Part shown: positions 1 to 64,000 of the stretch, in pieces | Numbering within the stretch: position 1 is the stretch's first letter | How the letters are laid out: every line of letters begins with the position of its first letter | IMG/VR virus record: IMGVR_UViG_3300041402_000314 | Coordinates: 140,150 to 204,149 of that record | Strand: one strand, 5' to 3' | Length of the DNA stretch: 64,000 bases | Translations under genes and position numbers: made by a program | Notes under the pieces: model-generated | Told to the model about the DNA's origin: nothing | Database searches by the model: none | The model's input: only the letters and a program-made list of their open reading frames with translations

Positions 1-264
1 TGGATAATAGTTTATATATTTTCCGTTTGATGCCATAAAGGATAAATATTTCGGGTAGTGAAATCTATGAGTTACATCTTCAAAGTCCACTCCTTCAAAC
101 TGGACCTTGGTGTACTGTTTAGTTTCGTGTTTAAAGTCACTTCCTTCGAAAAACACCGAATATTTATTTTTCTTTGGAAGATATTCAACCGTAATATTAC
201 GGATGTCGCCCACCTCTATCTTTACATTTGTTGTTATATTTTCACCATCAAAAATAATCTTCAT
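1..264 (-). CDS. hypothetical protein, partial (runs off window start)
   Basis: ATG at 264 directly after the stop of the upstream ORF; frame MKIIFDGENITT... stays open to base 1. Confidence 0.6.
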   Translation of the reverse strand, partial: MKIIFDGENITTNVKIEVGDIRNITVEYLPKKNKYSVFFEGSDFKHETKQYTKVQFEGVDFEDVTHRFHYPKYLSFMASNGKYINYYP

Positions 265-265
265 T

Positions 266-586
266 TTACTGCTCCTCGTCTTCTTCGTCTATCGGATTAA
301 GAACATATTCTCTAGCCAATTCGATTTGGTTAGTGATGAGATCAGATATTTTCTTATGGGTCTCTATAGTATCATGCTCTTCTTCGACTGTCAAGTAAAT
401 ATATGAGCCGAAATGACCATTATAATCAACACTATGGATACCATCTATCTTTTCGAGAGACATATAAAGACATTTACTTGACTCATCATAAGGAATATCG
501 CCCTCGTATTTATCGATGGATAGGAACTCATCAACATCCTCTATAGCAATAGCATAGCTTTTAGAAACCATTTCAAATTTAAGCAT
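266..586 (-). CDS. hypothetical protein
   Basis: ORF 266..607; likely start at ATG 586 (MLKFE), overlapping the end of the upstream ORF. Confidence 0.65.
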   Translation of the reverse strand: MLKFEMVSKSYAIAIEDVDEFLSIDKYEGDIPYDESSKCLYMSLEKIDGIHSVDYNGHFGSYIYLTVEEEHDTIETHKKISDLITNQIELAREYVLNPIDEEDEEQ

Positions 587-785
587 CGTATTTCTCCAAG
601 AGTTCATTTTTTATTTCCATGAGCGCATCCTGCTCTCGGATGAATTCTCTGGTTTTATGGATAAGATTTGAGGTATTGTGTAATTTCGTCTTTTCGGTTT
701 CATCTTCAGTCTTACTAGCCTTATTCGAAATCATCCAATAGAATTTTTCCAGTTCCTCTAATATCTTTTCGCCTTCGAGATTCAT
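579..785 (-). CDS. hypothetical protein
   Basis: 68 aa ORF with GGAGG RBS, downstream of the promoter at 827-855. Confidence 0.7.
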   Translation of the reverse strand: MNLEGEKILEELEKFYWMISNKASKTEDETEKTKLHNTSNLIHKTREFIREQDALMEIKNELLEKYDA

Positions 786-826
786 GTCTTGCCTCCAATT
801 AAGATTATGTCTGACTTACTAAATAC

Positions 827-855
827 ATCATATCAGAACTAATCCTTCTTGTCAA
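827..855 (-). promoter_or_regulatory. sigma70-type early promoter
   Basis: TTGACA-17nt-TATGAT on minus strand. Confidence 0.8.
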
Positions 856-1498
856 GATAAATCTCAATGTTTTCGAAACCATATTTTTCTAATTCCTTGG
901 CATAGTCTTCAGCCTCATCCCTAGTCAACCCATATTTGTCTGGTCTTAGAGATATAGGATGATCACCAGTAACATACCATTTTTCTTTTCGGTCTTTGGC
1001 TTCGTGTATTACAAGATGGAAGTTCTGGGCATTAGTCTTAGCTCTTCGCTCACCATTACAGTATTTAGGGTCACAGTTACGCACAAACCAATCGGTTATC
1101 ATATCATAATCAACCATACGACTGATTGGATGCCAGAATAATACCTTGAGGTCATCTACAGTATTCCATAGAACAGAAATGTTTACAGGCATATCATTTA
1201 CTTCACCGACCTTTACCATCAGACCAGAATTATCCTGTACCCACTCATTTTTACGTTCCTGACAATCTTTCCATAGATAGAGACTTTCACAGCTATTGGC
1301 CTCAACCACAAAATCAGTTGTTTTGAATCGAGTATCTGAATGTTTAGTTAGGTCATATTCATTCACGTCTGACGGCTTTAAGGGAACTGCAATATGTCTG
1401 GGGTCTGTGTTGATATGAAACCATAGATTCCCATTATATCGAATTTTCTCTCCACAAGCAACACAAATAGCTTCTTCACCTTTTTTAGGGTCTTTCAT
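839..1498 (-). CDS. hypothetical protein with N-terminal CxxC
   Basis: 219 aa ORF in a tightly packed minus-strand operon. Confidence 0.75.
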   Translation of the reverse strand: MKDPKKGEEAICVACGEKIRYNGNLWFHINTDPRHIAVPLKPSDVNEYDLTKHSDTRFKTTDFVVEANSCESLYLWKDCQERKNEWVQDNSGLMVKVGEVNDMPVNISVLWNTVDDLKVLFWHPISRMVDYDMITDWFVRNCDPKYCNGERRAKTNAQNFHLVIHEAKDRKEKWYVTGDHPISLRPDKYGLTRDEAEDYAKELEKYGFENIEIYLDKKD

Positions 1499-1499
1499 C

Positions 1500-1715
1500 T
1501 TATTTCTCCCTCTGACTTTCTAATAGGTTTTCGAAATCGATCTGATAATTAGATAAATCAGTTAGGTCATATGGGTTTATAGGTACACCATGTCTATGAC
1601 TAGAAGTAACTCTATTTATCTTCCCTAACAATTTCTGAATACCCATCATCAACTCTTTATTTTTACAAGTATGTGTAAGGGATTCGCCTTTACAGCCTAG
1701 ACAAATTTCACTCAT
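1500..1715 (-). CDS. hypothetical protein
   Basis: 71 aa ORF, GGAGAG RBS, abuts neighbours. Confidence 0.65.
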   Translation of the reverse strand: MSEICLGCKGESLTHTCKNKELMMGIQKLLGKINRVTSSHRHGVPINPYDLTDLSNYQIDFENLLESQREK

Positions 1716-1717
1716 GA

Positions 1718-2374
1718 TTAGCTCTCCTCTCCGAGTATATTAAGGATTTCGGTCTCTTGCTCAATGAGCGTAGAGATAACTTCCTTTATCTGTTCAACAG
1801 TAAGCTCCTTATATCTGAGATATTTCGGATTCTTGCTATAATTATCATCAGAGAATTTTATTCTTTTCTCGCCATGTATGATAAAAGAATAACCTCTATA
1901 TTCGAACGTAGTCTGAAATTCTGATCTGGAATATGTTTCCAGTTCCACACCTTCGAAGTTACTGATAACGAATTTTTTGTTATCCTCTTTAATGGGTTTA
2001 TATTCTCCATCTTCTTTGAGAATCTTCGAGGCATCAGTAAGCATCTCAATGACTCTCTTATCAAGAGCGGTAACATCGACCTCGCTGAAATCCTTTCTCA
2101 GTTTATTGGCCTTGAGATCATCTAACTTACCGTTATAACCAGCTACCGCACTAACCTTTAGTCTGATAGCATGTTTATTTTCACGTATCCATGATTCTGT
2201 AAATACTCTTTCCCTGTGGATAGTGACGACAGCATTTTTTCTATAATCAATGATGTTGGTCCTGATTTCGCTACCGTCAAGCTCATAAATGTTATTGATG
2301 GCATTCAATCTTAATAGAAGGTTTTCCCATCTCAGTTGTAACGCCTCTTGTTCTGCTCTCGCTTGATCATTCAT
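1718..2374 (-). CDS. hypothetical protein
   Basis: 218 aa ORF, GGAG RBS, first gene after promoter 2415-2443. Confidence 0.75.
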   Translation of the reverse strand: MNDQARAEQEALQLRWENLLLRLNAINNIYELDGSEIRTNIIDYRKNAVVTIHRERVFTESWIRENKHAIRLKVSAVAGYNGKLDDLKANKLRKDFSEVDVTALDKRVIEMLTDASKILKEDGEYKPIKEDNKKFVISNFEGVELETYSRSEFQTTFEYRGYSFIIHGEKRIKFSDDNYSKNPKYLRYKELTVEQIKEVISTLIEQETEILNILGEES

Positions 2375-2414
2375 TTTGATTCTCCATATAAAGTTAATTC
2401 CGATTTATGAATAC

Positions 2415-2443
2415 AGCATATCAGAACATAACCTAGATGTCAA
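2415..2443 (-). promoter_or_regulatory. sigma70-type early promoter
   Basis: TTGACA-17nt-TATGCT. Confidence 0.75.
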
Positions 2444-2673
2444 GTATTATTATTTAATATTTTCTCATATTCCCTAATTGGTCTGGTAACGAGTAAATCC
2501 GCCCTGAGATTCATACCAATATTTTGTATATTATTCATAGCTTCACCAGCATATGATATATCTCCACTATCTCTCATACTACGAGCTGTACGATCAAGAT
2601 CAATCGCATAGTCTCTTAATTGGTTTGCCATACGATCAATAACTTCCGCTGTTGGTTCTACATCTATTTTCAT
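2440..2673 (-). CDS. hypothetical protein
   Basis: 77 aa ORF with GGAGG RBS. Confidence 0.7.
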   Translation of the reverse strand: MKIDVEPTAEVIDRMANQLRDYAIDLDRTARSMRDSGDISYAGEAMNNIQNIGMNLRADLLVTRPIREYEKILNNNT

Positions 2674-2819
2674 GATATTTCCTCCGCTTGTTCTATTAAA
2701 CGTTTAGCACGTTGTAATGATGATTCATAAAGAGAAATGAATCCTTCAGCATTAAACCATATAGCCATTTTCAATTCCTCTTTAGCTAGAATTAATAATA
2801 TGCGTTTTCTGGTAGACAT

Positions 2820-3092
2820 TTAAAAATGCTCCTCTGAGTCATCACCAATACAATCATATGCTTTCCTATCATAACTAGAACTAAATCCTAGAAATAAAGA
2901 ATTTAAAACAGCCGTGATGAGTATAAATGGAAATAGATAAAATAAAGATTCTAAATCTCTAACGGTAACTACATCAAAATTCATAGTTGCTAAGACAATT
3001 AAGCCTAAGATTAACCCACCGAACATTCCAAAGAAAGTGATGATAGTAAGTCTTTTAAATATCCGAGATTTATTAAGATAGTTTTCAAACAT
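2820..3092 (-). CDS. small two-TM membrane protein
   Basis: two long hydrophobic segments. Confidence 0.65.
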   Translation of the reverse strand: MFENYLNKSRIFKRLTIITFFGMFGGLILGLIVLATMNFDVVTVRDLESLFYLFPFILITAVLNSLFLGFSSSYDRKAYDCIGDDSEEHF

Positions 3093-3093
3093 T

Positions 3094-3357
3094 TTATTTC
3101 TCCTTCTTTCTTTTAGATGAATATAATACTTTTTCTTGGTCTACTGTTTTCCACCATTTATTCCAATACTTTTGAAAAATATCAAGTGAGAAAAATAAGA
3201 GAACAAAAAGAAGTGTAAAGAATCCTAACATCCCAACTTCCAATATAAATGGTATATCTTTGACTTTAATTTCTCCAGCATCATTTAATATAATAATACT
3301 ACTACCAATGATTCCAGAAAGCAACCATAAAATTGCAATTAAAATAAAATCAATCAT
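3094..3357 (-). CDS. small two-TM membrane protein
   Basis: two hydrophobic segments and a basic tail; GGAGG RBS. Confidence 0.65.
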   Translation of the reverse strand: MIDFILIAILWLLSGIIGSSIIILNDAGEIKVKDIPFILEVGMLGFFTLLFVLLFFSLDIFQKYWNKWWKTVDQEKVLYSSKRKKEK

Positions 3358-3361
3358 TGTA

Positions 3362-3748
3362 TTAATCCTCCATTAATTCAAGACATTGATTAAGTGTTAT
3401 TAAGGCAAAAGGCATATCTAATTTATATTTAGCGCAATCTCTTACTACAAGACCACGTTTAAGACAGCTCTTAGCTGGTGAACCTATTTTACAGTCATTA
3501 TCTTTGCCTCCACCTTCACAGGTATATTCTATTAATCGGTATATACCATCTGCTCTAGTCTTACCCTCTCTTATCCACCACGTAGGTATAAAAACAAGTT
3601 CTGAAGGGATTACTTCACCTGATATAAGATGAGTTGTGATACCATCTGTCAATTCGGCAAATTTAATACCAGTCAACTTACTTATCTTGATCATCTTCGT
3701 TAGTTTATCTTTCATCAGACTTCTCCTTTTCAATCGCCTGTTTGACAT
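3362..3748 (-). CDS. hypothetical protein
   Basis: ORF in operon; start may be the internal MKDKL. Confidence 0.6.
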   Translation of the reverse strand: MSNRRLKRRSLMKDKLTKMIKISKLTGIKFAELTDGITTHLISGEVIPSELVFIPTWWIREGKTRADGIYRLIEYTCEGGGKDNDCKIGSPAKSCLKRGLVVRDCAKYKLDMPFALITLNQCLELMED

Positions 3749-4232
3749 CTTCTTCCATCCCTAATACACATTCTTTAACAAACCTCTTCTTTAAATATAT
3801 TTCACCGCAAGGTTTCTTCATTGGTTGTACACCGACTATTTCATTTTTGTATAACTGAGGAAATACCCTTCTAACAGGTAACTCTATTAACTGCCAATGA
3901 TTGAATAGTTCTTTGAGTAATCTTATCGCCCTTTCTAAAGCCGATTCTTTATTATGTTTTCCTTTTGGCGGATAAGGTATTTCTTCATATGTACCATCTG
4001 GCAACACATTCCAAACTTTATCACTATCAAAATTGGTTTCTGATGCATCTGGATTAAGATGTATATGATTATGACCTCTAGGGTTTATCCAGAATACATG
4101 TTCTTTCGGATTCCTTAAACAAACATATACAGAATTTCCATCCATTACTCTACGCCAACTTTCTTGTCTTTCTATTAGACTTTGACAAATAGGGCAATGT
4201 CGCATACCTGTTATTCTGGAAGCTTCATTCAT
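3705..4232 (-). CDS. hypothetical protein with N-terminal CxxC and an embedded gp23 (Gol-like) capsid peptide
   Basis: LPVRRVFPQLYKNEIVGVQPMKKPCG matches the T4-like major capsid motif VRRxxPxLxxxxIxGVQPMxxPxG. Confidence 0.7.
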   Translation of the reverse strand: MNEASRITGMRHCPICQSLIERQESWRRVMDGNSVYVCLRNPKEHVFWINPRGHNHIHLNPDASETNFDSDKVWNVLPDGTYEEIPYPPKGKHNKESALERAIRLLKELFNHWQLIELPVRRVFPQLYKNEIVGVQPMKKPCGEIYLKKRFVKECVLGMEEDVKQAIEKEKSDER

Positions 4233-4235
4233 TTG

Positions 4236-4451
4236 TCAAGCTCCCTTAAAGATAATAGCATTGATTTCTTTAATTCGCTCCAAATACAATTCAGTCATTT
4301 TCTTTCCGTGAGCATCATCACCGAGTCCATCATGTCTCAAATCCAAAGCCATATGATTTAAAGCTGCTCTTATGGTCATGGCATGAGCATCATTTAACAC
4401 TATATTATTAACGGTGATTTTAGGTTCTTTATATATGTTACCCATTTTCAA
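4236..4451 (-). CDS. hypothetical protein
   Basis: 71 aa ORF in operon. Confidence 0.65.
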   Translation of the reverse strand: MKMGNIYKEPKITVNNIVLNDAHAMTIRAALNHMALDLRHDGLGDDAHGKKMTELYLERIKEINAIIFKGA

Positions 4452-4774
4452 ACTCCCTCTAACTTATCTATAAGTTTCTGGTTTTCAAATATTTCAATAT
4501 GTGGTGTTGTTTCATGTGGGCATACATCAGGAAGAATCAAAACCGAGTTACCATGTTGTTCAAGAACTGCAAGCAATGCCTCTTGATTCCTCTTTAGAGC
4601 CTCTAACAATTCCAATGCTACAAGAGCGAGTCTATCTTTACCACCAAAACAATTATCACAGTAACAATTTTCTCTTGCTATCGGTGTATCATCCTCATCG
4701 TATATGTCACTATACATTGGGTTACGTTTATCTTTATAACAAAGATCATCATATAGTTTACTCATCACAACCAC
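4448..4774 (-). CDS. hypothetical protein (CxCxxC motif)
   Basis: CYCDNCFGG; first gene after promoter 4807-4835. Confidence 0.7.
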   Translation of the reverse strand: MVVMSKLYDDLCYKDKRNPMYSDIYDEDDTPIARENCYCDNCFGGKDRLALVALELLEALKRNQEALLAVLEQHGNSVLILPDVCPHETTPHIEIFENQKLIDKLEGV

Positions 4775-4806
4775 CTTTAATTAGTGTTTCAATTGATTAT
4801 GAGTAC

Positions 4807-4835
4807 AGCTTATCACAGGTAAATATGAATGTCAA
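4807..4835 (-). promoter_or_regulatory. sigma70-type early promoter
   Basis: TTGACA-17nt-TAAGCT; flanks similar to those of the promoter at 6100. Confidence 0.7.
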
Positions 4836-5005
4836 GAACTATTTTAATTAAATTTATTATTTAAGGTATGAGCCTAATAAATATGCAACGGCTATTACTG
4901 CACTGAAAATACCACCAACACATAAAGACTTCATATCCATATCCATTCCGAGACCTATGACTATTCCTGAAATGATAATCCATGCTGCTAATTTTATATA
5001 TAAAT

Positions 5006-5248
5006 TCATTTTACTCTCCTTAAAGCACTCTTTTTGATTCCCAGAAATTGAGCTGTAGACGCATTTGATTTACATACTGTCCTAAAAGATGAATCGAAGT
5101 GATGACCAACCACTTCACTATTCATAACGCCAGAAATGAGACGAACTATCGTTCCTTTCTTAACGCCCGAATGACCGTTAGTTAAAACTTCATATTCATC
5201 ATCACTTAAATTATGTAATTTACCATCATATCCCTTTATCTGTTTCAT
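5006..5248 (-). CDS. hypothetical protein
   Basis: likely start MKQIKG at 5248 after GGGAGA RBS. Confidence 0.6.
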   Translation of the reverse strand: MKQIKGYDGKLHNLSDDEYEVLTNGHSGVKKGTIVRLISGVMNSEVVGHHFDSSFRTVCKSNASTAQFLGIKKSALRRVK

Positions 5249-5249
5249 T

Positions 5250-5489
5250 TTATTCTCCCTCTCTGCCGAAGTAATCAAGGCTAAACCAACTACCATTATC
5301 CACTAACTCTGTATACAGTCCGTCTATTGATGTTTCCAAGCAATAAAGACTATCTCTTTCTGAATAGAAAAACCTTTGGCCTTTAGCACCTAATCTTTTC
5401 AACATGTTATTCGCTAACTTACATTGCTCTTCAGCATGTTCTTTGTTCTCAATCTTTACCAGTTCAATCCATACTTTAGTTTTAGTCAT
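5250..5489 (-). CDS. hypothetical protein
   Basis: 79 aa ORF with AGGAG RBS. Confidence 0.65.
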   Translation of the reverse strand: MTKTKVWIELVKIENKEHAEEQCKLANNMLKRLGAKGQRFFYSERDSLYCLETSIDGLYTELVDNGSWFSLDYFGREGE

Positions 5490-5713
5490 TTGATCGCTCC
5501 TTTATATTTGATAATTTACCAACCTTAGATACCATATGTCTCGATTGCTTTATTCATTTGATCTTTAGTAATCAACCGAACCTCAAAACCAGCGTCATTC
5601 CATGCCTTTACAGTTACTAATGATATTGACACATTTTTTGGGTCTGCACTGACGATTCCTAAAATTTTCTCACCCATTAGAGGGAATGCACAATAATACA
5701 TATTATTTCTCCT

Positions 5714-6058
5714 TTATGAAGTAATTCTACCAGCTTTCGAAGCGTCTTCAGCGTATATACTGAGAGGAAAGTTAAACGATGCGTACCTATCTCTTTCGAC
5801 ACCCAGACCAAATGGTGGGAATCTCATTGCTTCGAGTTCATCCCTAGAAACGTATCCTAACTCAGGGAACCCTTGCCCAAGATCACAGAGACCGAAGAAC
5901 ATTCTGCTCTCCTCGTCATATTCCGTAATTAACCATGTACATGCTCCGCCACCGAAAAACTTAACTACTGGTATGAAGTCAGACTCCCCACCAGACTCTT
6001 GATTGATCTTAGAGTTCCTAACCAGCTTATCTTCGATTATCTTAGTCATTAGTTTCAT
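5714..6058 (-). CDS. DUF2958-family protein
   Basis: PVVKFFxxGACTWLITE...FFGLCDLGxGFPELGYVSxxEL...GLGVERD signature. Confidence 0.85.
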   Translation of the reverse strand: MKLMTKIIEDKLVRNSKINQESGGESDFIPVVKFFGGGACTWLITEYDEESRMFFGLCDLGQGFPELGYVSRDELEAMRFPPFGLGVERDRYASFNFPLSIYAEDASKAGRITS

Positions 6059-6099
6059 TTCGATCTCCTTTAATTAATGTTTCTCTTAATTATGAGTAC

Positions 6100-6128
6100 A
6101 GCTTATCATAGGTAGATGTGGAAGTCAA
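6100..6128 (-). promoter_or_regulatory. sigma70-type early promoter
   Basis: TTGACT-17nt-TAAGCT. Confidence 0.7.
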
Positions 6129-6140
6129 GAACTATTTTAT

Positions 6141-6176
6141 AAAAAAAGGTAGGCCGAATTAACGACCCACCTTTTT
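6141..6176 (-). terminator. intrinsic terminator of the PspA operon
   Basis: GC hairpin flanked by A7 and T5 tracts. Confidence 0.7.
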
Positions 6177-6197
6177 GATACCATATATTTATTATTG

Positions 6198-6959
6198 TTA
6201 CTTCTTAAGAGCAGCTAAACGATCTTGAATACTCATAGTGGAAGTATCATCTCCACCACCCATAGCAGCCGTGATATTGGGGTCTTCATCGAGTCCACCA
6301 GTAGGCTTCAGAAGACGTGCTTTCATTGTTGATGCATCGGCAGACGCTTTGGCATCATCAGTACGTTTCTGCATGGCTTCGATAGCAGTATTGATACCAC
6401 CTGTCTTGCTCCTAATACCACTGGCAAGCTCGGCACGTTTCGCCTTCTTCTTAGCACGTTCCTCTGCCAGTTGTGCTTTCTGCATACCCTGTTTTGCCTT
6501 CTTAAGTTCGGCACGAGCATCTTTGAGAGTATCAGCCGCTTCAGAAGCGGTAGCTTCGAGTTCATCCAACATTTCCTTGGCATCGATAGCTTCTTGCTTC
6601 TCACGCTCGACATCATCTCCCATTTCTTCGAGAAGACCAAGAAGGGTTCCGAGACTAGCGGATAGAGAGGCAACCTTTGTATCATCGTCTCCTGCTTCTG
6701 CTATCTGATTCTGAAGAGTCTCGGCAGCTTGTAACCTCTGATTATAGAGCTTGACGATTTCATCCGCTTCCCTCTGCTCCTTTCCATGCTCGACTCTCGC
6801 CTGACCAGCTTCTTTAAGAATCTGATTTAGGTTATCATCCATCATTTTGATGGTGGCTTCAGTAGCTCCCTCGGTATCGTATCTAACGATAGCACCAGCA
6901 AGAGCCTCACCCGCATCTTCGATTTTTGTTTTTGTAAACGCTGATAGAAATTTTAACAT
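6198..6959 (-). CDS. PspA/IM30-like coiled-coil protein
   Basis: amphipathic N-terminus, long heptad coiled coil, C-terminal QDRLAALKK; next to a DUF2491-like gene as in yjfJ-yjfK. Confidence 0.7.
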   Translation of the reverse strand: MLKFLSAFTKTKIEDAGEALAGAIVRYDTEGATEATIKMMDDNLNQILKEAGQARVEHGKEQREADEIVKLYNQRLQAAETLQNQIAEAGDDDTKVASLSASLGTLLGLLEEMGDDVEREKQEAIDAKEMLDELEATASEAADTLKDARAELKKAKQGMQKAQLAEERAKKKAKRAELASGIRSKTGGINTAIEAMQKRTDDAKASADASTMKARLLKPTGGLDEDPNITAAMGGGDDTSTMSIQDRLAALKK

Positions 6960-6978
6960 TTTATTTCTCCTTTTTATT

Positions 6979-7659
6979 TTAGATTATTGATAGTGACATA
7001 GGATGAATTGTAAATCCTTTATATATGACTATATTAGCAAATACCTCACCCATATCATCTTCCAGATCGAATTCGACTGCTACCAGTAGATATTCTGTTT
7101 CATCGCTGTTGAGAAACCTGTTGAATAGCATAGCATCACTATTATATTCGCCTTCTTCGGCTTCAGATTGTTCACCAGTTATTTCAATATCTTCCACAAT
7201 ACTGACTGGAGATGACCATTCACCGCTACCCCAAAGTCGTAAATAGGTTTCATCGTCTGGAGTCTCAATATCGGAATAGCCTATTAGACCGTCATCCGTA
7301 TCAAGCCAATCACTCCAATCTTCATCCGATTGAGGCTCAAACCCATAAGTCTGTTTGAAGAGAATAACTTCAGAACCATCCTTATTGAGTTGCATGAATA
7401 CTTCATTATCGTTTTCCGTATTCTTCATGTAGACTCTATAAGTCTTATCTCCGAATATCTTGAGTCGGGAAATTGCGAGGACGGTGTATTTACCGCCCTC
7501 GAACCATTCCAATTCAGGATTTAAGAGAGATGGGGTATCATCCAAAGTTATCAGGCTGTTTAATCTGATTCCTAGAGGAGCATCATCATGGACAATACCC
7601 TTTTTGGAATCCTTACGTTCCTTTAACTTATGTTTGAAGTAATCACCGACAAAACTCAT
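6979..7659 (-). CDS. DUF2491 (YjfK-like) protein
   Basis: PLGIRL, WxxWL..GLIG, YxRxW, AMLFxR, EYLLV motifs. Confidence 0.7.
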   Translation of the reverse strand: MSFVGDYFKHKLKERKDSKKGIVHDDAPLGIRLNSLITLDDTPSLLNPELEWFEGGKYTVLAISRLKIFGDKTYRVYMKNTENDNEVFMQLNKDGSEVILFKQTYGFEPQSDEDWSDWLDTDDGLIGYSDIETPDDETYLRLWGSGEWSSPVSIVEDIEITGEQSEAEEGEYNSDAMLFNRFLNSDETEYLLVAVEFDLEDDMGEVFANIVIYKGFTIHPMSLSII

Positions 7660-7661
7660 GA

Positions 7662-9266
7662 TTATCTCCCACTCGCCTGATTTCTGATAGAGGGTATAAC
7701 ACTATTTATCTCTTCCAGAAGGGCATCAAATACGGCTGGATTTTTATTCTTCCATTTGTTGGAAATGATCATATCCATATCAACGGTAATGGTATCGATA
7801 TCACTGCTACCAAGCCATCCAGATTGGAGTTTACCGTAAGTACCTGCCTTGATAGTACCGAACTTATAAATTGGCTTATTACCGGGGTCTTTCAGATTAT
7901 CAAGACTACCATCTTCGATATTAGCCAATTTAAGTTCACCTCTACTACCAAGTTGTACGGCATTCCTCATGCTTCTGGCATTGATACCAGTAACAGCCAG
8001 TAAACAATCGGCTTGCCCATTAGTAACCTTAAGTACATTACCGCTCATACTCTTAGAGACCTTTACATTCACATCAGCATAATCGCTATTCTCGGCAACG
8101 AAATTTGCCCATGTCAGATAAGAACCAGAGTTTTCATAACCCACGAGAACCGTATTACCTGAGTCGAGGTCATCAATAGAATTGATATCGGCTTCAGTGT
8201 TACAAATAAGATGAGCATACTCGGTATATACAGACGGTATCCTTGAATAATTTAGCTTAGAGTTGTTCTTCTGAGCATGAATCCAGTAACCGTCTCTTTG
8301 TACAAATGCAGCATCACAATGACCAGCATCTATTTTCTTGAGGTTATCCATAGTACCTTCTGTACGAAGAACCTTTCCGTCTACGCTCATAGTAGCATTA
8401 GAAATCACGTTACCTGCATAGTAATACATACCGTCTGTTCCACCTGTACAAATAGTTAGTGTAGGCTTAACGGCATTTGTTACGTCCTGAGATAGTGCAA
8501 TATCAGCATCAACGCCTTCAGGAAGATAATTGGTATCGCGTGTACCGCTCATCTGAGATACTTCACGATCAAGACGATCAAGCTTTGCTCTTAGCTCGGC
8601 ATTCTCTCTTGCTTGCATATTAGCTTCCTGTCTCCAACCCTGATAACCAGCATTGTTATATTGGTTATATGCAAAACTATTATTTGAATTATCTAGCATC
8701 ATGTAAAGGAACATCGCATCCCACATACCGTAGCTCGAAGAACCGTAATATACATATGATGGCGCATTGTAGCCACTATAATATGAAGTCCTTCTGGTAT
8801 CATAAGTTCTCGGATTATAATTAGAAGTCCTTTGGGCAATTTTATTATTACTATATTTTCTCTTCAGCTTTGAAGTACGTACTGCTTTCTGCTTAGAGGT
8901 CTGAGTCTTCTTATTCGACTTCTTGAATTTAGAAGTATACGCAGCACTACGCTTCTTCGCTACAGTCTTCGGTGCTTTATTTTTAGCCCTTTGCTTACTA
9001 ATCTTTGTCTTAGATGAGGTAGTCTTTGAGACTGCCTTCATTTTTCTCTTCGGCCTAGAAGTTGTTACGGTCTTAGACCTTGAAGAACTTCTCTTTCTTG
9101 CGTTTGAGAAAGAGCTTTTTGAACTACCCCAACTCTTTGAACTTGAGAAGCTTTTGGATGAAGAAAAACTCCTTCCGCCTCCACCCCTCCGAGCCTCTAC
9201 TTCAACATAAGTCCATGTTGATATGAGAATCAATGCCAGTGCTATAATACTCAATTTGGTTTTCAT
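7662..9266 (-). CDS. exported protein: Ser/Lys/Arg-rich low-complexity N-terminus fused to a TAXI-type TRAP solute-binding domain
   Basis: signal peptide; TGGxxGxYY, TxGTxDNL, AFVQxD, YxExxHL motifs. Confidence 0.75.
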   Translation of the reverse strand: MKTKLSIIALALILISTWTYVEVEARRGGGGRSFSSSKSFSSSKSWGSSKSSFSNARKRSSSRSKTVTTSRPKRKMKAVSKTTSSKTKISKQRAKNKAPKTVAKKRSAAYTSKFKKSNKKTQTSKQKAVRTSKLKRKYSNNKIAQRTSNYNPRTYDTRRTSYYSGYNAPSYVYYGSSSYGMWDAMFLYMMLDNSNNSFAYNQYNNAGYQGWRQEANMQARENAELRAKLDRLDREVSQMSGTRDTNYLPEGVDADIALSQDVTNAVKPTLTICTGGTDGMYYYAGNVISNATMSVDGKVLRTEGTMDNLKKIDAGHCDAAFVQRDGYWIHAQKNNSKLNYSRIPSVYTEYAHLICNTEADINSIDDLDSGNTVLVGYENSGSYLTWANFVAENSDYADVNVKVSKSMSGNVLKVTNGQADCLLAVTGINARSMRNAVQLGSRGELKLANIEDGSLDNLKDPGNKPIYKFGTIKAGTYGKLQSGWLGSSDIDTITVDMDMIISNKWKNKNPAVFDALLEEINSVIPSIRNQASGR

Positions 9267-9293
9267 GTTACTTTATCCTCCTATATTTCCTTA

Positions 9294-10328
9294 TTAGTTT
9301 AAATGTAGTTTTAAAATATTGCTCCACCTTGAACATGACGTATAATCAATTACACTCCGATTCACCTCCTCCCTCAATTTACTATTCTGTTTAAATAATA
9401 TTCCATAACTTTCTATATTGAAGTTAGCTTTATGTAAGGTAACACTATTGTTATCCTTTGTCAAGTGTTTTAATGTAGCATAGTCATAAAATACCACATC
9501 ATGTAAACCTGCCTCCAGAGATTCGAGAGCATCTTCAGCGGAATCGAGACTTGAATATTGTACTCCCAGACTAGATAAAAGTTTACTACTGGCAGTATAT
9601 GACGATGTAGCTATCTTCCCTTTATTACTTAACCACTTCACTGACTTATTGGTTTCGCTGATATTACTTAATGTAGCAGTAGCCGCCAGAGTAGCTATAA
9701 ATGAACTGACTAAGATCAGTGCAATATACATCCAGACGGTAGTAGCAAGACGGCCTTTTGCTGTTTTGGGAGCTTTATCACCTAGTCCGACAGTAGTAGC
9801 TACCACATGAGTAAACCAATATGTATTGAGCCAACCCTTAAAGCCTTTTCCAAAATCAGGATTATTACGCTCAAAATACCATATAACGGTAGCGATGAAA
9901 CCGACAATAATTAAATAATTGATACAGGCGATTATAAAATCTACAGATATTAAGTTACTGATTACCATTAAGAATGTATTATCGGATTTTGTGGCTATTC
10001 CAGACGGTGAAGAAAAGTAAGGGTGTGAGAAATCATATTCCTTTTCTCTCTCGGATGTAATTGTGATAGCGGATAGACCGACATCGACCTCACCAGTTTT
10101 GATTTGAGAAAGTATATCTGTTAAAGAAAGTTCCTTTATATCGTAAGTATAACCATTCCTAGAAGCAACTGCTTTCCAGAGGTCTATTGTGATTCCATAC
10201 CAGATACCTCTCTCATCCTTCATAGAGAAAGGTGGCATCTCATCTGTAGCCACTACCAAATGGGTTTGGGCATTAGCAGTAGATGTAATGCTTAGAATTA
10301 ATAGTATGTAAATAAGTAGTCTTTTCAT
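9294..10328 (-). CDS. GluR0-like ligand-gated K+ channel (SBP_bac_3 halves flanking a 2TM pore)
   Basis: signal peptide; PPF...GITIDLW; AITITSERE.xDFSxPYF; pore TTVGLGDKAP; C-terminal YGI...LRxxVN. Confidence 0.85.
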   Translation of the reverse strand: MKRLLIYILLILSITSTANAQTHLVVATDEMPPFSMKDERGIWYGITIDLWKAVASRNGYTYDIKELSLTDILSQIKTGEVDVGLSAITITSEREKEYDFSHPYFSSPSGIATKSDNTFLMVISNLISVDFIIACINYLIIVGFIATVIWYFERNNPDFGKGFKGWLNTYWFTHVVATTVGLGDKAPKTAKGRLATTVWMYIALILVSSFIATLAATATLSNISETNKSVKWLSNKGKIATSSYTASSKLLSSLGVQYSSLDSAEDALESLEAGLHDVVFYDYATLKHLTKDNNSVTLHKANFNIESYGILFKQNSKLREEVNRSVIDYTSCSRWSNILKLHLN

Positions 10329-10338
10329 GATTGTCTCC

Positions 10339-10367
10339 ATTATACCTAATTATAATTTATTTGTCAA
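10339..10367 (-). promoter_or_regulatory. sigma70-type promoter of the channel/TAXI/PspA operon
   Basis: perfect TTGACA-17nt-TATAAT. Confidence 0.8.
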
Positions 10368-10729
10368 GCTTTATTTTCAATTTCCCTTATGGAATGTTCC
10401 ATACTTTTAATTCCATTATTGTTTTCTTTTCTTATCTCGAAGAAATTTTCCATCGACAAATCTCTATACATTAAAAGTCTAGCATATATTGAGGTGAAGT
10501 CATTATTAATTTTGAATACATCACCTGTTGTTTTTAAGTCCTGATTAAATCTAATTACATATATAATAGCTTGGGCAGAATATTTCTTTCTACCTGCTTT
10601 CTTCATTTTATATGCTAGTTGTTTAAATTCCTTAAAGATATGTGGATTTTCTTGGTGGAATTCTTTAAACCGTTTTAAGGTCCTTTTTGAATAATGTCCA
10701 AATAACCCATTCCATTTTTCGTCTTTCAT
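10364..10729 (-). CDS. conserved phage hypothetical protein (paralog of 17183..17524)
   Basis: FHxxNPxI..F, GRKxYS, IR, FKxxNDxxxxYARL shared between the two. Confidence 0.75.
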   Translation of the reverse strand: MKDEKWNGLFGHYSKRTLKRFKEFHQENPHIFKEFKQLAYKMKKAGRKKYSAQAIIYVIRFNQDLKTTGDVFKINNDFTSIYARLLMYRDLSMENFFEIRKENNNGIKSMEHSIREIENKA

Positions 10730-10748
10730 TTTATTTCTCCCTTGGTTA

Positions 10749-10979
10749 TTAATGTTTCACATACTGATTATAATGTACTATGTCAAAATAAGGAATCCAT
10801 CTTGTAAACTCACAACCGCAATCTATTCCTATTAGTGGCAACCTCTCAGGGTCTAAACTTACAACTTTACCAATATATTCTGGCCTGTCTTGACAATCAT
10901 AAGTTTTTCTGGAAAAATGCTTTACGCTATCACCGATATTTAATTCGATGTCGTTTCTGTCTGATGTTTTCATTACCAA
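10749..10979 (-). CDS. hypothetical protein
   Basis: 76 aa ORF after promoter 11021-11049. Confidence 0.65.
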   Translation of the reverse strand: MVMKTSDRNDIELNIGDSVKHFSRKTYDCQDRPEYIGKVVSLDPERLPLIGIDCGCEFTRWIPYFDIVHYNQYVKH

Positions 10980-11020
10980 TCTCCTATCTCTATTGAAGTT
11001 AACTCCGACTTACTGATTAC

Positions 11021-11049
11021 ATCATATCAAGCCCTACTAAAAAAGTCAA
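11021..11049 (-). promoter_or_regulatory. sigma70-type early promoter
   Basis: TTGACT-17nt-TATGAT. Confidence 0.75.
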
Positions 11050-11065
11050 GAAAAAAAGTTAGGTG

Positions 11066-11073
11066 TATAAATA
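11066..11073 (+). promoter_or_regulatory. T4-type late promoter
   Basis: TATAAATA upstream of the terminase RBS. Confidence 0.8.
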
Positions 11074-11093
11074 ATTATAGATTATAGGAGAAT

Positions 11094-12719
11094 ATGGCTA
11101 AAAAAGATTATTATTTGGACGAAGAGGGAAACCCTGTTTTACCGTCCAATACAACATTACTTCCCAAAATCGCGCGATACGATGGCAAGCCTAAAATCAA
11201 ACGTGCTGGCATTAAAATGGAGCTTACTAGAGATCAGCTAGAAGAGATGGCTAAATGCTCTGCTGACGTAGAATACTTCATGTCAAGATATTGTTATATC
11301 GTTCACCCAGACAAGGGTAAACATAATATAGAGCTATATCCTTTTCAGTATGACTTTGTTAATCACCTAAGAGATAATAGATTTTCTATTGTATTGGCTC
11401 CCAGACAATGCGGTAAATCTACAATTACTGCAATGTATGTACTCCACTATATTCTTTTCAATGATGATAAGAAAGCTATTATCATGGCTAACAAGCTAAA
11501 GATAGCCAAAGAGATATTCCAGAAAGTTAGGATTGCCTATGAGTATCTACCGATTTTCCTTCAGGCTGGTGTCGTAGAATGGGCAAAGACTAGCTGTACC
11601 CTAGAGAATGGTTCTGGATGTTCTGCTGAAGCGACTAGCGCAGACGGTATGAGGGGTATATCTGGAAACCTTATTATCCTTGATGAGTTTGCTTTCCTCA
11701 AGAAGAATATAGCTGATGAATTCTTTACATCCATGTATCCGACTATATCAGCATCCAAAGAGGCGAAACTTATAATCATCTCTACTCCGAATGGTATGAA
11801 CCACTATCATTCGATATGGAATAAAGCGGTTAAAAAGAAGAATACATTTGCGCCATTCAAGGTTAAATGGAATGATGTACCTGATCGTGATGAAGATTTC
11901 AAAGAAGAAACAATTAAGAATATTGGTAAGCTTAAATGGAATCAGGAATATGAGTGTTCCTTTATAGGTAGTTCTAAAACATTAATTAAACCAGAAATTC
12001 TTGAGCAGTTAGAATCCGCAGACCCTATAGAGATTATAGATAACTGTTTTAAGATATACGAACAACCTATTGCTGGAAATACCTATGTTGTAGGTGCAGA
12101 CTCCGCTAAAGGTACTGGTGGTGATTATTCTGTTTCTCAAGTCATAGATATTACAGCCTTTCCATTTAGACAAGTTGCCGTCTATAGGAATAATGAGATA
12201 AGCACAAATAAGTATGGTGATAAAGTATATGAAATAGCTATGAAGTATAATGAAGCTTTTGTCATGTGCGAGAATAACGATGTCGGTCAAGCAGTAGTGA
12301 ATAAATTATGGCATGACTTAGAATACGAGAATCTAGTCAACTATGCTGCTACTAAAGCTGGTAGAAAAGATATAGGTATTAGAGCTACCAAGAAAACTAA
12401 ATCTATGGGATGTGATCTACTTCAGGAATTCTTTGAGGATTTCTTAATAGAGATATTTGACTTAGATACCATATATGAAATATCTAAATTCGAGGAAACA
12501 TCTACTGGTATATTCAAGGCAGAAGATGGAGAACATGACGATACTGTTATGGCTCTTCTCTGGGCATTGTTTATTATAAAGACTAATTATATTGACCGAG
12601 AAGATGATATCAGGGCTTCTAGGGATAGTGATGAAGACCAATATGATGATGAACCACTAGCACCCATCATAATCGATGGGGCTGGTGAAGAAGACGGTAA
12701 TTTTTTATTCCATAACTAA
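11094..12719 (+). CDS. terL: terminase large subunit (T4 gp17-like)
   Basis: Walker A APRQCGKST, Walker B LIILDEFAF, ISTPNG, nuclease GADSAKG...HDDTVMAL. Confidence 0.97.
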   Translation: MAKKDYYLDEEGNPVLPSNTTLLPKIARYDGKPKIKRAGIKMELTRDQLEEMAKCSADVEYFMSRYCYIVHPDKGKHNIELYPFQYDFVNHLRDNRFSIVLAPRQCGKSTITAMYVLHYILFNDDKKAIIMANKLKIAKEIFQKVRIAYEYLPIFLQAGVVEWAKTSCTLENGSGCSAEATSADGMRGISGNLIILDEFAFLKKNIADEFFTSMYPTISASKEAKLIIISTPNGMNHYHSIWNKAVKKKNTFAPFKVKWNDVPDRDEDFKEETIKNIGKLKWNQEYECSFIGSSKTLIKPEILEQLESADPIEIIDNCFKIYEQPIAGNTYVVGADSAKGTGGDYSVSQVIDITAFPFRQVAVYRNNEISTNKYGDKVYEIAMKYNEAFVMCENNDVGQAVVNKLWHDLEYENLVNYAATKAGRKDIGIRATKKTKSMGCDLLQEFFEDFLIEIFDLDTIYEISKFEETSTGIFKAEDGEHDDTVMALLWALFIIKTNYIDREDDIRASRDSDEDQYDDEPLAPIIIDGAGEEDGNFLFHN

Positions 12720-12732
12720 AAGGAGAAATAAA

Positions 12733-12831
12733 ATGTTTTATTGTAAACTATGTACAACCACTTTTAATCTGTTGGGTGACTCATCTAGTATTGCATTGAT
12801 ACTATGTGCGACTTTAACAGTATTAGGATAA
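12733..12831 (+). CDS. small peptide (32 aa, CxxC, hydrophobic tail)
   Basis: AGGAG RBS directly after the terminase stop; MFYCKLCTTT...LILCATLTVLG. Confidence 0.4.
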   Translation: MFYCKLCTTTFNLLGDSSSIALILCATLTVLG

Positions 12832-13071
12832 CGTTTTAGTTTTACTGATATGATCTTCCAATAACTCATAAGCCTTTTTTAAATTATCTAAAAGAGGCTT
12901 ATGAGATGGAGTCATAATATAGAGTTCCTTACTATCGGAAGTCTCAGGGATAACTACGTTTAACGCATTATCTGGACAGCCTTTAATTTCAGCATTAATG
13001 CTATTGGCTAGTTTCTTTAAATTAGTGATAGCTTCTAAGGCTTCACTAGCCTTTTCTTTTCCTGTTTTCAT
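12823..13071 (-). CDS. hypothetical protein
   Basis: TAATG coupling to the upstream gene. Confidence 0.65.
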   Translation of the reverse strand: MKTGKEKASEALEAITNLKKLANSINAEIKGCPDNALNVVIPETSDSKELYIMTPSHKPLLDNLKKAYELLEDHISKTKTLS

Positions 13072-13613
13072 TACTGCTCCTTTGGTATCTTGAGAATCAC
13101 TTTCATATAGGGTGTATCTCCATCTTTACATAAAAGATTTTCCACTATATAGTCCATAGTTTCTACATTACACGCGAGATAGTTTTGTATTCCGTCAAAA
13201 AGATGAGCCTGTTCTATCACTATAGTTTCTACGTTCTCATCCTCATCTTCAACTGGCGGTCTGGTTCTCTTCCATCCATTTTTCCCATGAATGATTTCTT
13301 TATCTACTTTACTGATATATCCAGTTATTCCAATTGTACGCAAACCATTAACACTATCACAGATAGTAAATAATAGTGCGCCAGATTTTTCCCATAGTTC
13401 ACCCTCATTATCAGGTCTGATTTCTCTCTCTTTATAATAAGGTCGCCAACCAGCATTGTTTATATTACTCAATCCTATAGGTTCTCTTCTGACATCACCA
13501 AATCTATCAAACCAATATACTGCATCATTATGAAAATCTTTTCTAGCATATAGATTTTCATAATCTGATAAAATTGCCTTTCCAGTTTCTTCTAAAGCGG
13601 ATTCTATATTCAT
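13071..13613 (-). CDS. paralog family A member (possible DUF2829/Tad2-like N-terminus)
   Basis: MNIESALEETGKA...WRPY...IRPDNEGELWEK...IIHGKNGW; likely start 13613 by ATGA overlap. Confidence 0.7.
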   Translation of the reverse strand: MNIESALEETGKAILSDYENLYARKDFHNDAVYWFDRFGDVRREPIGLSNINNAGWRPYYKEREIRPDNEGELWEKSGALLFTICDSVNGLRTIGITGYISKVDKEIIHGKNGWKRTRPPVEDEDENVETIVIEQAHLFDGIQNYLACNVETMDYIVENLLCKDGDTPYMKVILKIPKEQ

Positions 13614-14026
13614 GATACTAATTTTTTCCTCGTAGCGTCCCAATATGAATCGCGATAACCAGTATCACAATAATAATCATTAGATTGAACTTTGGAGAAT
13701 ATCTGACTGATTTTAATATCATTCGAACCAAGGATATTGATAAACCAATTACCTTCTTTCGTTTCAGGTAGAGCAGACTCAATCTTTTTCCAAAGTAGAT
13801 ACTTATTCACATGTATATTATACTCATCGTCACGATAAGCGTCATAGAGAGCAAGTATATTCTTAACCGAGGCATCGGGTACAGTTAGAACCGTTCGGTT
13901 CTTCTCCTGCAATCTACGGGCTTCTATTTCCTGTTCCCTCTTTTCTATTCTAGCCTGTATTTCTGCTTTTTGTTTTGCTTTCTCTTTTCTCTTCTTCTGT
14001 ACATATTTAAAGATCATCGGTTCCAT
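13610..14026 (-). CDS. hypothetical protein
   Basis: 138 aa ORF overlapping both neighbours. Confidence 0.65.
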   Translation of the reverse strand: MEPMIFKYVQKKRKEKAKQKAEIQARIEKREQEIEARRLQEKNRTVLTVPDASVKNILALYDAYRDDEYNIHVNKYLLWKKIESALPETKEGNWFINILGSNDIKISQIFSKVQSNDYYCDTGYRDSYWDATRKKLVS

Positions 14027-14670
14027 TCCTCCACTTGTCTTAAAATTTCAATAGCAATTCCTTCTTTTTCCATACAGGTTGTTGCGCCTTCATTAGTTAC
14101 GATATGAGCGACATGACAATTTTCTCTAATCATTTCCTCTTTATCATTGGTAACAACCATATCACAGCCATTTTTATCTATAGATTCATACCCAAGATTA
14201 ACTAGCTCTCTATAAGACGCTCCTACCTCAAACTTAAACCCAACAAGGTAAGCTTCTGGATTCCATTTCTTTATATAGGAAATCACCTTTGGAGTCTTTC
14301 TGATATTATCTCTCATATAATCTATGAAAGCATCAGCATCATTAGACTTCACCTTAACAGGATTCTCTCTATTGAATGTGAAATCGGATACAGCCATAGC
14401 ATGGATAATAACATCAGCTTTGGGAACATATCTTTCCATTTTCTCCATAAGGTCTTTAGTGTCTTTAACATCAATAAACCATAGTCTTTCATCGTTATAA
14501 TACGGGTTTGGTAATATGGAATTTCTACCATGTATAAAAAATACATCATGTCCGTCTTTCAAAAATGTTTCAGCTATAATAGCACCTAATTTCCCTGTAC
14601 TGATATTAGTAAGGACTCGGACATCATCGATATATTCAGTTGTCCCACCAGATGTAATTAATATTTTCAT
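14014..14670 (-). CDS. coaB: phosphopantothenate-cysteine ligase (stand-alone CoaB)
   Basis: ILITSGGTTEYIDDVRVLTNISTGKLG, HAMAVSDF, LVGFKFE motifs. Confidence 0.9.
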   Translation of the reverse strand: MKILITSGGTTEYIDDVRVLTNISTGKLGAIIAETFLKDGHDVFFIHGRNSILPNPYYNDERLWFIDVKDTKDLMEKMERYVPKADVIIHAMAVSDFTFNRENPVKVKSNDADAFIDYMRDNIRKTPKVISYIKKWNPEAYLVGFKFEVGASYRELVNLGYESIDKNGCDMVVTNDKEEMIRENCHVAHIVTNEGATTCMEKEGIAIEILRQVEEWNR

Positions 14671-15227
14671 CGTTGCCTCGCTATGTCTATTAGGATTTGT
14701 GTAGGGTCTACCAGATAATCTGGTAGATGCTCACCAAGTTTCCAAGGTATACCAGTAGTCATATAGGATTTAAGAGCTAAGTGAAGCATAGTCGTAGGCC
14801 GACCCTTATCTGTTTTCAACACTCTTCTAACGTCACCTAGATATGTTCCAGTTACAACCCTATCTCCTATCTTTAACATCCTATCTATTTTTATTTCACC
14901 ATAACAGAATATACCAGACTCCCCTCTAATGTATATTCCTTCGGTCTCTTCCCACCAAGGACAATCAGCATTGGCTCCAGTGAAAGCCTCCATCAGAACT
15001 ACTGTACCGTCTTCAATAGAATATACTGGCGTATGCTCTGGACAATATAAATCTATTCCTTTATGGATATCATGTTTTCTATCGACTCCAAATGCGCCTA
15101 CATGACTATCTACAGGAATTTCTACCTCTTTCGTTATATCGATATCTTGGAAACTCATCGAATTTCCAGTAATACCCTTATATATCATATTTAGTGGAAA
15201 TGTCTTATTCATAAAACTCATCCTCAT
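14667..15227 (-). CDS. M23-family peptidase-like protein
   Basis: HKGIDL (HxxxD), PVYSIEDGTV, GDRVxTG; the HxH motif reads MLH. Confidence 0.75.
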   Translation of the reverse strand: MRMSFMNKTFPLNMIYKGITGNSMSFQDIDITKEVEIPVDSHVGAFGVDRKHDIHKGIDLYCPEHTPVYSIEDGTVVLMEAFTGANADCPWWEETEGIYIRGESGIFCYGEIKIDRMLKIGDRVVTGTYLGDVRRVLKTDKGRPTTMLHLALKSYMTTGIPWKLGEHLPDYLVDPTQILIDIARQR

Positions 15228-15750
15228 TTTTCATAATTTCAGAGACTATAACATCTACTGGAGCCAACTTACCTCTCCCTATATCTCCACACGCAAGACG
15301 GCCTTCTACTGGACGAATTATAACAATCCCATCCTCGATAAGCCGATCTATATTTCTTTTATTAGCTGGAGCATAATACATAACTGTATTCATGGCAGGA
15401 CAGACTATAACAAATCTCTTTTTCATAGCCATATATGTCGTGCTGATCAGATCATCGGCTATACCATTTGCCATCTTACCGATAATATTGGCAGTAGCAG
15501 GAGCTATGACCATTTTATGCGCCCACTCTTGAGCGTATTGTATATGAGATATTTCACCGTTACTATCATCGAAGGTATTAGTAATGACACCCTCACCAGA
15601 CAATGCAGCCAAAGTACATTCACCTATCATATATTTGGCATTCTCCGACATCATAACTTTCACATTACAATCATTCTTTCTGAGTAGGTTAATAAGGTCA
15701 CATGCCTTGTATGCTGATATGCTACTGGTAACTGCTAAAAGTATGTTCAT
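15205..15750 (-). CDS. coaC: phosphopantothenoylcysteine decarboxylase (stand-alone CoaC, HFCD flavoprotein)
   Basis: SISAYKA, HI, APATANIIGKMANGIADD, PAMNTVMY, LACGDIGRG. Confidence 0.92.
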   Translation of the reverse strand: MNILLAVTSSISAYKACDLINLLRKNDCNVKVMMSENAKYMIGECTLAALSGEGVITNTFDDSNGEISHIQYAQEWAHKMVIAPATANIIGKMANGIADDLISTTYMAMKKRFVIVCPAMNTVMYYAPANKRNIDRLIEDGIVIIRPVEGRLACGDIGRGKLAPVDVIVSEIMKNEDEFYE

Positions 15751-15752
15751 TC

Positions 15753-16034
15753 TTACTCCTCAAATAAATTATAACATTTTGGTCTGTTAGCTAGGTCTGA
15801 TAATACATCACCATGACAACTATTTGGCTTACACCAACACCCTAATATTTTACCCTCTAGTTCTGGTAAGGAATTCATGAGGTCTGGTTGATCGAGAATC
15901 CAAGCCCTATATTTATCAATGACTTCCTTTCTGGTTCCGTCCTTACCTATGATAAATGGATTACTCCACTTAGAAGGTCGGCCTATATAAAGATCGAATC
16001 TATCCTTCTCACAATGGACTACTAAATTATCCAC
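15753..16034 (-). CDS. DUF4326-family protein
   Basis: YIGRPSKWSNPF...ELEGKILGCWCKPxxCHGDVL. Confidence 0.9.
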   Translation of the reverse strand: MDNLVVHCEKDRFDLYIGRPSKWSNPFIIGKDGTRKEVIDKYRAWILDQPDLMNSLPELEGKILGCWCKPNSCHGDVLSDLANRPKCYNLFEE

Positions 16035-16632
16035 GTTCTACTTTTTCACAATCATCGACCACTATTAAAGACACCTCATCATCTACAATATATCTATTCT
16101 TGTCTTCGAACCCCCATCCATACTCTATATCTTCTATGCCAATTATTCTATATGCTCTGCCTATTTTATCTTTATACCAAAAATTATCATTCGAACAATC
16201 TGTTATTTTTACCCAGAAAGGAAATTCAGGTTCCATATTCTCCAAAACCCTATCAGCATATTCCTTCATTGATTCCTCTACGGCTGGACAGAGACGTGTC
16301 CATCCATTTTTACCATGAATAACATCTGACCCTAACTCTTTATTATTTCCATCAACAAAGCATATGTCATCAACGCAATATTTGACAGTAAAATATTTAT
16401 TACCATCTTTCTCCCACATTTCTTCTGCATCTTCTGGCCTTATCTTTTCATCTTCGACATAAGGCAACCACTCGGTATTCATTATGGGATGTATAGATAC
16501 CCTAAACGTCTTTTCATTAGTCCCATAATTAAACCAATAAAGGTCATCTTCGAATATAGTAACATATCCACCACAATCATCATTCACTGGAATAGCTTTC
16601 CCTGTTGGTATCAGGGCATCTTTAATATTCAT
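16027..16632 (-). CDS. paralog family A member
   Basis: MNIKDALIPTGKA...WLPY...IRPEDAEEMWEK...VIHGKNGWTR. Confidence 0.75.
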   Translation of the reverse strand: MNIKDALIPTGKAIPVNDDCGGYVTIFEDDLYWFNYGTNEKTFRVSIHPIMNTEWLPYVEDEKIRPEDAEEMWEKDGNKYFTVKYCVDDICFVDGNNKELGSDVIHGKNGWTRLCPAVEESMKEYADRVLENMEPEFPFWVKITDCSNDNFWYKDKIGRAYRIIGIEDIEYGWGFEDKNRYIVDDEVSLIVVDDCEKVERG

Positions 16633-17183
16633 TTCTTCTCCTCCGCTGGTATTATGAGTATCATTTTCATAGGTGGTTTCATGGTTAATTCAGTATGTTG
16701 AAAGTAAGTCATATCACTTTTTGAATTGACTAAATCAGGATAGAAATAGACTTCATTATGGATTTCTTTTCTTTTCCATTTTACCCCTTCAATCTCTATC
16801 CTCTCCACATTCTCATCTTTTACTTTGGGATATTCACGAATCCAACCGTCTTTGCTATGAATAGCCCTTGCTATACCCGTAACGCTCTGACCACTCTCGT
16901 TAACGAACTCTAATGAAGCACCAGAAATCCGAATAGTAAAATATTTATAAGCACCTCTCTTCCATAATTCAAATGCATTCTCAGGAACTATCTCTTCGAC
17001 TTCATGGTATGGTTCCCAATCACCTTCTAAGATATCTAAGTGTCCGACTTCTCTATCACAAGCTCCTGATCTTACATCCACCCACCAAAGAGTATCATCA
17101 AACCATTTAACATATTCAACTTTTTCACCATCCAATACCAATACTACTTTCCCTGTTGGTTCTAAAGCATCTTTAATATCCAT
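16629..17183 (-). CDS. paralog family A member
   Basis: MDIKDALEPTGKV...DILEGDWEPY...PENAFELWK...IHSKDGWIREYP. Confidence 0.75.
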   Translation of the reverse strand: MDIKDALEPTGKVVLVLDGEKVEYVKWFDDTLWWVDVRSGACDREVGHLDILEGDWEPYHEVEEIVPENAFELWKRGAYKYFTIRISGASLEFVNESGQSVTGIARAIHSKDGWIREYPKVKDENVERIEIEGVKWKRKEIHNEVYFYPDLVNSKSDMTYFQHTELTMKPPMKMILIIPAEEKK

Positions 17184-17524
17184 TATTTCCCTCTCACTCT
17201 TTTCATTTTCTTAAATTTAAAGAATCCATACATTTCAGGATTTCTATATACAACCAATCTAGCATATAAGGCTATCAGATCATTAGATAGCTTGAACTCA
17301 CTACCTTGAGTCTCTATAGTCGTATACCATCTTATTCTTTGAGCAACCGCCCAATGACTATAGTGTTTCCTGCCTGTTTTAAATGCTTCTAAGGAAAACT
17401 TTTCAAATGATTTATAGATATCAGGATTCTTCTTATGATATCCCATAAAGGTTTTCATAAGCCCTTTATCTGCACCACCAAACAATTCCTGTTTTAATGT
17501 CAATCTCTCATTGGAGACTTTCAT
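17183..17524 (-). CDS. conserved phage hypothetical protein (paralog of 10364..10729)
   Basis: shared motifs; likely start 17524 by ATGA overlap. Confidence 0.75.
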   Translation of the reverse strand: MKVSNERLTLKQELFGGADKGLMKTFMGYHKKNPDIYKSFEKFSLEAFKTGRKHYSHWAVAQRIRWYTTIETQGSEFKLSNDLIALYARLVVYRNPEMYGFFKFKKMKRVRGK

Positions 17525-17910
17525 TTCTTCTCCAGAAGTTTTTGTGCGCCCATCCATATCTCTCTAGCCCAAAAACTCTTTTCTTTGGGGTCATGGGTAC
17601 GTACCCATTTCGCATAAGGAGATTTTCTATTTTCACAAGGCATTTCCACACATTCTATTTTAGGATAAGACCATAGCTCATAAAGAGAACAATAAGCTTT
17701 ACAATTCTTTTCATCCCCATCTACCATCGCCTTAGATTTTCTCCTTGTGAATTCACAGCAAGAGCAACTACAATTCATATAGTCATACTTTCTCCATTCA
17801 GGCCAACTACTTTTTTGAGCCACTGGATTTTCCTCTAACCATTTCCATAGCTCAATAGTTATTTCAATTGATTTCTTTTTCGTCAGTCTATATTTTATAA
17901 ATTCTTCCAT
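17521..17910 (-). CDS. Cys-rich hypothetical protein
   Basis: LWKWL...CSCCE...CxxxC. Confidence 0.7.
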   Translation of the reverse strand: MEEFIKYRLTKKKSIEITIELWKWLEENPVAQKSSWPEWRKYDYMNCSCSCCEFTRRKSKAMVDGDEKNCKAYCSLYELWSYPKIECVEMPCENRKSPYAKWVRTHDPKEKSFWAREIWMGAQKLLEKK

Positions 17911-18134
17911 TAGTCTACTCCTTCAAAACATCCATAATCTTCCATAGCTTCTCTTAAAAGAAGATGTACCATAGGGTCAAAACTTTTATGAAGCATACCA
18001 TAATATTTTATTATCTGTTTTGCGTCCACATCGCCTTCTTCTGCCTTTAGACCAATCTTCTTACCATGTTCTATTAATATCGGAAGCGTTGATGCATCAA
18101 ACATATCCCTGTCTATTTGCCAACTTGTATTCAT
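17910..18134 (-). CDS. hypothetical protein
   Basis: 74 aa ORF, GGGAG RBS, TAATG coupling. Confidence 0.65.
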   Translation of the reverse strand: MNTSWQIDRDMFDASTLPILIEHGKKIGLKAEEGDVDAKQIIKYYGMLHKSFDPMVHLLLREAMEDYGCFEGVD

Positions 18135-18298
18135 TTAGTCTCCCTTCAAAGCTTTCATAATTACTTCATATTCTGCTCTGGTTATACGACAACCAGAACA
18201 CTTAATTGAATTACCCGAAGTCATTTTCTGTCTAAGGCTTTCTATTACATCTTCCTTAGTCAGTTCCTTATCTATTATATCACTCATCATAACCTCAT

Positions 18299-18327
18299 AT
18301 TATATCATTAAAAGAATTCTTTGTCAA
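18299..18327 (-). promoter_or_regulatory. sigma70-type promoter
   Basis: perfect TTGACA-17nt-TATAAT. Confidence 0.75.
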
Positions 18328-18787
18328 TAACTGTTTCACCGTCTCTGATTCCCATCAAGAGTTTACCTAATAGATTCTTACCCTCAGTAAGGAGACAATT
18401 AATACACACACAATCGCCCCAGATATTATCATGCCAGTTATTCCATTCTACTATCTCACCTTCGGTCTCATCCAGACGTTTACGCCATTCAGTACCTTCA
18501 GCGAATTTATGTCTGAGAGCCATCATCATAACACCTACTTTGATGTTCTCCCAATCATCTCTTATAATCAATTTACGTCCAGCTCTTTTAGATTTAGCTG
18601 CTGACATCTCACCAACGACTGATCTTAGATAACGGTCTTTTGTTTTCATGGACTGATAGAATGCTTCGGGAGTTTTGGATACAATACCATCATAATCCAT
18701 TGGTGTTTCAAATGGTTCAAAGTTACTAAACCAATTATATACGTAGCCATTTCTATAGGATATATTACTTGGAACTTTTCTTCTCAT
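18308..18787 (-). CDS. NADAR family protein
   Basis: FSNF, EAFYQxxK, DWExxKxxxM, KF, DNIWG, GKNLLGKLLMxIR. Confidence 0.9.
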   Translation of the reverse strand: MRRKVPSNISYRNGYVYNWFSNFEPFETPMDYDGIVSKTPEAFYQSMKTKDRYLRSVVGEMSAAKSKRAGRKLIIRDDWENIKVGVMMMALRHKFAEGTEWRKRLDETEGEIVEWNNWHDNIWGDCVCINCLLTEGKNLLGKLLMGIRDGETVIDKEFF

Positions 18788-18970
18788 TCAGTCTTCTCCC
18801 ATTAACCAGCTTTTACATCTTTCCTCATCATGAATTATGACATTAAAGAAATGGTCACGATCTCTCTTATATCTCTTTTCACATTCTTCAGAACAGGCAA
18901 AGTCACCATCAACACCTAAAAGAATAGCTCCGTATTCTGGTACATCTCCTTTACATACCCAACATTTCAT
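18788..18970 (-). CDS. small Zn-finger-like protein
   Basis: CxxC...CSxxC. Confidence 0.65.
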   Translation of the reverse strand: MKCWVCKGDVPEYGAILLGVDGDFACSEECEKRYKRDRDHFFNVIIHDEERCKSWLMGED

Positions 18971-18972
18971 TA

Positions 18973-19410
18973 TTACTCCTCGATCACATGTCTTTCAGTA
19001 AACAGCTCCATTGCCTTGTCCTGATCTTCCTGATAGAATATGATGGAGTCAGTAATCAAAAATAGATTACAAAGGAATTGGCCTAGTCTTATTTGAGGAT
19101 GTTTAACAACATACTTAGTGAAATAAAGCTGGATAGCATCGGTATATTGTGTTTCATTGACTTTTGGATTCTCCATCATTATTCTCCATTCACAATCAGC
19201 ATAGTGATTTTCGACTATACCATTAATTTCTGGTGCAGACCTTTTACAATCGGCACATCGCTGATATGGATTACCGCCACCAATTGGCTCGGAAGGATAA
19301 TCAAAATTTAACTTTTTATCTTCAAACTTTTTGAATCTAACCTCGGCCTGATAATCATCAGGATTAAAATGTCGGCTTTCCATATCACCACTCATAATAC
19401 ATTCCTCCAT
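18973..19410 (-). CDS. hypothetical protein
   Basis: first ORF after promoter 19423-19451. Confidence 0.7.
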   Translation of the reverse strand: MEECIMSGDMESRHFNPDDYQAEVRFKKFEDKKLNFDYPSEPIGGGNPYQRCADCKRSAPEINGIVENHYADCEWRIMMENPKVNETQYTDAIQLYFTKYVVKHPQIRLGQFLCNLFLITDSIIFYQEDQDKAMELFTERHVIEE

Positions 19411-19422
19411 TATTTAAACCCT

Positions 19423-19451
19423 ATTATAACAGAATGGAACTCTTCTGTCAA
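19423..19451 (-). promoter_or_regulatory. sigma70-type early promoter
   Basis: TTGACA-17nt-TATAAT with extended -10 TG. Confidence 0.8.
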
Positions 19452-19466
19452 GAAAAATCCTGAAAG

Positions 19467-19474
19467 TATAAATA
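19467..19474 (+). promoter_or_regulatory. T4-type late promoter
   Basis: TATAAATA upstream of sheath. Confidence 0.8.
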
Positions 19475-19514
19475 ATTAAAACATTAAGAACTATTATTTT
19501 AAGGAGATAGATTT

Positions 19515-21155
19515 ATGCCACAATTACTTTCACCCGATGTAAACATAGTCGAAAGAGATTTAAGTGCTTTTGTTGCGTCTGTAGCTACCAGTATAGCAGT
19601 ATATGTAGGTAGGGCTACTAAAGGACCAGTATGGGAAAAGACACAGGTTTCCAATGAAAGACAGTTTGCAGAACTATTCGGTGAGCCGACATCAACTGAT
19701 TATGAGGATTTTTTTACCGCTGCTGGATTCCTTCAGTATGGTAACACCTTGTATTACACAAGAGTCGTTGATACCGCAACTGCTAAAAACTCACAATTAA
19801 ACGTAAGCACTGGTGCTGCTCCTTCTGCTGGAGATGGTGATTATGTTGCTGATTGGGAAGAATATACGCCCTCATTCGGTGCTGAGAAAATGCAAGTGTA
19901 CGCTAAGTATCCGGGAGCTTACGGTGACACTGATTTCAAAGTAGCAATGATCAGTAATACAGATTGGGCTACTATAGGTACATCACCTACTCTCTCTGGT
20001 TATGAGTCTGTCATCGATCAAGGTCCAGAGCTTGCTACAGAATTCCTTGTTATCGTATCTGCTCTACAGTCAGATGGAGAATATGAAATCCTCGAAACTT
20101 ACCTTGTTTCTGATACCGAAGGAACTAAGGACTTCGAAGGCAATAACATGTATGTCGATGAGGTCATTAATAAAGGCTCAAACTACATACTAGTATTCAA
20201 TAATACTGGCGTGTCCGCTGAACTACAGTCGTTTGCTGAGACTGCTCCTGCTAATGGTGCGGACGGTGATATAAATGAAGCCGATATCGTACTAGGATAT
20301 GATCTTTATGATAACCCTGAAGAAATCGAAATCAACTATGTGATAGGTGGTAGTCATACTACTGTTGCAACTGCAAATGCTATTCTTGCGCTATGTGTTG
20401 CAAGAGCAGACTGTTTTGCGATTCTCGATGTTCCTAAATCTGATGTTGTAGGTATTGCTAGTATTTCAACCGCTGTAAGTAATGTAGTAGACTATAGAAA
20501 GACGGAACTTAATGCTAATACTTCTTACGGTGCGCTATATGCTAACTGGCTTTATATCTATGATAAATATAACGATACAAACAGATGGGTTCCGAGTGGT
20601 GGTCATGTAGCTGGTATCTATGCCCATACTGCTAATGTAGAGGATGCATGGTTCGCTCCTGCTGGACTTAATAGAGGTATTTTGAGTAACGTTATTAAGC
20701 TGGCTATGAATCCGGGTAAATCTTATAGAGATACGCTATATAAGAATCAAATCAATCCATTGGTTAGTTTCCCCGGTCAAGGAATTAGTGTTTGGGGTCA
20801 AAAGACTCTCCAGACTAAACCTTCTGCATTCGATAGAGTTAATGTTAGATTACTCTTTCTATACATGGAAAAAGCTATTGGTAGAAGTGCAAAATATGTT
20901 GTTTTCGAACAAAATGATCAGCTTACTAGAAGTATCTTTAAGAACCAGATTGAACCATTCCTTGATGATATCAAAGGCAGAAGAGGTATATATGACTTCT
21001 TAGTATTGGTAGATGAATCCGTTAATACGCCCGAAAGAGTGGACAGAAATGAGTTTCATTGTGAAATTTTCGTAAAACCAGTTAAGAGTGCAGAATTTAT
21101 CGTACTTCGTTTCACTGCGACAAAAACTGGTGTAGACTTTAGTGAGTTAACTTAA
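19515..21155 (+). CDS. gp18: tail sheath protein (T4 gp18-like)
   Basis: LSPxVxxxExD N-terminus, WFAPAGLNRG, WGQKT...AFDRVNVRLLF, FEQND, IFVKP. Confidence 0.96.
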   Translation: MPQLLSPDVNIVERDLSAFVASVATSIAVYVGRATKGPVWEKTQVSNERQFAELFGEPTSTDYEDFFTAAGFLQYGNTLYYTRVVDTATAKNSQLNVSTGAAPSAGDGDYVADWEEYTPSFGAEKMQVYAKYPGAYGDTDFKVAMISNTDWATIGTSPTLSGYESVIDQGPELATEFLVIVSALQSDGEYEILETYLVSDTEGTKDFEGNNMYVDEVINKGSNYILVFNNTGVSAELQSFAETAPANGADGDINEADIVLGYDLYDNPEEIEINYVIGGSHTTVATANAILALCVARADCFAILDVPKSDVVGIASISTAVSNVVDYRKTELNANTSYGALYANWLYIYDKYNDTNRWVPSGGHVAGIYAHTANVEDAWFAPAGLNRGILSNVIKLAMNPGKSYRDTLYKNQINPLVSFPGQGISVWGQKTLQTKPSAFDRVNVRLLFLYMEKAIGRSAKYVVFEQNDQLTRSIFKNQIEPFLDDIKGRRGIYDFLVLVDESVNTPERVDRNEFHCEIFVKPVKSAEFIVLRFTATKTGVDFSELT

Positions 21156-21157
21156 GA

Positions 21158-21165
21158 TATAAATA
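21158..21165 (+). promoter_or_regulatory. T4-type late promoter
   Basis: TATAAATA. Confidence 0.7.
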
Positions 21166-21170
21166 TTTAA

Positions 21171-21228
21171 GGAAGGACAGTGGGTAGCTCCCATTGATGA
21201 TGTGTTTACTCCATATCATCTTACTTCC
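21171..21228 (+). promoter_or_regulatory. structured 5' leader (three-way junction)
   Basis: GGAAG/CTTCC closing CAGTGGG-TAGCT-CCCATTG and ATGATGTG/CATATCAT hairpins. Confidence 0.55.
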
Positions 21229-21258
21229 ATACATAACTTAAATAATGGAGTAAACATT

Positions 21259-22239
21259 ATGAAAGAAAAAATAATTTGTCATATTTGCTATAAAGAATTT
21301 AATTCTATTCTTAGTTTATCGAGACACATCAAACCCGCTCACAGTATATCAAGTAAAGATTATTTTGATAAATTTATCAAAAAAGAGAAAAGTGGTTTAT
21401 GCTCAGTATGTTCAAATCCTACTCGTTTTGTTAATTTCGGTATAGGATACAAAAAATATTGTTCAAATAGCTGTCATAACAGAGATAAGAAAGCTCTGAC
21501 AGATATAAGAGATGCACTTATCTATGAAGAAAAAATAAAAACCGAAACGATAGTTTTTGACTGTGAGATTTGCGGATATAAAATTTTTAATAACTATCAT
21601 GGTATTGGTTCTCATCTAAAACATAAACATAACTTATCTATACAAGAATATTATGATAAATATTATTTAGAAAATATATTAGATAAGAAATGTAACATTT
21701 GTGACCGAGAAACATCATTTCGCTCTTTAGAAGTTGGGTATACTAAATATTGCTCTATTTCTTGTAGTAACAAGGAAGAGGTTAACATATTAGCAAGAAA
21801 GAAAGGTATAAATAAGAAAGAAGTAAAGGAGAGACAGTCTCGTAATTTATCACAGAGAATTTTAAATGGGACTTTTAATCCATTCGCTAAAAAATTTAAA
21901 ACTGGATATTTTTATTCTGAGAAAAATCAGAAAGATTTGTATTACCGTTCATCATATGAATTAAAAGCATATCAAATGTTGGAACAGATGTCTTTAGTTA
22001 ACATATATGAAACTGAACCATTTAGAATACCTTATAAGGATATGAAAGGTGTAACTAGAAATTATATACCTGATATTTTGATTATCTATGAAGATGGTAT
22101 GAGAGAATTGGTAGAAGTGAAACCAGAAAATTTATTAAAGGATGAAACCATTCAAATAAAAACAGAATCTGCCAAACAGTATTGTAAAGCCAATAACATG
22201 TCCTTTAATATATGGACTGAAAAATTCCTAGAACTATAA
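21259..22239 (+). CDS. TnsA-like PD-(D/E)xK endonuclease with two tandem Zn-binding repeats (free-standing endonuclease or gp4-like)
   Basis: RSSYE, EPxxIPY, YIPD, LVEVKP, WTE; duplicated CxxC..H...H / CxxC...GYxKYCSxSC; ATG 21259 has a GGAG RBS. Confidence 0.8.
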   Translation: MKEKIICHICYKEFNSILSLSRHIKPAHSISSKDYFDKFIKKEKSGLCSVCSNPTRFVNFGIGYKKYCSNSCHNRDKKALTDIRDALIYEEKIKTETIVFDCEICGYKIFNNYHGIGSHLKHKHNLSIQEYYDKYYLENILDKKCNICDRETSFRSLEVGYTKYCSISCSNKEEVNILARKKGINKKEVKERQSRNLSQRILNGTFNPFAKKFKTGYFYSEKNQKDLYYRSSYELKAYQMLEQMSLVNIYETEPFRIPYKDMKGVTRNYIPDILIIYEDGMRELVEVKPENLLKDETIQIKTESAKQYCKANNMSFNIWTEKFLEL

Positions 22240-22242
22240 ATA
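22235..22242 (+). promoter_or_regulatory. T4-type late promoter
   Basis: TATAAATA. Confidence 0.7.
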
Positions 22243-22257
22243 ATTAAAAAGGATAAT

Positions 22258-22512
22258 ATGAGTACCATAGATAAGATAGATAGTCTATTAGAAGCGAAGA
22301 AACCTCTAAAAGGAAAAGTGGTGGACTTAGCTAAAAAATTCAAGAAAGGTGATATTGTCAAAAGGAAAGATGGTAAGCCCTTTCTTGATACAGGAAGCCA
22401 TGAATTAAATCCAGCATATCGACTAAAAGTACGTGATGTTGAAGAAGGTAAAATATGGATTGAATATTCAATCGGGTGGATTAACCCAGAAAAATTAATA
22501 AAAACCAAATAG
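22258..22512 (+). CDS. small late protein, possible internal head protein
   Basis: own late promoter; N-terminal IDSLLEA resembles T4-like prohead-protease-cleaved leaders. Confidence 0.55.
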   Translation: MSTIDKIDSLLEAKKPLKGKVVDLAKKFKKGDIVKRKDGKPFLDTGSHELNPAYRLKVRDVEEGKIWIEYSIGWINPEKLIKTK

Positions 22513-22554
22513 AGTTAACATAAAAATATATAGATAAATAAGGAGAAATAAAAC

Positions 22555-23064
22555 ATGCCTTTCAATGTTTCAGAATTTAGAGCAAAAGTAAGGGATTTTG
22601 CTAGACAATACCTATTCGAGATGGAGATTCTTTTTCCACAACCAGTAGGTAAAGGCGAAATCGCTAACTGGACGGTAGAAGCGTCCGCAATACCCGGAAG
22701 AATCATCGAGCCAATTGATGTTCCTTTCATGGGACAGCAATATAAAATAGCTGGAATGGTGTCATATGACCCTTGGAATATAACCTTTAGAATGGATGAT
22801 GGCTATGAAGTATATAAGCTTTTCAGAGCATGGTCTGAGTTAGTTCATGGTACTGAGTCTAATATCGCTGCGTTCCCTGCACAATACAAGTCTAACCCGA
22901 TTGTATACCAATTGGATTCTGCTGGAAATAGACTGAATGCAATCACTCTTAACGGTGCGTGGCCTTCAACTGTTAGTGAAATCGCCATTACTCAAGGTGA
23001 TTCTGCTGTACAGACATTTGATGTAACATTCGATTATGACTTCAGTAAATTTGAAGTCCTTTAA
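22555..23064 (+). CDS. gp19: tail tube protein (T4 gp19-like)
   Basis: FAR.YLF, ASAIPG..I..I.VPFMG, YDPWNITF, GAWP..VSEI, FDVTFDY. Confidence 0.92.
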   Translation: MPFNVSEFRAKVRDFARQYLFEMEILFPQPVGKGEIANWTVEASAIPGRIIEPIDVPFMGQQYKIAGMVSYDPWNITFRMDDGYEVYKLFRAWSELVHGTESNIAAFPAQYKSNPIVYQLDSAGNRLNAITLNGAWPSTVSEIAITQGDSAVQTFDVTFDYDFSKFEVL

Positions 23065-23080
23065 TATCAACTAATAATTA

Positions 23081-23112
23081 CCTGTGAGGGTAGGCAATCT
23101 TACCCTCACAGG
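23081..23112 (+). terminator. strong hairpin after the tail tube gene (terminator or stability element)
   Basis: CCTGTGAGGGTA/TACCCTCACAGG inverted repeat; no clear U-tract. Confidence 0.55.
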
Positions 23113-23178
23113 AATATTCTCTTCCCCCCATTACTTCCAGCTACACCCTCTGACGTAAATCTCTGCGTCCACTACCTA

Positions 23179-23204
23179 TATAAATAATTGAAAAACTATA
23201 AATA
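23179..23204 (+). promoter_or_regulatory. two tandem T4-type late promoters
   Basis: TATAAATA at 23179 and 23197. Confidence 0.7.
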
Positions 23205-23225
23205 CTTAAAATGGGAGAACTGTAA

Positions 23226-23981
23226 ATGAGTAAACTTGATGATGTGTTAAATCATATGGAGGAAACCACCTATTCTTTTAATGTACCGCTACTTAGTAAC
23301 AAGAAAGAAAAGGTAGAGTTTAGACCTCTTAAAACTAAAGATCAGAAATTATTGGCGGTAGAAGGTGCTGATGGAACGAGTAAATTTGATAATTTCACAA
23401 TAATGCTCAAACTTCTCGATAGCTGTCTCCGTAAAAACAAAACATCTCTAGGTAGTATGCTACTGGAAGATTTTTATTGGTTGATTATAAATCTAAGAAT
23501 AAAGTCTTTGGGTAACACACTGGAATTATATGGTACTTGCGAACAATGTAATACTAATAAAATTCCTTTCGTATTAGATTTGGAAAAGGATATGGAGATA
23601 ACTTATTTAGACGGTATCAAGAATAACGAATTAAAAATATCCGATAAATTAACTTTATTCCTTAAGCACATATGCCTTGAAGACATGTTAGAAATTCTTA
23701 AAAGAGAAGAAGATACTGATGGCGGTGGTATGGAATTATCACTGGCTTACATGATTGATTATATAGAATTTAATGAAGAGATAATCGATGTAGATAATAC
23801 CGATAGTAGAATAGCATTGATGGATGAATTATCTGCTGATCAATTAAAGTATTTTAAAACATTCCTCGAAGAAAATGCTTTTGGTATGAAAGTAAAAAAG
23901 AGTTTCAAATGTACTAATGAAAAATGTGGAGAGGAAACTAAAGTAGAATTAGAAGGTTTTGATATAATTGATTTTTTTTAA
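23226..23981 (+). CDS. gp26: baseplate hub assembly protein (T4 gp26-like)
   Basis: FRPL..KDQK.L, D..W..I.LR.KSLG, CxxC, C-terminal Cys motif and LEG..DFF. Confidence 0.85.
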   Translation: MSKLDDVLNHMEETTYSFNVPLLSNKKEKVEFRPLKTKDQKLLAVEGADGTSKFDNFTIMLKLLDSCLRKNKTSLGSMLLEDFYWLIINLRIKSLGNTLELYGTCEQCNTNKIPFVLDLEKDMEITYLDGIKNNELKISDKLTLFLKHICLEDMLEILKREEDTDGGGMELSLAYMIDYIEFNEEIIDVDNTDSRIALMDELSADQLKYFKTFLEENAFGMKVKKSFKCTNEKCGEETKVELEGFDIIDFF

Positions 23982-24160
23982 TAACTGTTCAAGGCGAAGT
24001 GACATTTGAAGACCTCTTATATGAAATACACTATCTAAGTACCCATTGTAATATGGATTCGAGGTATGTAGAGAATCTACCTATATTCGAAAGAGAATTC
24101 CATATACACACACTAATAGCTAGATTAAAGAAGGAAGCTGATGCCAACGAAGGAAAGTAA
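23972..24160 (+). CDS. gp51-like hub chaperone ORF in the -1 frame, probably reached by frameshift
   Basis: FFLITVQGEVTFEDLLYEIHYLSTHCNMDSRYVENLPIFEREFHIHTLIARLKKE...; ExLPxxER motif; opens at the T8 run. Confidence 0.7.
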   Translation, partial: FFLITVQGEVTFEDLLYEIHYLSTHCNMDSRYVENLPIFEREFHIHTLIARLKKEADANEGK

Positions 24161-25796
24161 AGAAATAGGGAAAGAAATTAAGAATGCCTTTAAAGTGCCG
24201 TCTGAAGAGATGGTTAAAGTCATTACTGAAATCAATAGGACTACAGAGAATAAAATTGCCGATCTATCGAAATCGCAAAAAACGTTCTTAAAGGGTTTTG
24301 TTGAAAAAGAATCTCCTCTATTAGACAAAACATTCAAATTCTTCAAAGAAGGTAAGAAGCGAGAAAAAATAAAGGCGATTCTACAGGCTAAGACTATGGG
24401 ACCAGTAATGGTGAAAGGTCTTTCTCTCGGTCTACTTAAATTCGGAATTGGTGGTGCTTTAGGCGCAGCTAAAATATTTGACGTAACTGAAAAATATCAG
24501 GATTATGTTAAAGATGCGGATGCCGAGAAAAAACAAGAAATGGTTAACCTTGTCGATGAATTGAGAAGTGGTGAAAATCCTAAGACTATGGAAGAGATCG
24601 AAAAGACCTTGAAGAAGCAAGGTGTTAAGGGCTTCGAGTTAACTGCTATCATGAAGGATTATTCTAAGATACTCGATGATCGCATGAGGGAAGTAGTTAC
24701 TCAGGGTCTTGAATCTAAAAAAGAAACAAATTCGATTCTTTCCGAACTAGTAGAAAAAGGCGTTATAAGTAAAGGAGATTTAAAAGCTCAAGAAGATGTT
24801 AAGCTAAAAGTTCAAAAGGCTAAGAAGAAACAAATACCTGCTACTAAAGTAGAACAGAAGACTTCCGATACTCTCCAGAAATTAACCAATGTAACTGGTG
24901 TTGTTGGTGACGAGAATAAAGAAAAATTAGTCGAGATAGCTCAAGCCATAGATAAGAATCGTTATGAGATTGTTAATGTACAGGAATATCTTAATTTGAT
25001 GGTCGATACTCAAAAAGATAGTAATAAAGTAGCTATCGAGAGAGCGACCATTGACGATAAGAGATTAAATCTCGAAAAGCAAGTAGAACAGAATGATCAA
25101 CTAAGACATCTCGAACTTATGAAAGCTGGTGAAGATGGTGGAGATGGTAAGGGTGGTCTATTTGAAGGCTTCAAGGGATTTAAAACAGCCTTATCAAGTG
25201 CTATTCCTCTTATAAAGGGTTTGGGTACTGCTGGTCTAGTTGCTGGTGCTGCATTTGCTGGATTTAAAATTGGTGGGGAAATCAATAAAGGTATTAATAG
25301 TATGGTCTCTTTCCTAACTGGTAAAGAAGGTGATACATTTGGTGGATGGTTATATGATATAACTCATCCTAGCGAAGATAGAGTTGAAGTAGAAGCAAAA
25401 GCTGGAAAAAAGACTACTGGTGTTATAGCTGAAATGAATGAACTTAGAAAGACATTTGGTTCTGGGTTTCAGAGAAAATTAAAGGCTCGTGGATATACAG
25501 GACCGATGACTCGCAAATCAGTTACCGAGTTCTTTGAATCTCAAAAGAAACCTTCCCTTCAGAAAGAAGTGGAGAAAGCTGAAGCAACAAAGATTAAAAT
25601 GGAAAAGGAACGCAAACAAAAGGAAATGGCTATATTTGAGAGAATGTCAGATGAAGATGCCATTAGTGCAATAACAGCAAAAGCATTGGCTGAGATGAAT
25701 ATTAATGTGGGCGGTGGCGTTAGTAAATTGGATAAGATACCTTCCAATTCTGATGATCTACCACTAGCATATGCAGCTAAAGGAGGAACTTCTTAA
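24141..25796 (+). CDS. putative tape measure / hub protein
   Basis: long helical K/E-rich protein with Gly/Ala hydrophobic patches, between gp26/gp51 and the gp48-like gene. Confidence 0.7.
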   Translation: MPTKESKEIGKEIKNAFKVPSEEMVKVITEINRTTENKIADLSKSQKTFLKGFVEKESPLLDKTFKFFKEGKKREKIKAILQAKTMGPVMVKGLSLGLLKFGIGGALGAAKIFDVTEKYQDYVKDADAEKKQEMVNLVDELRSGENPKTMEEIEKTLKKQGVKGFELTAIMKDYSKILDDRMREVVTQGLESKKETNSILSELVEKGVISKGDLKAQEDVKLKVQKAKKKQIPATKVEQKTSDTLQKLTNVTGVVGDENKEKLVEIAQAIDKNRYEIVNVQEYLNLMVDTQKDSNKVAIERATIDDKRLNLEKQVEQNDQLRHLELMKAGEDGGDGKGGLFEGFKGFKTALSSAIPLIKGLGTAGLVAGAAFAGFKIGGEINKGINSMVSFLTGKEGDTFGGWLYDITHPSEDRVEVEAKAGKKTTGVIAEMNELRKTFGSGFQRKLKARGYTGPMTRKSVTEFFESQKKPSLQKEVEKAEATKIKMEKERKQKEMAIFERMSDEDAISAITAKALAEMNINVGGGVSKLDKIPSNSDDLPLAYAAKGGTS

Positions 25797-26854
25797 TGGC
25801 AACAGCGAATAATCCTAATGAAAATAGAATAGCTACAGTTCCTAGAAATTGGAAAACCATGTTCGGAAACAAGAACGATGGTGACATTAATAATATGTTT
25901 CTGGTTATTGAAGCATGGTCCCCGCCGTCAATTAAGGTTCTCACTACCGATCTGACTAATATATATAATTATGCGTCCTCAGAGTTCCTAGAAGGCTTTA
26001 GATTCTTTTATCCGAGGGATAACATACAAGAACAGATTAAACACTCCTATAGCGAATCCTCGTCCACCTACAGCGAAGCTATAGCTGGATTCAGAGGCGG
26101 ACTTACTAAAAATCTTACTGCGGTAGTAGAAGCTAGTACAGGTGCAACAGGCGGAGCATTAACTGAAGAACCTCATATTTTTACTAAATCAGAAAGAAGA
26201 TCATTCTCTATTAATATACCACTAATAGCTTATGATGATTTGGAAAAGGATATATATGCGATAACTAAGTTTTTTAGAAAAAATTCTTATCCGAGAAGAT
26301 CAAATGATTCTGGGGGAAAAGCTCTTCTTAATACAATTCAATATCCTAGCGTATTTAAAATAAGAGGTGGTTTGTTCGATACAAACCAACCCGCGAAAGG
26401 TAGCACATTTGTATTAGAAGATTGTACGTTCGACTATAATCCAAATGTCAAGTCATTTATAAAAGGATTACCAACAGAAGTTGTTTTAACATTAGGCTTT
26501 ACTGAGTTGAATCTTTTATTTGGTGAAGATTTTGACGCTACTCCAGTGAATGTAAATATTGGAGAATCTGGTGGTGCATCTACACTACCATCCAAGAACA
26601 AATTCAATGAAGGGGCGATTGGTATGAGAGGGGAAACTGCTCTTATAACTGATGTTAGTGAATATCTCAGAAAGTCTAAATTAGCTAAGAGAATTACTAA
26701 TTTACCAGAAACAATAGAAGGTAAATTAAAGGACGAGGCAAGAAGTATAGTTCAAGAAAGTTCGTTGTATAAAAAAGTTACGGCACTGACTGATAATGAC
26801 CCTGTACATCTTGCCGAAGTAAAGGCAATATTGGGTAAGATAAGAGGATTATAA
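25796..26854 (+). CDS. baseplate-tube junction protein (gp48-like)
   Basis: RSFS, FFR..SYP, YP..F.I, L.DC..DY.P, P.EV.LTL.F.EL; synteny. Confidence 0.7.
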   Translation: MATANNPNENRIATVPRNWKTMFGNKNDGDINNMFLVIEAWSPPSIKVLTTDLTNIYNYASSEFLEGFRFFYPRDNIQEQIKHSYSESSSTYSEAIAGFRGGLTKNLTAVVEASTGATGGALTEEPHIFTKSERRSFSINIPLIAYDDLEKDIYAITKFFRKNSYPRRSNDSGGKALLNTIQYPSVFKIRGGLFDTNQPAKGSTFVLEDCTFDYNPNVKSFIKGLPTEVVLTLGFTELNLLFGEDFDATPVNVNIGESGGASTLPSKNKFNEGAIGMRGETALITDVSEYLRKSKLAKRITNLPETIEGKLKDEARSIVQESSLYKKVTALTDNDPVHLAEVKAILGKIRGL

Positions 26855-26855
26855 T

Positions 26856-27191
26856 ATGGCTAAAAAAATAAGAAGCGGTACAAAGTCAATTATAAATATT
26901 TTAGGGTATACGGAATATAACGGCGAGACCATTACTAATATATTCCAAAAATTTAGCATCAAGCAAAGTAATTTACTTAACGTTAACTTCTATGATGAAT
27001 ATATCGTACAAAGTAGCGATAGATGGGACAGTATTTCATATAAGTTTTACAATACTACAACTCTTTGGTGGATGATAGCTAATTATAATGGAATATTTGA
27101 CCCTTTCGAAGAATTGGTAGTAGGTGAAAAAATTAAAATAGTTAAACCAGAATTGGTATCAAGTCTAATTCTAGGATTGAGAAATAGATAA
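26856..27191 (+). CDS. gp53: baseplate wedge LysM protein (gp53-like)
   Basis: Y.VQ.SDRWDSISYKFY....WWMIA..N.I.DP. Confidence 0.85.
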   Translation: MAKKIRSGTKSIINILGYTEYNGETITNIFQKFSIKQSNLLNVNFYDEYIVQSSDRWDSISYKFYNTTTLWWMIANYNGIFDPFEELVVGEKIKIVKPELVSSLILGLRNR

Positions 27192-27193
27192 AA

Positions 27194-28438
27194 ATGGCAG
27201 AACATAAAATAACATATAAATTAAAGGGCATTAAACCGCCTTATGTTGGTGGAGAAATAGAAATTAATCCAACTGCGGTTGTTCAATTTTACTTCATAGA
27301 AAGTATAGAAAACATGTTTCTAACTGGTAAGATAGAAATAGAAGATATTGGAGGTCTCTTAGAAAAACTCCCATTGACAGGAGAAGAAACACTAGAAGTT
27401 ATTATAGAGCAAGACTTAAAAGGCGATACCGAAATAATTTCTCTAAAGACACTGGAATTTGAATTCTATAATATTGAATTGGGAATTACTGATAGAATTA
27501 AAACAACTAAGTATATATGTCATCTAGTGGAAAAAGGTTTTTTTGATTTTGTTAATAAGAGTTATAGTAAGTCGTATAAAGAGAAACACGTAAGCGATAT
27601 AGTTGAAGATATATGTAAAAATCAACTCGGTTTAGAAAGCGATCAATATGATGTAGAAGATACTTCAGATAAAGTAAATTTTATAATTCCGTATTGGAAA
27701 CCTCTTACTTCATTGAAATATTTTACGAGGATTGCAAGGAGAAAACAAAGCCCAACTGAAAGCGGTTATCTTTTTTACTCTACTACAGGCGATGAGGATA
27801 CTGAGAATCCTATCAAAAAATTCGTTTCTTTCGCTACTCTATTAGAAGTAAAACCAGATACAAGTGCAGAAAAAAAATATTACTTTAAGAAGAATAGTAT
27901 CAATCCTAATTTTATCAATAACTTTCAAGATGTTAAAAATCCTAATTTTAAGAATAGAAAGATACTGAAAGATGGTGTTTCTGGAAAGAAATATTACGGT
28001 GTGGATTTTGTAACTGATAAGACACTCTATACCGTTGAAAAGAAATATAGTGAATTTGTAGCCAGTGCTAAAATGTCTGGGAATGTATCATATCTTTCTA
28101 TTGGATTAGATGACGTGGATAGCGAAGTAGAATTTATGGGCTATCCAGATAGAAAATTAATAGAGGCACGACAAGATTTTAGATTTAGAATGTCTTTAGA
28201 GAGCTTTAATAAAAGAGAAGTTCTTGTTGATGGAGCATTGAATAGAAATTGCGGAAAGACCATATATGTCGAACAGGCAACCGATAATCCAGATGAGCTA
28301 CATAATGTCGAACATTCTGGTACATGGTTAATAAAAACTATTACTCATAGCTTCATGATAAAATCTTATGATCAGAAACTTGTAATATTAAAGGACGCTT
28401 ACGAGTCCACTGAAGTAGAAGGTCATGATAGTGTATAA
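27194..28438 (+). CDS. baseplate hub protein (gp27-like)
   Basis: ESI...FLTG.I...D, LPLTGEE, IPYW.P, YLFY, SG.WLI..ITH. Confidence 0.8.
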   Translation: MAEHKITYKLKGIKPPYVGGEIEINPTAVVQFYFIESIENMFLTGKIEIEDIGGLLEKLPLTGEETLEVIIEQDLKGDTEIISLKTLEFEFYNIELGITDRIKTTKYICHLVEKGFFDFVNKSYSKSYKEKHVSDIVEDICKNQLGLESDQYDVEDTSDKVNFIIPYWKPLTSLKYFTRIARRKQSPTESGYLFYSTTGDEDTENPIKKFVSFATLLEVKPDTSAEKKYYFKKNSINPNFINNFQDVKNPNFKNRKILKDGVSGKKYYGVDFVTDKTLYTVEKKYSEFVASAKMSGNVSYLSIGLDDVDSEVEFMGYPDRKLIEARQDFRFRMSLESFNKREVLVDGALNRNCGKTIYVEQATDNPDELHNVEHSGTWLIKTITHSFMIKSYDQKLVILKDAYESTEVEGHDSV

Positions 28439-28441
28439 ATA
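28434..28441 (+). promoter_or_regulatory. T4-type late promoter
   Basis: TATAAATA upstream of the gp5-like gene. Confidence 0.7.
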
Positions 28442-28460
28442 TTCATAAGGAGAAAAAATA

Positions 28461-29444
28461 ATGTTTAGTCATGAAACTTTCAATCAGACAGAAACTAATT
28501 TCAATCATATTTATTTAGGTGTTGTAGAAGATAATAACGACCCTGATAAAGCAGGAAAGGTACAGGTAAGAATAGCTGGTTTACATACACCTAAGAAATC
28601 TCAGTCAAATACTGAGGGTATTCCAACAGAAGAATTACCTTGGGCTTTGCCGATGATGCCAATTACAAGTGGTGCGGTAAGCGGTCTAGGATATAATGGT
28701 GTTCCTGTACAGGGTGATTGGGTAGCTCTTTTCTTTATCGGTGGTAATCACAATAATCCTGTTTATTTTGGAACATTAAAAAGTAAACCTGTTACTCCTG
28801 TAGATAGTAGCAAGGGATTTAATGACCCTAAAGGTAAATATCCTCTGGAAACAGATAAAGCCGATTGGAATAAAGAGGCTAGATATGATGGCTCAGAAGA
28901 ACTAAAATCATTAAAGGATGGAAATGTTGAAACCTTTGAACCTTCATCACCAGCGGAACCAGTTTATCCGAACAACACTGTATTTGAGACTCCAGATGGC
29001 GGTATTGTTGTTGAATATGATTCAACTCCTACTAAAGAAAGATGGCATGTTTTTCATAAGGCTTCAAAGTCATATATTGAGATTGGTCCGAATGGTGATA
29101 TGGTAATGAAAAGCACTGGTGATAAATATGAGATATCAGCAAAAGGTAGAAAAATATTTGTAAAGGACAATGATGTTCAACAGATAGATGGTAATCTCAC
29201 TATAACTGTTGCTGGTGATGCTACATTAGAAGCGACTAATATTAAGCTTGATGTATCAACAGTTATAGATGCATTAGCAGCTACTATAAATTTAGGTTCG
29301 GGTGCTGAAAAGGCTGTTTTAGGTGATACCCTTGCAATTTTATATGCAGCACATACGCATTTAACAACATCACCCGGAAACCCGACAAGTATACCGAGCA
29401 ACGTCTTAACTACAGCATTATCAAACAAGGTAAATTTAGATTAA
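28461..29444 (+). CDS. gp5: baseplate spike (gp5 OB domain plus beta-helix, no lysozyme)
   Basis: GVVEDNNDP...GKVQVRIAGLH, LPWA, YPNN, EYD.TP..ER; C-terminal HTH...PT..P. Confidence 0.9.
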   Translation: MFSHETFNQTETNFNHIYLGVVEDNNDPDKAGKVQVRIAGLHTPKKSQSNTEGIPTEELPWALPMMPITSGAVSGLGYNGVPVQGDWVALFFIGGNHNNPVYFGTLKSKPVTPVDSSKGFNDPKGKYPLETDKADWNKEARYDGSEELKSLKDGNVETFEPSSPAEPVYPNNTVFETPDGGIVVEYDSTPTKERWHVFHKASKSYIEIGPNGDMVMKSTGDKYEISAKGRKIFVKDNDVQQIDGNLTITVAGDATLEATNIKLDVSTVIDALAATINLGSGAEKAVLGDTLAILYAAHTHLTTSPGNPTSIPSNVLTTALSNKVNLD

Positions 29445-29459
29445 AAAGGTATATAAGAT

Positions 29460-29954
29460 ATGACAACTAATATTTCAACAGCACATCCAACTAAATTTAG
29501 ATTAGTATTTCCTTTTCTTCCTTTCTTAGGAGAGAACGAGAAAGGAGATGCCTTAATATTATATTGTAGTGAAGTAACACTACCCGATTTAAGTATGGAA
29601 CCAGATATTATACCTAATCAAATGTATGATAGTAAATTCGCTACAAAAAATCTAAGTTATGGTGATATGGAGGTAGTATATACTATCGATGAGAAATTCA
29701 CCAACTATAAATTGCTATTTGAGTGGATGATGTATCTTAAAGACCCTGAAAGATTTGAAGTTAGAAATGAAAAGATAGATGCCAGTCTTATGATCTATAC
29801 TAATAATGATAACCCTACATTCAAGTTTAATTTGAAAAGTATATTCCCCATTAATCTTAGTGGAATTAACTTCAGCAAGAAAACTGCTGATACTGAGGAT
29901 ATGGAAAATAATGTAACATTCGCAATGGAATATTACTTAATAGAGGAAGTATAA
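29460..29954 (+). CDS. tail-tube-fold protein (gp3/gp54-like)
   Basis: VTLP, Y..L/M.V...IDE...NY..L..W, FP..LS.I.F. Confidence 0.75.
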   Translation: MTTNISTAHPTKFRLVFPFLPFLGENEKGDALILYCSEVTLPDLSMEPDIIPNQMYDSKFATKNLSYGDMEVVYTIDEKFTNYKLLFEWMMYLKDPERFEVRNEKIDASLMIYTNNDNPTFKFNLKSIFPINLSGINFSKKTADTEDMENNVTFAMEYYLIEEV

Positions 29955-29955
29955 T

Positions 29956-30342
29956 ATGGCTAATGGAGATAGTATATATTCTGATTTAGACATGAAATGG
30001 AGAAAGTTGACCAGCGGTGATGTTTATAAGGTGTTTGATGAGACAGCTATAAACCAAGCACTTCTTTCCCTTTTTAGTACCTTTAAGGGTGAAAGATATT
30101 TCAACCCTACATATGGCTCACGGATACCTTTTCTTCTCTTCGAACCTTTTGATTCGTTGACGGCACAGCTTATTGTAGAGGACATTCAGGAATCCGTAAG
30201 AGTATGGGAACCTAGAGTAGAAATAACAGATTTGGATATTGATATGGATTTCGATAAACAAGTTTATAACGTAACAATGGTTTATAGAATAAAATCAACT
30301 ACAGAAACAGGTCTTTTCGAAACCATACTAAAAACAAAATAA
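29956..30342 (+). CDS. gp25: baseplate wedge protein (gp25-like)
   Basis: YSDLD, AI.QAL..L..T.KGERYFNP.YG, LFEP, EPRV. Confidence 0.92.
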   Translation: MANGDSIYSDLDMKWRKLTSGDVYKVFDETAINQALLSLFSTFKGERYFNPTYGSRIPFLLFEPFDSLTAQLIVEDIQESVRVWEPRVEITDLDIDMDFDKQVYNVTMVYRIKSTTETGLFETILKTK

Positions 30343-30350
30343 TATAAACA

Positions 30351-30358
30351 TATAAATA
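30351..30358 (+). promoter_or_regulatory. T4-type late promoter
   Basis: TATAAATA. Confidence 0.75.
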
Positions 30359-30394
30359 ATTACATAGATTCCAAACTATTATAAAGGATTATAC

Positions 30395-31927
30395 ATGGCA
30401 TTACAACTAAACTATTCGTCTTTCGATTTCAACACTATCAAACAAAATTTGATTACCTTACTCGAAAATGACCCTGTTTTCAAAGACTATAATTTTGGAG
30501 GGAGTAATATCAATACCTTCATCGAATTGATTTCTGGTATTGGAGACCTATTCAATTTTTACATCAATGCGATGGCTGATGAATCATACATCCAATCTTC
30601 TGAATTATATGAAACTGTGAATAAATTGGTAAACCTTATAGGTTACAATCCTAGTGGCTATACGGCTTCTTCTCTTACTGTAGATTTATCGGCATCTATA
30701 GATTTTTCTAATGATGATGACTACTTTGAGATACCCAAATGGACTGGTTTTAGTGTTTTCTCGACTTCTCCAGAAGGTGAAGATATAAAATATACCAATC
30801 CTTCTAAGGTAATATCCGTAGGTGTTGCCGGAACTAATATATTTGATGATAGTGTTTTTCTAATTCAGGGTATAAAGGAAGTATCAGACCCTTATATAGG
30901 TACAGGTAATGCCTTTCAGACTATAGAAATAGAAGAAGATAAAGCTATTGAGGGATATATAGAAGTAACTATAGATGATGTAGTATGGACTTATGTTGAA
31001 AACTTACATAGAAATGTAGATAGTACCTCGAAAGTATTCACCACTAGATATAACAAAAACAAGAAAGTCGAACTCTCTTTTGGAGATGGAGTTTTTGGCG
31101 TTATTCCTCCAATGAGTTCGGAAATTATTGTTACCTATATCAAAACATTGGGCGTGGATGGACAGATAGGAGCCAATGAAGTAACTGAAATGGACACTCC
31201 TATAGTAATTACTTTAGCTAACGGTACACCTACTGAAACAGAAATAGATTTTATTATTACTCAAACAGACGCTTCAGATGGAGGTAGGATACCTCTTAGT
31301 ATTGAAGAAGTGAGAGAGTATGGTCCTAAATCATTCAGAACTCAAGATAGAGTAGTTACATCTCAAGATCATGAAGATATATTAATTTCGGAGTTTAGTG
31401 AATATGTCTTACAGGCAATAGTATTAAGCAGTGATGATTATTTTGATTTATCGGGCGAATCTCCATCTACTAGCGGTAATTATTATAACAATGCTTATCT
31501 ATATGTTTTACCTATAACAGGAAACACCATTACAGGTAACTTACAACAAGAGATGTTAGACTTCTTAGAAGATTATAAAATGGCTACCCTACATTATAAT
31601 CTAAAGAATGTGGATTTTAGGGATATAGATACTGATATCAGCTTTAAGAGACAGCCAGAAACCGTTAGAACTGTATTGGAAGTTAGCACCGATATCGAAA
31701 CCACAGTAAAGGGATATTTTAGTAGATCAGAAAGAAAAATAAGTGAGGATTTGAAATATTCAGACCTTCTCAGTCAATTACAGAGTATAGAGGGAATATC
31801 TAGTTTAACTCTTTCACTCAGTTCTGATTTAGAAGCTGGCCTTAAGTATGAAAACATAGAGATGGGATTAGTACAATTCCCTATATTAAACAATTTAACT
31901 ATAGCCTCCGCTGGAACAGGAGAATAA
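30395..31927 (+). CDS. gp6: baseplate wedge protein (gp6-like)
   Basis: DF..IK..L, FKDYNF.GS, IGY.P, FGDGVFG..P, Q.RVVT..D. Confidence 0.92.
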   Translation: MALQLNYSSFDFNTIKQNLITLLENDPVFKDYNFGGSNINTFIELISGIGDLFNFYINAMADESYIQSSELYETVNKLVNLIGYNPSGYTASSLTVDLSASIDFSNDDDYFEIPKWTGFSVFSTSPEGEDIKYTNPSKVISVGVAGTNIFDDSVFLIQGIKEVSDPYIGTGNAFQTIEIEEDKAIEGYIEVTIDDVVWTYVENLHRNVDSTSKVFTTRYNKNKKVELSFGDGVFGVIPPMSSEIIVTYIKTLGVDGQIGANEVTEMDTPIVITLANGTPTETEIDFIITQTDASDGGRIPLSIEEVREYGPKSFRTQDRVVTSQDHEDILISEFSEYVLQAIVLSSDDYFDLSGESPSTSGNYYNNAYLYVLPITGNTITGNLQQEMLDFLEDYKMATLHYNLKNVDFRDIDTDISFKRQPETVRTVLEVSTDIETTVKGYFSRSERKISEDLKYSDLLSQLQSIEGISSLTLSLSSDLEAGLKYENIEMGLVQFPILNNLTIASAGTGE

Positions 31928-31937
31928 TAAATAAGAC

Positions 31938-33941
31938 ATGGCATTTAATCCTATTACAACAGGTTCACCTTTTGATGGTTTTTTCGAAGAACATCTTCCC
32001 AAATTCTTCTTCGAAAAATTCAAAGGAAATGACTTAATTAGAATTCAGAGTATCCTATCTAATTTGGAAATAGCTTTCGATAATATTTATCAGAAAACAA
32101 AAGAATTTCCAGATAATTTGGATATTGATATTGCTGAAGTAAAATATCTTTTTCATCTAGGGTCATTATTGGGCATTCCCGATATTGAGGATTTAAGTAA
32201 ATATTTCGATAGTGATGGAAATTTAGATACCGCATTAATAAATCAGAGTCAGTATGATAAGTTATATGTCCATCAAAGAACTCAAATTGCGGATGCTGTT
32301 GCTGGCTATCTATTAAAAGGAACTAAAGAAAGCATCATAAGATTATTACAAAGTTATGGAATAATTACAGATGTTAGGGAGCTATGGGCGGAGAATATCA
32401 TAGAAGGACCGTATTTTGAATATGAAAATTCATTAATAACTAGATATGGAAGTGCTATAACTGGTTCAGTATCGGGAGACGTATATACTGAAGACGAGCC
32501 TATTGATATAATTTCGGAGATTTCGGCTACGGTTCCATCGATAACAGGAATAGGCGATATTGAACAATTCGAAATGAATAACTATGGGTACAAATATTTA
32601 TTGGATGATAATAATACGCTTTATTATAAAACATCTACAGTAGCCGAAATATCTGGAAGTACAGAAGACACATGGTACGAATATGATTCATCCACATTGA
32701 CTATAAGTGGGGATATTATAGAGTTTAAATTATTAAACGATAAAATTTATCTAAGAACAGATGCCTATGATCTAGCGGTTTTAGATTATCATCTTGACGA
32801 TCTAACCATTACCCCAGATTTCAGCATTGATAATAATGATCTAATATTCTTTGATTTCATCGAAAATGGAACATATATCTTCTTGGATAGGGACTCTAAA
32901 CTAGAAGTAAGAAACGTTGATGATTATCAGCGTCTAGCTAATAGTATTGATAAGCCTGTAAGCAATACCGAAGATATCAATCAAATATTATTAAAAGAAG
33001 ATAAAGAGTATCTGATTATAAATACTAACAAGAAAGGATATATTTTAAACGTTGATACGAACGGAGGAACTTATAATCTAAATTCTCCTGCTACCGTATA
33101 TGATTTATTAATAGACTCGGACGAAATCAACTATAAAGGTTTTCGTATTGAAGACAACTCTTTCACTATTTTAAAATACAATACTTCTGATATTGCTTTA
33201 ACTGGTAGTTATTTTAGTTTTGATGACGATGATAATATGTCGATCACAACCCCAACCGTTTCAATTGCTTTCACTGAAGTAAATGATTACCACCAACATT
33301 TGGAACGTGTTTTGGTATTAGGTGACACTAATTTTGGAATTTTTAACTTAAAAGATAAATCTATAGTTGTTTATAATTATGTGACAACAGGCTACGATTA
33401 TAAAAAAGTTTTTGATTTGGATTTGTTTTACTTCTTAAGATTTAGTGGGTCTGATTTAGACCTAACAAAAATAACTGGATGGAACTCTTTTAAAGAATTT
33501 CTATACAAAACACATTATTTTGATTTAACCGTTGGTGAAGATATTTTAGATGGAGTTATCGATTTTACCATTACTACCTCTTCATTAAGAACATTTGTAG
33601 AAGATTTACTATTATTAGTTAAACCCATTCATACTGAATTAAGAGCGTTAACTACGATATTTGCTAATTATTTAGAAGATAGTATTACTGTTACTAATAA
33701 TGATTTATTATCGGAAGTTCCTGTCGTTTCGGGCGGCCCTGAATTCTCATTAATAATGTTAGCGAAATATAATGGTATACATCCTTGGAAACGAACAAAT
33801 GCACAACCTCTTAAATATAATAACGATGGGATTGGCGGAAATCCGACATTCAAATATGGTGATACCACCTTCAATTTTGAAATTGATACCGATAATACCG
33901 ATTTAGATAATTTAGTGTATTATAACACATCTTTACCATAA
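31938..33941 (+). CDS. baseplate wedge protein (gp7 / P2 gpI-like)
   Basis: YL..L..LLG, Y..KGT..SI, C-terminal VKPIHT. Confidence 0.75.
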   Translation: MAFNPITTGSPFDGFFEEHLPKFFFEKFKGNDLIRIQSILSNLEIAFDNIYQKTKEFPDNLDIDIAEVKYLFHLGSLLGIPDIEDLSKYFDSDGNLDTALINQSQYDKLYVHQRTQIADAVAGYLLKGTKESIIRLLQSYGIITDVRELWAENIIEGPYFEYENSLITRYGSAITGSVSGDVYTEDEPIDIISEISATVPSITGIGDIEQFEMNNYGYKYLLDDNNTLYYKTSTVAEISGSTEDTWYEYDSSTLTISGDIIEFKLLNDKIYLRTDAYDLAVLDYHLDDLTITPDFSIDNNDLIFFDFIENGTYIFLDRDSKLEVRNVDDYQRLANSIDKPVSNTEDINQILLKEDKEYLIINTNKKGYILNVDTNGGTYNLNSPATVYDLLIDSDEINYKGFRIEDNSFTILKYNTSDIALTGSYFSFDDDDNMSITTPTVSIAFTEVNDYHQHLERVLVLGDTNFGIFNLKDKSIVVYNYVTTGYDYKKVFDLDLFYFLRFSGSDLDLTKITGWNSFKEFLYKTHYFDLTVGEDILDGVIDFTITTSSLRTFVEDLLLLVKPIHTELRALTTIFANYLEDSITVTNNDLLSEVPVVSGGPEFSLIMLAKYNGIHPWKRTNAQPLKYNNDGIGGNPTFKYGDTTFNFEIDTDNTDLDNLVYYNTSLP

Positions 33942-33953
33942 CAGGAGATTAAA

Positions 33954-34478
33954 ATGATAGAAATTAAAGATGAAAGCAGTTCAATATTAAAAGGCGAACT
34001 CCATATTAAAATGTTTGACCGCGATGAACTAATTTTTGAAGGCTCGGAAAGAAATTTGGTAGTGGATAATAGTCAAATAATAGTAACTGGTTTGATTGCT
34101 TCAGATTTTGCGAATTATACTATATCACAAATAGGATTCGGTGATGGTACAACTCCTGCTATATCAGGCGATGCTATACTTCAAGGAGATTATACTAGAA
34201 AGAAAGATGCTGATATAGGCGATAATGTAATATTTGGAGCTAATATAGCACAGGTTTATTGGAATGTTGACTATGATAATGATATAGGTGGAAAAACATT
34301 CGAGGGCGGTATAGGCGGTACTTGGACTGATGGCGACCCATTTACAATAAAGGAATTTGGATTATTTTCTACTAATAATAATATATTCAATAGAATTGTT
34401 TGGACAGGACCAGATTTAGTTATGGATGTGGGTATACAAATCGAAGGGCATTTCGCAATAACAGTAAACATAACTTAA
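33954..34478 (+). CDS. tail-collar / fibre attachment protein
   Basis: NLVV, IGFGDGT, I.EFGLF, FNR pattern. Confidence 0.7.
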   Translation: MIEIKDESSSILKGELHIKMFDRDELIFEGSERNLVVDNSQIIVTGLIASDFANYTISQIGFGDGTTPAISGDAILQGDYTRKKDADIGDNVIFGANIAQVYWNVDYDNDIGGKTFEGGIGGTWTDGDPFTIKEFGLFSTNNNIFNRIVWTGPDLVMDVGIQIEGHFAITVNIT

Positions 34479-34494
34479 AAATAAGGATTATAAC

Positions 34495-35637
34495 ATGGCG
34501 ATAATTAGCGATACTTCAATAACACCAATATTGAGTTCAGACGATGTAACCGCTGAGACTGCGAATACTGCTCACGATGAATTGAAAGTCCATATAGAAA
34601 CTTTAAATACTTATCTTTCTGCACAAGTCGAGGATTGGATTGTTATCGATTCCGAAGGCGATTATGCAACATTAACGGCTTATCTTGCAGATGCACCAGC
34701 GGCAGGAGATAGAATACTTGTTAAGGAAGATCAAACCGTTACCGTCCAGACGGGTATCCCTTCAGATGTAACTATAAAGTTTCTGGATGGCGCGAACCTT
34801 TTAAGCTCGACCGCAATTGCTACATCATTATTGAAGATGGGAAGCAACGTTATAATTGAAGGCGTATTAAATATTGTTATGAATCAAGCCGGAACAACTG
34901 CAAAAGCAGTTGAGTTTGATGGAGACAATGTAGTTGGTAAAATAAATGTTTCTAATGTATCGTCAGGTATAGTGACAACTGCTTATCACATCAATGGTAA
35001 TAAAACAGGAAATAGAATTGATGGGTTTGTTCAAAATACAGGAGGCGGTACATTAACAAATTACTTTATTGATAATTCTACTGAGGATTCAAACCTATTG
35101 ATACTTGTGGACGCTGCAAATAATATAATTAGAACTAACGGAACTGCTTTTGTTGATTTATTGAATCCACAAGATATTGCAGGAGAAAAAACATTGCTTT
35201 CTAGCCCCATATTAAAAGGCACGGCTCCATCTTTGAGACTTGAAGAAACTGGCGTAGCTGCGGATAATGGAAAATGGGCTATCGCTGCCAACGGTGAAAT
35301 ATTAACTTTAGCTGTGGTCAATGATGCTGAATCGAGTTCGTCTACCGCGTTAGCTATAAGCAGAACTGATACAACAGTTGATACAATTAATTTATTACCA
35401 ACTAATTTACAACACAATGGAACAAAAATACCTACTGTCAGCAGTACAGATACATTGTCAAATAAATCCTTTTCCGATTTGCCTGTATGCGATGTTGGAA
35501 TAACTCTAGTTCCGGGAGGCACTACTACCCCAACGCATAGTGCGCCGCTAGGGACTTTATGGGTTGGTTCTAATGCTACTTTATGGATAAATGAAAACGG
35601 TGCTACACAGTGGATAATTGTTGGACTTCAAAATTAA
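34495..35637 (+). CDS. tail fibre / receptor-binding protein
   Basis: beta-rich; Q.I.G.KT and T.TL.NK fibre motifs, AP.GTLW. Confidence 0.7.
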   Translation: MAIISDTSITPILSSDDVTAETANTAHDELKVHIETLNTYLSAQVEDWIVIDSEGDYATLTAYLADAPAAGDRILVKEDQTVTVQTGIPSDVTIKFLDGANLLSSTAIATSLLKMGSNVIIEGVLNIVMNQAGTTAKAVEFDGDNVVGKINVSNVSSGIVTTAYHINGNKTGNRIDGFVQNTGGGTLTNYFIDNSTEDSNLLILVDAANNIIRTNGTAFVDLLNPQDIAGEKTLLSSPILKGTAPSLRLEETGVAADNGKWAIAANGEILTLAVVNDAESSSSTALAISRTDTTVDTINLLPTNLQHNGTKIPTVSSTDTLSNKSFSDLPVCDVGITLVPGGTTTPTHSAPLGTLWVGSNATLWINENGATQWIIVGLQN

Positions 35638-35776
35638 TATTTCGATTTAATGGCTGTTAAAAGTGAAGATGAGAGTATAGCACATATAAATTGGCAATGT
35701 CCTAATTATATTTGTCAAGATATTCCTGCAAAATTAGTAGTGGAAACTTTTAATCAAGAAATTTTTAAATGAGTGT

Positions 35777-35816
35777 AAAACATGAGAAGTTATCCCTAGA
35801 ACTTCTCATGTTTTTT
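35777..35816. terminator. bidirectional intrinsic terminator
   Basis: AAAACATGAGAAGTT/AACTTCTCATGTTTT between convergent genes. Confidence 0.8.
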
Positions 35817-35827
35817 GATTTATCTTT

Positions 35828-36214
35828 TTAAAAGTTTAATCTTCCTTCAAGTATATTAAATTTACCTGCATTATTACTTGCGTACCTACCATCTACAGCG
35901 TGTTGGCATTCATGCCTAAACTTTATCTCAAAGTTACCAACTTCTTTTTTAATCCCTAAAGCATAGTTAATTTGCTTAGGGTATGCTCCACGCTCATCTA
36001 TATCTCTCATTAATGTTGTCTCTTTAATAAAGAGTGTAGGCCACTTCTTAGATTTGATCTCTATATATATTCCTGCGTAGTAAGATATGTCTCTACCCTC
36101 TAAACCGATTTTCCCATAATTAAGATACTTTCCTAAAAACAAATATCCCGATGTTTCAGCAAAACATGTAGACGGAAATAGTAGTAATAATAAAAGTAAG
36201 ATCATTTTTTTCAT
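35828..36214 (-). CDS. secreted, probable small outer-membrane beta-barrel protein
   Basis: SPI signal peptide (CFA-E), alternating beta-strands, terminal Phe (EGRLNF). Confidence 0.65.
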   Translation of the reverse strand: MKKMILLLLLLLFPSTCFAETSGYLFLGKYLNYGKIGLEGRDISYYAGIYIEIKSKKWPTLFIKETTLMRDIDERGAYPKQINYALGIKKEVGNFEIKFRHECQHAVDGRYASNNAGKFNILEGRLNF

Positions 36215-36259
36215 TTTATCCTCTCCTCCATTAAAGTTATCTCACTCACTTATAATTAC

Positions 36260-36288
36260 ATCATACCACAACCATTCAGTAAAGTCAA
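36260..36288 (-). promoter_or_regulatory. sigma70-type early promoter
   Basis: TTGACT-17nt-TATGAT. Confidence 0.75.
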
Positions 36289-36314
36289 TCATTTTTTCAA
36301 TAAAAAGTAAAAGA

Positions 36315-36322
36315 TATAAATA
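36315..36322 (+). promoter_or_regulatory. T4-type late promoter (lysis operon)
   Basis: TATAAATA. Confidence 0.75.
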
Positions 36323-36364
36323 ATTGAAAGTAATTTTATTTCATTTAAGGACAAATTATAAACC

Positions 36365-36739
36365 ATGACTGAAGAAGAAAAATTAGAAAGGAGAGAGTCA
36401 TTGAGTGAAGATGCTATCGAAGACGTAGTTAGAAAAACTTTACAGCGGATGAACGGCGAGAAAGACATCATTGCTAATAGAGCCACTGATAGAATTGTCA
36501 AGGAAATGAGTAAAAAATTCCATCTTGACTTCGAGGACGAAGAAGAAAAGAAGCAATTTAAAGCATCTATACCACAATTAATTGAACTAAATAAATATCT
36601 TAATACTACCAAAAAAAGTGCTAGATGGATAGTCCTGCTTTTATTAGCATGGGCGTTACAAGATGTTTTCGCATGGGTTTGGGAAACTTCCAAAGCTTTA
36701 TACGATTGGATAGAAGTATTAAAAATTAGCGGGAAATAA
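36365..36739 (+). CDS. single-TM lysis-module membrane protein (holin/antiholin candidate)
   Basis: C-terminal hydrophobic segment; directly precedes the endolysin. Confidence 0.55.
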   Translation: MTEEEKLERRESLSEDAIEDVVRKTLQRMNGEKDIIANRATDRIVKEMSKKFHLDFEDEEEKKQFKASIPQLIELNKYLNTTKKSARWIVLLLLAWALQDVFAWVWETSKALYDWIEVLKISGK

Positions 36740-36741
36740 TT

Positions 36742-37299
36742 ATGATAGTTTATTGGAGCGTAGGACATGACGCAAAGCGAAAAGGCGCATATAATGAGAA
36801 ATATAACATATATGAATATGATGTATGTGTTGAACTAACTCAATATTGCATCGAGGAAGCACTAGGATTGGATATAGACAGCGAAAAAGTTTATTCCGAC
36901 TGTCTGGGTGCAGCAATAAAAGAAATCAATCAGAAGGCAAATACGGACGATATAGCTATAGAGGTTCATGTTAACTCCATCTCTGCTCAACATGCGGATA
37001 GAATTCATGGTTGTGAAGTCGAATACTATAAAGGCAGTAAGCGAGGAAAAAAATTAGCATATTATGTCCAGAACTCAATAAAGGCTTTTCATAAATTGAG
37101 AGATTGTAAGAACGATGCTAGAGACGATCTTGGATTTTTAGAGAAGACTAAATGTACTGCTATCATCCCAGAACCTTTCTTTCTTTCGAGTGATCAAAAT
37201 GTACAGCGATTTCTAATAGGCGATAGAGAAGCAAAATTACGAGGTCTTGCATATACGATAGCTTTAGGCGTAAAACAATTTATAGATCAGGAGACGTAA
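36742..37299 (+). CDS. endolysin, N-acetylmuramoyl-L-alanine amidase (Amidase_3)
   Basis: GH...E...HVN...G.E...L.FL..T...AII.E..F. Confidence 0.9.
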   Translation: MIVYWSVGHDAKRKGAYNEKYNIYEYDVCVELTQYCIEEALGLDIDSEKVYSDCLGAAIKEINQKANTDDIAIEVHVNSISAQHADRIHGCEVEYYKGSKRGKKLAYYVQNSIKAFHKLRDCKNDARDDLGFLEKTKCTAIIPEPFFLSSDQNVQRFLIGDREAKLRGLAYTIALGVKQFIDQET

Positions 37300-37592
37300 T
37301 GGCTGAAGAAAAGAAATTAGGATTTTGGGGATACTTTAAACCATTGGTTTGTGATAATGATAGTGGATTGTCATTAGGGAGGATATCTTTCTGGATAGTT
37401 CTTTATAAGGCTCTAAGCATATGGGAAGTTATCGTAAGCACTAAGGGAGAGGTGTCTATAGTAGATATACCACCATATTTATTTTATCTATTAGGCGCAT
37501 TACTAGCTTATGGATGTTATAAAAAATTAACAGACCCGAAATCCATCATATTAATTAAAGCGTGGAAAGGAACGGATAAAGAAAATGTTTAG
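37299..37592 (+). CDS. putative holin
   Basis: two TM segments, SLGRI motif, IP...L..LL.Y...KK. Confidence 0.7.
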   Translation: MAEEKKLGFWGYFKPLVCDNDSGLSLGRISFWIVLYKALSIWEVIVSTKGEVSIVDIPPYLFYLLGALLAYGCYKKLTDPKSIILIKAWKGTDKENV

Positions 37593-38007
37593 TGCAATAA
37601 TAGATATTTTTAAGAACTTAACAGCCATTATAAAGAATCTGAATCTAACTAGAGAACAGACTATTATAGCCTTATGTGTCTTTGCGTTAGCGGGGAGCTT
37701 ATGGGCAGTCAGTCATTATAAAGGTGAGGCCAATAAATTTGAAATAGATTTACTTTCTACTCAAAAAGAATTGTTCATCGAAAGAAATAATCCGACAATC
37801 GATACTAATATCAAAGAGAAGAAACAGCTACAGTCTGAATTGAATAATAAGAACAAAGAATTAGTAATGCTTTATAAAAAATATAACGATCTTCTGAGTA
37901 GTGGAATCACATACACAGAAGCAATGGAGGGATTAGGTGATATCAACAATACGCAAGACATCTGTGATGCTTGGGTTCGTCTTGGTTTCTATATTTGTGA
38001 CGAATAG
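37585..38007 (+). CDS. putative i-spanin (Rz-like)
   Basis: N-proximal TM, coiled coil, two C-terminal Cys. Confidence 0.6.
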   Translation: MFSAIIDIFKNLTAIIKNLNLTREQTIIALCVFALAGSLWAVSHYKGEANKFEIDLLSTQKELFIERNNPTIDTNIKEKKQLQSELNNKNKELVMLYKKYNDLLSSGITYTEAMEGLGDINNTQDICDAWVRLGFYICDE

Positions 38008-38359
38008 CGCATTTGCCGAAGAAGATAAAAAAGTACATTTAAACGTTCCACATTCTATGAATGCTCTCATAACTTTTCAACATTGTAAAGTAAATTCAAA
38101 AGTCAAAGATGAAAAGATAATTGTCCTCAGTGATATTATAGCAAAGGAAGAAGAAAAAGTCAAGAATCTTTTTGATCAGAATAGATTATCTATTGAGAAT
38201 AGTGATATGCATAAGAAGCAAGCTAAAGAATGGAAGAAAGAATATAAACAATGTACAAAGGAATTGATAGATGCTAAAGACTGGCCTATATGGAAATTCG
38301 ATTTTAAAAGTATAAGTGTAGGTTCAATATTAACATTACTTGCAATATTAGTAATTTAG
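37937..38359 (+). CDS. putative spanin partner, overlapping the Rz-like gene
   Basis: signal peptide AFA-EE, coiled coil, C-terminal hydrophobic tail. Confidence 0.55.
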   Translation: MISTIRKTSVMLGFVLVSIFVTNSAFAEEDKKVHLNVPHSMNALITFQHCKVNSKVKDEKIIVLSDIIAKEEEKVKNLFDQNRLSIENSDMHKKQAKEWKKEYKQCTKELIDAKDWPIWKFDFKSISVGSILTLLAILVI

Positions 38360-38370
38360 GAGATAAATAA

Positions 38371-38874
38371 ATGCTTAAAAAATCAAATGTAGAAATAGTA
38401 TATCAAATTGAAAGATATACACCAGATATCAAAACAAAGACCGTTAATGTAGAGATAGCAACGGGTACTATTTTAGATGGTATTTTCGTGTCAGATAACA
38501 GAGGACTAACTTTTCTTTCAATATCTAATATCCCCGATAAAACTATACAAAAATCAGAATCTTTGATTGTTGATGTAAATGGTCAAGTAACCCTATCAGA
38601 AACGCCAATCGATAATAATGACATAGAAGTCGGTGGAGTAGCACAAGAACCCATTACAGGCCAATTAGTAACTTGTTCTGGTTATGTAGAAAATGATATT
38701 GTGGCTGTTAGTTATTACCATATTGTGGCAGGTAGAAATTGGTTTAATGAAGCAGCTAATTTTGTTAAAGAAGATAATCCTGAATACGCAGGATTAGATG
38801 ATTATCAATATAACGCTAAAAGATTATGGTCTATACTTATTGAAATGGGATTAATATCAGGAGCGATTGTATAA
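38371..38874 (+). CDS. putative virion structural protein
   Basis: beta-rich late ORF. Confidence 0.6.
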   Translation: MLKKSNVEIVYQIERYTPDIKTKTVNVEIATGTILDGIFVSDNRGLTFLSISNIPDKTIQKSESLIVDVNGQVTLSETPIDNNDIEVGGVAQEPITGQLVTCSGYVENDIVAVSYYHIVAGRNWFNEAANFVKEDNPEYAGLDDYQYNAKRLWSILIEMGLISGAIV

Positions 38875-39516
38875 ATGGCAATAACTTACGCCACATGGAA
38901 TCCTGCTGATAAAGGACCGAGGATAGGTACTAGCGGGGGTGATCTTACTGCATATAAAACTGCAACTGTCCCATGGAACGCAATCAGGGCGACACAAGGG
39001 AAGTCTTCAGGAAAATGGTATTTTGAGGTAACATTAGGGGCAGGGGCTTTAGATGATGTAGTTTTGGGATTTGGGACTATTGATTCATACCTTGGTGATG
39101 CTGCTGCCATCCATGGCCTTCCGGGTTTTGATACTTCTCCTGATTATAGTTGGGGATGGTTTGCTGGAGATGGTAAGCAAAGATATTATAATAGAGTTAC
39201 CGGAGCATTAATATTTACTGCTGTAGGTAGTGATATTATTCGTTTAAAAGTTGATTTAGATAGTGGGTATGCTTATATAGCAAAAAATGGAGGAGCGTTT
39301 AGCGCAACAACACTTAACAATACGAGCATGGCAGGATTAGATATATACCCTATGGCTGGATTATATACCCAGAACCACTATTGTATCGCTAATTTCGGGG
39401 CATCATCTTTTACCTATTCTGTCCCTGATGGATATAATTCAGGATGGTATGAAGGCGAAGAACCTGCTGGAAATAGGCGAAGAAAAGTAATACAAACAAG
39501 ACAATTAGGAAATTAA
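38875..39516 (+). CDS. SPRY/concanavalin-like domain virion protein
   Basis: TWNP.DK, SSGKWYFEV, GD.I...DLD.G, ANFGAS.F.YSVP.GY. Confidence 0.85.
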   Translation: MAITYATWNPADKGPRIGTSGGDLTAYKTATVPWNAIRATQGKSSGKWYFEVTLGAGALDDVVLGFGTIDSYLGDAAAIHGLPGFDTSPDYSWGWFAGDGKQRYYNRVTGALIFTAVGSDIIRLKVDLDSGYAYIAKNGGAFSATTLNNTSMAGLDIYPMAGLYTQNHYCIANFGASSFTYSVPDGYNSGWYEGEEPAGNRRRKVIQTRQLGN

Positions 39517-39517
39517 T

Positions 39518-40027
39518 ATGTGGAAATTACAAGCAACCGCAACAATAAATCTAAAAATTCCATTAATTAATAGTGATGGTACACAAGCTATAGGGGAGAC
39601 TTCTGGCCTATTCACTAAAATTATAGCTCCAGACGGAAGCGTTATAAGCGGATACACAGAAGCAACTTTTAGTGAGCCGAATAGCGATGGTGTATATAAT
39701 GTGTCTTTTCCTTCTAATGCTCCTACGAAAGCGTTTTTACTTGAAGATCAAGCCAATCCATATAGTGTAACTCTCGATAGTTCAACCGCAGATGTTGAAT
39801 CTATGACTATTAATGTATGGATAACCTCTGTATATCCTTGGGAAACATCTTTAGAATCTACACTAGAAAGTATTAGTGGAGATATCCAAGATATAGAATT
39901 TGATACTACTGGTTTAGCCTTAGAATCTACCTTAGAATCTGTCAGTGGTGATATAAATAGTATTAAGGGTACAGGTTATGATGAAAATATACACAGTCTT
40001 AAAGAAATTAAAAATAGAATAGGATAA
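39518..40027 (+). CDS. putative virion structural protein
   Basis: GVY motif; duplicated LESTLES(I/V)SGDI. Confidence 0.6.
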   Translation: MWKLQATATINLKIPLINSDGTQAIGETSGLFTKIIAPDGSVISGYTEATFSEPNSDGVYNVSFPSNAPTKAFLLEDQANPYSVTLDSSTADVESMTINVWITSVYPWETSLESTLESISGDIQDIEFDTTGLALESTLESVSGDINSIKGTGYDENIHSLKEIKNRIG

Positions 40028-40030
40028 TAC

Positions 40031-40588
40031 ATGGCTGGAATAAATATAGTAGATAGTGTAAAAATATTAGGCAATGATGATGCTTCTGAAGCTATCGTAG
40101 ACCAATACAATAAAGCTTTAGCTGTTATTACTACCGAACATGAAAAAATCCATGAAGGAAAGGGATATACAGTTAGTTTAGATTTTATAGTTCCTGAAAA
40201 CGGATTTGTTGATATTTTAATGGTTAATCCTGCTCTAAATTGGCCTCACTTAAGATATTATGCTAGTGAAACAACTGGTGCGCCATGTCAAATATGTTTT
40301 TTTAGAGAGCCAACTGTAAATGATAATGGTTCATTGGCATCTAGTAGAAATAATAATTTTAATTCCGACAATATATCCAATATGCAAGTGTATTCCGCTC
40401 CTGATATTGCTGATGTTGGCGATGAACAAGATTGTGATTATATTGTAGGCGGAAAGTTTGAAGGTGGGTCAGTATCACCAGCAATAAATGAATGGGTATT
40501 AGTTCCTTCAGAAAAATATTTGCTACGATTTGAAAATAAATCAGGAATACCAGTAGACTTAAATATACACCTATTTTATTATGAATAA
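40031..40588 (+). CDS. putative virion structural protein
   Basis: HEKIHEG...EWVL.P..KYL...YE; late operon. Confidence 0.6.
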   Translation: MAGINIVDSVKILGNDDASEAIVDQYNKALAVITTEHEKIHEGKGYTVSLDFIVPENGFVDILMVNPALNWPHLRYYASETTGAPCQICFFREPTVNDNGSLASSRNNNFNSDNISNMQVYSAPDIADVGDEQDCDYIVGGKFEGGSVSPAINEWVLVPSEKYLLRFENKSGIPVDLNIHLFYYE

Positions 40589-40600
40589 AAGGAGAATTAA

Positions 40601-41329
40601 ATGAGAGGTTGGTCAAATATACAAGCTATAGGAGAAAGAGATAGTATAGCTGTAGTTTCTCAAGGTAGTGATTTATGGCATCATCCCACTATAACTTCTA
40701 TAACTACTCCGCCTAGTGGTGGAGAGCAGATGGAAATATACAGCACTGATGATGAAGATAATATTATAGGTACTGGTATCAGACAAATTTATCTTCATTA
40801 TTTAGATTCTGCTGGTGATGCTGCTTATGAAATATTAGATATGGATGGGACTACGCCTGTTGCTACCAGTGCTGATGATATACGATTTATACAAGACATA
40901 CATTCTATATCTAATGGCGATAATGGAGTAGCAGTAGGGAATATATTTATAAGAAGCATAGCCAATCCAACAACAAACATATATGACTTTATAGAATTGG
41001 GTGGAAATATGTCATTAACTATTCAAAAAATGGTTCCTGCTAATAAGACTTTATATATAACTCATTGGCATGGTTCGGCATCTGGAAAAAATTCTGTAGC
41101 TATGAGGCTTAGAAGTACCGATCATCATGGCGAATTATTTGAAAATACATTTATATTTAAAGATACTGTCGCTCTTGAAAACTCGTCTTTTAGTAGAACT
41201 TGGAGCAAAGAAGAATGGGTTCCTATTCCAGAATTCTCTATTGTAAAGATTTCTGTTTGGACTTCTGGAGCTGGAGCAAATGTAGCTGGCGGTTGGAATG
41301 GTGTCTTAATAGATAAAACAAGCACATAA
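40601..41329 (+). CDS. putative virion structural protein
   Basis: D...GTG.R....YLD, GN........VPA.KT.YI. Confidence 0.65.
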   Translation: MRGWSNIQAIGERDSIAVVSQGSDLWHHPTITSITTPPSGGEQMEIYSTDDEDNIIGTGIRQIYLHYLDSAGDAAYEILDMDGTTPVATSADDIRFIQDIHSISNGDNGVAVGNIFIRSIANPTTNIYDFIELGGNMSLTIQKMVPANKTLYITHWHGSASGKNSVAMRLRSTDHHGELFENTFIFKDTVALENSSFSRTWSKEEWVPIPEFSIVKISVWTSGAGANVAGGWNGVLIDKTST

Positions 41330-41341
41330 AGGATATTATAA

Positions 41342-42274
41342 ATGCAATCATATTTTAAACATGGCATGGGTGATGCCTTAACACTATATTTCGAAATCTT
41401 CAGAAATAATGTTGGTCAAACTGGCGAGACACCTACTGTAGCCATCCAGAAAAAATCTAATGATGAATGGCTAAATGATACTCTCGATGGATGGCAAGCA
41501 GAATATAATGATATTGCTTTATCTGAAGCCTCTTCTGCTGATCTACCCGGTATATACAATATTAATATTTCCCATATAGATGCTACTGCCGAAACATACA
41601 ATTGCTATTTCAAAAATACTGGCGATAATGCTGGAAGTGATTTTGAAGCTCATGTATTCACTGGAGCAGTTTATGTTCCTTCAAGTTCTGCATATGCGTC
41701 TGAAACTGTTCTAGGCCACTTGGATGATATCAAACACAAAGATGGTAATAAGACCTTTGACAATACTACAGATTCCTTAGAGGCTATTGTTGATAATGGT
41801 GTGAGTTCTGCCGACTTAGACTTGATCGCTAAAGAGGCTACTCTACTTGGCGTATCTGGAGACATAGAAGATATTAATTCTGGATTATTTGATGTAGGCG
41901 GAGACATAGCCAAAGTTATCGTTCAACCAGTACAAGGTAATTTCGATTATACTAGCATCAAGAATCAGAGAGTTGAGATCAAACGTGGTTCTAGTGCCGA
42001 TATACCTTATTCTCTAAGTCAAAATATCAGTGGTTATGACGTATATTTCGGAGTTAAGAAGGACTTTAGAAGCGATACCTTTGATATCCTAGAGAAAGAC
42101 ATTACGGCATATGTATCAGACTTCGAGACTGGTACAGGAACTATAAACTTAACTGTTGCCGAAACTGACCTAGAAGATGGTGACTACATAGGTGAAATGA
42201 GACTAGAGCAAGGCGATGAAGTAGTTAAGCCTGTCGAATTCAGACTACGAATACTACCGACTATTTTCACATAA
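41342..42274 (+). CDS. virion structural protein with BppU-like C-terminal domain
   Basis: FD.TTDSLEAI; C-terminal RG...., G.I.L...ET.L..G.Y..E. Confidence 0.65.
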   Translation: MQSYFKHGMGDALTLYFEIFRNNVGQTGETPTVAIQKKSNDEWLNDTLDGWQAEYNDIALSEASSADLPGIYNINISHIDATAETYNCYFKNTGDNAGSDFEAHVFTGAVYVPSSSAYASETVLGHLDDIKHKDGNKTFDNTTDSLEAIVDNGVSSADLDLIAKEATLLGVSGDIEDINSGLFDVGGDIAKVIVQPVQGNFDYTSIKNQRVEIKRGSSADIPYSLSQNISGYDVYFGVKKDFRSDTFDILEKDITAYVSDFETGTGTINLTVAETDLEDGDYIGEMRLEQGDEVVKPVEFRLRILPTIFT

Positions 42275-42279
42275 CTACC

Positions 42280-42322
42280 GACTCCTTTGTGATATAAATA
42301 ATTAAAATATCACAAAGGAGTC
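42280..42322 (+). promoter_or_regulatory. RBS-sequestering hairpin containing a late promoter
   Basis: perfect 16-bp inverted repeat GACTCCTTTGTGATAT/ATATCACAAAGGAGTC; TATAAATA 42293-42300; AAGGAG in the 3' arm. Confidence 0.85.
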
Positions 42323-42324
42323 TT

Positions 42325-43080
42325 ATGTCTGATCAAAGAGTTTCCATTATTATCCCGAATAAAAATAGTTATGAAATGTTAAAGGATTGCATTGATTCTA
42401 TTTTCCTTACCACCTCTTATCCCAACTACGAGATAGTCATTGTAGAAAATGGGTCAACAGAGGAAGATATATTTGAGTATTATGAAATCTTGAAAAAGAA
42501 TCATAGTAATCTCAGAGTATTCACCTATAAAGAACCTTTCAATTTTTCCGCTATAAACAATTTTGCTGTCCGACAAACAAACAGTGAATTCCTGTTATTT
42601 CTCAATAATGATACCAAAATAATCAATGAAGATTGGCTAATCGCTATGGTTCGCATTCTTAAGAATAAAAAGAATGGCGTAGCTGGTGCTACTCTCCTTT
42701 ACGATGATGATACTGTCCAACATGCAGGAATAGCAACAGACCCTAAATGGATAGCATACCACATCAACCATAAAATTACAAGAGAAAACATTCCGACTAA
42801 ATCAATGACGGTTGATGCTGTTACTGGCGCATGTTTATTAACTACAACCGATATATTCAATAAGGTGGGTGGCTTCGATGAGAACCTTCCTATTGCATAT
42901 AATGATGTCGATTTCTGTCTAAAGGTAAGAGATAGAGGCTACAAGATTAAATGGACTCCGAATTCTCTACTATATCATTACGAATCTAAGACAAGAGGAT
43001 TGGATGACGGAACAGAGAAGAGAGCTAGACTTAAACGTGAATCTGAATACATGAGGTCAAAATGGAAGACAAAACTTTAG
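42325..43080 (+). CDS. GT2 glycosyltransferase
   Basis: VSIIIP, VENGS, FNFSAINN, FLNND, AVTGACL, GGFDE, DVDFC, HYESKTRG. Confidence 0.92.
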   Translation: MSDQRVSIIIPNKNSYEMLKDCIDSIFLTTSYPNYEIVIVENGSTEEDIFEYYEILKKNHSNLRVFTYKEPFNFSAINNFAVRQTNSEFLLFLNNDTKIINEDWLIAMVRILKNKKNGVAGATLLYDDDTVQHAGIATDPKWIAYHINHKITRENIPTKSMTVDAVTGACLLTTTDIFNKVGGFDENLPIAYNDVDFCLKVRDRGYKIKWTPNSLLYHYESKTRGLDDGTEKRARLKRESEYMRSKWKTKL

Positions 43081-43847
43081 TCAATTTAGTAATAGTCACA
43101 TTTAATCGTTGGGAATATACCGAACAGTGTATACCGAGTATAAGAGAAACCGCTTCTGATAATATTCCATACATAATAACCGTTGTCGATAATGGCTCGA
43201 CTGATGGGACTCCAGACAAATTAAAGGAAATGTATAATGCTGGTCTCATAGATCATCTTATATTACTCAAAGAGAATATCGGTATCTCTAAGGCTCAAAA
43301 TCTAGGGTGGAAATGTCATGAAGAAGTTCCTTTCTATGCTAAGATAGATAATGATATTATATTCAATAAAAATGGCTGGTTAAATGGCATTATAAATACT
43401 TTTGAGAAGACCACCAATATCGGTGCTTTAGGTTATCAATGCTCTGATGACGGTGCTGAATACCCTGCTGTTATAGATAACGGAGTCGAGTATAGAGTTA
43501 AGAATGGCAATATTGGCGGAGCCTGTTTCTTCGTACCGAAACATATCAATGAGGAACTAGGATATTGGTGTGAGGAATATGGCAAGTATGGTGAAGAGGA
43601 TGCCGACTATGGGATGCGTATTACCGTCTCAGGCCACTTAAATTGTTATATGATGGATAGGTCTACCATTACCCATTTACCAGACGAGAAAGGCGATTAT
43701 AGGTCTTTCAAGGATAATGAGAGAGAAGAGAACTTGAAGGGAAATTTCTGGAATCTGATCAAGGAATATAGAGCTGGAAAAAGACCTTTGAAAATAGAGA
43801 CAAATATTTTAGATGAAGCTGATATCGAAGGAGAATATATAAGATGA
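43062..43847 (+). CDS. GT2 glycosyltransferase
   Basis: IVTFNR, VVDNGSTDGT, N.G...A.N, IDND, G.EDAD. Confidence 0.9.
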   Translation: MEDKTLVNLVIVTFNRWEYTEQCIPSIRETASDNIPYIITVVDNGSTDGTPDKLKEMYNAGLIDHLILLKENIGISKAQNLGWKCHEEVPFYAKIDNDIIFNKNGWLNGIINTFEKTTNIGALGYQCSDDGAEYPAVIDNGVEYRVKNGNIGGACFFVPKHINEELGYWCEEYGKYGEEDADYGMRITVSGHLNCYMMDRSTITHLPDEKGDYRSFKDNEREENLKGNFWNLIKEYRAGKRPLKIETNILDEADIEGEYIR

Positions 43848-44281
43848 AAATACCTGAATTGATAGACGAATATTTTGAAATTCTTGATAGATTGATTGAA
43901 ATTAATAAATTAAGAAGAGAGGAAATCCATGTTAACATAAAAAATATGATAGGTTCCCAATATTACATTGATGAATACTGTACAATTAAATGTGATATTG
44001 GGAGACAAACTGGAAAGTCTGAATATGTTAGGAGAAGAGGTAATAAAAATACATTAGTAATTGTAACTAAGTCCGCATATAAGGCACATTATAAAGATTT
44101 TGAGGGAACGGTAATGTCACCAATAGAGATTATGAACGGTAAGATACGTGGAATTGAAAGATTCGAAACCATATTTATAGAGGAACCTTCTTTTACTCTT
44201 AAGAATGTTTCTAAAGATCAATTATATAATGAGTTGGTGGATAATACGAAAGAACAAACCTTTATTATATTAGGAATGTAA
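43844..44281 (+). CDS. small protein with terminase-ATPase-like Walker motifs
   Basis: GRQTGKS and RG...TIFIEE in only 145 aa. Confidence 0.65.
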   Translation: MKIPELIDEYFEILDRLIEINKLRREEIHVNIKNMIGSQYYIDEYCTIKCDIGRQTGKSEYVRRRGNKNTLVIVTKSAYKAHYKDFEGTVMSPIEIMNGKIRGIERFETIFIEEPSFTLKNVSKDQLYNELVDNTKEQTFIILGM

Positions 44282-44282
44282 G

Positions 44283-44660
44283 ATGAAGAAAGAATATGCT
44301 CATGAAATTGATATGACTCACCTAGTACCACCATATAAGGCAAAAGAAAGCGATCTTATTTTTAATAATAGACCTACTCAGGAAGATGTTATTAAAGCTG
44401 AAAGGGATGATAAACTTATTATTATATTATTAGAAGTTCCTGAATTGACTTGTGATGAGCTGATTGCGTTTACAAAGGGATATCTAAATTGTTTAGGAAT
44501 TGAAGAATCTAGCCTTAACATACAAACATATGTGGTATCTGAAATAATAGATTATGATGGTTGGAAAGAGAGTTTTCTTAAAAATTATTTACTGATTAAC
44601 GAAATGCATGAGCCTTGGTTTGCTCCTGCTGGATTTAATAGAGGTATGATAAAAAAATGA
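44283..44660 (+). CDS. small protein ending in a tail-sheath signature motif
   Basis: PWFAPAGFNRG at the C-terminus. Confidence 0.65.
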   Translation: MKKEYAHEIDMTHLVPPYKAKESDLIFNNRPTQEDVIKAERDDKLIIILLEVPELTCDELIAFTKGYLNCLGIEESSLNIQTYVVSEIIDYDGWKESFLKNYLLINEMHEPWFAPAGFNRGMIKK

Positions 44661-44696
44661 AAATTGGACTTGTAGATTAAGGCGACAAACTAACGA

Positions 44697-44704
44697 TATA
44701 AATA
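44697..44704 (+). promoter_or_regulatory. T4-type late promoter
   Basis: TATAAATA upstream of the methyltransferase/GT operon. Confidence 0.75.
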
Positions 44705-44736
44705 CTTAAAATAATAGCTTATAGGAGAAAGAAAAA

Positions 44737-45294
44737 ATGGAATACGAATTAGGTGAACCAGCTAAAATTATATTGAAGGAACTGACTGATAGAGGACATT
44801 TAGATAAAGATAATTTACCTAAAATATGGATAGAAACAGGTACGTATAAAGGTCATAGTACAAAAAGTTTCGCAGAAGTATTTGACCATGTTTATACTAT
44901 TGAAATCAAACCAGAATTAACCGAAGAGGCTAAAGAATATTGTAAAGACTTTGATAACATTACATATTTGAATGGTCCTTCTCCCACAGTATTGAATGAG
45001 CTATTACCTACCTTAAAAGAAACTTATGCTATATTCTTAGATGCTCATCATAGTGGTGGTGATACTGGTCTTGATGAGAAATACGGAGCGCATGGAACGC
45101 CTCTTGAAGAGGAACTAGCCATTATAGGGAAATACAGTAAAGACGGTCTTATCGTAATCGATGATTGTGTAGACCTTGGCTCTTATAATTACCCAACTCC
45201 TCAAAAATTAGAAACTGTTATGAAGGGTATTAATGGTAACTATAAGGTGGAGTTCATGGAAATACTTAGACGTATAGGCGTATGCTACACGTAA
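44737..45294 (+). CDS. class I SAM-dependent methyltransferase
   Basis: IETGTYKG, VYTIE, FLDAH.SGG.T, PL.EEL, VIDD. Confidence 0.85.
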   Translation: MEYELGEPAKIILKELTDRGHLDKDNLPKIWIETGTYKGHSTKSFAEVFDHVYTIEIKPELTEEAKEYCKDFDNITYLNGPSPTVLNELLPTLKETYAIFLDAHHSGGDTGLDEKYGAHGTPLEEELAIIGKYSKDGLIVIDDCVDLGSYNYPTPQKLETVMKGINGNYKVEFMEILRRIGVCYT

Positions 45295-45312
45295 GATAAA
45301 ATCTTAGGAGAA

Positions 45313-46047
45313 TTGAAAATGAAATTAGCTTTATTGTGTCCGACAAGAGAAAGAGTAGGGAGTGTTAGAAGATTAGTCGATTCTATTTTAGCGACAACTA
45401 CCGATACCAACAACATAATTCTTTATCTAGGAATAGATGATGACGACCCTACTAAAGGGGAAGTGGAAGAAATGGTTTCAGAATATTCTTTTGTTAAAGT
45501 AATCACTGTTCCTAGTGACGGCACAGGAGAATTCATAGGGTTGGGAAAAATATGGAATCATATGGTAACAGAAGTACCCGATGAAATATTTGCTATGATA
45601 GGCGATGATATGGTTTTCGAAACCAAAAATTGGGATGTCGAGATACTAGGGGAATTTGAAAGAAGTGCAGATAAGATAATTCTCGTCCATTGTAATGACG
45701 GTATGAGAGGTATCAATGAGCCTTTGGCTGTCAATTCGTTTATATCCAGAATATATTATGAAACATTTGGACAATATGTGAGAGAAGAATGGAAACATGA
45801 GTATCATGATACATGGTTACATGATGTTTTCACTAGGTTAGGAAGAAGAATCTATAGACATGATATAGTTTTATTCCATCACCATCCATGCAATCCAAAT
45901 TCAGAGGCAGTTGGTGATAAAACCACCGAAAGATTGGATTCTTCAAGAACTCATAATAATGATGCGAACCCACATAAATCGTTCGAAGACTTAATTCCAT
46001 TAAGAGTAGCAGAAGTGGCTAAATTACAGGAGATTATCAATGGTTAA
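45313..46047 (+). CDS. GT-A fold glycosyltransferase
   Basis: PTR.R, IDDDD, GDD..F....WD, D.W. Confidence 0.8.
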   Translation: MKMKLALLCPTRERVGSVRRLVDSILATTTDTNNIILYLGIDDDDPTKGEVEEMVSEYSFVKVITVPSDGTGEFIGLGKIWNHMVTEVPDEIFAMIGDDMVFETKNWDVEILGEFERSADKIILVHCNDGMRGINEPLAVNSFISRIYYETFGQYVREEWKHEYHDTWLHDVFTRLGRRIYRHDIVLFHHHPCNPNSEAVGDKTTERLDSSRTHNNDANPHKSFEDLIPLRVAEVAKLQEIING

Positions 46048-46606
46048 ATTATCCTTATTAATATGTACATTGGAAAATCGAAAAGACTTTCTAGCTAAAT
46101 TAATGGCTTGTATTGATAAGCAAAAGACAGATGAAGTGGAGGTGCTATTTTCTCTTGATAATGGGGATAAGACAACAGGGCAGAAAAGAAACGAATTGTT
46201 AGAGCAAGCTCAAGGCGAATATACGGCTTTCTTGGACGATGATGATATGATATCAGATGACTATGTTTCGTTAGTCTTGGATGCTATCAATAAAAGCAAT
46301 CCTGATGTAATAGGTATGCATCTCTTAATGACCGTAGATGGTGAGAACGAAGAACGTACATATCATGCCCTGAAGTATGATCATTGGTGGGATGAACCAG
46401 ACCCAGAAAGACCGGGTAGAACCAGATATTTTAGAAATCCAAATCATCTCAATCCAGTAAAAAAAGAATTAGCTTTAAAAACAAAATTCATAGATACTGA
46501 TTGGGGCGAAGACCTTGAATATAGTAAAGGATTGCTCCAGTATCTCAAAACCGAAGAATATATCGAATCTCCGATATACTACTATCTCTGTAGGAGCAAT
46601 AAATGA
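46040..46606 (+). CDS. GT2 glycosyltransferase
   Basis: LSLLICT, G.KRN.L...A.GEY..F.DDDD, GED. Confidence 0.88.
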   Translation: MVKLSLLICTLENRKDFLAKLMACIDKQKTDEVEVLFSLDNGDKTTGQKRNELLEQAQGEYTAFLDDDDMISDDYVSLVLDAINKSNPDVIGMHLLMTVDGENEERTYHALKYDHWWDEPDPERPGRTRYFRNPNHLNPVKKELALKTKFIDTDWGEDLEYSKGLLQYLKTEEYIESPIYYYLCRSNK

Positions 46607-47283
46607 ACATAAGAATTGACCAGTCCGCAGGTTTTGGCGATATCTTTTTCTGTCAAAAAATAGGAAGGAGATTGATCGAGCTTGGACATACGGTATATTG
46701 GCCTATTTTTCATGGATATAGTTATGTATCCCAATATATACCTGAATTCCGTTGGTGTGAACCACCAGCGAACGAAGGTTTTGAAAATTTAAACCTCGGA
46801 CAGGCAAGCATTTTAATCGGATGGGATGACCCTAGTGATATCGATGATAAGGTCATGGAATCCAAATACGATTACGCTAATACTCTTTATGATATTGGCG
46901 ACTATTCGGATTGGCCTGATTATCTCAAAATAAACAGATATCACGACAAAGAGAAATTATTATCTGATAAGGTTCTTAAAAATGTTCCCGATGAATTTTG
47001 TGTCATAAATAGACATTTCGCAACTGAATGTTTATTTCTTGAAGAAGAGATAAAATCAGATTTGCCTATAGTAGAGATAAACAAACTACCCGGATTTACC
47101 TTATTTGATTGGTGTGGAGTCTTGGAGAAGGCGACTGAGATTAGGATTCCCGATTCCAGCTTTCCATATCTCGTAGAAATGTTAGATACTACCGATGACC
47201 TTTACATGTATAATCGTACAGGGGAACCCTATATAAGAACTAAAAAGATTTGGAAGAAAAAATGGAGGTTTATGGATTCATGA
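46603..47283 (+). CDS. putative GT-B-type glycosyltransferase
   Basis: Q..GFGDI.F, LFDW..VLE.A.EI...DSS. Confidence 0.6.
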   Translation: MNIRIDQSAGFGDIFFCQKIGRRLIELGHTVYWPIFHGYSYVSQYIPEFRWCEPPANEGFENLNLGQASILIGWDDPSDIDDKVMESKYDYANTLYDIGDYSDWPDYLKINRYHDKEKLLSDKVLKNVPDEFCVINRHFATECLFLEEEIKSDLPIVEINKLPGFTLFDWCGVLEKATEIRIPDSSFPYLVEMLDTTDDLYMYNRTGEPYIRTKKIWKKKWRFMDS

Positions 47284-48224
47284 AATTTTTAATAACAGGC
47301 GTAGACGGATTTGTAGGTAAACATTTAGCTGATGTCCTTCTCGGAAAGGGTTGTGAAGTATATGGTCTCACCAGAAGAACGAAACACGATGAATCGAACA
47401 TAACGTATTTATTCGAAGATATAAACGATAAGGTGGGAATATATAAGCTATTCAAAGAACATTCTTTTGATGGTGTATTCCATCTAGCAGGATTAACCCA
47501 TCCACCGACATCATTTAAAGAACCAGTACAATATTTTGAGACCAATGCTTTAGGGTCTATAAATATATGTGATGCTATACAGAAGACAAATAAAGAATGT
47601 GTGTTGATGCAATGTTCTACTCCAGAAGTTTATGGTATATGTCCTAGTGATAAAGAGATAGATGAATCCTTTCCACTTAGACCTATGAACCCTTATGGAG
47701 TTTCTAAAGCAGGAGCAGATTTATATATTTTAGAAAGAGCTAGAAATAACGAGATAAAGGCATTCCTTACCAGAAGTGGTTCGCATACTGGTCCGGGTAG
47801 ACCTGCTAATTATTCAATATCTTCAGATGCTATTCAGATAGCTAAAATATTGAAAGGCGAGCAAGAGCCTAAAATAAGAGTGGGCAACTTATCATCTCAA
47901 AGAGCCGTATTGGACGTAAGAGATATAGCGGATGCTTATTACGAATTAATGGTAAGCTTTTTAGCTGGTGATATACCCAATGGAGAGATTTTCCATGTCA
48001 GCGGTAAGAATCTTCAAGAGATAGGATATTACCTAAATATCATGTTAGATGCTTATGGTCTGGAAGTTGAAAAGGTAAAAGATAGCAGACTATATAGAAA
48101 AATAGATATACCTATACAAATCTTAAATAGCGACAAGTTAACAAAATATATCGACTGGACTCCTAACATACCTATAGAGGATACCTTAAGAGATTTAGTT
48201 GAATACTGGATGGAGAGAATATAA
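47280..48224 (+). CDS. GDP-mannose 4,6-dehydratase / GDP-4-keto-6-deoxymannose reductase family SDR
   Basis: LITG.DGFVG, HLAG, ST.EVYG, PYGVSK, H.GP.R, VGNL...R...DVRD; start ATG 47280. Confidence 0.88.
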   Translation: MKFLITGVDGFVGKHLADVLLGKGCEVYGLTRRTKHDESNITYLFEDINDKVGIYKLFKEHSFDGVFHLAGLTHPPTSFKEPVQYFETNALGSINICDAIQKTNKECVLMQCSTPEVYGICPSDKEIDESFPLRPMNPYGVSKAGADLYILERARNNEIKAFLTRSGSHTGPGRPANYSISSDAIQIAKILKGEQEPKIRVGNLSSQRAVLDVRDIADAYYELMVSFLAGDIPNGEIFHVSGKNLQEIGYYLNIMLDAYGLEVEKVKDSRLYRKIDIPIQILNSDKLTKYIDWTPNIPIEDTLRDLVEYWMERI

Positions 48225-49273
48225 TGAGTGTTAAAGATGTAGATTCACATAAATTAGGTTATCATCCAGAAAGAGTTGTCGAATGGAAACAAAACGGTAT
48301 TTGTTTTCCTCTTCATATCGAAGTAGGTTTAACCAATAAATGTAATCATGCTTGTATACAATGTACATTGGATTGGATTAATCATAAAAGTGATATCATA
48401 GAGACTGAAGTATTTCTGAAGACGCTTGAAGATGCTGCTAAGATGGGTGTCAAGTCAATTTATTTTGCTGGAGAAGGTGAGCCAACATTACATAAGGACT
48501 TACCTTTATTCGTTAAAAAGGCTTATGATCTTGGTATGAAAATTTCATTGGCTACCAATGGCTCTAAATTGGATAGGGAAATGTCTGAGAAGATCATGCC
48601 TTATTTATCTTGGATAAGATTCAGCGTAGATGCTGCAACTAAAGAGACCTTCAGTAAGATACATAGAGTAGGCATCAACGAATTCGATAAGGTAGTTGAT
48701 AATATAAAGACTTGTATCGAAGTTAATGGTTCTGGGTGTCAAGTAGGTATCCAGACTTTACTTATGCCTGAGAATGTCCACGAAATAGAAGATTTGGCTA
48801 AGATGTCTAAAGAGTGGGGAGCGCATAATATTCAGGTTAAACCAGCTCATACACATCCAAAAAGCTCATATCAAGCTGGTATTTATCTTTATTCTCAAGA
48901 AGAATTACAGACACGTTTAGAAACGTTAAGTGATGAGAATTTCACTGCCATCGTAAGACTGAAGAGCATGGAGAGATTATTAGAGCCTAGAACGTATCGA
49001 GAATGCCACGCATTCCACTTTTATTGCCTAATTGATGCATATGGTCAAGTTACACCTTGTAATATCTTCTACAGCGACCCTGAGTTCATATTCGGTAATA
49101 TACATGAAGAATCTCTAACCGATATTTGGATGGGCGATAAGAAGAAAGAAGTTATAGAGAAAATAACCGAGACCAACCATTCAAGATGTGATGAATATAG
49201 ATGTAGACAAGACGTTATGAATAGGTATCTCGAAAGAGTAAAGAATCCAGAACTTAATGACGAGTTTATTTAA
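48224..49273 (+). CDS. radical SAM protein with SPASM/twitch domain
   Basis: CNHACIQC, GEGEPTLH, TNG, C-terminal C...G.V.PC...GNI....L..IW. Confidence 0.92.
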   Translation: MSVKDVDSHKLGYHPERVVEWKQNGICFPLHIEVGLTNKCNHACIQCTLDWINHKSDIIETEVFLKTLEDAAKMGVKSIYFAGEGEPTLHKDLPLFVKKAYDLGMKISLATNGSKLDREMSEKIMPYLSWIRFSVDAATKETFSKIHRVGINEFDKVVDNIKTCIEVNGSGCQVGIQTLLMPENVHEIEDLAKMSKEWGAHNIQVKPAHTHPKSSYQAGIYLYSQEELQTRLETLSDENFTAIVRLKSMERLLEPRTYRECHAFHFYCLIDAYGQVTPCNIFYSDPEFIFGNIHEESLTDIWMGDKKKEVIEKITETNHSRCDEYRCRQDVMNRYLERVKNPELNDEFI

Positions 49274-49892
49274 TATGAAATTACCTGATATCATAGAAGA
49301 ATATAGAGCTGAAGAGGGCAACAAACATTTCTATAAAATAGACGATGTTTGGGTTTGGCCTATGCAGAACAACCAGATATTTCCGCTTTTCGAAAAGTTA
49401 TTTAAGGATAATAAATTTGAAAGGATTGTAGAGATAGGTACTGCATATGGTGGACTTCCGATTCTATTAAGAGCTATGGGATTCGAAGGCGATATAATCA
49501 CTTATAATATTCATGATGAATTGAAAAATGATGTAGCAACATTGTTTAATAAATTCGTCATATATCGAATAATACAAGATGTGTTTGCTAATGAGAAAGA
49601 ATTAGGTGAAAGGATTTCAGCCAAAGGCGGAACCTTGATTATCTGTGATGGTGGCGATAAACCTAGAGAGGTTAATATATTTTCAAAATATTTGAAAACA
49701 GGTGATGTCATCATAACCCATGATTATTTCGATAGCGAAGAGAAATTTGAATCAGGTGAGTTAAGTGAATATTGGGGTGTATGTGAAATCACCTATAAAG
49801 ATATTGAGCAAGCTTGTGTTGATAACGGAATAGAACAAATAGAATCAACTTTATCAGAACGTGCAGCGATGTATGTAGGGAGGAAGAAATGA
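49257..49892 (+). CDS. SAM-dependent methyltransferase (CmcI-like)
   Basis: IVEIGTA.GG, CDGG.K..E, LK.GD.I..HD. Confidence 0.78.
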   Translation: MTSLFNMKLPDIIEEYRAEEGNKHFYKIDDVWVWPMQNNQIFPLFEKLFKDNKFERIVEIGTAYGGLPILLRAMGFEGDIITYNIHDELKNDVATLFNKFVIYRIIQDVFANEKELGERISAKGGTLIICDGGDKPREVNIFSKYLKTGDVIITHDYFDSEEKFESGELSEYWGVCEITYKDIEQACVDNGIEQIESTLSERAAMYVGRKK

Positions 49893-50317
49893 AAATAAAA
49901 GAAGCATTAAAGTTAGGAAATGGTAAAGCACAACTGTCTGAGTATGCAGAAGGAATATATGCAGAATTGGGTGTCAATGAGACTTTATTTTGTGGTGTCG
50001 TACCAATACCATTTAAAGATATTATCGGTGAAGATTGGCTACCCTTCTATGACGGAATTGTAGTGATTCCTAAAAATGGCGGAGAGGTCTGGAAACGCGA
50101 CTCTGGGGAAAAGCTTTTCATTTTAGAAGGAAAGGCGCAGAAAGAACCTTTCATAGCTAGTGAAGCCGTAGATTCATCTGGAAGAATTCATTGTTTAACT
50201 TCTATAAATACCTATGACGATGATGTTAGAATACTTGGTCGTGGAGGTATTCTTTTAGTTCACGGCTATGACGGTTGGACTAGAGAATACCCCATAATAG
50301 ATGAGAAGGAGCAATAA
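49889..50317 (+). CDS. paralog family A member inside the glycosylation island
   Basis: MKIKEALKLGNGKA...DIIGEDWLPF...PKNGGEVWK...VHG.DGWTREYP. Confidence 0.7.
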   Translation: MKIKEALKLGNGKAQLSEYAEGIYAELGVNETLFCGVVPIPFKDIIGEDWLPFYDGIVVIPKNGGEVWKRDSGEKLFILEGKAQKEPFIASEAVDSSGRIHCLTSINTYDDDVRILGRGGILLVHGYDGWTREYPIIDEKEQ

Positions 50318-51328
50318 ATGAAAAGAGCATTAGTATGTGGTGCTGGTGGATTCATCGGTAGCCATCTAGTAAAAAGACTTAAGAATGAAGGATATTGGGT
50401 TAGGGGTGTTGACCTCAAACAACCAGAATTCTCGGAGACTGAAGCAGATGATTTTTATGTCGGTGATCTTAGAAATCCTAATGTCTGTAGCACTGTTCTA
50501 CATTATAATACAACTCATGAGAAGGACTTCGATGAGGTCTATCAATTAGCTGCTGATATGGGCGGAGCTGGTTTCGTATTCTCTGGAGAAAATGATGCTG
50601 ATATCATGCATAACTCAGCACTGATCAATCTCAATATACTTAATCTGCACCATAAGTTTAAAAAGATTTTCTATAGTAGCTCGGCTTGTATGTATCCAGA
50701 ACATAATCAGCTCGACCCAGACAATCCTAATTGTACTGAGGATTCGGCATATCCAGCTAATCCAGATAGTGAATATGGATGGGAAAAACTATTCAGCGAA
50801 AGACTCTTCCTCGCATATGCTAGAAATAAAGGTGTAGATGTTAGAATAGCGAGATTCCATAATATCTTCGGTGAAGAGGGTACATGGGATGGTGGACGTG
50901 AGAAAGCTCCTGCTGCTCTATGTAGAAAGATCATAAAAACATATGGCGGAATCGAGATGTGGGGAGATGGTAAACAGACACGCTCATTCCTATATATCGA
51001 TGAGTGTGTTGAAGGAATAAGACGTTTAATGGAATCTGATTTCAAAGAACCTGTTAATATTGGTTCTGAGGAAATGGTATCTATTAAGGATTTTGCTATA
51101 CTGATAGCAACTATCGAGGATAAAGATATTGTGATTACTCATATAGACGGACCGATTGGTGTTGCTGGAAGGAATTCTGATAATACACTGATTCAGGAGA
51201 AGCTAGGTTGGAAGCCATCATTCCCATTGTTGTATGGAATTACGAAAACCTATTTCTGGATAAAAGAACAGGTACGTTTATCGGACATGGCGAAGGTAGA
51301 GATAGCTAGTGTGGATGAGAACGTATAA
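50318..51328 (+). CDS. GDP-mannose 3,5-epimerase-like NAD-dependent epimerase
   Basis: GAGGFIG, LAADMGG.GF, SSSACMYP, YGWEK, RFHNI.G, GGREKAPAA.CRK, WGDG.QTRSF. Confidence 0.9.
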   Translation: MKRALVCGAGGFIGSHLVKRLKNEGYWVRGVDLKQPEFSETEADDFYVGDLRNPNVCSTVLHYNTTHEKDFDEVYQLAADMGGAGFVFSGENDADIMHNSALINLNILNLHHKFKKIFYSSSACMYPEHNQLDPDNPNCTEDSAYPANPDSEYGWEKLFSERLFLAYARNKGVDVRIARFHNIFGEEGTWDGGREKAPAALCRKIIKTYGGIEMWGDGKQTRSFLYIDECVEGIRRLMESDFKEPVNIGSEEMVSIKDFAILIATIEDKDIVITHIDGPIGVAGRNSDNTLIQEKLGWKPSFPLLYGITKTYFWIKEQVRLSDMAKVEIASVDENV

Positions 51329-51389
51329 TATGATACCATCACAAAGGTTGTACTATTAAGATCGCTTAAAAGCGAAATATGAGCGTCAA

Positions 51390-51397
51390 TATAAATA
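51390..51397 (+). promoter_or_regulatory. T4-type late promoter
   Basis: TATAAATA. Confidence 0.65.
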
Positions 51398-51413
51398 TTT
51401 AAAAGGAGAAAAT

Positions 51414-51581
51414 ATGACAGAAAAAGAAAAAGAAATATCTGAGCTATTATTAGAAGATATTGAAAAATCTGATATGAAAGTGATAAGAGATAGTTCAACA
51501 GTTAGATATGGTCGAACGACTAGATCAATAGCTATTGAAAACTATGTATATTTTATGGAGGCCACTAAAAATACAGATTAA
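51414..51581 (+). CDS. small late protein (55 aa)
   Basis: AAGGAG RBS after the late promoter; MTEKEKEISELLLEDIEK... Confidence 0.6.
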   Translation: MTEKEKEISELLLEDIEKSDMKVIRDSSTVRYGRTTRSIAIENYVYFMEATKNTD

Positions 51582-51583
51582 TG

Positions 51584-51618
51584 AAAAAGGAGAGCTAAGA
51601 TAATTTAGCTCTCCTTTT
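51584..51618. terminator. bidirectional intrinsic terminator
   Basis: AAAAGGAGAGCTAA/TTAGCTCTCCTTTT at the convergence of late and early blocks. Confidence 0.85.
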
Positions 51619-51620
51619 GT

Positions 51621-51803
51621 TTATTCTTCTGGGAGAAAATGTATTGTCAAGTTCGTCAACTGCCCATCATTTTGTTTCTGCCAACTAATAGCGTCAACTG
51701 AGCATAAATTTATACCCATATGATTCGGTATTACTTCAAGTGGGAGTGGACATTTTTCTTCGCTTTCAATCAAGTCCTTTACTTTTTTGAAATAAGTTTC
51801 CAT
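51621..51803 (-). CDS. hypothetical protein
   Basis: 60 aa ORF, GGGAG RBS. Confidence 0.65.
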   Translation of the reverse strand: METYFKKVKDLIESEEKCPLPLEVIPNHMGINLCSVDAISWQKQNDGQLTNLTIHFLPEE

Positions 51804-51816
51804 AATATTACTCCCT

Positions 51817-52152
51817 TTATCCTTCTTCCTGTTCTTCTTCGTAATCCTCTTCTACTGGAGTTTCTTCGTTCTCGTCTGGGTCTTCTATAATCTCGGTAGA
51901 AGGCTCTTCCATAATCTCGTCATTCTGTTGCGCTGCTGTCGCTTTCTCTACTTCCAAGGTAATTCTCTCATCAATTTCTTCATTAGTCATAATACCTTTC
52001 TCGACTAGTAGATTTTTAACTGCATTGAAAGAGATTACGAGTGTATTGAAATGATTTGAGGATTCATGAGCAAACTTATTTAATGCCATATTCCCCATGA
52101 TTGTCTTTCTTTCTAATTCTCCGAACATCTGAAATATTTTCTGATCTGTCAT
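51817..52152 (-). CDS. hypothetical protein with acidic tail
   Basis: AGGAG RBS; LLVEKGI.T.EE motif. Confidence 0.7.
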   Translation of the reverse strand: MTDQKIFQMFGELERKTIMGNMALNKFAHESSNHFNTLVISFNAVKNLLVEKGIMTNEEIDERITLEVEKATAAQQNDEIMEEPSTEIIEDPDENEETPVEEDYEEEQEEG

Positions 52153-52188
52153 ATTTTTCTCCTTTTGTTTTATAAAATTTTATTTTGC

Positions 52189-52440
52189 CTACATCCACTT
52201 GTCCTTTAGTTTACCCACTATAACCGAACCGTTTGTTTTATAGAAATTTATAGTATCTAATAACGTAAAATATTCTTCACAACCACAACATTTTTCACAA
52301 TCAACTAAATCGTTTATATTATCACATTCTTTTTTAAGATCGGTTATAAATTTACCTATCGCTCGATTCAATTCCTTACGATTTTCGATTTGATAAATAT
52401 CACCAAATTCTAACTTTCTACCACATAGAATATTTTCCAT
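52189..52440 (-). CDS. hypothetical protein
   Basis: TAATG coupling. Confidence 0.6.
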   Translation of the reverse strand: MENILCGRKLEFGDIYQIENRKELNRAIGKFITDLKKECDNINDLVDCEKCCGCEEYFTLLDTINFYKTNGSVIVGKLKDKWM

Positions 52441-52925
52441 TAAAGTAATTCCTGACCTAAATCAGTATTCTCCTCTACGACAACCTGTCCTTTAAGCATA
52501 TCAACCGTATTATCAAATGCTTTCTTCAGGACTTCAGGTTTTATATCCAATGGGTAAACTTCACCAGTCCTTCCCATTCCAGCCATAACACAATCCACAA
52601 TCATTTCCATTACATCAACTAGGTTTACATCTGCTGGTACTCCATCATCTTGTAATAAGTGATGACGATTTACAATCCTGTGATTATCCCACCATATTGT
52701 CTGTTTGAATCCTGTCTTGAAGTCTTCATGGAATTGATCAATATCGGTTAGCTTATCGAAATCATGCTTCTCTGCTGCTTCATCAAGCATATCTTTGAAA
52801 AGTATCATAGCTTTTTTCACATCGTTAATATGCTGTACGCTACTCTCAAATAATTGCTCTTTCGATACCTTGGAAAAATCACAGGAACGAGTATCGGCTG
52901 TCTTACTTTTTTGAATCGTTATCAT
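52440..52925 (-). CDS. HD-like protein (DUF5662-like)
   Basis: H...V, HD.DK, H...NRHH, D..EM..D. Confidence 0.7.
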   Translation of the reverse strand: MITIQKSKTADTRSCDFSKVSKEQLFESSVQHINDVKKAMILFKDMLDEAAEKHDFDKLTDIDQFHEDFKTGFKQTIWWDNHRIVNRHHLLQDDGVPADVNLVDVMEMIVDCVMAGMGRTGEVYPLDIKPEVLKKAFDNTVDMLKGQVVVEENTDLGQELL

Positions 52926-52936
52926 ATCTCTTCTCC

Positions 52937-54004
52937 TTAAAATCCGAATATTTCGCGATATTTCTTAACGCCTGCTGTTTCAAGCCAATATTTATCTAGC
53001 CATTTCCTTTGCTTTTGAATTATCTCTTCTTTCTTTTGCTTATTCTGGAAGATATCAATAATAGTATCTCTATCAGTTTTCCAATCTCCACTAAAGAATA
53101 ATTGCGATTCTTTATAAGGTGTAAGTTTAGAACTTATAGATATAATATCAGCACTGGCATAGTCCAAATTTTTTATATTCGATTTGCATTGATTAAATGC
53201 ATTATTAAGTAATGGAGCTACACCAAAATCACAATTAAGTTCTTTTAATACCGTAGGGTATTGATACATGCTACCTATCCAGCCGGGCATTTCTATTTTG
53301 TCCTCGTATGGTTTTAACCAAGTTGGACATTCACGAATACCTAATATCACCCACTCGAATTCGTCTATGGTATTTTTTATTAGATCAAAAATAATACCAA
53401 AATCACCTTTATCATATTGATTAAAATGCGTGGGCGAACCAGCGTAAAGGATTCTAGGCTTTTTATTCTCTTTCTTTATGAAATCATACGGCCTATACAT
53501 ATACTTAGCTAAATAGTTAGGCACTATTTTAACCTTACAGGAACCGCCGAATGCCTCTATTTTCTTCTTTAATGGATATGTGGAGACAGTAAAGATATCA
53601 ACTAAATTAGTTACTTTCTTCAAATTCTCTACTGAATGAGGGTCATTGTAAGTCTTTGACGCAAAGTTATAATTAGGTACTTCTCCGATAAGATCATCCA
53701 GATCATATATTATTTTATAATCTACTTGAGGTGATTTCTCTTTAATTTCACGAACTAATTCAATAAATTGTAAATGATGATCGGTAGTCTGTCTTTGGAA
53801 ATGGATAACCTTTATTTTTGGAAAAAGTCTATCTGGTATATACATCCTACTAGATACTATACCTTCATATAATTTCTTTCTGGAATGGGCAAATTGTGAA
53901 TTTAACTCGTTGTTAGGAATAATCGTTCTAAGTTGTCCGCAACCTGCGAAATCGGATTGGAATTGATATGTTAAACATGGGTCTTCGACTTTCTCTTTAT
54001 TCAT
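52937..54004 (-). CDS. GT-B glycosyltransferase
   Basis: GCG..R...P, FQR, YDLDD, TVST..L, VPN, GS.TH, APL..N.FN.CKS.IK. Confidence 0.85.
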   Translation of the reverse strand: MNKEKVEDPCLTYQFQSDFAGCGQLRTIIPNNELNSQFAHSRKKLYEGIVSSRMYIPDRLFPKIKVIHFQRQTTDHHLQFIELVREIKEKSPQVDYKIIYDLDDLIGEVPNYNFASKTYNDPHSVENLKKVTNLVDIFTVSTYPLKKKIEAFGGSCKVKIVPNYLAKYMYRPYDFIKKENKKPRILYAGSPTHFNQYDKGDFGIIFDLIKNTIDEFEWVILGIRECPTWLKPYEDKIEMPGWIGSMYQYPTVLKELNCDFGVAPLLNNAFNQCKSNIKNLDYASADIISISSKLTPYKESQLFFSGDWKTDRDTIIDIFQNKQKKEEIIQKQRKWLDKYWLETAGVKKYREIFGF

Positions 54005-54028
54005 ATATTTCTCCTGAACTCTTTCAAT

Positions 54029-54036
54029 TACTTATA
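54029..54036 (-). promoter_or_regulatory. late promoter variant
   Basis: TATAAGTA between a terminator and the GT RBS. Confidence 0.5.
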
Positions 54037-54041
54037 CCAAT

Positions 54042-54081
54042 AAAAAAAAAGGCTCGATCAGCAAATAAGCCAATCGAGCCT
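54042..54081 (-). terminator. intrinsic terminator
   Basis: AGGCTCGAT/ATCGAGCCT hairpin followed by a U-run on the minus strand. Confidence 0.8.
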
Positions 54082-54153
54082 ATAAAAGTACGTCTGAGAT
54101 ATTTTAACTTATGGAGGAAAAATTCTCAATCAGACGTAACGGAAACGGACTTT

Positions 54154-54471
54154 CTAAGAATATTTATTTTCTCCCCAAGCATTCCAATCAAAATCACATT
54201 CACAAAGCTGAGAGTCCATGTCGCAGTTAGGACAAAGAGGAATACTTAAAACCACCCTAGTACCTGCTGGAAATGCTTCAGGATTGAATTCTAAAGATTC
54301 CTTAAAATTTAATTGATCACTATCATGATCACCATCCACGTAAACAGACCAATATGGTTCTTTTTCGTTACACTTATCACCTTGATAGCAATCTAATTTA
54401 TTTTCAGCCCATATTATTTCTCTTAAACTATCTTTAGACAATTTCATCTCCTTCTTCAGCAAAATAAGCAA
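54154..54471 (-). CDS. hypothetical protein with C-terminal Cys cluster
   Basis: CPNC...CECDFDW..W...YS; start probably MKLSK. Confidence 0.65.
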   Translation of the reverse strand: MLILLKKEMKLSKDSLREIIWAENKLDCYQGDKCNEKEPYWSVYVDGDHDSDQLNFKESLEFNPEAFPAGTRVVLSIPLCPNCDMDSQLCECDFDWNAWGENKYS

Positions 54472-54670
54472 AATGTATTATTTTCGTGGTCTCGTTATAT
54501 CCGTAAATACTACGAGGTTGATCTTCTGGAGTTTCTTCGGCTATTGCTGAAACAGCATCTAGTTTCTTAAAAGAAAGACCTAGAAGCTTAAATTGTTCAT
54601 TAGATTTTAAACTTTCGAAAAATTCACATGCTCCATATTCTTCTAGGTATGAACTGTTATCAATTTTCAT
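54434..54670 (-). CDS. hypothetical protein
   Basis: 78 aa ORF in operon. Confidence 0.55.
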   Translation of the reverse strand: MKIDNSSYLEEYGACEFFESLKSNEQFKLLGLSFKKLDAVSAIAEETPEDQPRSIYGYNETTKIIHFAYFAEEGDEIV

Positions 54671-55016
54671 TCTTTATCCTTATGTTATCATAGGCATGGT
54701 CTATTGCTTCACCGAAACCACAGCCGCCATTATAATACTTGACTTCGAATTCAATAGTTCCATCTGAATATAAAACAGCTTTAAATAGGCTACTATCAGG
54801 GTCTAATTCCTTTTTCTCCACTTCATAAATTTTATCATCTAGGACAACATATCCCTGATAATAATTATCCTGAAGACATTCGAGATAATCATCATAACAA
54901 TCGTCAAATTCTATGTTGTGGTGATCTAAAATTCTTTTAGCGATGTCTTGTATTGTCTCACCTTCATTCGGCAAGACCCTAGTTAAGATGCCTTTATAAT
55001 GTACTGTTTCACTCAT
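54660..55016 (-). CDS. conserved phage hypothetical protein
   Basis: MSETVHYKG...F.V.YYNGG.GF.EA. Confidence 0.75.
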   Translation of the reverse strand: MSETVHYKGILTRVLPNEGETIQDIAKRILDHHNIEFDDCYDDYLECLQDNYYQGYVVLDDKIYEVEKKELDPDSSLFKAVLYSDGTIEFEVKYYNGGCGFGEAIDHAYDNIRIKNEN

Positions 55017-55193
55017 TTTTACTTGCCTATCAAATATTCAGGTTTAACCATTTCACGGATAGTCTGCTCTACCATGCCTTCATAGAAGATGGCATAACTT
55101 ACTGATTTTGCTATCCAATAACAACCATAAACGGCAGATATGGCTAAAAGGACTGCGCCGATTATAAGTCCTGCTGTTTTCAAGTTTTTCATG

Positions 55194-55379
55194 TTATATC
55201 TCCTTCAATTCAGTAATTTGTAGTTCCTTCATTTCAATATAAAGGTCAGTTCGTTCTCTATCAATCTCAGCTCTTCTTTCATCGAATCTGGTCTGAGCAT
55301 CAAATTCTTCTTTATTAAGCTGTGTTTCTTTTATATCAAGCTCTAATCCTCTTATCTCAATCTGTTTCATTGCTGCCAT
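55194..55379 (-). CDS. small coiled-coil protein
   Basis: 61 aa ORF. Confidence 0.55.
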   Translation of the reverse strand: MAAMKQIEIRGLELDIKETQLNKEEFDAQTRFDERRAEIDRERTDLYIEMKELQITELKEI

Positions 55380-55419
55380 AATATTATTTCCTTATGTTAT
55401 TTTGGTAATATCCTCCAAT

Positions 55420-55456
55420 AAAAAGGCGGTGGGATAAGTGACTAGCCTATCCCACC
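55420..55456 (-). terminator. intrinsic terminator
   Basis: GGTGGGATA/TATCCCACC hairpin and U-tract. Confidence 0.7.
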
Positions 55457-55523
55457 AATAATAAAGGAGGTGTTACACTATGAACTAAGAATATCACTGA
55501 CATTCTCAGGAATAGCCTTATTG

Positions 55524-55913
55524 TTACAGACTTTCTGCCATTTTAGTAAGCTCGTCAACACTCTTACCTTGAAGTTCCTCATTCTGCTTGGTATTGATGA
55601 TACTCAAGATTGTCGCTTTCTTGGTTTTGTTTTCCGCAGCCTTTTCAGCTACATCGGCCTCATCCATCTTGACCTTGATGATATGCTTAACAATATCAAA
55701 CTTTAGTTCAAGAACAGCATTTTTGGCGGTTCTCTTCTGAACAAAGCTTTCCTCGCCACTTTCCTTAACAGCCTTACTTAAACTCTTGGCTACGGTATCG
55801 AGGTCAAAACCATTTCTACTTGTGAGCTTTAAGTCCCACAAATCCTCTACAGTAATCAATCCTTTTGTGGTATCGAACCTTAATTGTAACCTACTCGCTT
55901 TTTCAAAATTCAT
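55524..55913 (-). CDS. conserved large-phage hypothetical protein
   Basis: FEKA.R..LRF....G..TVEDLWDL.L, ESF, LKF.IV..II..K. Confidence 0.8.
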   Translation of the reverse strand: MNFEKASRLQLRFDTTKGLITVEDLWDLKLTSRNGFDLDTVAKSLSKAVKESGEESFVQKRTAKNAVLELKFDIVKHIIKVKMDEADVAEKAAENKTKKATILSIINTKQNEELQGKSVDELTKMAESL

Positions 55914-55939
55914 AATATATCTCCTTTATTTTTAATGTT

Positions 55940-56374
55940 TTATATATTTTTCCACGTTATATTTCTAACTACTTTATGTATTAAATTGAGACTAACCCCA
56001 TACTTTTTTGCTATATCTAATTGCGGTTCTCCATCAGAAAATAATTTTCTTATTTGTATGACTTTTTCTTCATTTAATTTTGTTGACCTTTTATTACGTG
56101 CCTGATTATTAACAGAAGCCCAAATACAATTTTCTGGAGAATAACCAAGTGAGTTATCAATACGATCTACGGAATGTTTTATTGTAGGTCTTCGACCCAT
56201 ATCTCACAAAAATGATGTATATGAATTTCGCCATCTATCACATACCTTTATACCTCTTTCTCCATAATATGAGTACATAGGATTATTGGGATTATTACAT
56301 CTCTGAATCATTCCAGCCCACGATCTATATTCAATCGTTTGTGGCCTTTTAGCCTCTCCATGCCTCTCAAACAT
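55940..56374 (-). pseudogene. HNH homing endonuclease with an in-frame TGA
   Basis: W..M..RC.NP...Y..YG.RGI.VC.RW..S...FL*DMG.RP...S.DRIDN..GY.P.NC.WA...Q..N; TGA at 56204-56206. Confidence 0.85.
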
Positions 56375-56388
56375 TATTTGTGTTATTT

Positions 56389-58398
56389 TTAAAAGTTAAT
56401 TTTTATTGTACGGTTGAAACTTCCACCTACCTTACATAAAACATGACTCTTTTGTGTAGATGAGAATCCCAAACCGCTTAGTTGATCGTCTGATTTCTCG
56501 GTTTTCATCTTAGAACCAAGTACCTCAAATACTTTCCTGTGGTCTCTCAGTCCTTCATCAAGGAATTCATTAAAGAATCCTCTGGCCTTACTATCGTTTT
56601 TACATCCATCGAGGATAAAGAACCAGTGTTTGTTACCTGTCTTTTTTCCGTCCCAATGATTAGGTGAATTCATAATCATGGAAACTTTCCTGAATTTCTG
56701 GGTTGGTATATCCCATACTTCCTTAGATGCCTGAGTCGATGGTAATGACTTGATGAATTTGATTCCTGTCTTATGGGAATACTCGAAGGTAGCTACCGCC
56801 ACATTACTACGATTTGCTACTCTCTTATCGTAATGGAATGTATGGATAACACCATCAAATTCAATTTCGACATCAAAACCAACATCCTTTGTTTCTCTTT
56901 GAGAGTAGTTATTGACATAGATTTCATATTTACCCTCTTCCATCTTGGCTTTATTAGCCCATGTGATGTTTTCTACAGCACTTCTTGATGTACCAGAACC
57001 AGCATTCATATCAACATCTAGTTTTCCGCCTGTTGAATGTGAATGTTTACTACCATAATAAATGTGATTCCCATTAGGCTCTTTGCAGTGAATATCAAGG
57101 TCATCATGATTAAACCATGACAATGAAGCCCTGAGATCGCCAGTTACGTTTCCACCAGCTCTCTTCACACGTTCCTTGATGGAATCTGCGACTTCTCCAG
57201 TATAAGCCCATGAGAAGTTATTATCCCATTTGAAGATATGTTTAGAATCTTCATGTGCTGGAGCTATAAGACTCATCAAGTTATTAACTTGACTGTTTTC
57301 AAACATCAACTCGATACTATCAGCCTTTGGTAGTATTTTTTCAAAGAAAGTATCGGCATCAACCTCATCAACCTTCTTTAGACTCGCTGTTTTTACAGGC
57401 GCATCTTCTACCATTTCATCAAAGACATTCATTGCCTTTTTGACAGACCGATCAGCGAAGAGAACATTGGTAATTGAAATATCTTTTGCTACAGCATAAC
57501 GTCTCTGTAATGAATCACCGATACCAAGCTCTTCAACCTTCTTCTGAGCGTTTCTAATCATGGACTGAGTAACAAGAGCGGTAGTACGCTTATAATTGGT
57601 TGGAGCAACCTTTGATTCGAAGCTCTTCACTGCTTTATCAAGCTCCACACCGTCAGATATATCAGTCATCAATGTTCCGATTACAGAATTTCTCATCCTA
57701 GATGCGCCACCAAGAGTAGCAGAAGCAAGCCAACAATAGTTGTCCTTCTCTTCTTCATCTTCAATGGCATCGAATTTAGCCTTGTGAGTCTGGAGCAATT
57801 CTACAGTTGATTTATGCTCCTCTCCTCTATATATTGACTTCTGTTCAATAAGCTCAAGAACAGTTTCGATAGCTTCAGAAGAAATCTCTACTAAGCCACG
57901 CTTAAATACCTCTTTACCGCTGAAAGCTTTTGAAGTGGCTGTTCCGATATCAACTCCGCTCTTTACGAACTCCATTGGAAGTTCGATATAGAAATGTTCC
58001 CACTTTTTCAAACCGTTATCATTCATTTCATGGTTGAAGTCAGTTCCGACTTTTGACTCTCTATGAATGAAAATATTGCGTATTTTCGCAGATGTTACCA
58101 GTTCCGCCATCGCATCGGCAACAACTTGATAATGTCCACCTATCATAACATCCCAGATAGACACTTTCCTGTTATCGACAATAGCTACCATACTACCACA
58201 AGCCCTAATGAACTGCTTGCAACACTGGCAATCATGTTCGGTACGCTCACGTAAGATAGGATTACTACCTTCTGGAAAGCTATTAAGATAAGTATCCCAG
58301 ATAACATCTTTATCGATGTCAGTCTTGAATAACTTACCTCCTTTCATAGTTTTGAATTGTGCTTGTAGTGCTGTTTTGAACTTGTTAAAATCAGTCAT
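56389..58398 (-). CDS. conserved large-phage protein with YfaP/DUF2135-like domain
   Basis: HDCQCC..F; SLSW.N.DDLD.H..EP.G..IY...G.LDVD.N...VENI.W...G.Y...V.NY. Confidence 0.8.
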   Translation of the reverse strand: MTDFNKFKTALQAQFKTMKGGKLFKTDIDKDVIWDTYLNSFPEGSNPILRERTEHDCQCCKQFIRACGSMVAIVDNRKVSIWDVMIGGHYQVVADAMAELVTSAKIRNIFIHRESKVGTDFNHEMNDNGLKKWEHFYIELPMEFVKSGVDIGTATSKAFSGKEVFKRGLVEISSEAIETVLELIEQKSIYRGEEHKSTVELLQTHKAKFDAIEDEEEKDNYCWLASATLGGASRMRNSVIGTLMTDISDGVELDKAVKSFESKVAPTNYKRTTALVTQSMIRNAQKKVEELGIGDSLQRRYAVAKDISITNVLFADRSVKKAMNVFDEMVEDAPVKTASLKKVDEVDADTFFEKILPKADSIELMFENSQVNNLMSLIAPAHEDSKHIFKWDNNFSWAYTGEVADSIKERVKRAGGNVTGDLRASLSWFNHDDLDIHCKEPNGNHIYYGSKHSHSTGGKLDVDMNAGSGTSRSAVENITWANKAKMEEGKYEIYVNNYSQRETKDVGFDVEIEFDGVIHTFHYDKRVANRSNVAVATFEYSHKTGIKFIKSLPSTQASKEVWDIPTQKFRKVSMIMNSPNHWDGKKTGNKHWFFILDGCKNDSKARGFFNEFLDEGLRDHRKVFEVLGSKMKTEKSDDQLSGLGFSSTQKSHVLCKVGGSFNRTIKINF

Positions 58399-58429
58399 TT
58401 TTACTCCTCCCTTATACTTTATTCAAAAA

Positions 58430-58504
58430 TGGTGTAGTGAACTGGATTTGATACCAATATCGCCCAAGCTGGTGCAAGGGAGTTCTAACTTAAACTACCA
58501 CTAC
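58430..58504 (-). ncRNA. tRNA-like RNA 1 (degenerate anticodon arm)
   Basis: GUAGUGG/UCACUAC-A-CCA acceptor, GUUU/GAAC D stem, AUUGG-UAUCAAAU-CCAGU T arm. Confidence 0.75.
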
Positions 58505-58511
58505 AAATTTG

Positions 58512-58658
58512 TTTAACTGCTTATTGTGAGAGAGGGCTTCAACAACTGGTTACTAATCGAGGCTTTCACCAGTGAATCCTATTTGCACAAAGCCTCTATA
58601 GCGACTAAGACTTCAAGTGTTATATTCGTCTAACACTCTCTCCCAATAAATAGTTAAA
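58512..58658 (-). ncRNA. structured RNA A (long terminal stem, possible pseudoknot)
   Basis: ~23-bp imperfect terminal stem; AGUGUUA/UAACACU and GAGGCUUU/AAAGCCUC hairpins; ACUGGU/ACCAGU pairing. Confidence 0.6.
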
Positions 58659-58730
58659 TGGTGTGGGAAGTTGGACTTGATACCAACATCGCTCGGTATT
58701 CTCCGACATCTTAACTTAGACGACTCCCAC
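58659..58730 (-). ncRNA. tRNA-like RNA 2 (short anticodon arm)
   Basis: GUGGGAG/UUCCCAC-A-CCA acceptor, GUCU/AGAU D stem, UCGG-AGAAUA-CCGA, GUUGG-UAUCAAGU-CCAAC T arm. Confidence 0.75.
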
Positions 58731-58740
58731 ATAAAACTAA

Positions 58741-58872
58741 TGGATAGTTGGTTCGGAAGCTTTTTTGAATTATAATCCTCGCCAATAAACTCGGATTCGG
58801 CTTTCATTAATCACTTGGTATTCTACAGTCGTAACCGATTGAACCCTAAGTGTTTCCTCTTCCAACTACCCA
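58741..58872 (-). ncRNA. structured RNA B
   Basis: UGGGUAGUUGG/CCAACUAUCCA terminal stem; CACUU/AAGUG and AAUCC/GGAUU stems; follows promoter and boxA. Confidence 0.6.
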
Positions 58873-58881
58873 AATCAAATT

Positions 58882-58937
58882 TTTAAAGAACTTTTACTTT
58901 ATGATACTATTATAACAAATTCAGTTTCGTATGTCAA
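58882..58937 (-). promoter_or_regulatory. sigma70 promoter with boxA-like element
   Basis: TTGACA-17-TATAAT (58909-58937) then GTTCTTTAAA. Confidence 0.85.
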
Positions 58938-58951
58938 GCTTTATTTTAAAA

Positions 58952-59120
58952 TAATTAGTGGTGTGCTATTACGCCAAAGGGAACAGGGAACAGTAACCCA
59001 AATTTACGCCTCTATACTGTTTCTTCCTTGGAGGTTCGCTGTTACGGTACGCTTCTTAATACAACATAAGAACCCACTCTTTAAAAGATGGCTGCTTCCA
59101 AGCCAACCTCCCACTAATCA
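58952..59120 (-). ncRNA. 23S rRNA L11-binding domain (H43-H44) mimic with ~100-nt insertion
   Basis: GGAGGUUGGCUUGGAAGCAGCCAUCUUUUAAAGAGU ... GCGUAAUAGCACAC closed by AUUAGUGG/CCACUAAU. Confidence 0.85.
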
Positions 59121-59121
59121 A

Positions 59122-59186
59122 TTCAAAGAACTTTTATTACTTTTACTTTATGATACTATTATAACAAATTCGATTCTGGTTGTCAA
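59122..59186 (-). promoter_or_regulatory. sigma70 promoter with boxA-like element
   Basis: TTGACA-17-TATAAT (59158-59186) then GTTCTTTGAA; 32 nt identical to 58891-58922. Confidence 0.85.
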
Positions 59187-59194
59187 GTAAAATC

Positions 59195-60127
59195 TTATAA
59201 TAATTTTTCTATAGTTAATTTTCTATATTCATAGTAAGGAATTCGTATTAACCGTATATTATTATTTTTACAATATTCATCTTTTAATTTATCATTTTCT
59301 AGTTGTTTCAAAAATCTTTTTTGCCCACCAAAATATTTTATTGGTTTGTAATGCTGCTGTCCATCATACTCTATCATATGTGATATAGTATTACTACCAA
59401 AGATAGCAAAATCAAACATTAATTTCTTTTTATTTTTTAAATCTCCAAAAGAATATTGCGTTTCATATCTAATTTTATTTTCATCGAGAAGTTTTTTAAT
59501 CTTTTTTTCGCCCTTACTAAAATTACAATATATACACCCACGACTACGTAATGATCTTGCTTCCTTCTTCTCTCCACAATTTCCACATATGACACACTTA
59601 TACGCGATTGGCATGTTACCACTAATATATTCAGATGTCAATTCTATAGTATTGTTGTGTTCTATATTTATTTCTTCAAGAAACTGAGGATGCTTTTTTC
59701 TAACTTTTTTTGTCTGTGCTTCTCTACCACACTTAGAACAACCAAACCCCTGTTTTAAATATGTTGGCTTTGCTCTCCACGTGTGACGGCATATTTTACA
59801 CTTAATCTTTATATATTCATTACACCCCGTATAATCATCTATAAATTCTATCTTACTTTTTATATTATCGCCAAGTCTATCCATATATTTTTCGGTATCA
59901 AGATTCCATTTTACAGTATCTTTTGCTTTTTTTAATCCGCAAGCGGGACACCCACATCCTTTACTCTTGGTTAAAGTTGATGCAATAGGATTCCAAACAG
60001 TAGTACATTTGGTACACTTAACTTTTATTCTATCTCTACCTGTTACATATATTGTTAAAAACTTATAGATATTTCCATGAATTCTTATTACTTTTTGTTT
60101 AAATTCTTTATGTGTTAGCTTTCGCAT
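59195..60127 (-). CDS. free-standing endonuclease: three Zn-ribbon repeats plus Vsr/DUF559-like domain
   Basis: repeated Y......I..KCxxC...W.......GCxxC; SKGE, FDF, IEYDG.QHY, D..K..YC, LIRIPY. Confidence 0.85.
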   Translation of the reverse strand: MRKLTHKEFKQKVIRIHGNIYKFLTIYVTGRDRIKVKCTKCTTVWNPIASTLTKSKGCGCPACGLKKAKDTVKWNLDTEKYMDRLGDNIKSKIEFIDDYTGCNEYIKIKCKICRHTWRAKPTYLKQGFGCSKCGREAQTKKVRKKHPQFLEEINIEHNNTIELTSEYISGNMPIAYKCVICGNCGEKKEARSLRSRGCIYCNFSKGEKKIKKLLDENKIRYETQYSFGDLKNKKKLMFDFAIFGSNTISHMIEYDGQQHYKPIKYFGGQKRFLKQLENDKLKDEYCKNNNIRLIRIPYYEYRKLTIEKLL

Positions 60128-60181
60128 AGTTTAGATATCACAATCCATATTTTATTCTCTCCCTATCATTAACGGTTATTC

Positions 60182-60212
60182 TGAACAGTAACCTCCGACA
60201 CGTTACTGTTCA
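60182..60212. repeat. 11-bp inverted repeat upstream of the endonuclease gene
   Basis: TGAACAGTAAC-9nt-GTTACTGTTCA. Confidence 0.7.
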
Positions 60213-60258
60213 TTTTCTTTGTTAATTATGTATCTATAATGACATATGAGGTTTCTCC

Positions 60259-61242
60259 TTAAAATATTTTATCAATGAGTGTAGTAAGATAAGAGTCATC
60301 CAATTTCCAATCAGGCTCATCAGTTCTTTTCTTATCTATCGCACTAATCACTTCCGCAAAATATGCAGAATCGACACCCACTAGCTGATCTCTCAGAACT
60401 TCGACACTCTCTAAATCGAGTTTGCTTACTTGAAAACACATTTTAAAATACTGTCCAGCATTTATCTTCCATCCTCGTTGGATGAACTTTCTAGTTCGGA
60501 TGATAGAGGCTAGTGGGTATTTAGAACCGTTATATTTCAATTCCTTAGTGAGAGTACATTCCAAGGCATCTGCATTCACATGAACTTCCCTATCACTAGA
60601 CAACCAATAATTAGTACAATGAACGAAGTCATAGTTCTCATGTATCTCTTCAGGTTCACCATAAAAGCGTATAACGAGCTGTATATCATTACTTAAGGTG
60701 ATAGCATTGCTGGACAAGAATACTGGCCTGTATGCGTCTTCTGAGCCGTCTAACTGGTCTAATTCTTTAGCTCCAATATCATCTGCTTCAGAAATCATTA
60801 AGTCTGGAGTGGTTGCTAGAGTTTTCACTTTAGTATCTTCCAATACTTCAGTGGCAGCATCCAGATAATCGGTTCCTTTTTGTTGATCTAAGGTTTCGAA
60901 ATATCGATAAGTTCCTTCTTTATCGCCTTCACTAACCACACCAGCCGATTGAACTTTAATGGCTATTCTGCCGTTAGTATCCGTTACAAGAGCGGTCAAT
61001 TTATTGGGGTGTCTTTTAGCAAAATCTTTAGCATAATATTTCGCCACCTCTAAACATGTTTCTTTATTGGTGAAGTAATAATCATAGTCATTTACCTGTT
61101 CTCCCTGAAACATAGATACTATGGCTCCACCAGTGATGATAGAATTCTCATTTACGAGTCTTCTTACCTTCTCATCAGTAATCGAGGCTATAAATTCCTT
61201 ATGTTTTGCGAGAAGATTTTTCTCAATTCTTTTTCTATTCAT
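60259..61242 (-). CDS. Pol-beta-superfamily nucleotidyltransferase-like protein
   Basis: ITGGAI......VNDYDYYF, NAITL, QL, YDFVHC, R..KF..RG. Confidence 0.75.
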   Translation of the reverse strand: MNRKRIEKNLLAKHKEFIASITDEKVRRLVNENSIITGGAIVSMFQGEQVNDYDYYFTNKETCLEVAKYYAKDFAKRHPNKLTALVTDTNGRIAIKVQSAGVVSEGDKEGTYRYFETLDQQKGTDYLDAATEVLEDTKVKTLATTPDLMISEADDIGAKELDQLDGSEDAYRPVFLSSNAITLSNDIQLVIRFYGEPEEIHENYDFVHCTNYWLSSDREVHVNADALECTLTKELKYNGSKYPLASIIRTRKFIQRGWKINAGQYFKMCFQVSKLDLESVEVLRDQLVGVDSAYFAEVISAIDKKRTDEPDWKLDDSYLTTLIDKIF

Positions 61243-61254
61243 TCGTTAAACTCC

Positions 61255-62145
61255 TTAACTGTTATAATTTTCAATGACGTTTTGAATATCCTTCAGTGCT
61301 TGAGTAGCCTTATCAGGATTAACCACACATTTATCTAAAGAACCATAATACTCTTCAAGGCAGTTTAGAAGTAAATTCTTGATAGCTCCCTCATCAGGAG
61401 AATGGGGCAGCTTAGAATTAAGATACAAAGTTTCTAATTCAGCTTCTTTCTTTTGAAAATAATTTTTAATATCATCAATAGACCATTCGCCCTTTCTGAT
61501 GGCTTTCAACTGTTCTCGATTCCTTTCTAAATCTAAATCCCCTTCCATCATAATTTGTTCCACTTCTCCGAGAAGACGTGGAACGTGATAAGCAAATTTA
61601 GTGTCAAATCCATGACGGTCTACTAAATCCTTTCGCTTTCCTGCTTTGGGTTTTTTAATTTCCATTTTATGTAATTGACTATAACTATAACCTTTGAAGC
61701 GATGCCACGCTCCTTTATGAAGAAAATCCTTTCGTTTCTCTCTAATCATATTACCTATTTTAGTTGAATGTGTAATACATCTAATAGGGACGAAGAGAGC
61801 ATCTATAACATTAGGATTATTATCCATACAAAGTTGAAAGAACTTAATAATGGAAAAAACTTGAAAATCGTATTCCTTTTCTCCGTCTTGCGACTTCACA
61901 TGATGTTCTTGATAGGTGTCAAATCTTTTTATCTGCCTTCCGAAACCTTGAATTTCTCCATTGAGATGTGGAAAAATCATATCTTTATGTGGGATACATA
62001 CTCCGTATACATCTACATCAGAGGTATCATTAGAAACCCCATACGCAAAACTACCCATAATAACTTCATATACCATGCTATTAGGCAACCATTTAGGAGG
62101 ACTAATTAGTTTTTGTTTATCCAACTTTTGTACATAACTACTCAT
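61255..62145 (-). CDS. predicted nucleotidyltransferase (YcgL/RlaP-like)
   Basis: GS.AYG....SD.D..G, NNPN...L, GY...Q, G.DTK..YH..RL. Confidence 0.88.
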   Translation of the reverse strand: MSSYVQKLDKQKLISPPKWLPNSMVYEVIMGSFAYGVSNDTSDVDVYGVCIPHKDMIFPHLNGEIQGFGRQIKRFDTYQEHHVKSQDGEKEYDFQVFSIIKFFQLCMDNNPNVIDALFVPIRCITHSTKIGNMIREKRKDFLHKGAWHRFKGYSYSQLHKMEIKKPKAGKRKDLVDRHGFDTKFAYHVPRLLGEVEQIMMEGDLDLERNREQLKAIRKGEWSIDDIKNYFQKKEAELETLYLNSKLPHSPDEGAIKNLLLNCLEEYYGSLDKCVVNPDKATQALKDIQNVIENYNS

Positions 62146-62531
62146 TTGCTCACCACCCTCTCATAAATTATTTCATTTCCGTTTTGTTCCTTCAGCACTC
62201 TAACATATTCCCAATATTTCTTTTCGGAAATAGTAGGAGCTTCATCATTATTGAAAATTTTATATCCTACACCCCAACCCTCTTCCGCTTGACCGCATAG
62301 GCGACAAACCTTAATAGGCGGTCTCGAATAACATACAGCCGTTTCGGGAGAATAAGCCTTCTCCATAACCTCTTCTTCTGGATGGTCACATTCGTCTATA
62401 ATGGCTTTTATTAATTCGATTCTCTGTTCTTTCAGCTTATCGATTTCCTCTGAGCATTCAAATATTTTTTCTAACAACATTCGGTTAGCTGTATATTTAA
62501 TATCACTCATATTCTCACTTCTCCCAACCAA
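62142..62531 (-). CDS. hypothetical protein with Zn-ribbon motif
   Basis: CDH...CRLCG. Confidence 0.65.
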   Translation of the reverse strand: MVGRSENMSDIKYTANRMLLEKIFECSEEIDKLKEQRIELIKAIIDECDHPEEEVMEKAYSPETAVCYSRPPIKVCRLCGQAEEGWGVGYKIFNNDEAPTISEKKYWEYVRVLKEQNGNEIIYERVVSK

Positions 62532-62881
62532 TTATTGGTTTCACGTTGTAATATTTCCCTGATTGACCCATTCCCAACGGCCTTTTTAGCTCTTAAAAAT
62601 CCATACTGGTCGTTAGGTTGGGAACCAGCATTATCCCATTCTTCGCCAGTTATGATAATTCCTTTACCGCAACTTTTATTGTTATAATCGCAAACAAATT
62701 CACCCTCTTCGATATGACCTTCCCATGCACCATTAATCACCCACCAAGAATTATCGCTCTGCTCTCTAGCTACTATATCATCTTCGATATATAGATGTCT
62801 AGGTGTTTTATCTGGTTCGGTGTGATAACCTTCTTCATAGTCATCATATTCAAATGAATCAAACGATACTAAACTACTCAT
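62507..62881 (-). CDS. hypothetical protein
   Basis: WVINGAW motif; ATGA coupling. Confidence 0.65.
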   Translation of the reverse strand: MSSLVSFDSFEYDDYEEGYHTEPDKTPRHLYIEDDIVAREQSDNSWWVINGAWEGHIEEGEFVCDYNNKSCGKGIIITGEEWDNAGSQPNDQYGFLRAKKAVGNGSIREILQRETNNWLGEVRI

Positions 62882-63210
62882 CTTCTCATGATCTCTTCTT
62901 CAAATTCTTCATGCTCTCGCCAGATACGCCTTGAAACCGCATCATAGTATAATATCTTCCTCTCAGACCTGAAGAATCTTTTTATTCTAGGAATACTAAA
63001 CAATGAAGATACCTTTAACCTATCTGTACCAAAATCTTGACGGTGAATAGCAGCTCGTTCTTTCATCAGACTTGCTATTTTATCCGCTACTTCCCTATCA
63101 GCACGAAGAATATATTCACATAATTCTTCTCTCTCATCCGTCCAAGGGAAGACTATGTAGCCGTCTATAATTTTATATTTAGGCTCACAATACCCATCAA
63201 TTAAAGCCAT
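62878..63210 (-). CDS. hypothetical protein
   Basis: 110 aa, TAATG coupling. Confidence 0.65.
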   Translation of the reverse strand: MALIDGYCEPKYKIIDGYIVFPWTDEREELCEYILRADREVADKIASLMKERAAIHRQDFGTDRLKVSSLFSIPRIKRFFRSERKILYYDAVSRRIWREHEEFEEEIMRR

Positions 63211-63348
63211 TATAACATCACTCCCATATCCACGCCTATTCCAGCTAATAAGGGTATTAATAATCCCTTACAATGTAGAAAAATACCAACCACAATAATC
63301 CAAAATATTAGTGATATATTTAAAGCCCATAAATCCATTATAACACTC

Positions 63349-63534
63349 CTAGTCTTGTTTATTAGCCCACGCTCTAAACCTGATATAAAAATCATCGAAT
63401 TTATTTCTAGCATCTTCGAAGTCCTCCGAAGCTTCACTTGGTAATTTTTCATCCACATATAACCCTATTTCATCCAAGAGGTTCTTCACTATTTCACTAT
63501 GCGTATCAATATAAGTGGCTACATCTAATTTCAT
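63349..63534 (-). CDS. hypothetical protein
   Basis: 61 aa, GAGG RBS. Confidence 0.55.
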   Translation of the reverse strand: MKLDVATYIDTHSEIVKNLLDEIGLYVDEKLPSEASEDFEDARNKFDDFYIRFRAWANKQD

Positions 63535-63566
63535 AATCTTATCCTCATCTCATTTTTAACACGATA

Positions 63567-64000
63567 TTAGAAGAACTCTCCCATATCGTCTTTATTGGTT
63601 TTGACACCCATCAATGGTTTCAAAGACTCGTGAATCATGGTACAATCTTCGCCTAATTTCCGAAGCTTATGTCTCATGAGAAACCTCATTAAATCCATTC
63701 CGCCTATCTGGTTTATTTCACAGTCATTATAGCGGTCTAATATCCGTTGCTGTATCTTCTTAGGGATACAACCCATGTCTATCAGTCGCTTGTTTCTGTT
63801 GTAGTTTTTCCTTACAGAATGTATTTTTCCCACCATCTCGCATTTTTCACAAGTAGCAACATCGGAATCAACACACTCATCGATTTCCCAATCATGCTTA
63901 CATTTAGTTTTCTCTTTTGGTACTACATAGAAAGAATCCAATAGTTCCTCTAGGGCTTTCTCATCATCCAGAAGCTTTATAGCGGTCTTCTCACCTATAA
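63567..64000 (-). CDS. rnh: T4-like RNase H (5'-3' exonuclease), C-terminal part; runs off window end
   Basis: frame open to the window end: IGEKTA.KLL (H3TH) ... NY.RN..LID...IP..I...I...Y. Confidence 0.8.
   Translation of the reverse strand, partial: IGEKTAIKLLDDEKALEELLDSFYVVPKEKTKCKHDWEIDECVDSDVATCEKCEMVGKIHSVRKNYNRNKRLIDMGCIPKKIQQRILDRYNDCEINQIGGMDLMRFLMRHKLRKLGEDCTMIHESLKPLMGVKTNKDDMGEFF

What the first reader, a model, noticed from the sequence alone, without database searches (positions are those of the whole stretch)
3705..44660. Genome-wide mimicry theme: capsid, terminase and sheath motifs as isolated fragments
Three separate small ORFs (3705-4232, 43844-44281, 44283-44660) each keep only a highly conserved motif of a hallmark virion protein. 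Capsid and terminase are established triggers of bacterial immunity. Together with the rRNA and tRNA mimics, this suggests a decoy strategy at both protein and RNA level. This synthesis is inference.
Basis: inference. Interest (0 to 1): 0.72.

Follow-up and report, generated by a model that had tools for sequence, protein, structure and literature searches.

The report
Capsid and sheath motifs in small ORFs
In this T4-like marine-sediment phage, two small conserved genes really do carry short copies of the most conserved segments of the capsid and tail-sheath proteins, but the supposed terminase fragment is an ordinary small ATPase domain and nothing shows a genome-wide decoy strategy.

Summary
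The three ORFs exist exactly as stated, but they are three unrelated things.

- **ORF1 (3705-4232, minus strand):** a confidently folded zinc-ribbon-like N-domain with a flexible tail. The tail copies the gp23 'Gol' segment (RR.FP.L...VGVQPM..P.G), and the Pfam Gp23 hit is above its cut-off. The tail recurs in distant relatives of 24-38% identity. An HMM built only from those relatives hits just ORF1 and gp23 among this phage's 414 genes. ORF1 is under purifying selection (omega 0.28).
- **ORF2 (43844-44281):** not a terminase fragment. It is a complete stand-alone RecA-like P-loop domain from a widespread small phage family. It has a paralogue in the genome and is present or absent among relatives. 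It shares only the RQxGKS heptapeptide with TerL.
- **ORF3 (44283-44660):** an unrelated 110-aa body ending in an 11-aa sheath motif. A sharply bounded 30/32-nt patch matches the sheath gene, beyond chance and beyond codon bias. The tail is conserved across the ORF3 family.
- **A fourth case outside the window:** a stand-alone sheath C-terminal domain next to the DNA polymerase gene.

ARAGORN finds no tRNA gene and Rfam no RNA family in the window. Motif capture is real and selected in two of the three ORFs. A decoy function is untested and plausible only for ORF1.

The parts
3705..4232 (-). ORF1, 175 aa: small accessory protein, an N-terminal CPxC/C..H domain plus a gp23-like tail
   Evidence: ORF listed. 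An SD sequence AAGGGAG lies 8 nt upstream. omega 0.28 against the 89%-identical homologue P0001. A 0.7-kb block is shared with contig L013 while the flanks differ.
3969..4205 (-). ORF1 N-domain (aa 10-88): beta-rich, zinc-ribbon-like. It recurs as a stand-alone family of 80-100 aa proteins.
   Evidence: Exhaustive HMMER search gave 39 representatives, and most cover only aa 12-85. Invariant or nearly invariant residues are C13, P14, C16, D31, N33, C38, H45, F47 and W48. AF2 pLDDT is 82-97. No structural relative: Foldseek E>0.02, best VIA Z 3.7.
3792..3878 (-). ORF1 gp23 'Gol'-like segment (aa 119-147): PVRRVFPQLYKNEIVGVQPMKKPCGEIYL
   Evidence: Pfam Gp23 and phrog_138 hits. It aligns with own gp23 aa 64-92 and with T4 gp23 at about aa 98-128. 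The independent-tail HMM confirms it. pLDDT is 44-54, so it is flexible.
43844..44281 (+). ORF2, 145 aa: stand-alone RecA-like/ASCE P-loop domain. It is not a terminase fragment.
   Evidence: Full-length match to phrog_2586. A paralogue lies at genome 104014-104517. Its Atlas model has pTM 0.80, and its neighbours are SF2 DEAD/ResIII domain 1 at TM 0.60-0.65 plus viral clusters of 138-176 aa. omega 0.22-0.40. It is absent from L016 and L008.
44000..44020 (+). ORF2 Walker A-like GRQTGKS (aa 53-59). Own TerL has PRQCGKS.
   Evidence: TerL and ORF2 are the only two proteins in the genome with RQxGK[ST]. The motif is invariant in the family alignment A3.
44168..44188 (+). ORF2 Walker B-like TIFIEEP (aa 109-115)
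   Evidence: Conserved as T-I-x-I-[DE]-E-P in A3. hhalign aligns it weakly with TerL LIILDEF, E 0.045, probability 1%.
44283..44660 (+). ORF3, 125 aa: small protein of unknown fold in the late glycosyltransferase operon, with a sheath-derived C-terminal tail
   Evidence: Six family members of 57-86% identity all end in P-x-x-x-P-A-G-[FL]-[NK]-[RL]-G. omega 0.12-0.6. The body without the tail does not detect the sheath.
44616..44647 (+). 32-nt patch in the ORF3 tail, 30/32 identical to the sheath gene. Its AGAGGT also serves as the Shine-Dalgarno sequence for the overlapping downstream start in relatives.
   Evidence: Searches show sharp boundaries. The empirical null is and the codon-bias test. 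Overlapping downstream genes are seen in L009 and L016.
19515..21155 (+). Tail sheath gene (546 aa), source of the motif
   Evidence: Matches T4 gp18 408-655 at E 1e-63. TATAAATA lies at 19467.
20649..20680 (+). Sheath copy of the patch (WFAPAGLNRGI), equivalent to T4 gp18 W490-G499 at the end of domain III
21202..22239 (+). Free-standing homing-endonuclease-like gene (C2H2 zinc fingers plus TnsA-like nuclease), immediately downstream of the sheath gene and about 520 nt from the patch
   Evidence: Pfam PF08722 at 8e-16 plus zinc-finger hits. Paralogous fragments lie elsewhere in the genome.
11094..12719 (+). Large terminase gene (541 aa), the comparator for ORF2
   Evidence: Terminase_6N at 1.4e-28. 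Sequence.
42293..42300 (+). T4-type late-promoter motif TATAAATA ahead of the GT-GT-ORF2-ORF3 gene string
   Evidence: The same motif sits directly upstream of the TerL, sheath and other virion genes. A role in timing is an inference.

Best explanation
The finding bundles three unrelated small genes of a roughly 204-kb T4-like myophage from marine sediment.

(1) ORF1 belongs to a family of small phage proteins built on a zinc-ribbon-like N-domain with interchangeable C-terminal tails. In one subfamily the tail is a conserved copy of the gp23 segment that T4 workers call Gol. This segment joins the flexible N-arm to the first core strand. In T4 it binds EF-Tu, helps target gp23 to GroEL, and is read by the Lit protease. 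I infer that the tail acts as a free peptide ligand. It would occupy whatever partner nascent gp23 engages through this segment: EF-Tu, the chaperonin, or a motif-reading sensor. That would make ORF1 a competitor or adaptor, probably expressed before the late genes.

(2) ORF2 is an independent, mobile, stand-alone P-loop NTPase domain. Its Walker A happens to be of the terminase flavour.

(3) ORF3 is a small protein in a late glycosyltransferase operon. Its last 11 residues were captured from the sheath gene by a short DNA exchange. The tail is retained partly because its codons overlap the ribosome-binding site of the next gene, and possibly because the peptide is used.

Shown: the anatomy, the homology, the selection and the conservation. 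Inferred: partner binding, expression timing, and any anti-defence role.
For: ORF1
- Pfam Gp23 above its cut-off.
- Alignment to own gp23 and to T4 gp23.
- Six of 40 family representatives carry the tail, despite 24-38% identity.
- The independent-tail HMM hits only ORF1 and gp23 aa 67-93.
- omega 0.28.
- Confident N-domain and flexible tail.
- No DNA identity with g23, so the copy is old.
- A second copy is absent from about 1,890 cultured T4-like phages: 1,894 records, 1,895 places.
- Gol biology: PMC3014915 (EF-Tu, Lit), PMC3012670 (GroEL targeting), PMC9546572 (aa 66-105 flexible, core starts at L106).
- No late-promoter motif on its strand nearby. A sigma70-like hit lies in a repeated intergenic element upstream.

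ORF2.

ORF3.
Against: - No result shows that ORF1 binds anything. The EF-Tu co-fold gave no answer.
- The host, and hence its EF-Tu and defence repertoire, is unknown.
- In distant members the tail is degenerate: Pfam sees it only weakly in P0013 (13 bits) and not in the others.
- An early-expressed Gol-like peptide could just as well trigger a Lit-like system as block it.
- Early timing rests only on the absence of TATAAATA and on gene-cluster style.
- For ORF3, the overlap with the RBS and possible gene conversion could explain the conservation without any peptide function.
Confidence: 0.45

Rival explanations
1. The three ORFs, together with RNA mimics, form a coordinated decoy strategy that soaks up bacterial sensors of capsid, terminase and sheath.
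For: Capsid and terminase are documented triggers, and Lit and CapRel read short capsid motifs (bioRxiv 10.64898/2026.01.04.697583; PMC3014915). ORF1 carries exactly the Lit-read segment. ORF1 and ORF3 are under selection.
Against: ORF2 is not terminase-derived. Avs-type terminase and capsid sensors wrap whole folds, which a 7-30 aa motif cannot mimic. The sheath is not an established trigger; one search lists it only as a possibility. ARAGORN finds no tRNA gene and Rfam no family in the window. Hallmark fragments number 3 of 324 small ORFs. The ORFs differ in inferred timing, locus and distribution. There are no PADLOC or NCBIfam hits.
Confidence: 0.08
2. Recombination relics. The motifs are scars of illegitimate or endonuclease-driven recombination with essential genes, carried along neutrally in otherwise functional or decaying small ORFs.
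For: The genome is rich in homing-endonuclease genes and their fragments, including one right beside the sheath gene. The ORF3 patch is sharply bounded DNA identity. It lies 14 nt from a synteny breakpoint. A chimeric contig joins ORF3 to a foreign sheath at this patch. The genome has about 40 short repeat pairs.
Against: The ORF1 tail is conserved across 24-38%-identical relatives and has no DNA identity with g23. The ORF3 tail is kept down to 57% identity. All the ORFs show omega below 1. True debris in this genome looks different: split endonuclease ORFs at window 55940-56374.
Confidence: 0.17
3. Virion-assembly role. The copied segments are assembly-interface peptides. The ORF1 tail would dock on the scaffold or on gp23, to be packaged or to modulate head assembly. 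The ORF3 tail and the stand-alone sheath C-terminal domain would dock on sheath subunits, for example to cap polymerisation, chaperone it, or recruit the neighbouring glycosyltransferases.
For: The gp23 N-terminal region contacts the scaffold and later makes inter-capsomer contacts (PMC9546572). ORF3 lies in an operon preceded by a late-promoter motif, next to glycosyltransferases. The extra ORF at genome 60227-60553 is a whole sheath C-terminal domain with a good SD sequence.
Against: ORF1 sits among small minus-strand ORFs without a late-promoter motif. The sheath motif is internal to domain III, not a known exchange arm. There are no proteomic or co-fold data.
Confidence: 0.2
4. Inter-phage competition. 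The fragments are dominant-negative pieces that poison the capsid or sheath assembly of co-infecting T4-like competitors, while the phage's own diverged proteins tolerate them.
For: The fragments copy the segments most conserved across T4-like phages, hitting about 1,700-1,900 cultured phages. They are only 28-40% identical to the phage's own proteins.
Against: Purely conceptual. The ORF3 patch is nearly identical to the phage's own sheath. There are no data on co-infection.
Confidence: 0.05

Closest known systems
Gol peptide of T4 gp23 (about aa 93-122 in the literature; aligned here at about 98-128)
   Same: The ORF1 tail aligns residue for residue with this segment. RR, P, L, GVQPM, P and G are invariant across ORF1, P0001, own gp23 and T4 gp23. 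Both are short peptides that can act outside the folded capsid protein (PMC3014915).
   Different: Gol is part of the capsid protein itself, not a separate gene. ORF1 puts the segment on a different protein with a zinc-ribbon-like domain. Neither EF-Tu binding nor Lit activation or inhibition by ORF1 has been tested.
Phage counter-defence proteins that compete with a structural trigger, for example DSAD1 against the tail-tube activator of DSR2 (PMC11087589, abstract seen)
   Same: The concept: a small phage protein occupies the sensor site used by a virion protein.
   Different: The abstract seen describes DSAD1 only as another phage-encoded protein; that it is not a sequence copy of the tube protein is from my own knowledge. 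ORF1 is a sequence-level copy of a capsid motif. No sensor is known here.
Capsid-targeting sequences of T4 internal proteins (my own knowledge of T4 head assembly; partly covered in PMC3012670)
   Same: A short peptide on an accessory protein uses capsid-assembly contacts.
   Different: The T4 CTS is N-terminal, unrelated in sequence, and cleaved by gp21. The ORF1 motif is C-terminal and gp23-like.
T4-type large terminase ATPase domain (Pfam Terminase_6N)
   Same: ORF2 shares the RQxGK[ST] P-loop and a hydrophobic-DE Walker B, and is an ASCE or RecA-like fold.
   Different: No profile similarity. The Walker A-B spacing is 56 aa against 93. There is no nuclease domain. The nearest structural neighbours are SF2 helicase domain 1.
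phrog_2586 and related clusters of 138-176 aa viral hypothetical proteins
   Same: ORF2 and its paralogue are full-length members.
   Different: The family has no known function, so membership gives no mechanism.
Contractile tail sheath gp18 (phrog_23; PDB 3J2M, 9MKB)
   Same: The ORF3 tail corresponds to gp18 W490-G499. The ORF at genome 60227-60553 corresponds to gp18 574-655.
   Different: Both are isolated pieces of 11 aa and about 80 aa. Neither can form a sheath subunit.

Membership tests
T4-type major capsid protein (Pfam PF07068 Gp23, HK97 fold) | Coverage of the HK97-fold core (most of the 376 profile positions) | tested here: not met
   ORF1 matches only profile positions 12-38 of 376. 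The real gp23 at genome 110860-112002 covers positions 1-355.
T4-type major capsid protein (Pfam PF07068 Gp23, HK97 fold) | Conserved N-arm/core junction motif RR..P.L......GVQPM..P.G | tested here: met
Gol-type peptide (functional definition: binds EF-Tu domains II-III and enables Lit cleavage) | Sequence equivalence to the T4 Gol segment | tested here: met
   Alignment A5 with T4 gp23 taken from NC_000866.
Gol-type peptide (functional definition: binds EF-Tu domains II-III and enables Lit cleavage) | Binding to EF-Tu | tested here: inconclusive
   The co-fold of ORF1 with EFTU1_ECOLI returned 'no answer' with score 0.00. The tool states this is not evidence either way.
Gol-type peptide (functional definition: binds EF-Tu domains II-III and enables Lit cleavage) | Activation or inhibition of a Lit-type protease | not testable with these tools
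   Needs a biochemical or genetic assay. The alanine-scan paper is not held.
Large terminase (Terminase_6N ATPase plus nuclease) | Profile match to the terminase ATPase domain | tested here: not met
   No Pfam hit at E<=10. hhalign probability 1%. TerL scores -1.3 bits against the ORF2 family HMM.
Large terminase (Terminase_6N ATPase plus nuclease) | Terminase-flavoured Walker A, [SGP]RQxGK[ST] | tested here: met
   GRQTGKS. Only ORF2 and TerL have it among 414 proteins.
Large terminase (Terminase_6N ATPase plus nuclease) | C-terminal RNase H-like nuclease domain | tested here: not met
   ORF2 is 145 aa and ends just after the Walker B region.
Stand-alone small viral P-loop proteins (phrog_2586) | Full-length profile match and RecA-like fold | tested here: met
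   phrog_2586 at 1.1e-13 over aa 9-143. My own AF2 model was too poor to add anything (pLDDT 52.7).
Contractile tail sheath (phrog_23 / gp18) | Homology beyond the WxxPAGxNRG motif (for ORF3) | tested here: not met
   The family HMM without the tail gives no sheath hit. With the tail, the sheath scores E 0.025 over 22 positions.
Contractile tail sheath (phrog_23 / gp18) | Shared descent of the motif-coding DNA (for ORF3) | tested here: met
   30/32 nt at 50.7 bits against a null maximum of 43.0. P about 0.011 given amino-acid identity and codon usage.
Known anti-phage defence or annotated bacterial families | Any profile match for ORF1, ORF2, ORF3, the paralogue or the extra sheath-like ORF | tested here: not met
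   PADLOC gave none. NCBIfam gave none of significance.

The most novel reading that the evidence does not exclude
The long-form ORF1 subfamily (zinc-ribbon-like domain plus Gol-like tail) is a dedicated counter-measure against defences that read the conserved gp23 motif or use EF-Tu as co-sensor, such as Lit-type proteases. Expressed before gp23, the tail would occupy EF-Tu or the sensor without activating it. This would be the first case of a phage encoding a sequence-level mimic of its own capsid trigger motif.
Probability: 0.13. Interest if true: 0.8.

Novelty: new variant of a known kind. Interest (0 to 1): 0.5.

Why it matters
Motif-reading capsid sensors such as Lit and CapRel impose a dilemma on phages, because the sensed segment is the part of the capsid protein that cannot mutate.

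A conserved family of small phage proteins displays that very segment on a flexible tail. This offers a concrete, cheap-to-test candidate for how phages might compete for the segment's partners (EF-Tu, the chaperonin, or a sensor). Alternatively, it could show how accessory proteins borrow capsid contacts.

The work also serves as a caution. Of three 'hallmark fragments' read by eye, one was a generic P-loop and one rests on 11 residues. The real signal emerged only from family-wide and DNA-level controls.

Tried and rejected
**Searches and predictions that led nowhere**
- IMG/VR scans for relatives of ORF1, ORF3 and the extra sheath-like ORF found none.
- Searching the 204.7-kb relative's whole record was not possible, because it is not held. 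Cognate sheath and gp23 genes of relatives could therefore not be compared.
- The ORF2 profile against PDB sequences gave no hit.
- AF2 of ORF2 with 6 sequences was too poor to use (pLDDT 52.7).
- The ORF1 model against PDB, BFVD, AFDB clusters and VIA-wide gave nothing significant.
- The ORF1 and EF-Tu co-fold gave no answer.
- The Gol alanine-scan paper is not held.
- Contigs of the distant long forms were too short to reach their gp23.
- Sequencing runs gave only DNA runs from marine sediment and cold seep, so there is no transcription evidence.

**Ideas considered and rejected**
- ORF3 as a truncated sheath gene, because P0005 reads on into sheath sequence. Rejected: the extension belongs to a foreign lineage (65% identical to a Flavobacterium phage sheath), has higher GC, and sits on a 1.3-kb patchwork scaffold that ends in a PEP-utiliser fragment. 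It is probably an assembly join at the shared patch.
- The whole ORF3 body as sheath-derived. Rejected.
- ORF2 and ORF3 as an obligate pair. Rejected.

**Left open**
- Whether the ORF at genome 60227-60553 is a gp25-type baseplate protein. It has no Pfam hit, so this is unsupported.

Full report
**Setting**

The window is bases 140150-204149 of a 204,149-bp viral record, estimated about 89% complete. GC content is about 35%.

The record is a divergent T4-like myophage:
- Its sheath gene is only about 67% identical, over short stretches, to Campylobacter and Prochlorococcus phage sheath genes.
- It has a gp23-type capsid gene at genome 110860-112002.
- It has a T4-type large terminase at window 11094-12719.
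- It uses the T4 late-promoter motif TATAAATA directly ahead of the terminase, sheath and other virion genes.

Near-identical DNA occurs in marine-sediment and cold-seep metagenomes.

**Observation**

The three ORFs are present exactly as described. Each has a plausible Shine-Dalgarno sequence. Each is under purifying selection against relatives from independent assemblies:

| ORF | omega |
|---|---|
| ORF1 | 0.28 |
| ORF2 | 0.22-0.40 |
| ORF3 | 0.12-0.60 |

They are genes, not debris.

**ORF1 (3705-4232, minus strand)**

*The capsid match.*
- Pfam finds Gp23 at 26.8 bits, above the 24.4-bit cut-off, over aa 120-146. PHROGs finds 'major head protein' over the same residues.
- Against the phage's own gp23 the match spans ORF1 aa 98-146 and gp23 aa 43-91.
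- Aligned with T4 gp23 taken from NC_000866, the core corresponds to T4 at about aa 98-128. RR, P, L, GVQPM, P and G are invariant.
- This is the 'Gol' segment. It is described as the most conserved part of gp23. It binds EF-Tu domains II-III and thereby enables the Lit protease (PMC3014915).
- The gp23 N-terminus also targets fusion proteins to GroEL (PMC3012670).
- In capsid structures, aa 66-105 are a flexible arm that probably contacts the scaffold, and the ordered core begins at L106 (PMC9546572).

*Is the match more than chance?*
- Pairwise BLAST alone is borderline genome-wide. ORF1-gp23 scores 38.1 bits. Shuffle maxima were 35.0 in ten runs and 39.3 in one of six larger runs.
- The decisive evidence comes from the family. 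An exhaustive HMMER search of 1.84 billion representatives found 39 relatives. Most are 80-100 aa proteins consisting only of the N-domain (CPxC ... DGN..Y.C ... H.FW.N).
- P0013, P0022, P0038 and P0042 are only 24-38% identical to ORF1. Yet after a charged linker they also carry a V.VQP[MLV]..P tail.
- An HMM built from those four tails alone, without ORF1 or its close homologue, was searched against all 414 genes of this phage. It hits only ORF1 (28.9 bits) and gp23 aa 67-93 (26.6 bits, E 8e-8). The next score is 10.5 bits.

*Other properties of ORF1.*
- Six of 40 representatives carry the tail, counting ORF1 itself. Other long forms carry unrelated tails. The N-domain is therefore a carrier for interchangeable C-terminal modules.
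- AF2 with 38 sequences folds the N-domain confidently (pLDDT 82-97) and leaves the gp23-like segment flexible (pLDDT 44-54).
- No library has a structural relative of the N-domain.
- There is no DNA-level identity with g23, so the copy is old.
- In 50,697 cultured-phage records the ORF1 tail hits 1,894 records at 1,895 places. It essentially finds only gp23 itself, so a second copy is rare.
- ORF1 and the 71-aa ORF upstream form a 0.7-kb block shared at 90% identity with another contig whose flanks differ. That contig has an HNH endonuclease next to the block.
- ORF1 lies in a run of small minus-strand ORFs with no late-promoter motif. A sigma70-like site lies in a repeated intergenic element upstream. 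Early expression is my inference from this.

**ORF2 (43844-44281)**

GRQTGKS in ORF2 and PRQCGKS in TerL are the only RQxGK[ST] motifs among 414 proteins. A Walker B-like TIFIEEP follows.

Everything else argues against a terminase fragment:
- No terminase Pfam hit at E<=10.
- hhalign against TerL aligns only the Walker B region, at E 0.045 and probability 1%.
- TerL scores -1.3 bits against the family HMM.
- ORF2 matches phrog_2586 from end to end.
- It has a 167-aa paralogue at genome 104014-104517.
- Its stored ESM model (pTM 0.80) resembles RecA-like domain 1 of SF2/ResIII helicases, and several viral clusters of 138-176 aa proteins.
- It is an indel. In contigs L016 and L008 the ORF3 homologue follows the glycosyltransferase directly, with no ORF2 between.

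**ORF3 (44283-44660)**

*What matches.*
- The last 11 residues, WFAPAGFNRGM, match sheath residues 381-391, WFAPAGLNRGI. This corresponds to T4 gp18 W490-G499 at the end of domain III.
- At the protein level the match is within noise (31 bits).
- With the tail removed, the family HMM does not find the sheath at all.

*Why the DNA match is real.*
- A sharply bounded 32-nt patch is 30/32 identical between window 44616-44647 and 20649-20680.
- It scores 50.7 bits against a maximum of 43.0 in 25 Markov-shuffled genomes.
- Given the amino-acid identity and this genome's codon usage, at most one synonymous difference has P of about 0.011.
- The patch therefore reflects shared descent or gene conversion.

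*Conservation and context.*
- The tail is conserved in all six family members, down to 57% identity (PIVVPAGLNRG in the most distant).
- Part of that conservation has a mundane cause. In relatives the next gene starts at an ATG overlapping the ORF3 stop, so AGAGGT (the R-G codons) is its Shine-Dalgarno sequence.
- ORF3 sits in a glycosyltransferase / methyltransferase / radical-SAM / epimerase cluster preceded by a late-promoter motif.
- In this phage a methyltransferase-like gene is inserted right after it. The synteny block ends 14 nt past the ORF3 stop.
- A TnsA-like homing endonuclease gene lies immediately downstream of the sheath gene, about 520 nt from the sheath copy of the patch. Endonuclease-driven recombination is thus a plausible origin, but this is inference.
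- One database protein (P0005) reads from ORF3 straight into sheath sequence. That extension is from a foreign lineage, has higher GC, and lies on a 1.3-kb patchwork scaffold. I treat it as an assembly join at the shared patch.

**Is there a genome-wide theme?**

I compared all 324 small ORFs with all larger genes, with shuffled controls. The only virion-hallmark fragments are:
- ORF1 against gp23.
- ORF3 against the sheath.
- One case outside the window: a 108-aa ORF at genome 60227-60553, directly after the DNA polymerase gene. It is a stand-alone copy of the sheath's extreme C-terminal domain. It matches T4 gp18 574-655 and phrog_23 at E 6e-10, has a good SD sequence, and has no second copy in 1,735 cultured phages.

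The remaining fragment-like hits are paralogous small-gene families and split homing-endonuclease ORFs. In the window, ARAGORN finds no tRNA gene and no Rfam family reaches its gathering score. PADLOC and NCBIfam are silent for all these ORFs.

So there is a modest, real tendency in this lineage to keep pieces of gp23 and gp18 as separate small genes. There is no coordinated protein-plus-RNA mimicry programme.

**Mechanism**

For ORF1 I commit to the reading that the tail is a free Gol-type peptide ligand presented by a zinc-ribbon-like carrier. It would compete for, or recruit, the partner of nascent gp23: EF-Tu, the chaperonin, or a motif-reading sensor.

The literature makes a decoy role conceivable only against sensors that read short motifs (Lit, CapRel), not against Avs-type sensors that envelop the fold. 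The single computational binding test gave no answer.

The rivals cannot be excluded. They are neutral recombination relics, assembly or packaging contacts, and poisoning of competitor phages. They are weighted in the report sections.

**Novelty and verdict**

The unified decoy interpretation is only partly supported.

The ORF1 long-form subfamily appears undescribed in the libraries and papers I could search, and it gives a directly testable hypothesis. ORF2 is ordinary. The ORF3 tail is a curiosity with a partly mundane explanation.

Noticed in passing
outside the window: genome 60227-60553 (locus L020), directly downstream of the family-B DNA polymerase gene at genome 57659-60214: A 108-aa ORF that is a stand-alone copy of the tail-sheath C-terminal domain. 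It matches T4 gp18 574-655 and phrog_23 at E 6e-10, and is 28% identical to the phage's own sheath. It has a GGAGG Shine-Dalgarno sequence. No equivalent second copy occurs in 1,735 cultured phages.
   Followed up: partly
window 21202-22239: A free-standing homing-endonuclease-like gene (C2H2 zinc fingers plus a TnsA-like nuclease domain) with its own TATAAATA, immediately after the sheath gene. Paralogous fragments lie at genome 82343-82792 and 105899-106396.
   Followed up: partly
window 55940-56374 (minus strand): Two adjacent small ORFs of 86 and 56 aa match consecutive parts of a pair of HNH-endonuclease paralogues at genome 3677-5029 (phrog_374). This is genuine split-gene debris and a useful contrast to ORF1 and ORF3.
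   Followed up: partly
window 4781-4836, window 4774-4846 vs 6067-6139, and genome 85443-85535 / 113266-113348: A family of repeated intergenic elements of 56-83 nt at 81-100% identity. One copy lies just upstream of the ORF1 gene string and overlaps a sigma70-like promoter hit. They could be promoter or stem-loop cassettes of the kind that shuffle genes in T4-like phages.
   Followed up: no
window 42325-51400 and locus L009 8467-17935: A large cluster with late-promoter motifs, encoding GT2 glycosyltransferases, methyltransferases, a radical-SAM enzyme, DUF5672 and an NDP-sugar epimerase/dehydratase. It shows indel polymorphism between relatives: ORF2 is present or absent, and a methyltransferase-like gene at 44737-45294 is inserted only here.
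   Followed up: partly
locus L008 (ENA scaffold, 1321 nt): A patchwork contig joining the glycosyltransferase end, the ORF3 body, a foreign sheath fragment (GC 0.40) and a PEP-utiliser C-terminal fragment. It is probably an assembly chimera seeded by the conserved sheath patch, and a warning for database proteins such as P0005.
   Followed up: yes
outside the window: genome 139969-140139 vs 92441-92611, and genome 131669-132099 vs 43279-43719: A 171-nt inverted repeat at 90.6% identity lies just before the window start. A 441-nt inverted partial duplication at 75% identity covers the 5' part of a 333-aa gene.
   Followed up: no
protein P0017 (415 aa): A database protein with six tandem repeats, each weakly matching ORF1 aa 23-63. 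It is probably a repeat artefact or an unrelated repeat protein. I excluded it from the family alignment.
   Followed up: no

What the first reader, a model, noticed from the sequence alone, without database searches (positions are those of the whole stretch)
3795..3890. Gol-peptide look-alike embedded in a small early protein
Seen: LIELPVRRVFPQLYKNEIVGVQPMKKPCG inside an otherwise unrelated 175-aa ORF in a sigma70-driven block. Established: the T4 gp23 Gol peptide (AVMGMVRRAIPNLIAFDICGVQPMNSPTG) binds EF-Tu and activates the Lit protease. The matching residues VRR..P.L....I.GVQPM..P.G span that segment and nothing more of the capsid fold. Inference: an early decoy or inhibitor of capsid-sensing defence, or an EF-Tu-binding effector.
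Basis: partly seen in the sequence, partly recalled or inferred. Interest (0 to 1): 0.8.

Follow-up and report, generated by a model that had tools for sequence, protein, structure and literature searches.

The report
Capsid-peptide mimic on small phage protein
A small, probably early gene of an uncultured T4-like phage from marine sediment joins an orphan zinc-binding domain to a flexible tail copied long ago from the most conserved segment of the major capsid protein, the segment that in T4 binds EF-Tu and triggers the Lit suicide protease. The fusion is kept in distant relatives, so it looks like a deliberate capsid-peptide mimic, but what it binds is not known.

Summary
ORF 3705..4232 (-), 175 aa, carries at aa 115-146 a segment that passes Pfam's curated Gp23 threshold (26.8 vs 24.4 bits, E 4e-6). 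The match covers profile positions 12-38 of 376. BLASTP against the phage's own gp23 gives 19/48 identities, E 1e-9.

It is not a recent gp23 fragment:
- DNA identity to the own gp23 segment is about 47%.
- The rest of the protein is an orphan CCCH zinc-type beta domain found in about 40 metagenomic protein clusters.
- Members of at least three deep clades of that family, 25-35% identical, carry the same C-terminal gp23-like tail.
- A profile of those tails, built without the window's protein, hits the gp23 N-terminus (HHalign 96.9%, E 1.6e-10, T4 residues 101-136).

AlphaFold2 models the tail as disordered. The gene lies in a minus-strand block without T4-type late promoters. It is absent from 12 related viral records and from 50,697 phage records, so it is a sporadic accessory gene.

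Best reading (inference, about 0.4): a tethered mimic of unassembled capsid protein that competes for a gp23-binding factor, either EF-Tu or a Lit-type or capsid-sensing defence. Roles in capsid assembly or packaging remain open. No partner was tested. Interest 0.65.

The parts
3705..4232 (-). ORF175, the whole gene (175 aa plus stop). A two-module protein, single copy in the 204-kb genome.
   Evidence: 89%-identical homologue P0001 on an independent contig
4241..4247 (-). Shine-Dalgarno-like AAGGGAG, 8 nt before the ATG. The upstream 71-aa ORF stops 3 nt before the ATG, which suggests translational coupling.
   Evidence: read directly
3963..4202 (-). N-terminal domain, aa 11-90. A beta-rich putative zinc-binding module with invariant C13, P14, C16, C38, H45, F47, W48 and near-invariant D31-G32-N33. 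No known fold relative was found.
   Evidence: 42 sequences; pLDDT about 90
3906..3950 (-). Linker helix, aa 95-109. In other family members this position holds a Glu/Arg/Lys-rich helix.
3783..3890 (-). gp23-like tail segment, aa 115-150. It is homologous to the N-arm end, the VQPM loop and the first E-loop strand of the major capsid protein (T4 gp23 about 99-136, which includes the Gol core). Predicted to be largely disordered (pLDDT below 60 across aa 110-143); its last residues overlap the start of the C-terminal helix.
3708..3803 (-). C-terminal helix, aa 144-174, specific to ORF175 and P0001. Three of the other tail-bearing lineages (P0003, P0032, the L011 protein) end a few residues after the gp23-like strand.
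4796..4835 (-). Promoter-like elements (TTGACA at 4835-4830; TTTACC-16-CATAAT at 4823-4796) in the 82-nt gap at the head of the small operon 4774 to 3362. A candidate early promoter, not shown to function.

Best explanation
ORF175 is a real accessory gene that is probably expressed before the late genes. It encodes a two-module protein.

Module 1 (aa 11-90) is an orphan C-C-C-H zinc-type beta domain. Many uncultured-phage proteins consist of this domain alone.

Module 2 is a flexible C-terminal tail held on a helical spacer. The tail is an old, diverged homologous copy of the most conserved segment of the T4-type major capsid protein gp23: the end of the N-arm, the V-G-V-Q-P-M loop and the first E-loop strand, about T4 residues 99-136. 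That range contains the core of the Gol peptide.

Shown here:
- the homology of the tail to gp23;
- its inheritance together with the zinc domain across deep clades;
- its predicted disorder;
- its non-late genomic setting and sporadic distribution.

Inferred: the tail acts as a tethered peptide mimic of unassembled or nascent capsid protein. It would occupy a factor that recognises this gp23 segment. The only soluble partner known for the segment is EF-Tu domains II-III, in T4. The most likely pay-off is to blunt an abortive-infection sensor that reads this segment, directly or on EF-Tu, as Lit does, before gp23 is made. In that picture the zinc domain adds affinity or blocks the sensor's activation step.
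For: Significant, localised gp23 similarity.

The same tail occurs in P0003, P0032, the L011 protein, P0012, P0028 and P0040. These align end to end with each other at 28-41% identity. A profile of those tails, made without the window ORF, matches the gp23 N-terminus at 96.9% probability, E 1.6e-10, over T4 residues 101-136.

Tail-bearing members sit in at least three separate supported parts of the N-domain tree. DNA shows no recent copying from the own gp23. Between ORF175 and P0001 the N-domain has 7 synonymous against 1 non-synonymous codon difference. The tail has only two substitutions, K to E and K to Q.

The tail has pLDDT below 60 and no secondary structure, while the N-domain has pLDDT about 90. 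In the model of the own gp23 the matching residues are the disordered N-arm end, a turn and strand 87-97.

The minus-strand block carries no TATAAATA, while 19 of 22 copies lie on the plus-strand structural block. The family is absent from 12 viral records with related gp23, four of which are rated 99-100% complete. Positive controls matched 5 of 5 records plus the own genome. No fusion of this kind exists in 50,697 phage records. One homologue lies in a contig with an Apyc1-like anti-defence gene and abuts a PTH2 gene.

Literature: the Gol region is 29 aa, binds EF-Tu domains II-III, is required for Lit cleavage and is the most conserved part of gp23 (PMC3014915). EF-Tu is also used by the capsid-sensing Avs7 (bioRxiv 10.64898/2026.01.04.697583).
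Against: No partner was tested, and neither the host nor its defence systems are known.

The best-conserved half of the tail (V-x-V-Q-P-M, P, then the hydrophobic strand) extends beyond the 29-aa Gol peptide into a strand that is structural in the capsid. The Arg-Arg and Pro of the N-arm half are kept only in ORF175, P0001 and P0003.

An early Gol-like peptide could just as well trigger a Lit-type system as block it.

The tail of ORF175 is not closest to its own gp23, which ranks 117 of 205 gp23 segments. There is therefore no sign that the tail tracks the cognate capsid protein in this phage.

Most family clusters appear to lack the tail, although some of these are probably truncated gene calls.

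No known anti-defence family or PADLOC model matches.
Confidence: 0.4

Rival explanations
1. Capsid-assembly or packaging role. The tail docks where the gp23 N-arm or first E-loop strand docks: on gp23 itself by strand pairing, on the scaffolding core, or on the portal. The protein would then be an assembly chaperone or regulator, or an encapsidated internal protein whose zinc domain is delivered with the DNA, with the tail acting as a capsid-targeting signal.
For: In T4 the gp23 N-terminus up to L106 is disordered in the prohead and faces the scaffold. Head-length mutations A94V and G97S and the portal-anchoring residue M98 lie in this region (PMC9546572). The most conserved part of the tails is the strand that pairs within the E-loop hairpin of the gp23 model. 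Sporadic, hypervariable distribution is also typical of T4 internal proteins (own knowledge). ORF175 contains L-I-E|L and A-L-E|R, which resemble (L/I)-x-E prohead-protease sites. The second is aligned by BLASTP with I-L-E|A at the end of the gp23 prodomain helix (judged by eye).
Against: The gene sits in the block without late promoters, about 33 kb from the head genes. It is absent from four 99-100% complete genomes with related gp23, so it is not a core assembly factor. The N-arm half that would face the scaffold is the less conserved half of the tails. The protease-like sites are not conserved in the other members.
Confidence: 0.25
2. Exapted relic. A piece of gp23 was captured once and is now kept only as a generic structural or oligomerisation element of the zinc-domain protein, with no connection to the partners of gp23.
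For: Only ORF175 and P0001 still pass Pfam's Gp23 threshold. P0003 scores 13 bits and the others do not register. Many family members seem to function without the tail. In ORF175 the residues after the motif are modelled as a helix, not a strand.
Against: The residues that stay fixed in the tails are the same ones that are invariant or near-invariant in gp23 (the V-x-V-Q-P-M core, P120, and the alternating hydrophobic residues that end in an aromatic) across 25-35% identical proteins. That is hard to explain without a shared constraint.
Confidence: 0.2
3. Inter-phage weapon. The protein acts as a dominant-negative cap on capsomer growth of co-infecting T4-like phages, whose gp23 shares this conserved segment, or as a deliberate early trigger of host suicide.
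For: The segment is the most conserved in gp23 across the T4 superfamily: 1,894 phage records were hit by tblastn at this motif. The gene has an accessory distribution.
Against: The phage's own gp23 carries the same segment and would also be hit. There is no evidence of a paired immunity function, and neighbours are not conserved.
Confidence: 0.1
4. Chance resemblance, or a decaying gp23 recombination fragment or pseudogene.
For: The match is short (27-48 aa).
Against: It passes Pfam's curated cut-off. The pairwise E-value is 1e-9. There is an independent profile-profile match. The frame is intact, with a Shine-Dalgarno sequence, and is conserved in an independent contig. DNA similarity to gp23 is lacking.
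Confidence: 0.03

Closest known systems
Gol peptide of T4 gp23 (residues 94-122), the activator of Lit protease cleavage of EF-Tu in the e14 exclusion system
   Same: Same segment of the same protein family. 13 of 29 residues are identical to T4, including V-R-R, P, L, I, G-V-Q-P-M, P and G. Both can be presented as an unfolded peptide: Gol works as a free 29-mer (PMC3014915), and the tail here is predicted to be disordered.
   Different: Here the segment is not part of a capsid protein. It is the C-terminal tail of a zinc-domain protein in a non-late block. The phage and its host are unrelated to T4 and E. coli (own gp23 is at most 36% identical to that of any cultured phage). Binding to EF-Tu and any effect on Lit are untested.
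Major capsid protein gp23 family (Pfam PF07068, HK97 fold)
   Same: Shares homologous residues with profile positions 12-38 and passes the family's curated score.
   Different: Covers 27 of 376 profile positions. It has no P or A domain, is 175 aa long, carries a different N-terminal domain and has a non-late genomic setting. It cannot form a capsid shell.
Pseudo-ligand or pseudo-substrate mimicry by viral accessory proteins, for example vaccinia K3L mimicking eIF2-alpha (own knowledge), or phage antitoxin mimics such as ICP1 Gp145 (cited in PMC13728456)
   Same: A viral accessory protein carries a copy or look-alike of a segment that a host sensor or enzyme recognises.
   Different: Here the mimicked object would be the phage's own structural protein rather than a host protein or an antitoxin. 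I found no described case of that in the searchable literature. The function is not shown.
T4 internal proteins with a capsid-targeting sequence, such as IPI*, IPII and IPIII (own knowledge)
   Same: Small, hypervariable, sporadically distributed proteins. A short peptide could direct them to the prohead.
   Different: The T4 targeting sequence is N-terminal, unrelated in sequence to gp23 and removed by gp21. Nothing shows that ORF175 is packaged.
Small zinc-ribbon or treble-clef phage proteins (Pfam DUF4428, zf-C2H2_9, Ogr_Delta)
   Same: A C-x-x-C ... C ... H ligand pattern in a small beta-rich domain.
   Different: All Pfam matches fall below their cut-offs (E 0.003-0.1). No structural neighbour was found in PDB, BFVD or AlphaFold DB clusters.

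Membership tests
Gp23 major capsid protein (PF07068) | Score above Pfam's gathering threshold | tested here: met
   26.8 bits against 24.4; P0001 scores 25.9 bits
Gp23 major capsid protein (PF07068) | Coverage of the HK97-type fold (P domain, A domain, spine helix) | tested here: not met
   Only profile positions 12-38 of 376 match. The AF2 model has no HK97 elements. The own gp23 model shows them.
Gp23 major capsid protein (PF07068) | Late expression within the head-gene cluster | tested here: not met
   The gene lies about 33 kb from gp23, the prohead protease and the scaffold, in a minus-strand block without TATAAATA. This is indirect; no transcript data exist.
Gol-type peptide (functional class) | Sequence correspondence to T4 gp23 residues 94-122 | tested here: met
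   13 of 29 residues identical, aligned without gaps
Gol-type peptide (functional class) | Retention of the 13 residues in the 20-aa core found critical by scanning mutagenesis | not tested
   The primary papers (Bingham 2000; Copeland and Kleanthous 2005) are not held. Only the review statement is available (PMC3014915).
Gol-type peptide (functional class) | Binds EF-Tu domains II-III | not testable with these tools
   No complex prediction or experiment is available
Gol-type peptide (functional class) | Enables or blocks Lit cleavage of EF-Tu at Gly59-Ile60 | not testable with these tools
   Needs biochemistry or genetics
Zinc ribbon / treble-clef small domain | Four conserved metal ligands | tested here: met
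   C13, C16, C38 and H45 are invariant in 42 sequences
Zinc ribbon / treble-clef small domain | Match to a curated zinc-finger family or a known fold | tested here: not met
   Pfam hits are all below their cut-offs. Best Foldseek or VIA results: E at least 0.006, Z at most 4.1.
Phage anti-defence protein (generic) | Accessory, sporadic distribution in variable early regions | tested here: met
   Absent in 12 of 12 related records. Neighbours are not conserved. The gene lies in a block of small genes with no assigned function.
Phage anti-defence protein (generic) | Early transcription | tested here: inconclusive
   No late motif on its strand. Candidate sigma-70-like sites are present, but the count does not exceed shuffles. 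No RNA run holds the sequence.
Phage anti-defence protein (generic) | Demonstrated inhibition of a defence system | not testable with these tools
   Host and defence repertoire are unknown

The most novel reading that the evidence does not exclude
Phages of this lineage make, before their capsid protein appears, a pseudo-ligand copy of the capsid epitope that abortive-infection systems read, alone or on EF-Tu. This would desensitise capsid-sensing immunity. It would be the first anti-defence protein that works by mimicking the phage's own molecular pattern.
Probability: 0.25. Interest if true: 0.9.

Novelty: new variant of a known kind. Interest (0 to 1): 0.65.

Why it matters
Capsid proteins are now known to be major triggers of bacterial immunity (Lit, CapRel, Avs7/8/10, some Thoeris and CBASS systems). 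The only known phage escape route is mutation of the capsid protein itself. A conserved accessory protein that displays the most invariant capsid segment as a free peptide offers a direct handle on two open questions.

First, why is this segment so conserved across the T4 superfamily? It would allow a test of the long-standing idea that gp23 binds EF-Tu in all hosts.

Second, can phages protect an unmutable epitope with a decoy?

Even if the role turns out to lie in assembly or packaging, it would define a new way of addressing a cargo to the prohead. The family also defines a new orphan zinc-binding domain that is common in uncultured large phages.

Tried and rejected
1. Recent duplication or recombination from the own gp23 is rejected. 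Only 68 of 144 aligned bases are identical.

2. Cognate tracking, meaning that each tail stays closest to the gp23 of its own phage, could be tested on only two pairs, with mixed results. The L011 tail is closest to its own G001 gp23 (rank 1 of 205). The ORF175 tail ranks its own gp23 117 of 205 and is nearest to a different gp23 variant of the same uncultured group (19 of 35 identical). T4 ranks 183. The idea is not supported for the window.

3. The search for more pairs was limited. ENA and Logan contigs cannot be searched whole. Twelve IMG/VR records with related gp23 lack the family.

4. Fold searches with the AF2 model in PDB (Foldseek and the VIA wide search), BFVD and AlphaFold DB clusters gave nothing significant for the N-domain. 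The ESM Atlas feature search gave only unnamed viral clusters, with scores at most 0.86.

5. PHROGs, Pfam and PADLOC scans of the neighbours and of family members gave no functional clue.

6. The primary Gol mutagenesis papers are not in the library, so the 13 critical residues could not be compared.

7. No RNA run holds the sequence, so there are no expression data.

8. A megablast of the region against phage records found no match. A pattern scan of viral contigs with the single protein found no relatives.

Full report
**What is there**

The finding lies in a 175-aa ORF at window 3705..4232 on the minus strand. Coordinates 3795..3890 encode aa 115-146, and the quoted 29-mer is aa 115-143. 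The gene has an AAGGGAG Shine-Dalgarno sequence 8 nt before its ATG. The upstream 71-aa ORF stops 3 nt before that ATG, and the downstream ORF overlaps it, so it is one cistron of a tight minus-strand operon.

The window is bases 140150-204149 of a 204,149-bp IMG/VR virus record. By k-mer index the DNA occurs in marine-sediment and cold-seep metagenomes.

The phage is a distant member of the T4 superfamily. Its own gp23 is 380 aa and has no T4-type insertion domain. It is at most 36% identical to the gp23 of any cultured phage.

**Is the resemblance real?**

Yes.
- Pfam Gp23 (PF07068) matches ORF aa 120-146 to profile positions 12-38 of 376. The score is 26.8 bits, above the curated 24.4-bit cut-off, with E 4.3e-6.
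- PHROG 138 'major head protein' gives E 2e-5.
- BLASTP against the phage's own gp23 gives 19/48 identities, E 1e-9, ORF 99-146 against gp23 44-91.
- tblastn of the ORF against 50,697 phage records hit 1,894 records. The listed significant hits all fall on the major capsid gene at this motif. No record matched the N-terminal part significantly.
- In the own genome the Gp23 profile finds only gp23 itself and this ORF.

**Not a recent fragment**

The DNA of the matching stretch is only 68/144 identical to the own gp23 DNA.

An exhaustive phmmer search of 1.84 billion representatives found 39 relatives. All share the N-terminal domain (aa 12-85). In a 42-sequence alignment C13, P14, C16, C38, H45, F47 and W48 are invariant, and D31-G32-N33 is nearly so. 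This is a C-C-C-H zinc-type module.

Most relatives are 80-120 aa and stop after this domain. Several do not: P0003 (148 aa), P0032 (147 aa), the L011/L019 protein (159 aa), P0012 (250 aa), and P0028 and P0040 (230 and 233 aa). These continue through a Glu/Arg/Lys-rich helix into a tail with the core h-V-x-V-Q-P-(M/L/V)-x-x-P, followed by an alternating hydrophobic stretch ending in an aromatic residue. This is the gp23 pattern.

These proteins align end to end with one another at 28-41% identity. I built a profile from the six tails without ORF175 or P0001. I compared it with a profile of six gp23 N-termini (T4, the own phage, two IMG/VR phages, Pelagibacter phage HTVC008M and Stenotrophomonas phage Moby). 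HHalign gave 96.9% probability, E 1.6e-10, over 38 columns equal to T4 residues 101-136. So gp23-likeness is a trait of the family, not an accident of one ORF.

In a maximum-likelihood tree of the N-domain, the tail-bearing members fall in at least three separately supported places. Some 'tail-less' sisters are clearly truncated calls of near-identical proteins, for example P0022 beside the L011 protein. The simplest history is one old capture of a gp23 piece, followed by divergence and losses.

ORF175 and its 89%-identical relative P0001, from an independent ENA contig, differ as follows:

| Region | Synonymous codon differences | Non-synonymous codon differences |
|---|---|---|
| N-domain | 7 | 1 |
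| aa 113-150 (tail) | 2 | 2 (K to E, K to Q) |
| aa 66-92 (hypervariable patch) | 2 | 11 |

**Structure**

AlphaFold2 with the 42-sequence alignment models aa 11-90 confidently (pLDDT about 90; six short strands). It then gives a helix at 95-109, an unstructured low-confidence stretch at 110-143 that is exactly the gp23-like segment, and a helix at 144-174. The N-domain has no significant neighbour in PDB, BFVD or AlphaFold DB clusters.

In a model of the own gp23, residues 1-45 are a helical prodomain and 47-70 are disordered (the N-arm, including R-R-I-F-P). Residues 74-80 form a short turn, and 87-97 are the first long E-loop strand.

For T4, cryo-EM work reports that everything before L106 is disordered in the prohead and faces the scaffold. 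Head-length mutations A94V and G97S and the portal-anchoring residue M98 lie in this region (PMC9546572). So the copied piece is a junction between the flexible N-arm and the first ordered strand. It does not fold on its own.

**Setting**

The T4-type late-promoter motif TATAAATA occurs 22 times in the window. Nineteen copies are on the plus strand, between 11066 and 51390. The first lies 21 nt upstream of the large terminase gene. None lies on the minus strand in the block 266..10979 that holds ORF175.

Counts of sigma-70-like sites do not exceed shuffles. The best-scoring sites are mostly on the minus strand, and several fall in intergenic gaps. One is a perfect TTGACA-17-TATAAT at 10367-10339, and there are promoter-like elements at 4835-4796 at the head of ORF175's operon. 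The block is therefore most likely early or middle, but no transcript data exist.

The gene is sporadic. A profile of the family finds nothing in 12 IMG/VR records that carry related gp23 genes, four of them rated 99-100% complete. The same profile finds its targets in 5 of 5 control records and once in the own genome. Neighbouring genes are not conserved except between the two closest relatives. One homologue abuts a PTH2 peptidyl-tRNA hydrolase gene and shares its contig with an Apyc1-like anti-Pycsar gene.

**How it most likely works**

Established knowledge from the review PMC3014915:
- the 29-aa Gol region of T4 gp23 binds EF-Tu domains II-III, preferentially the GDP form;
- this binding is what allows the Lit protease to cut EF-Tu;
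- the region is the most conserved part of gp23, which led to the proposal that gp23 binds EF-Tu in all T4-like phages.

A 2026 preprint shows that another capsid sensor, Avs7, incorporates EF-Tu, and it notes the T4 precedent (10.64898/2026.01.04.697583).

ORF175 is a disordered copy of this segment. It is tethered by a helical spacer to an independent domain, kept under selection, made from a non-late accessory block and distributed sporadically. Given all this, I favour a tethered-mimic model. The tail occupies a factor that recognises unassembled gp23, either EF-Tu or a sensor that reads this segment. It would do so before gp23 is made, and the zinc domain would supply extra affinity or a steric block. 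I put this at about 0.4.

What is shown is homology, modular architecture, conservation, disorder and genomic setting. Binding, partner identity and the direction of the effect are inference.

**Rivals**

1. Assembly or packaging role (0.25). The best-conserved half of the tails is the part that is ordered in the capsid, namely the VQPM loop and the E-loop strand. It could pair with gp23 itself or address the protein to the prohead. ORF175 also has two (L/I)-x-E-like sites, one aligned with the predicted gp23 maturation site (by eye), but these are not conserved in the family.
2. Exapted relic with an unrelated structural role (0.2).
3. Weapon against co-infecting T4-like phages, or an early suicide trigger (0.1).
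4. Chance, or a decaying fragment (0.03), which the data above contradict.

**Test of cognate tracking**

If the tail must imitate its own phage's gp23, it should resemble that gp23 best. Only two pairs could be assembled. Against 205 gp23 segments, the L011 tail is closest to its own G001 gp23 (rank 1). The ORF175 tail ranks its own gp23 117th. It is closest to another variant of the same uncultured gp23 group (19/35 identical), and T4 ranks 183rd. So the tail belongs to this broad lineage of capsid proteins but does not track the cognate protein closely in the window's phage.

**Comparison with what is known, and novelty**

The protein is not a capsid protein: it covers 27 of 376 profile positions and lacks the HK97 domains. 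It corresponds in sequence to the Gol segment, but none of the functional features that define Gol could be tested.

I found no report of a phage accessory protein that carries a copy of its own capsid epitope, and no cultured phage has this fusion.

I rate it a new variant of a known kind, namely peptide mimicry by viral accessory proteins built on the known Gol segment. The N-domain is an orphan fold. If the decoy reading is right, it would be a new anti-defence principle.

Noticed in passing
window 9294..10340 (-), promoter-like site at 10339..10367 (-): A 348-aa phage gene with SBP_bac_3, Lig_chan and Ion_trans_2 domains, i.e. a GluR0-like ligand-gated ion channel. It is preceded by a perfect TTGACA-17-TATAAT. 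This is an unusual auxiliary gene for a phage.
   Followed up: no
window 5714..9266 (-): A run of larger accessory genes in the same block: DUF2958 (114 aa), a 253-aa coiled-coil-like protein, DUF2491 (226 aa) and a 534-aa protein with an NMT1_3 periplasmic-binding-like domain.
   Followed up: no
window 11066..51390 (+): TATAAATA is strongly strand-biased: 19 of 22 copies are on the plus strand. The first is 21 nt upstream of the large terminase gene (11094..12719), which marks the boundary between the non-late minus-strand block and the late plus-strand block. The terminase gene lies about 39 kb from gp23 in the genome.
   Followed up: partly
window 3954..4034 (-), ORF175 aa 66-92: Between ORF175 and P0001 this surface stretch of the N-domain has 11 non-synonymous against 2 synonymous codon differences and one indel. 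The rest of the domain has 1 against 7. This could be diversifying selection or a compensated frameshift.
   Followed up: no
L009:4960-5777 and L009:11368-12177: The tail-bearing homologue P0032 starts at the last base of a PTH2 (peptidyl-tRNA hydrolase) gene, a translation-related neighbour. The same contig carries an Apyc1-like anti-Pycsar gene, a PP2C-like gene and an M16 peptidase-like gene.
   Followed up: no
P0027 (C-terminus) and L012:4914-5369: Two further family members have tails that by eye resemble only the N-arm half of gp23 (F-P-K-x-x-R-I/V-F/Y ... T-V), without the V-Q-P-M core. The gp23-derived tail may be more widespread and more degenerate than the count of clear cases suggests.
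   Followed up: no
P0007 (415 aa, metagenomic): Six tandem copies of a unit matching aa 23-63 of the N-domain. It may be a repeat protein or an assembly artefact.
   Followed up: no
L004:1518-1964 versus window 4448..4774: The closest relative contig has an HNH endonuclease gene where the window has an unrelated 108-aa ORF. The flanking genes are 72-89% identical. This suggests mobile-element turnover two genes upstream of ORF175.
   Followed up: no
L001:2507-3586 (own genome, just downstream of gp23): A 359-aa ORF after gp23 begins with a motif that looks like a GIY-YIG homing endonuclease (by eye). This is reminiscent of segD next to T4 gene 23.
   Followed up: no
window 3705..3748 (-): The last 44 nt of ORF175 overlap the annotated start of the next ORF (3362..3748). 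An internal Met 11 codons downstream would shorten the overlap to 11 nt. The true start is unresolved.
   Followed up: no

Follow-up and report, generated by a model that had tools for sequence, protein, structure and literature searches.

A probable -1 frameshift at the end of gene 26 would yield a gp26/gp51 tail chaperone pair in a T4-related phage from marine sediment

Gene content and sequence of the locus

We analysed a 64,000-nucleotide stretch of DNA (hereafter the window) that forms the last 64 kb of a 204-kb IMG/VR viral contig, and near-identical DNA occurs in marine sediment and cold-seep metagenomes. The region of interest lies in a tail gene cluster. Upstream are, in order, a tail sheath gene (19515-21155), a gene for a TnsA-like endonuclease, a small ORF and the tail tube gene. 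Downstream of a large 551-aa ORF are genes for a gp48-like tube cap, a gp53-like protein, a gp5 OB-domain protein, gp25 and a gp6-like protein. The features central to this study are as follows.

22555-23064 (+), tail tube protein gene (169 aa; phrog_45, E 6e-41; PF06841 Phage_T4_gp19, E 6e-5, below the curated cut-off).
23081-23112 (+), hairpin with a 14-bp stem (8 GC pairs) just after the tube gene, found in a terminator-like scan; it looks like an attenuator or terminator ahead of the chaperone and tape measure genes, a function that is inferred.
23226-23981 (+), gp26-like gene with a zero-frame product of 251 aa, comprising an N-terminal chaperone-like domain and two cysteine pairs.
23972-23978 (+), slippery heptamer T_TTT_TTT (the run of 8 T extends to 23979), immediately followed by the zero-frame stop TAA at 23979-23981.
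23978-24160 (+), -1 frame extension of 60 codons plus TAA.
24141-25796 (+), presumed tape measure protein gene (551 aa), whose ATG lies 20 nt inside the end of the -1 extension.
25796-26854 (+), gp48-like baseplate tail tube cap gene (phrog_230, E 6e-8), which follows the presumed tape measure gene as 48 follows 29 in T4.

The gp26-like gene ends with the codons GAT (23970-23972), TTT (23973-23975), TTT (23976-23978) and TAA (23979-23981). Reading from 23978 in the -1 frame gives 60 codons starting LITVQGEVTFEDLLYEIHYLSTHCNMDSRYVENLPIFEREFHIH and ending at TAA 24158-24160. The only candidate start codons in this -1 ORF are GTG 23999, preceded by a weak AAGG, and ATG 24053, which has no Shine-Dalgarno sequence. 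These features had been described in a sequence-only reading, which proposed that a -1 frameshift on the T-run fuses gp26 to a gp51-like ORF in a lambda G/GT-like arrangement, and its description of the locus is correct in every detail. The T-run is unlikely to be fortuitous, as T7 runs are depleted in the window (21 observed against a mean of 46 in shuffled sequence).

The 251-aa protein belongs to PF12322 (T4_baseplate; the T4 gp26/gp51 family), with E 5.2e-22 and 79 bits against a cut-off of 24.5 over profile positions 6-215 of 219, and to phrog_150 (E 1.8e-19). On its own, the -1 peptide of the window is only a weak hit to phrog_634 (baseplate hub assembly catalyst, that is gp51; E 0.098). 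A genome-wide six-frame search for phrog_634 in the window's own genome gave no hit at E<=1, and a tblastn search with the 60-aa extension returned nothing useful. Likewise, a blastn search of 22500-26000 against the phage collection found no match. The tape measure assignment of 24141-25796 rests on position, size and the following gp48-like gene only, as there was no Pfam hit and no significant BLASTP match to T4 gp29. However, the equivalent gene in the pelagiphage HTVC008M is annotated as a putative tape measure.

Conservation of the heptamer and the -1 frame

A protein search found 14 relatives with 41-83% identity, and their contigs were retrieved from several independent assemblies. All of them keep T_TTT_TTT at the stop, or two codons before it in the most distant member of the lineage (L012), and all keep a -1 ORF of 54-66 codons that ends at or over the start of the next large gene. 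Across nine gap-free members, the -1 frame has no stops and 451 synonymous against 554 non-synonymous codon differences, while the other two frames have 60 and 39 stops and 200/881 and 110/982 synonymous/non-synonymous differences. The third-position excess already holds for the 25 codons between the heptamer and the first internal ATG. Two relatives in this lineage (L009 and L011) contain no ATG, GTG or TTG anywhere in this ORF, and GTG 23999 occurs in the window only.

The arrangement is not special to this phage, and in this respect the sequence-only reading understated its scope. In the cyanophages P-HM2 and S-RSM4, gene 26 ends GAT/AAT TTT TTC GCA/GGA TAG, and the -1 frame runs from that heptamer straight through the tiny annotated gp51 to the next large gene. 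A scan of IMG/VR with the single protein gave no pattern match, whereas a profile-guided scan returned 80 further loci, and the gp26 genes of KVP40, Aeh1 and HTVC008M were located with PF12322. Together with S-8S55 and eleven loci of the window's lineage, 96 of 96 distinct loci have an in-phase T_TTT_TTN, which is T_TTT_TTC in 67, T_TTT_TTT in 20 and T_TTT_TTA in 9, and never ends in G. It lies 0 codons (14 loci), 1 codon (78), 2 codons (2) or 3 codons (2) before the stop. The codon preceding the two Phe codons always ends in T (GAT, AGT, TCT, AAT, GCT, GGT or CAT). The -1 extension has a median length of 61 aa, whereas the +1 frame closes within 7-64 nt.

None of the GenBank records examined annotates a joined CDS. 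P-HM2, S-RSM4, S-8S55, KVP40 and HTVC008M annotate separate ORFs of 30-61 aa, and Sullivan et al. (2010) noted the short gp51, and its absence from Aeh1, without explaining either (PMC3037559). Aeh1 in fact has the -1 extension. A frameshift would explain why these annotated gp51 genes look far too short, the missing ~200 residues being supplied by gene 26. Our analysis indicates an annotation error in all eight frameshift-type phage records examined, in which P-HM2, S-RSM4, S-8S55, KVP40, HTVC008M and Aeh1 are annotated as two genes or with gp51 missing. As the same signal is present in every related locus surveyed, many more public records are probably affected.

Relationship to T4 gp26 and gp51

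In T4, genes 26 (208 aa) and 51 (249 aa) are separate and divergently transcribed, while in RB16 they lie in tandem. Both T4 proteins belong to PF12322 (gp26 residues 1-206, E 9e-64; gp51 residues 1-201, E 4e-52), and the gp51 C-terminal region (residues 147-246, including the ~48-residue tail beyond the PF12322 domain) matches phrog_634. In an alignment of the -1 ORF from the window and ten relatives, 7 of 11 members hit phrog_634, with a best E of 9e-7. An hhalign comparison of the lineage-only extension alignment with a single T4 gp51 sequence failed (probability 0.7%), and that with S-RSM4 was moderate (E 5e-5). Homology to T4 gp51 became clear only with broader profiles on both sides. The extensions alone against the last 50 residues of gp51 gave a probability of 95.4% and E 1.7e-8. 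Furthermore, 35 predicted fusions against three Straboviridae gp51 proteins (T4, RB16 and Octan) gave a probability of 98.4% and E 4e-15, with positions 16-300 aligned against 5-247 straight through the junction. In a joint alignment, T4, RB16 and Octan gp26 end exactly where the zero-frame products end (..FF; ..FFELL in T4), while gp51 continues through a region that aligns, without a gap at the junction, to the -1 extensions.

The number of PF12322 genes is in agreement with this relationship. The window's genome, KVP40, Aeh1 and HTVC008M each carry a single PF12322 gene, whereas T4, RB16 and Octan carry two. In a maximum-likelihood tree of the shared domain, the six paralogs of the two-gene phages form one clade (support 98/93) and all frameshift-type genes form the other (98/93), within which KVP40 plus Aeh1 branch apart from the clade of the remaining genes. 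The tree has a midpoint root only and contains long branches. Combined with the taxonomy (KVP40 and Aeh1 are Straboviridae), the parsimonious inference from it is that the frameshift is ancestral and was replaced by a gene duplication in the T-even, RB16 (Pseudotevenvirus) and Acinetobacter-phage (Octan) group.

Predicted structure and function

An AlphaFold2 model of the 251-aa protein is confident (pLDDT 86.4, pTM 0.82). An exhaustive structural comparison (VIA-align) placed four small proteins at the top for model residues 1-105, namely 3fgx (Rbstp2171, Z 5.6), 3klu (YqbN, Z 5.3), 2ob9 (bacteriophage HK97 tail assembly chaperone, Z 4.7) and 5ir0 (Z 4.1), before a drop to Z 2.8. The first three appear to be the set described as the conserved tail assembly chaperone fold. 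These Z values are modest, and neither Foldseek against the PDB nor a profile search of PDB sequences found anything significant. On the other hand, a role as the short form of a tape-measure chaperone is consistent with the gene order, with the report that T4 gp51 is required for assembly but absent from the particle (PMC3004832), and with the Octan record, in which gp26 and gp51 are annotated as tape measure protein assembly chaperones.

Our analyses suggest, with high confidence though without direct protein or RNA evidence for the fusion in this phage or any relative, that the gene at 23226-23981 encodes a tape-measure (tail assembly) chaperone of the T4 gp26/gp51 family made in two forms. 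Most ribosomes would stop at TAA 23979 and release the 251-aa short form, the equivalent of T4 gp26 and lambda gpG. A minority would slip back one base on U_UUU_UUU (23972-23978), where the tRNA-Phe molecules re-pair with UUU and the ribosome reads UUA at 23978, adding 60 residues before it stops at 24160. The resulting 311-aa long form would be the ortholog of full-length T4 gp51 and the equivalent of lambda gpGT. Both forms are inferred to act on the adjacent tape measure protein while the hub and tube are initiated, and neither is expected in the finished virion. The sequence-only inference of a G/GT-type pair is thus supported, although the G/GT-like function remains inferred.

Mechanism and alternative explanations

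The motif itself is competent for frameshifting. U_UU.U_UU.C and U_UU.U_UU.U shift at more than 0.1% in E. coli without any stimulator, H_HH.U_UU.Y heptamers are among the most efficient, and IS elements use U_UU.U_UU.C (PMC4066793). The preference for C or T at the last position (87 of 96 loci) follows that rule. However, no conserved downstream structure was found in the window's lineage, as RNAalifold predicted no consensus pairs and the fold of the window was weaker than that of shuffled sequences (z +1.75), so efficiency may be low. The GAA GGN before the site, considered as a Shine-Dalgarno-like upstream stimulator, looks like a conserved Glu-Gly; its third base varies and S-RSM4 lacks it. 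In the window's lineage, where the stop codon directly follows the heptamer, a slip of the P-site tRNA with the stop codon in the A site would give the same protein.

The main mechanistic rival is transcriptional slippage, in which RNA polymerase adds one extra U on the T-run and some mRNAs carry the fusion in a single frame. The 8 consecutive T's of the window's lineage and the lack of a detected downstream stimulator would fit this, and homopolymers of A or T are known slippage sites, UUUUUUU being avoided possibly for this reason (PMC4066793). Yet 76 of 96 loci have only six T's, which is probably short for programmed polymerase slippage, the last base follows the ribosomal rule, and the run is always in the X_XXY_YYZ phase. 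We consider this explanation unlikely, although it cannot be excluded, and could contribute, in the T8 lineage.

Even less likely is a separate small gene translated by its own initiation or by reinitiation after the gp26 stop, as current GenBank records annotate it. The window does offer a GTG and an ATG, but the absence of any start codon in L009 and L011 and the lack of conservation of the GTG mean that independent initiation is not a viable general explanation. Furthermore, conservation and the coding signature begin at the heptamer, upstream of every candidate start, the stretch just after the slip aligns with residues that lie inside T4 gp51, and this reading cannot explain a heptamer conserved in phase in 96 of 96 loci. 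An artefact or a decaying gene is effectively refuted. Homopolymer runs are classic sites of error and the contig comes from a metagenome assembly, but at the level of assembled contigs an independent 14.7-kb Logan contig is identical over 23200-24400, no run shows an indel at the T-run, and contigs of relatives cross it without gaps. The same frame offset is seen in 96 loci from many samples and in cultured, finished phage genomes, and the extension is under purifying selection.

Comparison with known systems

Programmed -1 frameshifting in tail assembly chaperones is well known. What appears to be new is that the T4 gp26/gp51 family belongs to it, and that gp51 is the predicted frameshift product in every examined T4-related phage outside the T-even, RB16 and Octan group; no report of a gp26/gp51 frameshift was found in full-text literature searches that did not extend to subscription-only papers. 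This would bring T4-related phages, which seem to have stood outside it, under the near-universal G/GT rule of long-tailed phages. More likely than not, the -1 frameshift at U_UUU_UUY is the ancestral and still prevalent way in which T4-related phages make gp51, those examined being Kyanoviridae, HTVC008M, KVP40, Aeh1 and this sediment lineage. On this reading, T4 gp26 and gp51, long listed as hub assembly factors of unknown mechanism, are the G and GT tape-measure chaperones of the T4 world, and the T-even, RB16 and Acinetobacter-phage group would be a rare natural case in which a programmed frameshift was resolved into two paralogous genes. The two solutions offer a natural experiment on why phages fix the ratio of chaperone forms by recoding.

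With lambda gpG/gpGT (Levin 1993; Xu, Hendrix & Duda 2004; summarised in PMC5009743), the locus shares two overlapping ORFs between the major tube gene and the (here presumed) tape measure gene in the order V-G-T-H, a slip heptamer of the X_XXY_YYZ type at the very end of the first ORF, a second ORF without a start codon of its own, inferred short and long forms with the same N-terminal part, and a predicted HK97-type chaperone fold in the N-terminal domain. It differs in that the protein family is PF12322, with no sequence similarity to lambda G, the short form is about twice as long (251 aa) with an extra cysteine-rich C-terminal domain, the heptamer is U_UUU_UUY rather than G_GGA_AAG, and the extension is only ~60 aa. 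T4 gp26 and gp51 (baseplate hub assembly chaperone/catalyst) are of the same family, the predicted fusion is colinear with gp51 over its whole length, and the gene likewise sits next to the hub and (here presumed) tape measure genes, but T4 encodes the two forms as separate paralogs with no frameshift.

The annotated gp26 plus short gp51 of cyanophages, KVP40 and HTVC008M have an identical architecture, that is, a single PF12322 gene, T_TTT_TTN 0-1 codons before the stop, a -1 extension with the FER-x-Y motif, and then a large tape-measure-like gene. The window's lineage shares only 21-30% identity with them and forms its own long branch, and its heptamer abuts the stop directly and is T8. Finally, the HK97 gp10 tail assembly chaperone (2ob9), YqbN (3klu) and Rbstp2171 (3fgx) match model residues 1-105 over 86-92 residues, almost the whole of these small proteins, and stand clear of the remaining hits, albeit with a sequence identity of only 9-13%, and the gp26-like protein has about 145 further residues with no clear structural match.

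Auxiliary and mobile-like genes of the contig

Besides the structural genes, the phage contig carries an unusual auxiliary gene for a phage. It encodes a 348-aa protein which combines a periplasmic solute-binding domain (SBP_bac_3, E 2e-26) with ligand-gated and potassium-channel pore domains (Lig_chan and Ion_trans_2), and is a bacterial GluR0-like ligand-gated channel. Next to it lies a gene for an NMT1_3 binding protein. Furthermore, a gene encoding a zinc finger plus a TnsA-like endonuclease was found between the sheath and tube genes, and the small gp53-like baseplate protein also scored for a LysM peptidoglycan-binding motif (PF11246, E 3e-5; LysM, E 2e-4). The features concerned are as follows:

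7662-9266 (-), NMT1_3 binding protein, neighbour of the channel gene
9294-10340 (-), GluR0-like ligand-gated channel
21202-22239 (+), zinc finger plus TnsA-like endonuclease
23081-23112, perfect hairpin, likely attenuator
26856-27191 (+), small gp53-like baseplate protein, also scoring for a LysM motif

Interestingly, the position of the endonuclease gene was not constant among the related loci of the same lineage (designated by L numbers). It lies between the tube and gp26-like genes in L004, L005, L008, and L009, between the sheath and tube genes in L006 and L012, as it does here, and is absent from L002 and L011. The gene behaves like a mobile homing-type element inside the tail module. Another difference was observed between L004 and L005, two assemblies which have the same gp26-like protein. 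A 576-aa gene is intact after the chaperone gene in L005, while no long tape-measure ORF was called at this place in L004, where only fragments and an antisense ORF were predicted. This reflects either an assembly problem or a disrupted tape measure gene in one population.

Expression and recoding signals

The hairpin at 23081-23112 has a 14-bp stem with 8 GC pairs and lies 17 nt after the stop codon of the tube gene, ahead of the chaperone and tape measure genes. It is a likely attenuator that lowers the expression of the downstream genes relative to the tube protein, although this role is inferred. Runs of seven T's or A's are strongly under-represented across the whole window, with 21 observed against a mean of 46 in dinucleotide-preserving shuffles, and every shuffle had at least 21. 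This under-representation fits selection against accidental slippage.

A comparative study in 2010 reported that Aeromonas phage Aeh1 lacks gp51 (PMC3037559). Nevertheless, our examination of its genome (NC_005260, about 118.8-119.8 kb) showed that the gp26 gene ends GAT TTT TTC GAC TGA and that the -1 frame encodes a gp51-like tail containing TTPFERAIY. The gp51 gene of Aeh1 is therefore very probably recoded, not missing.
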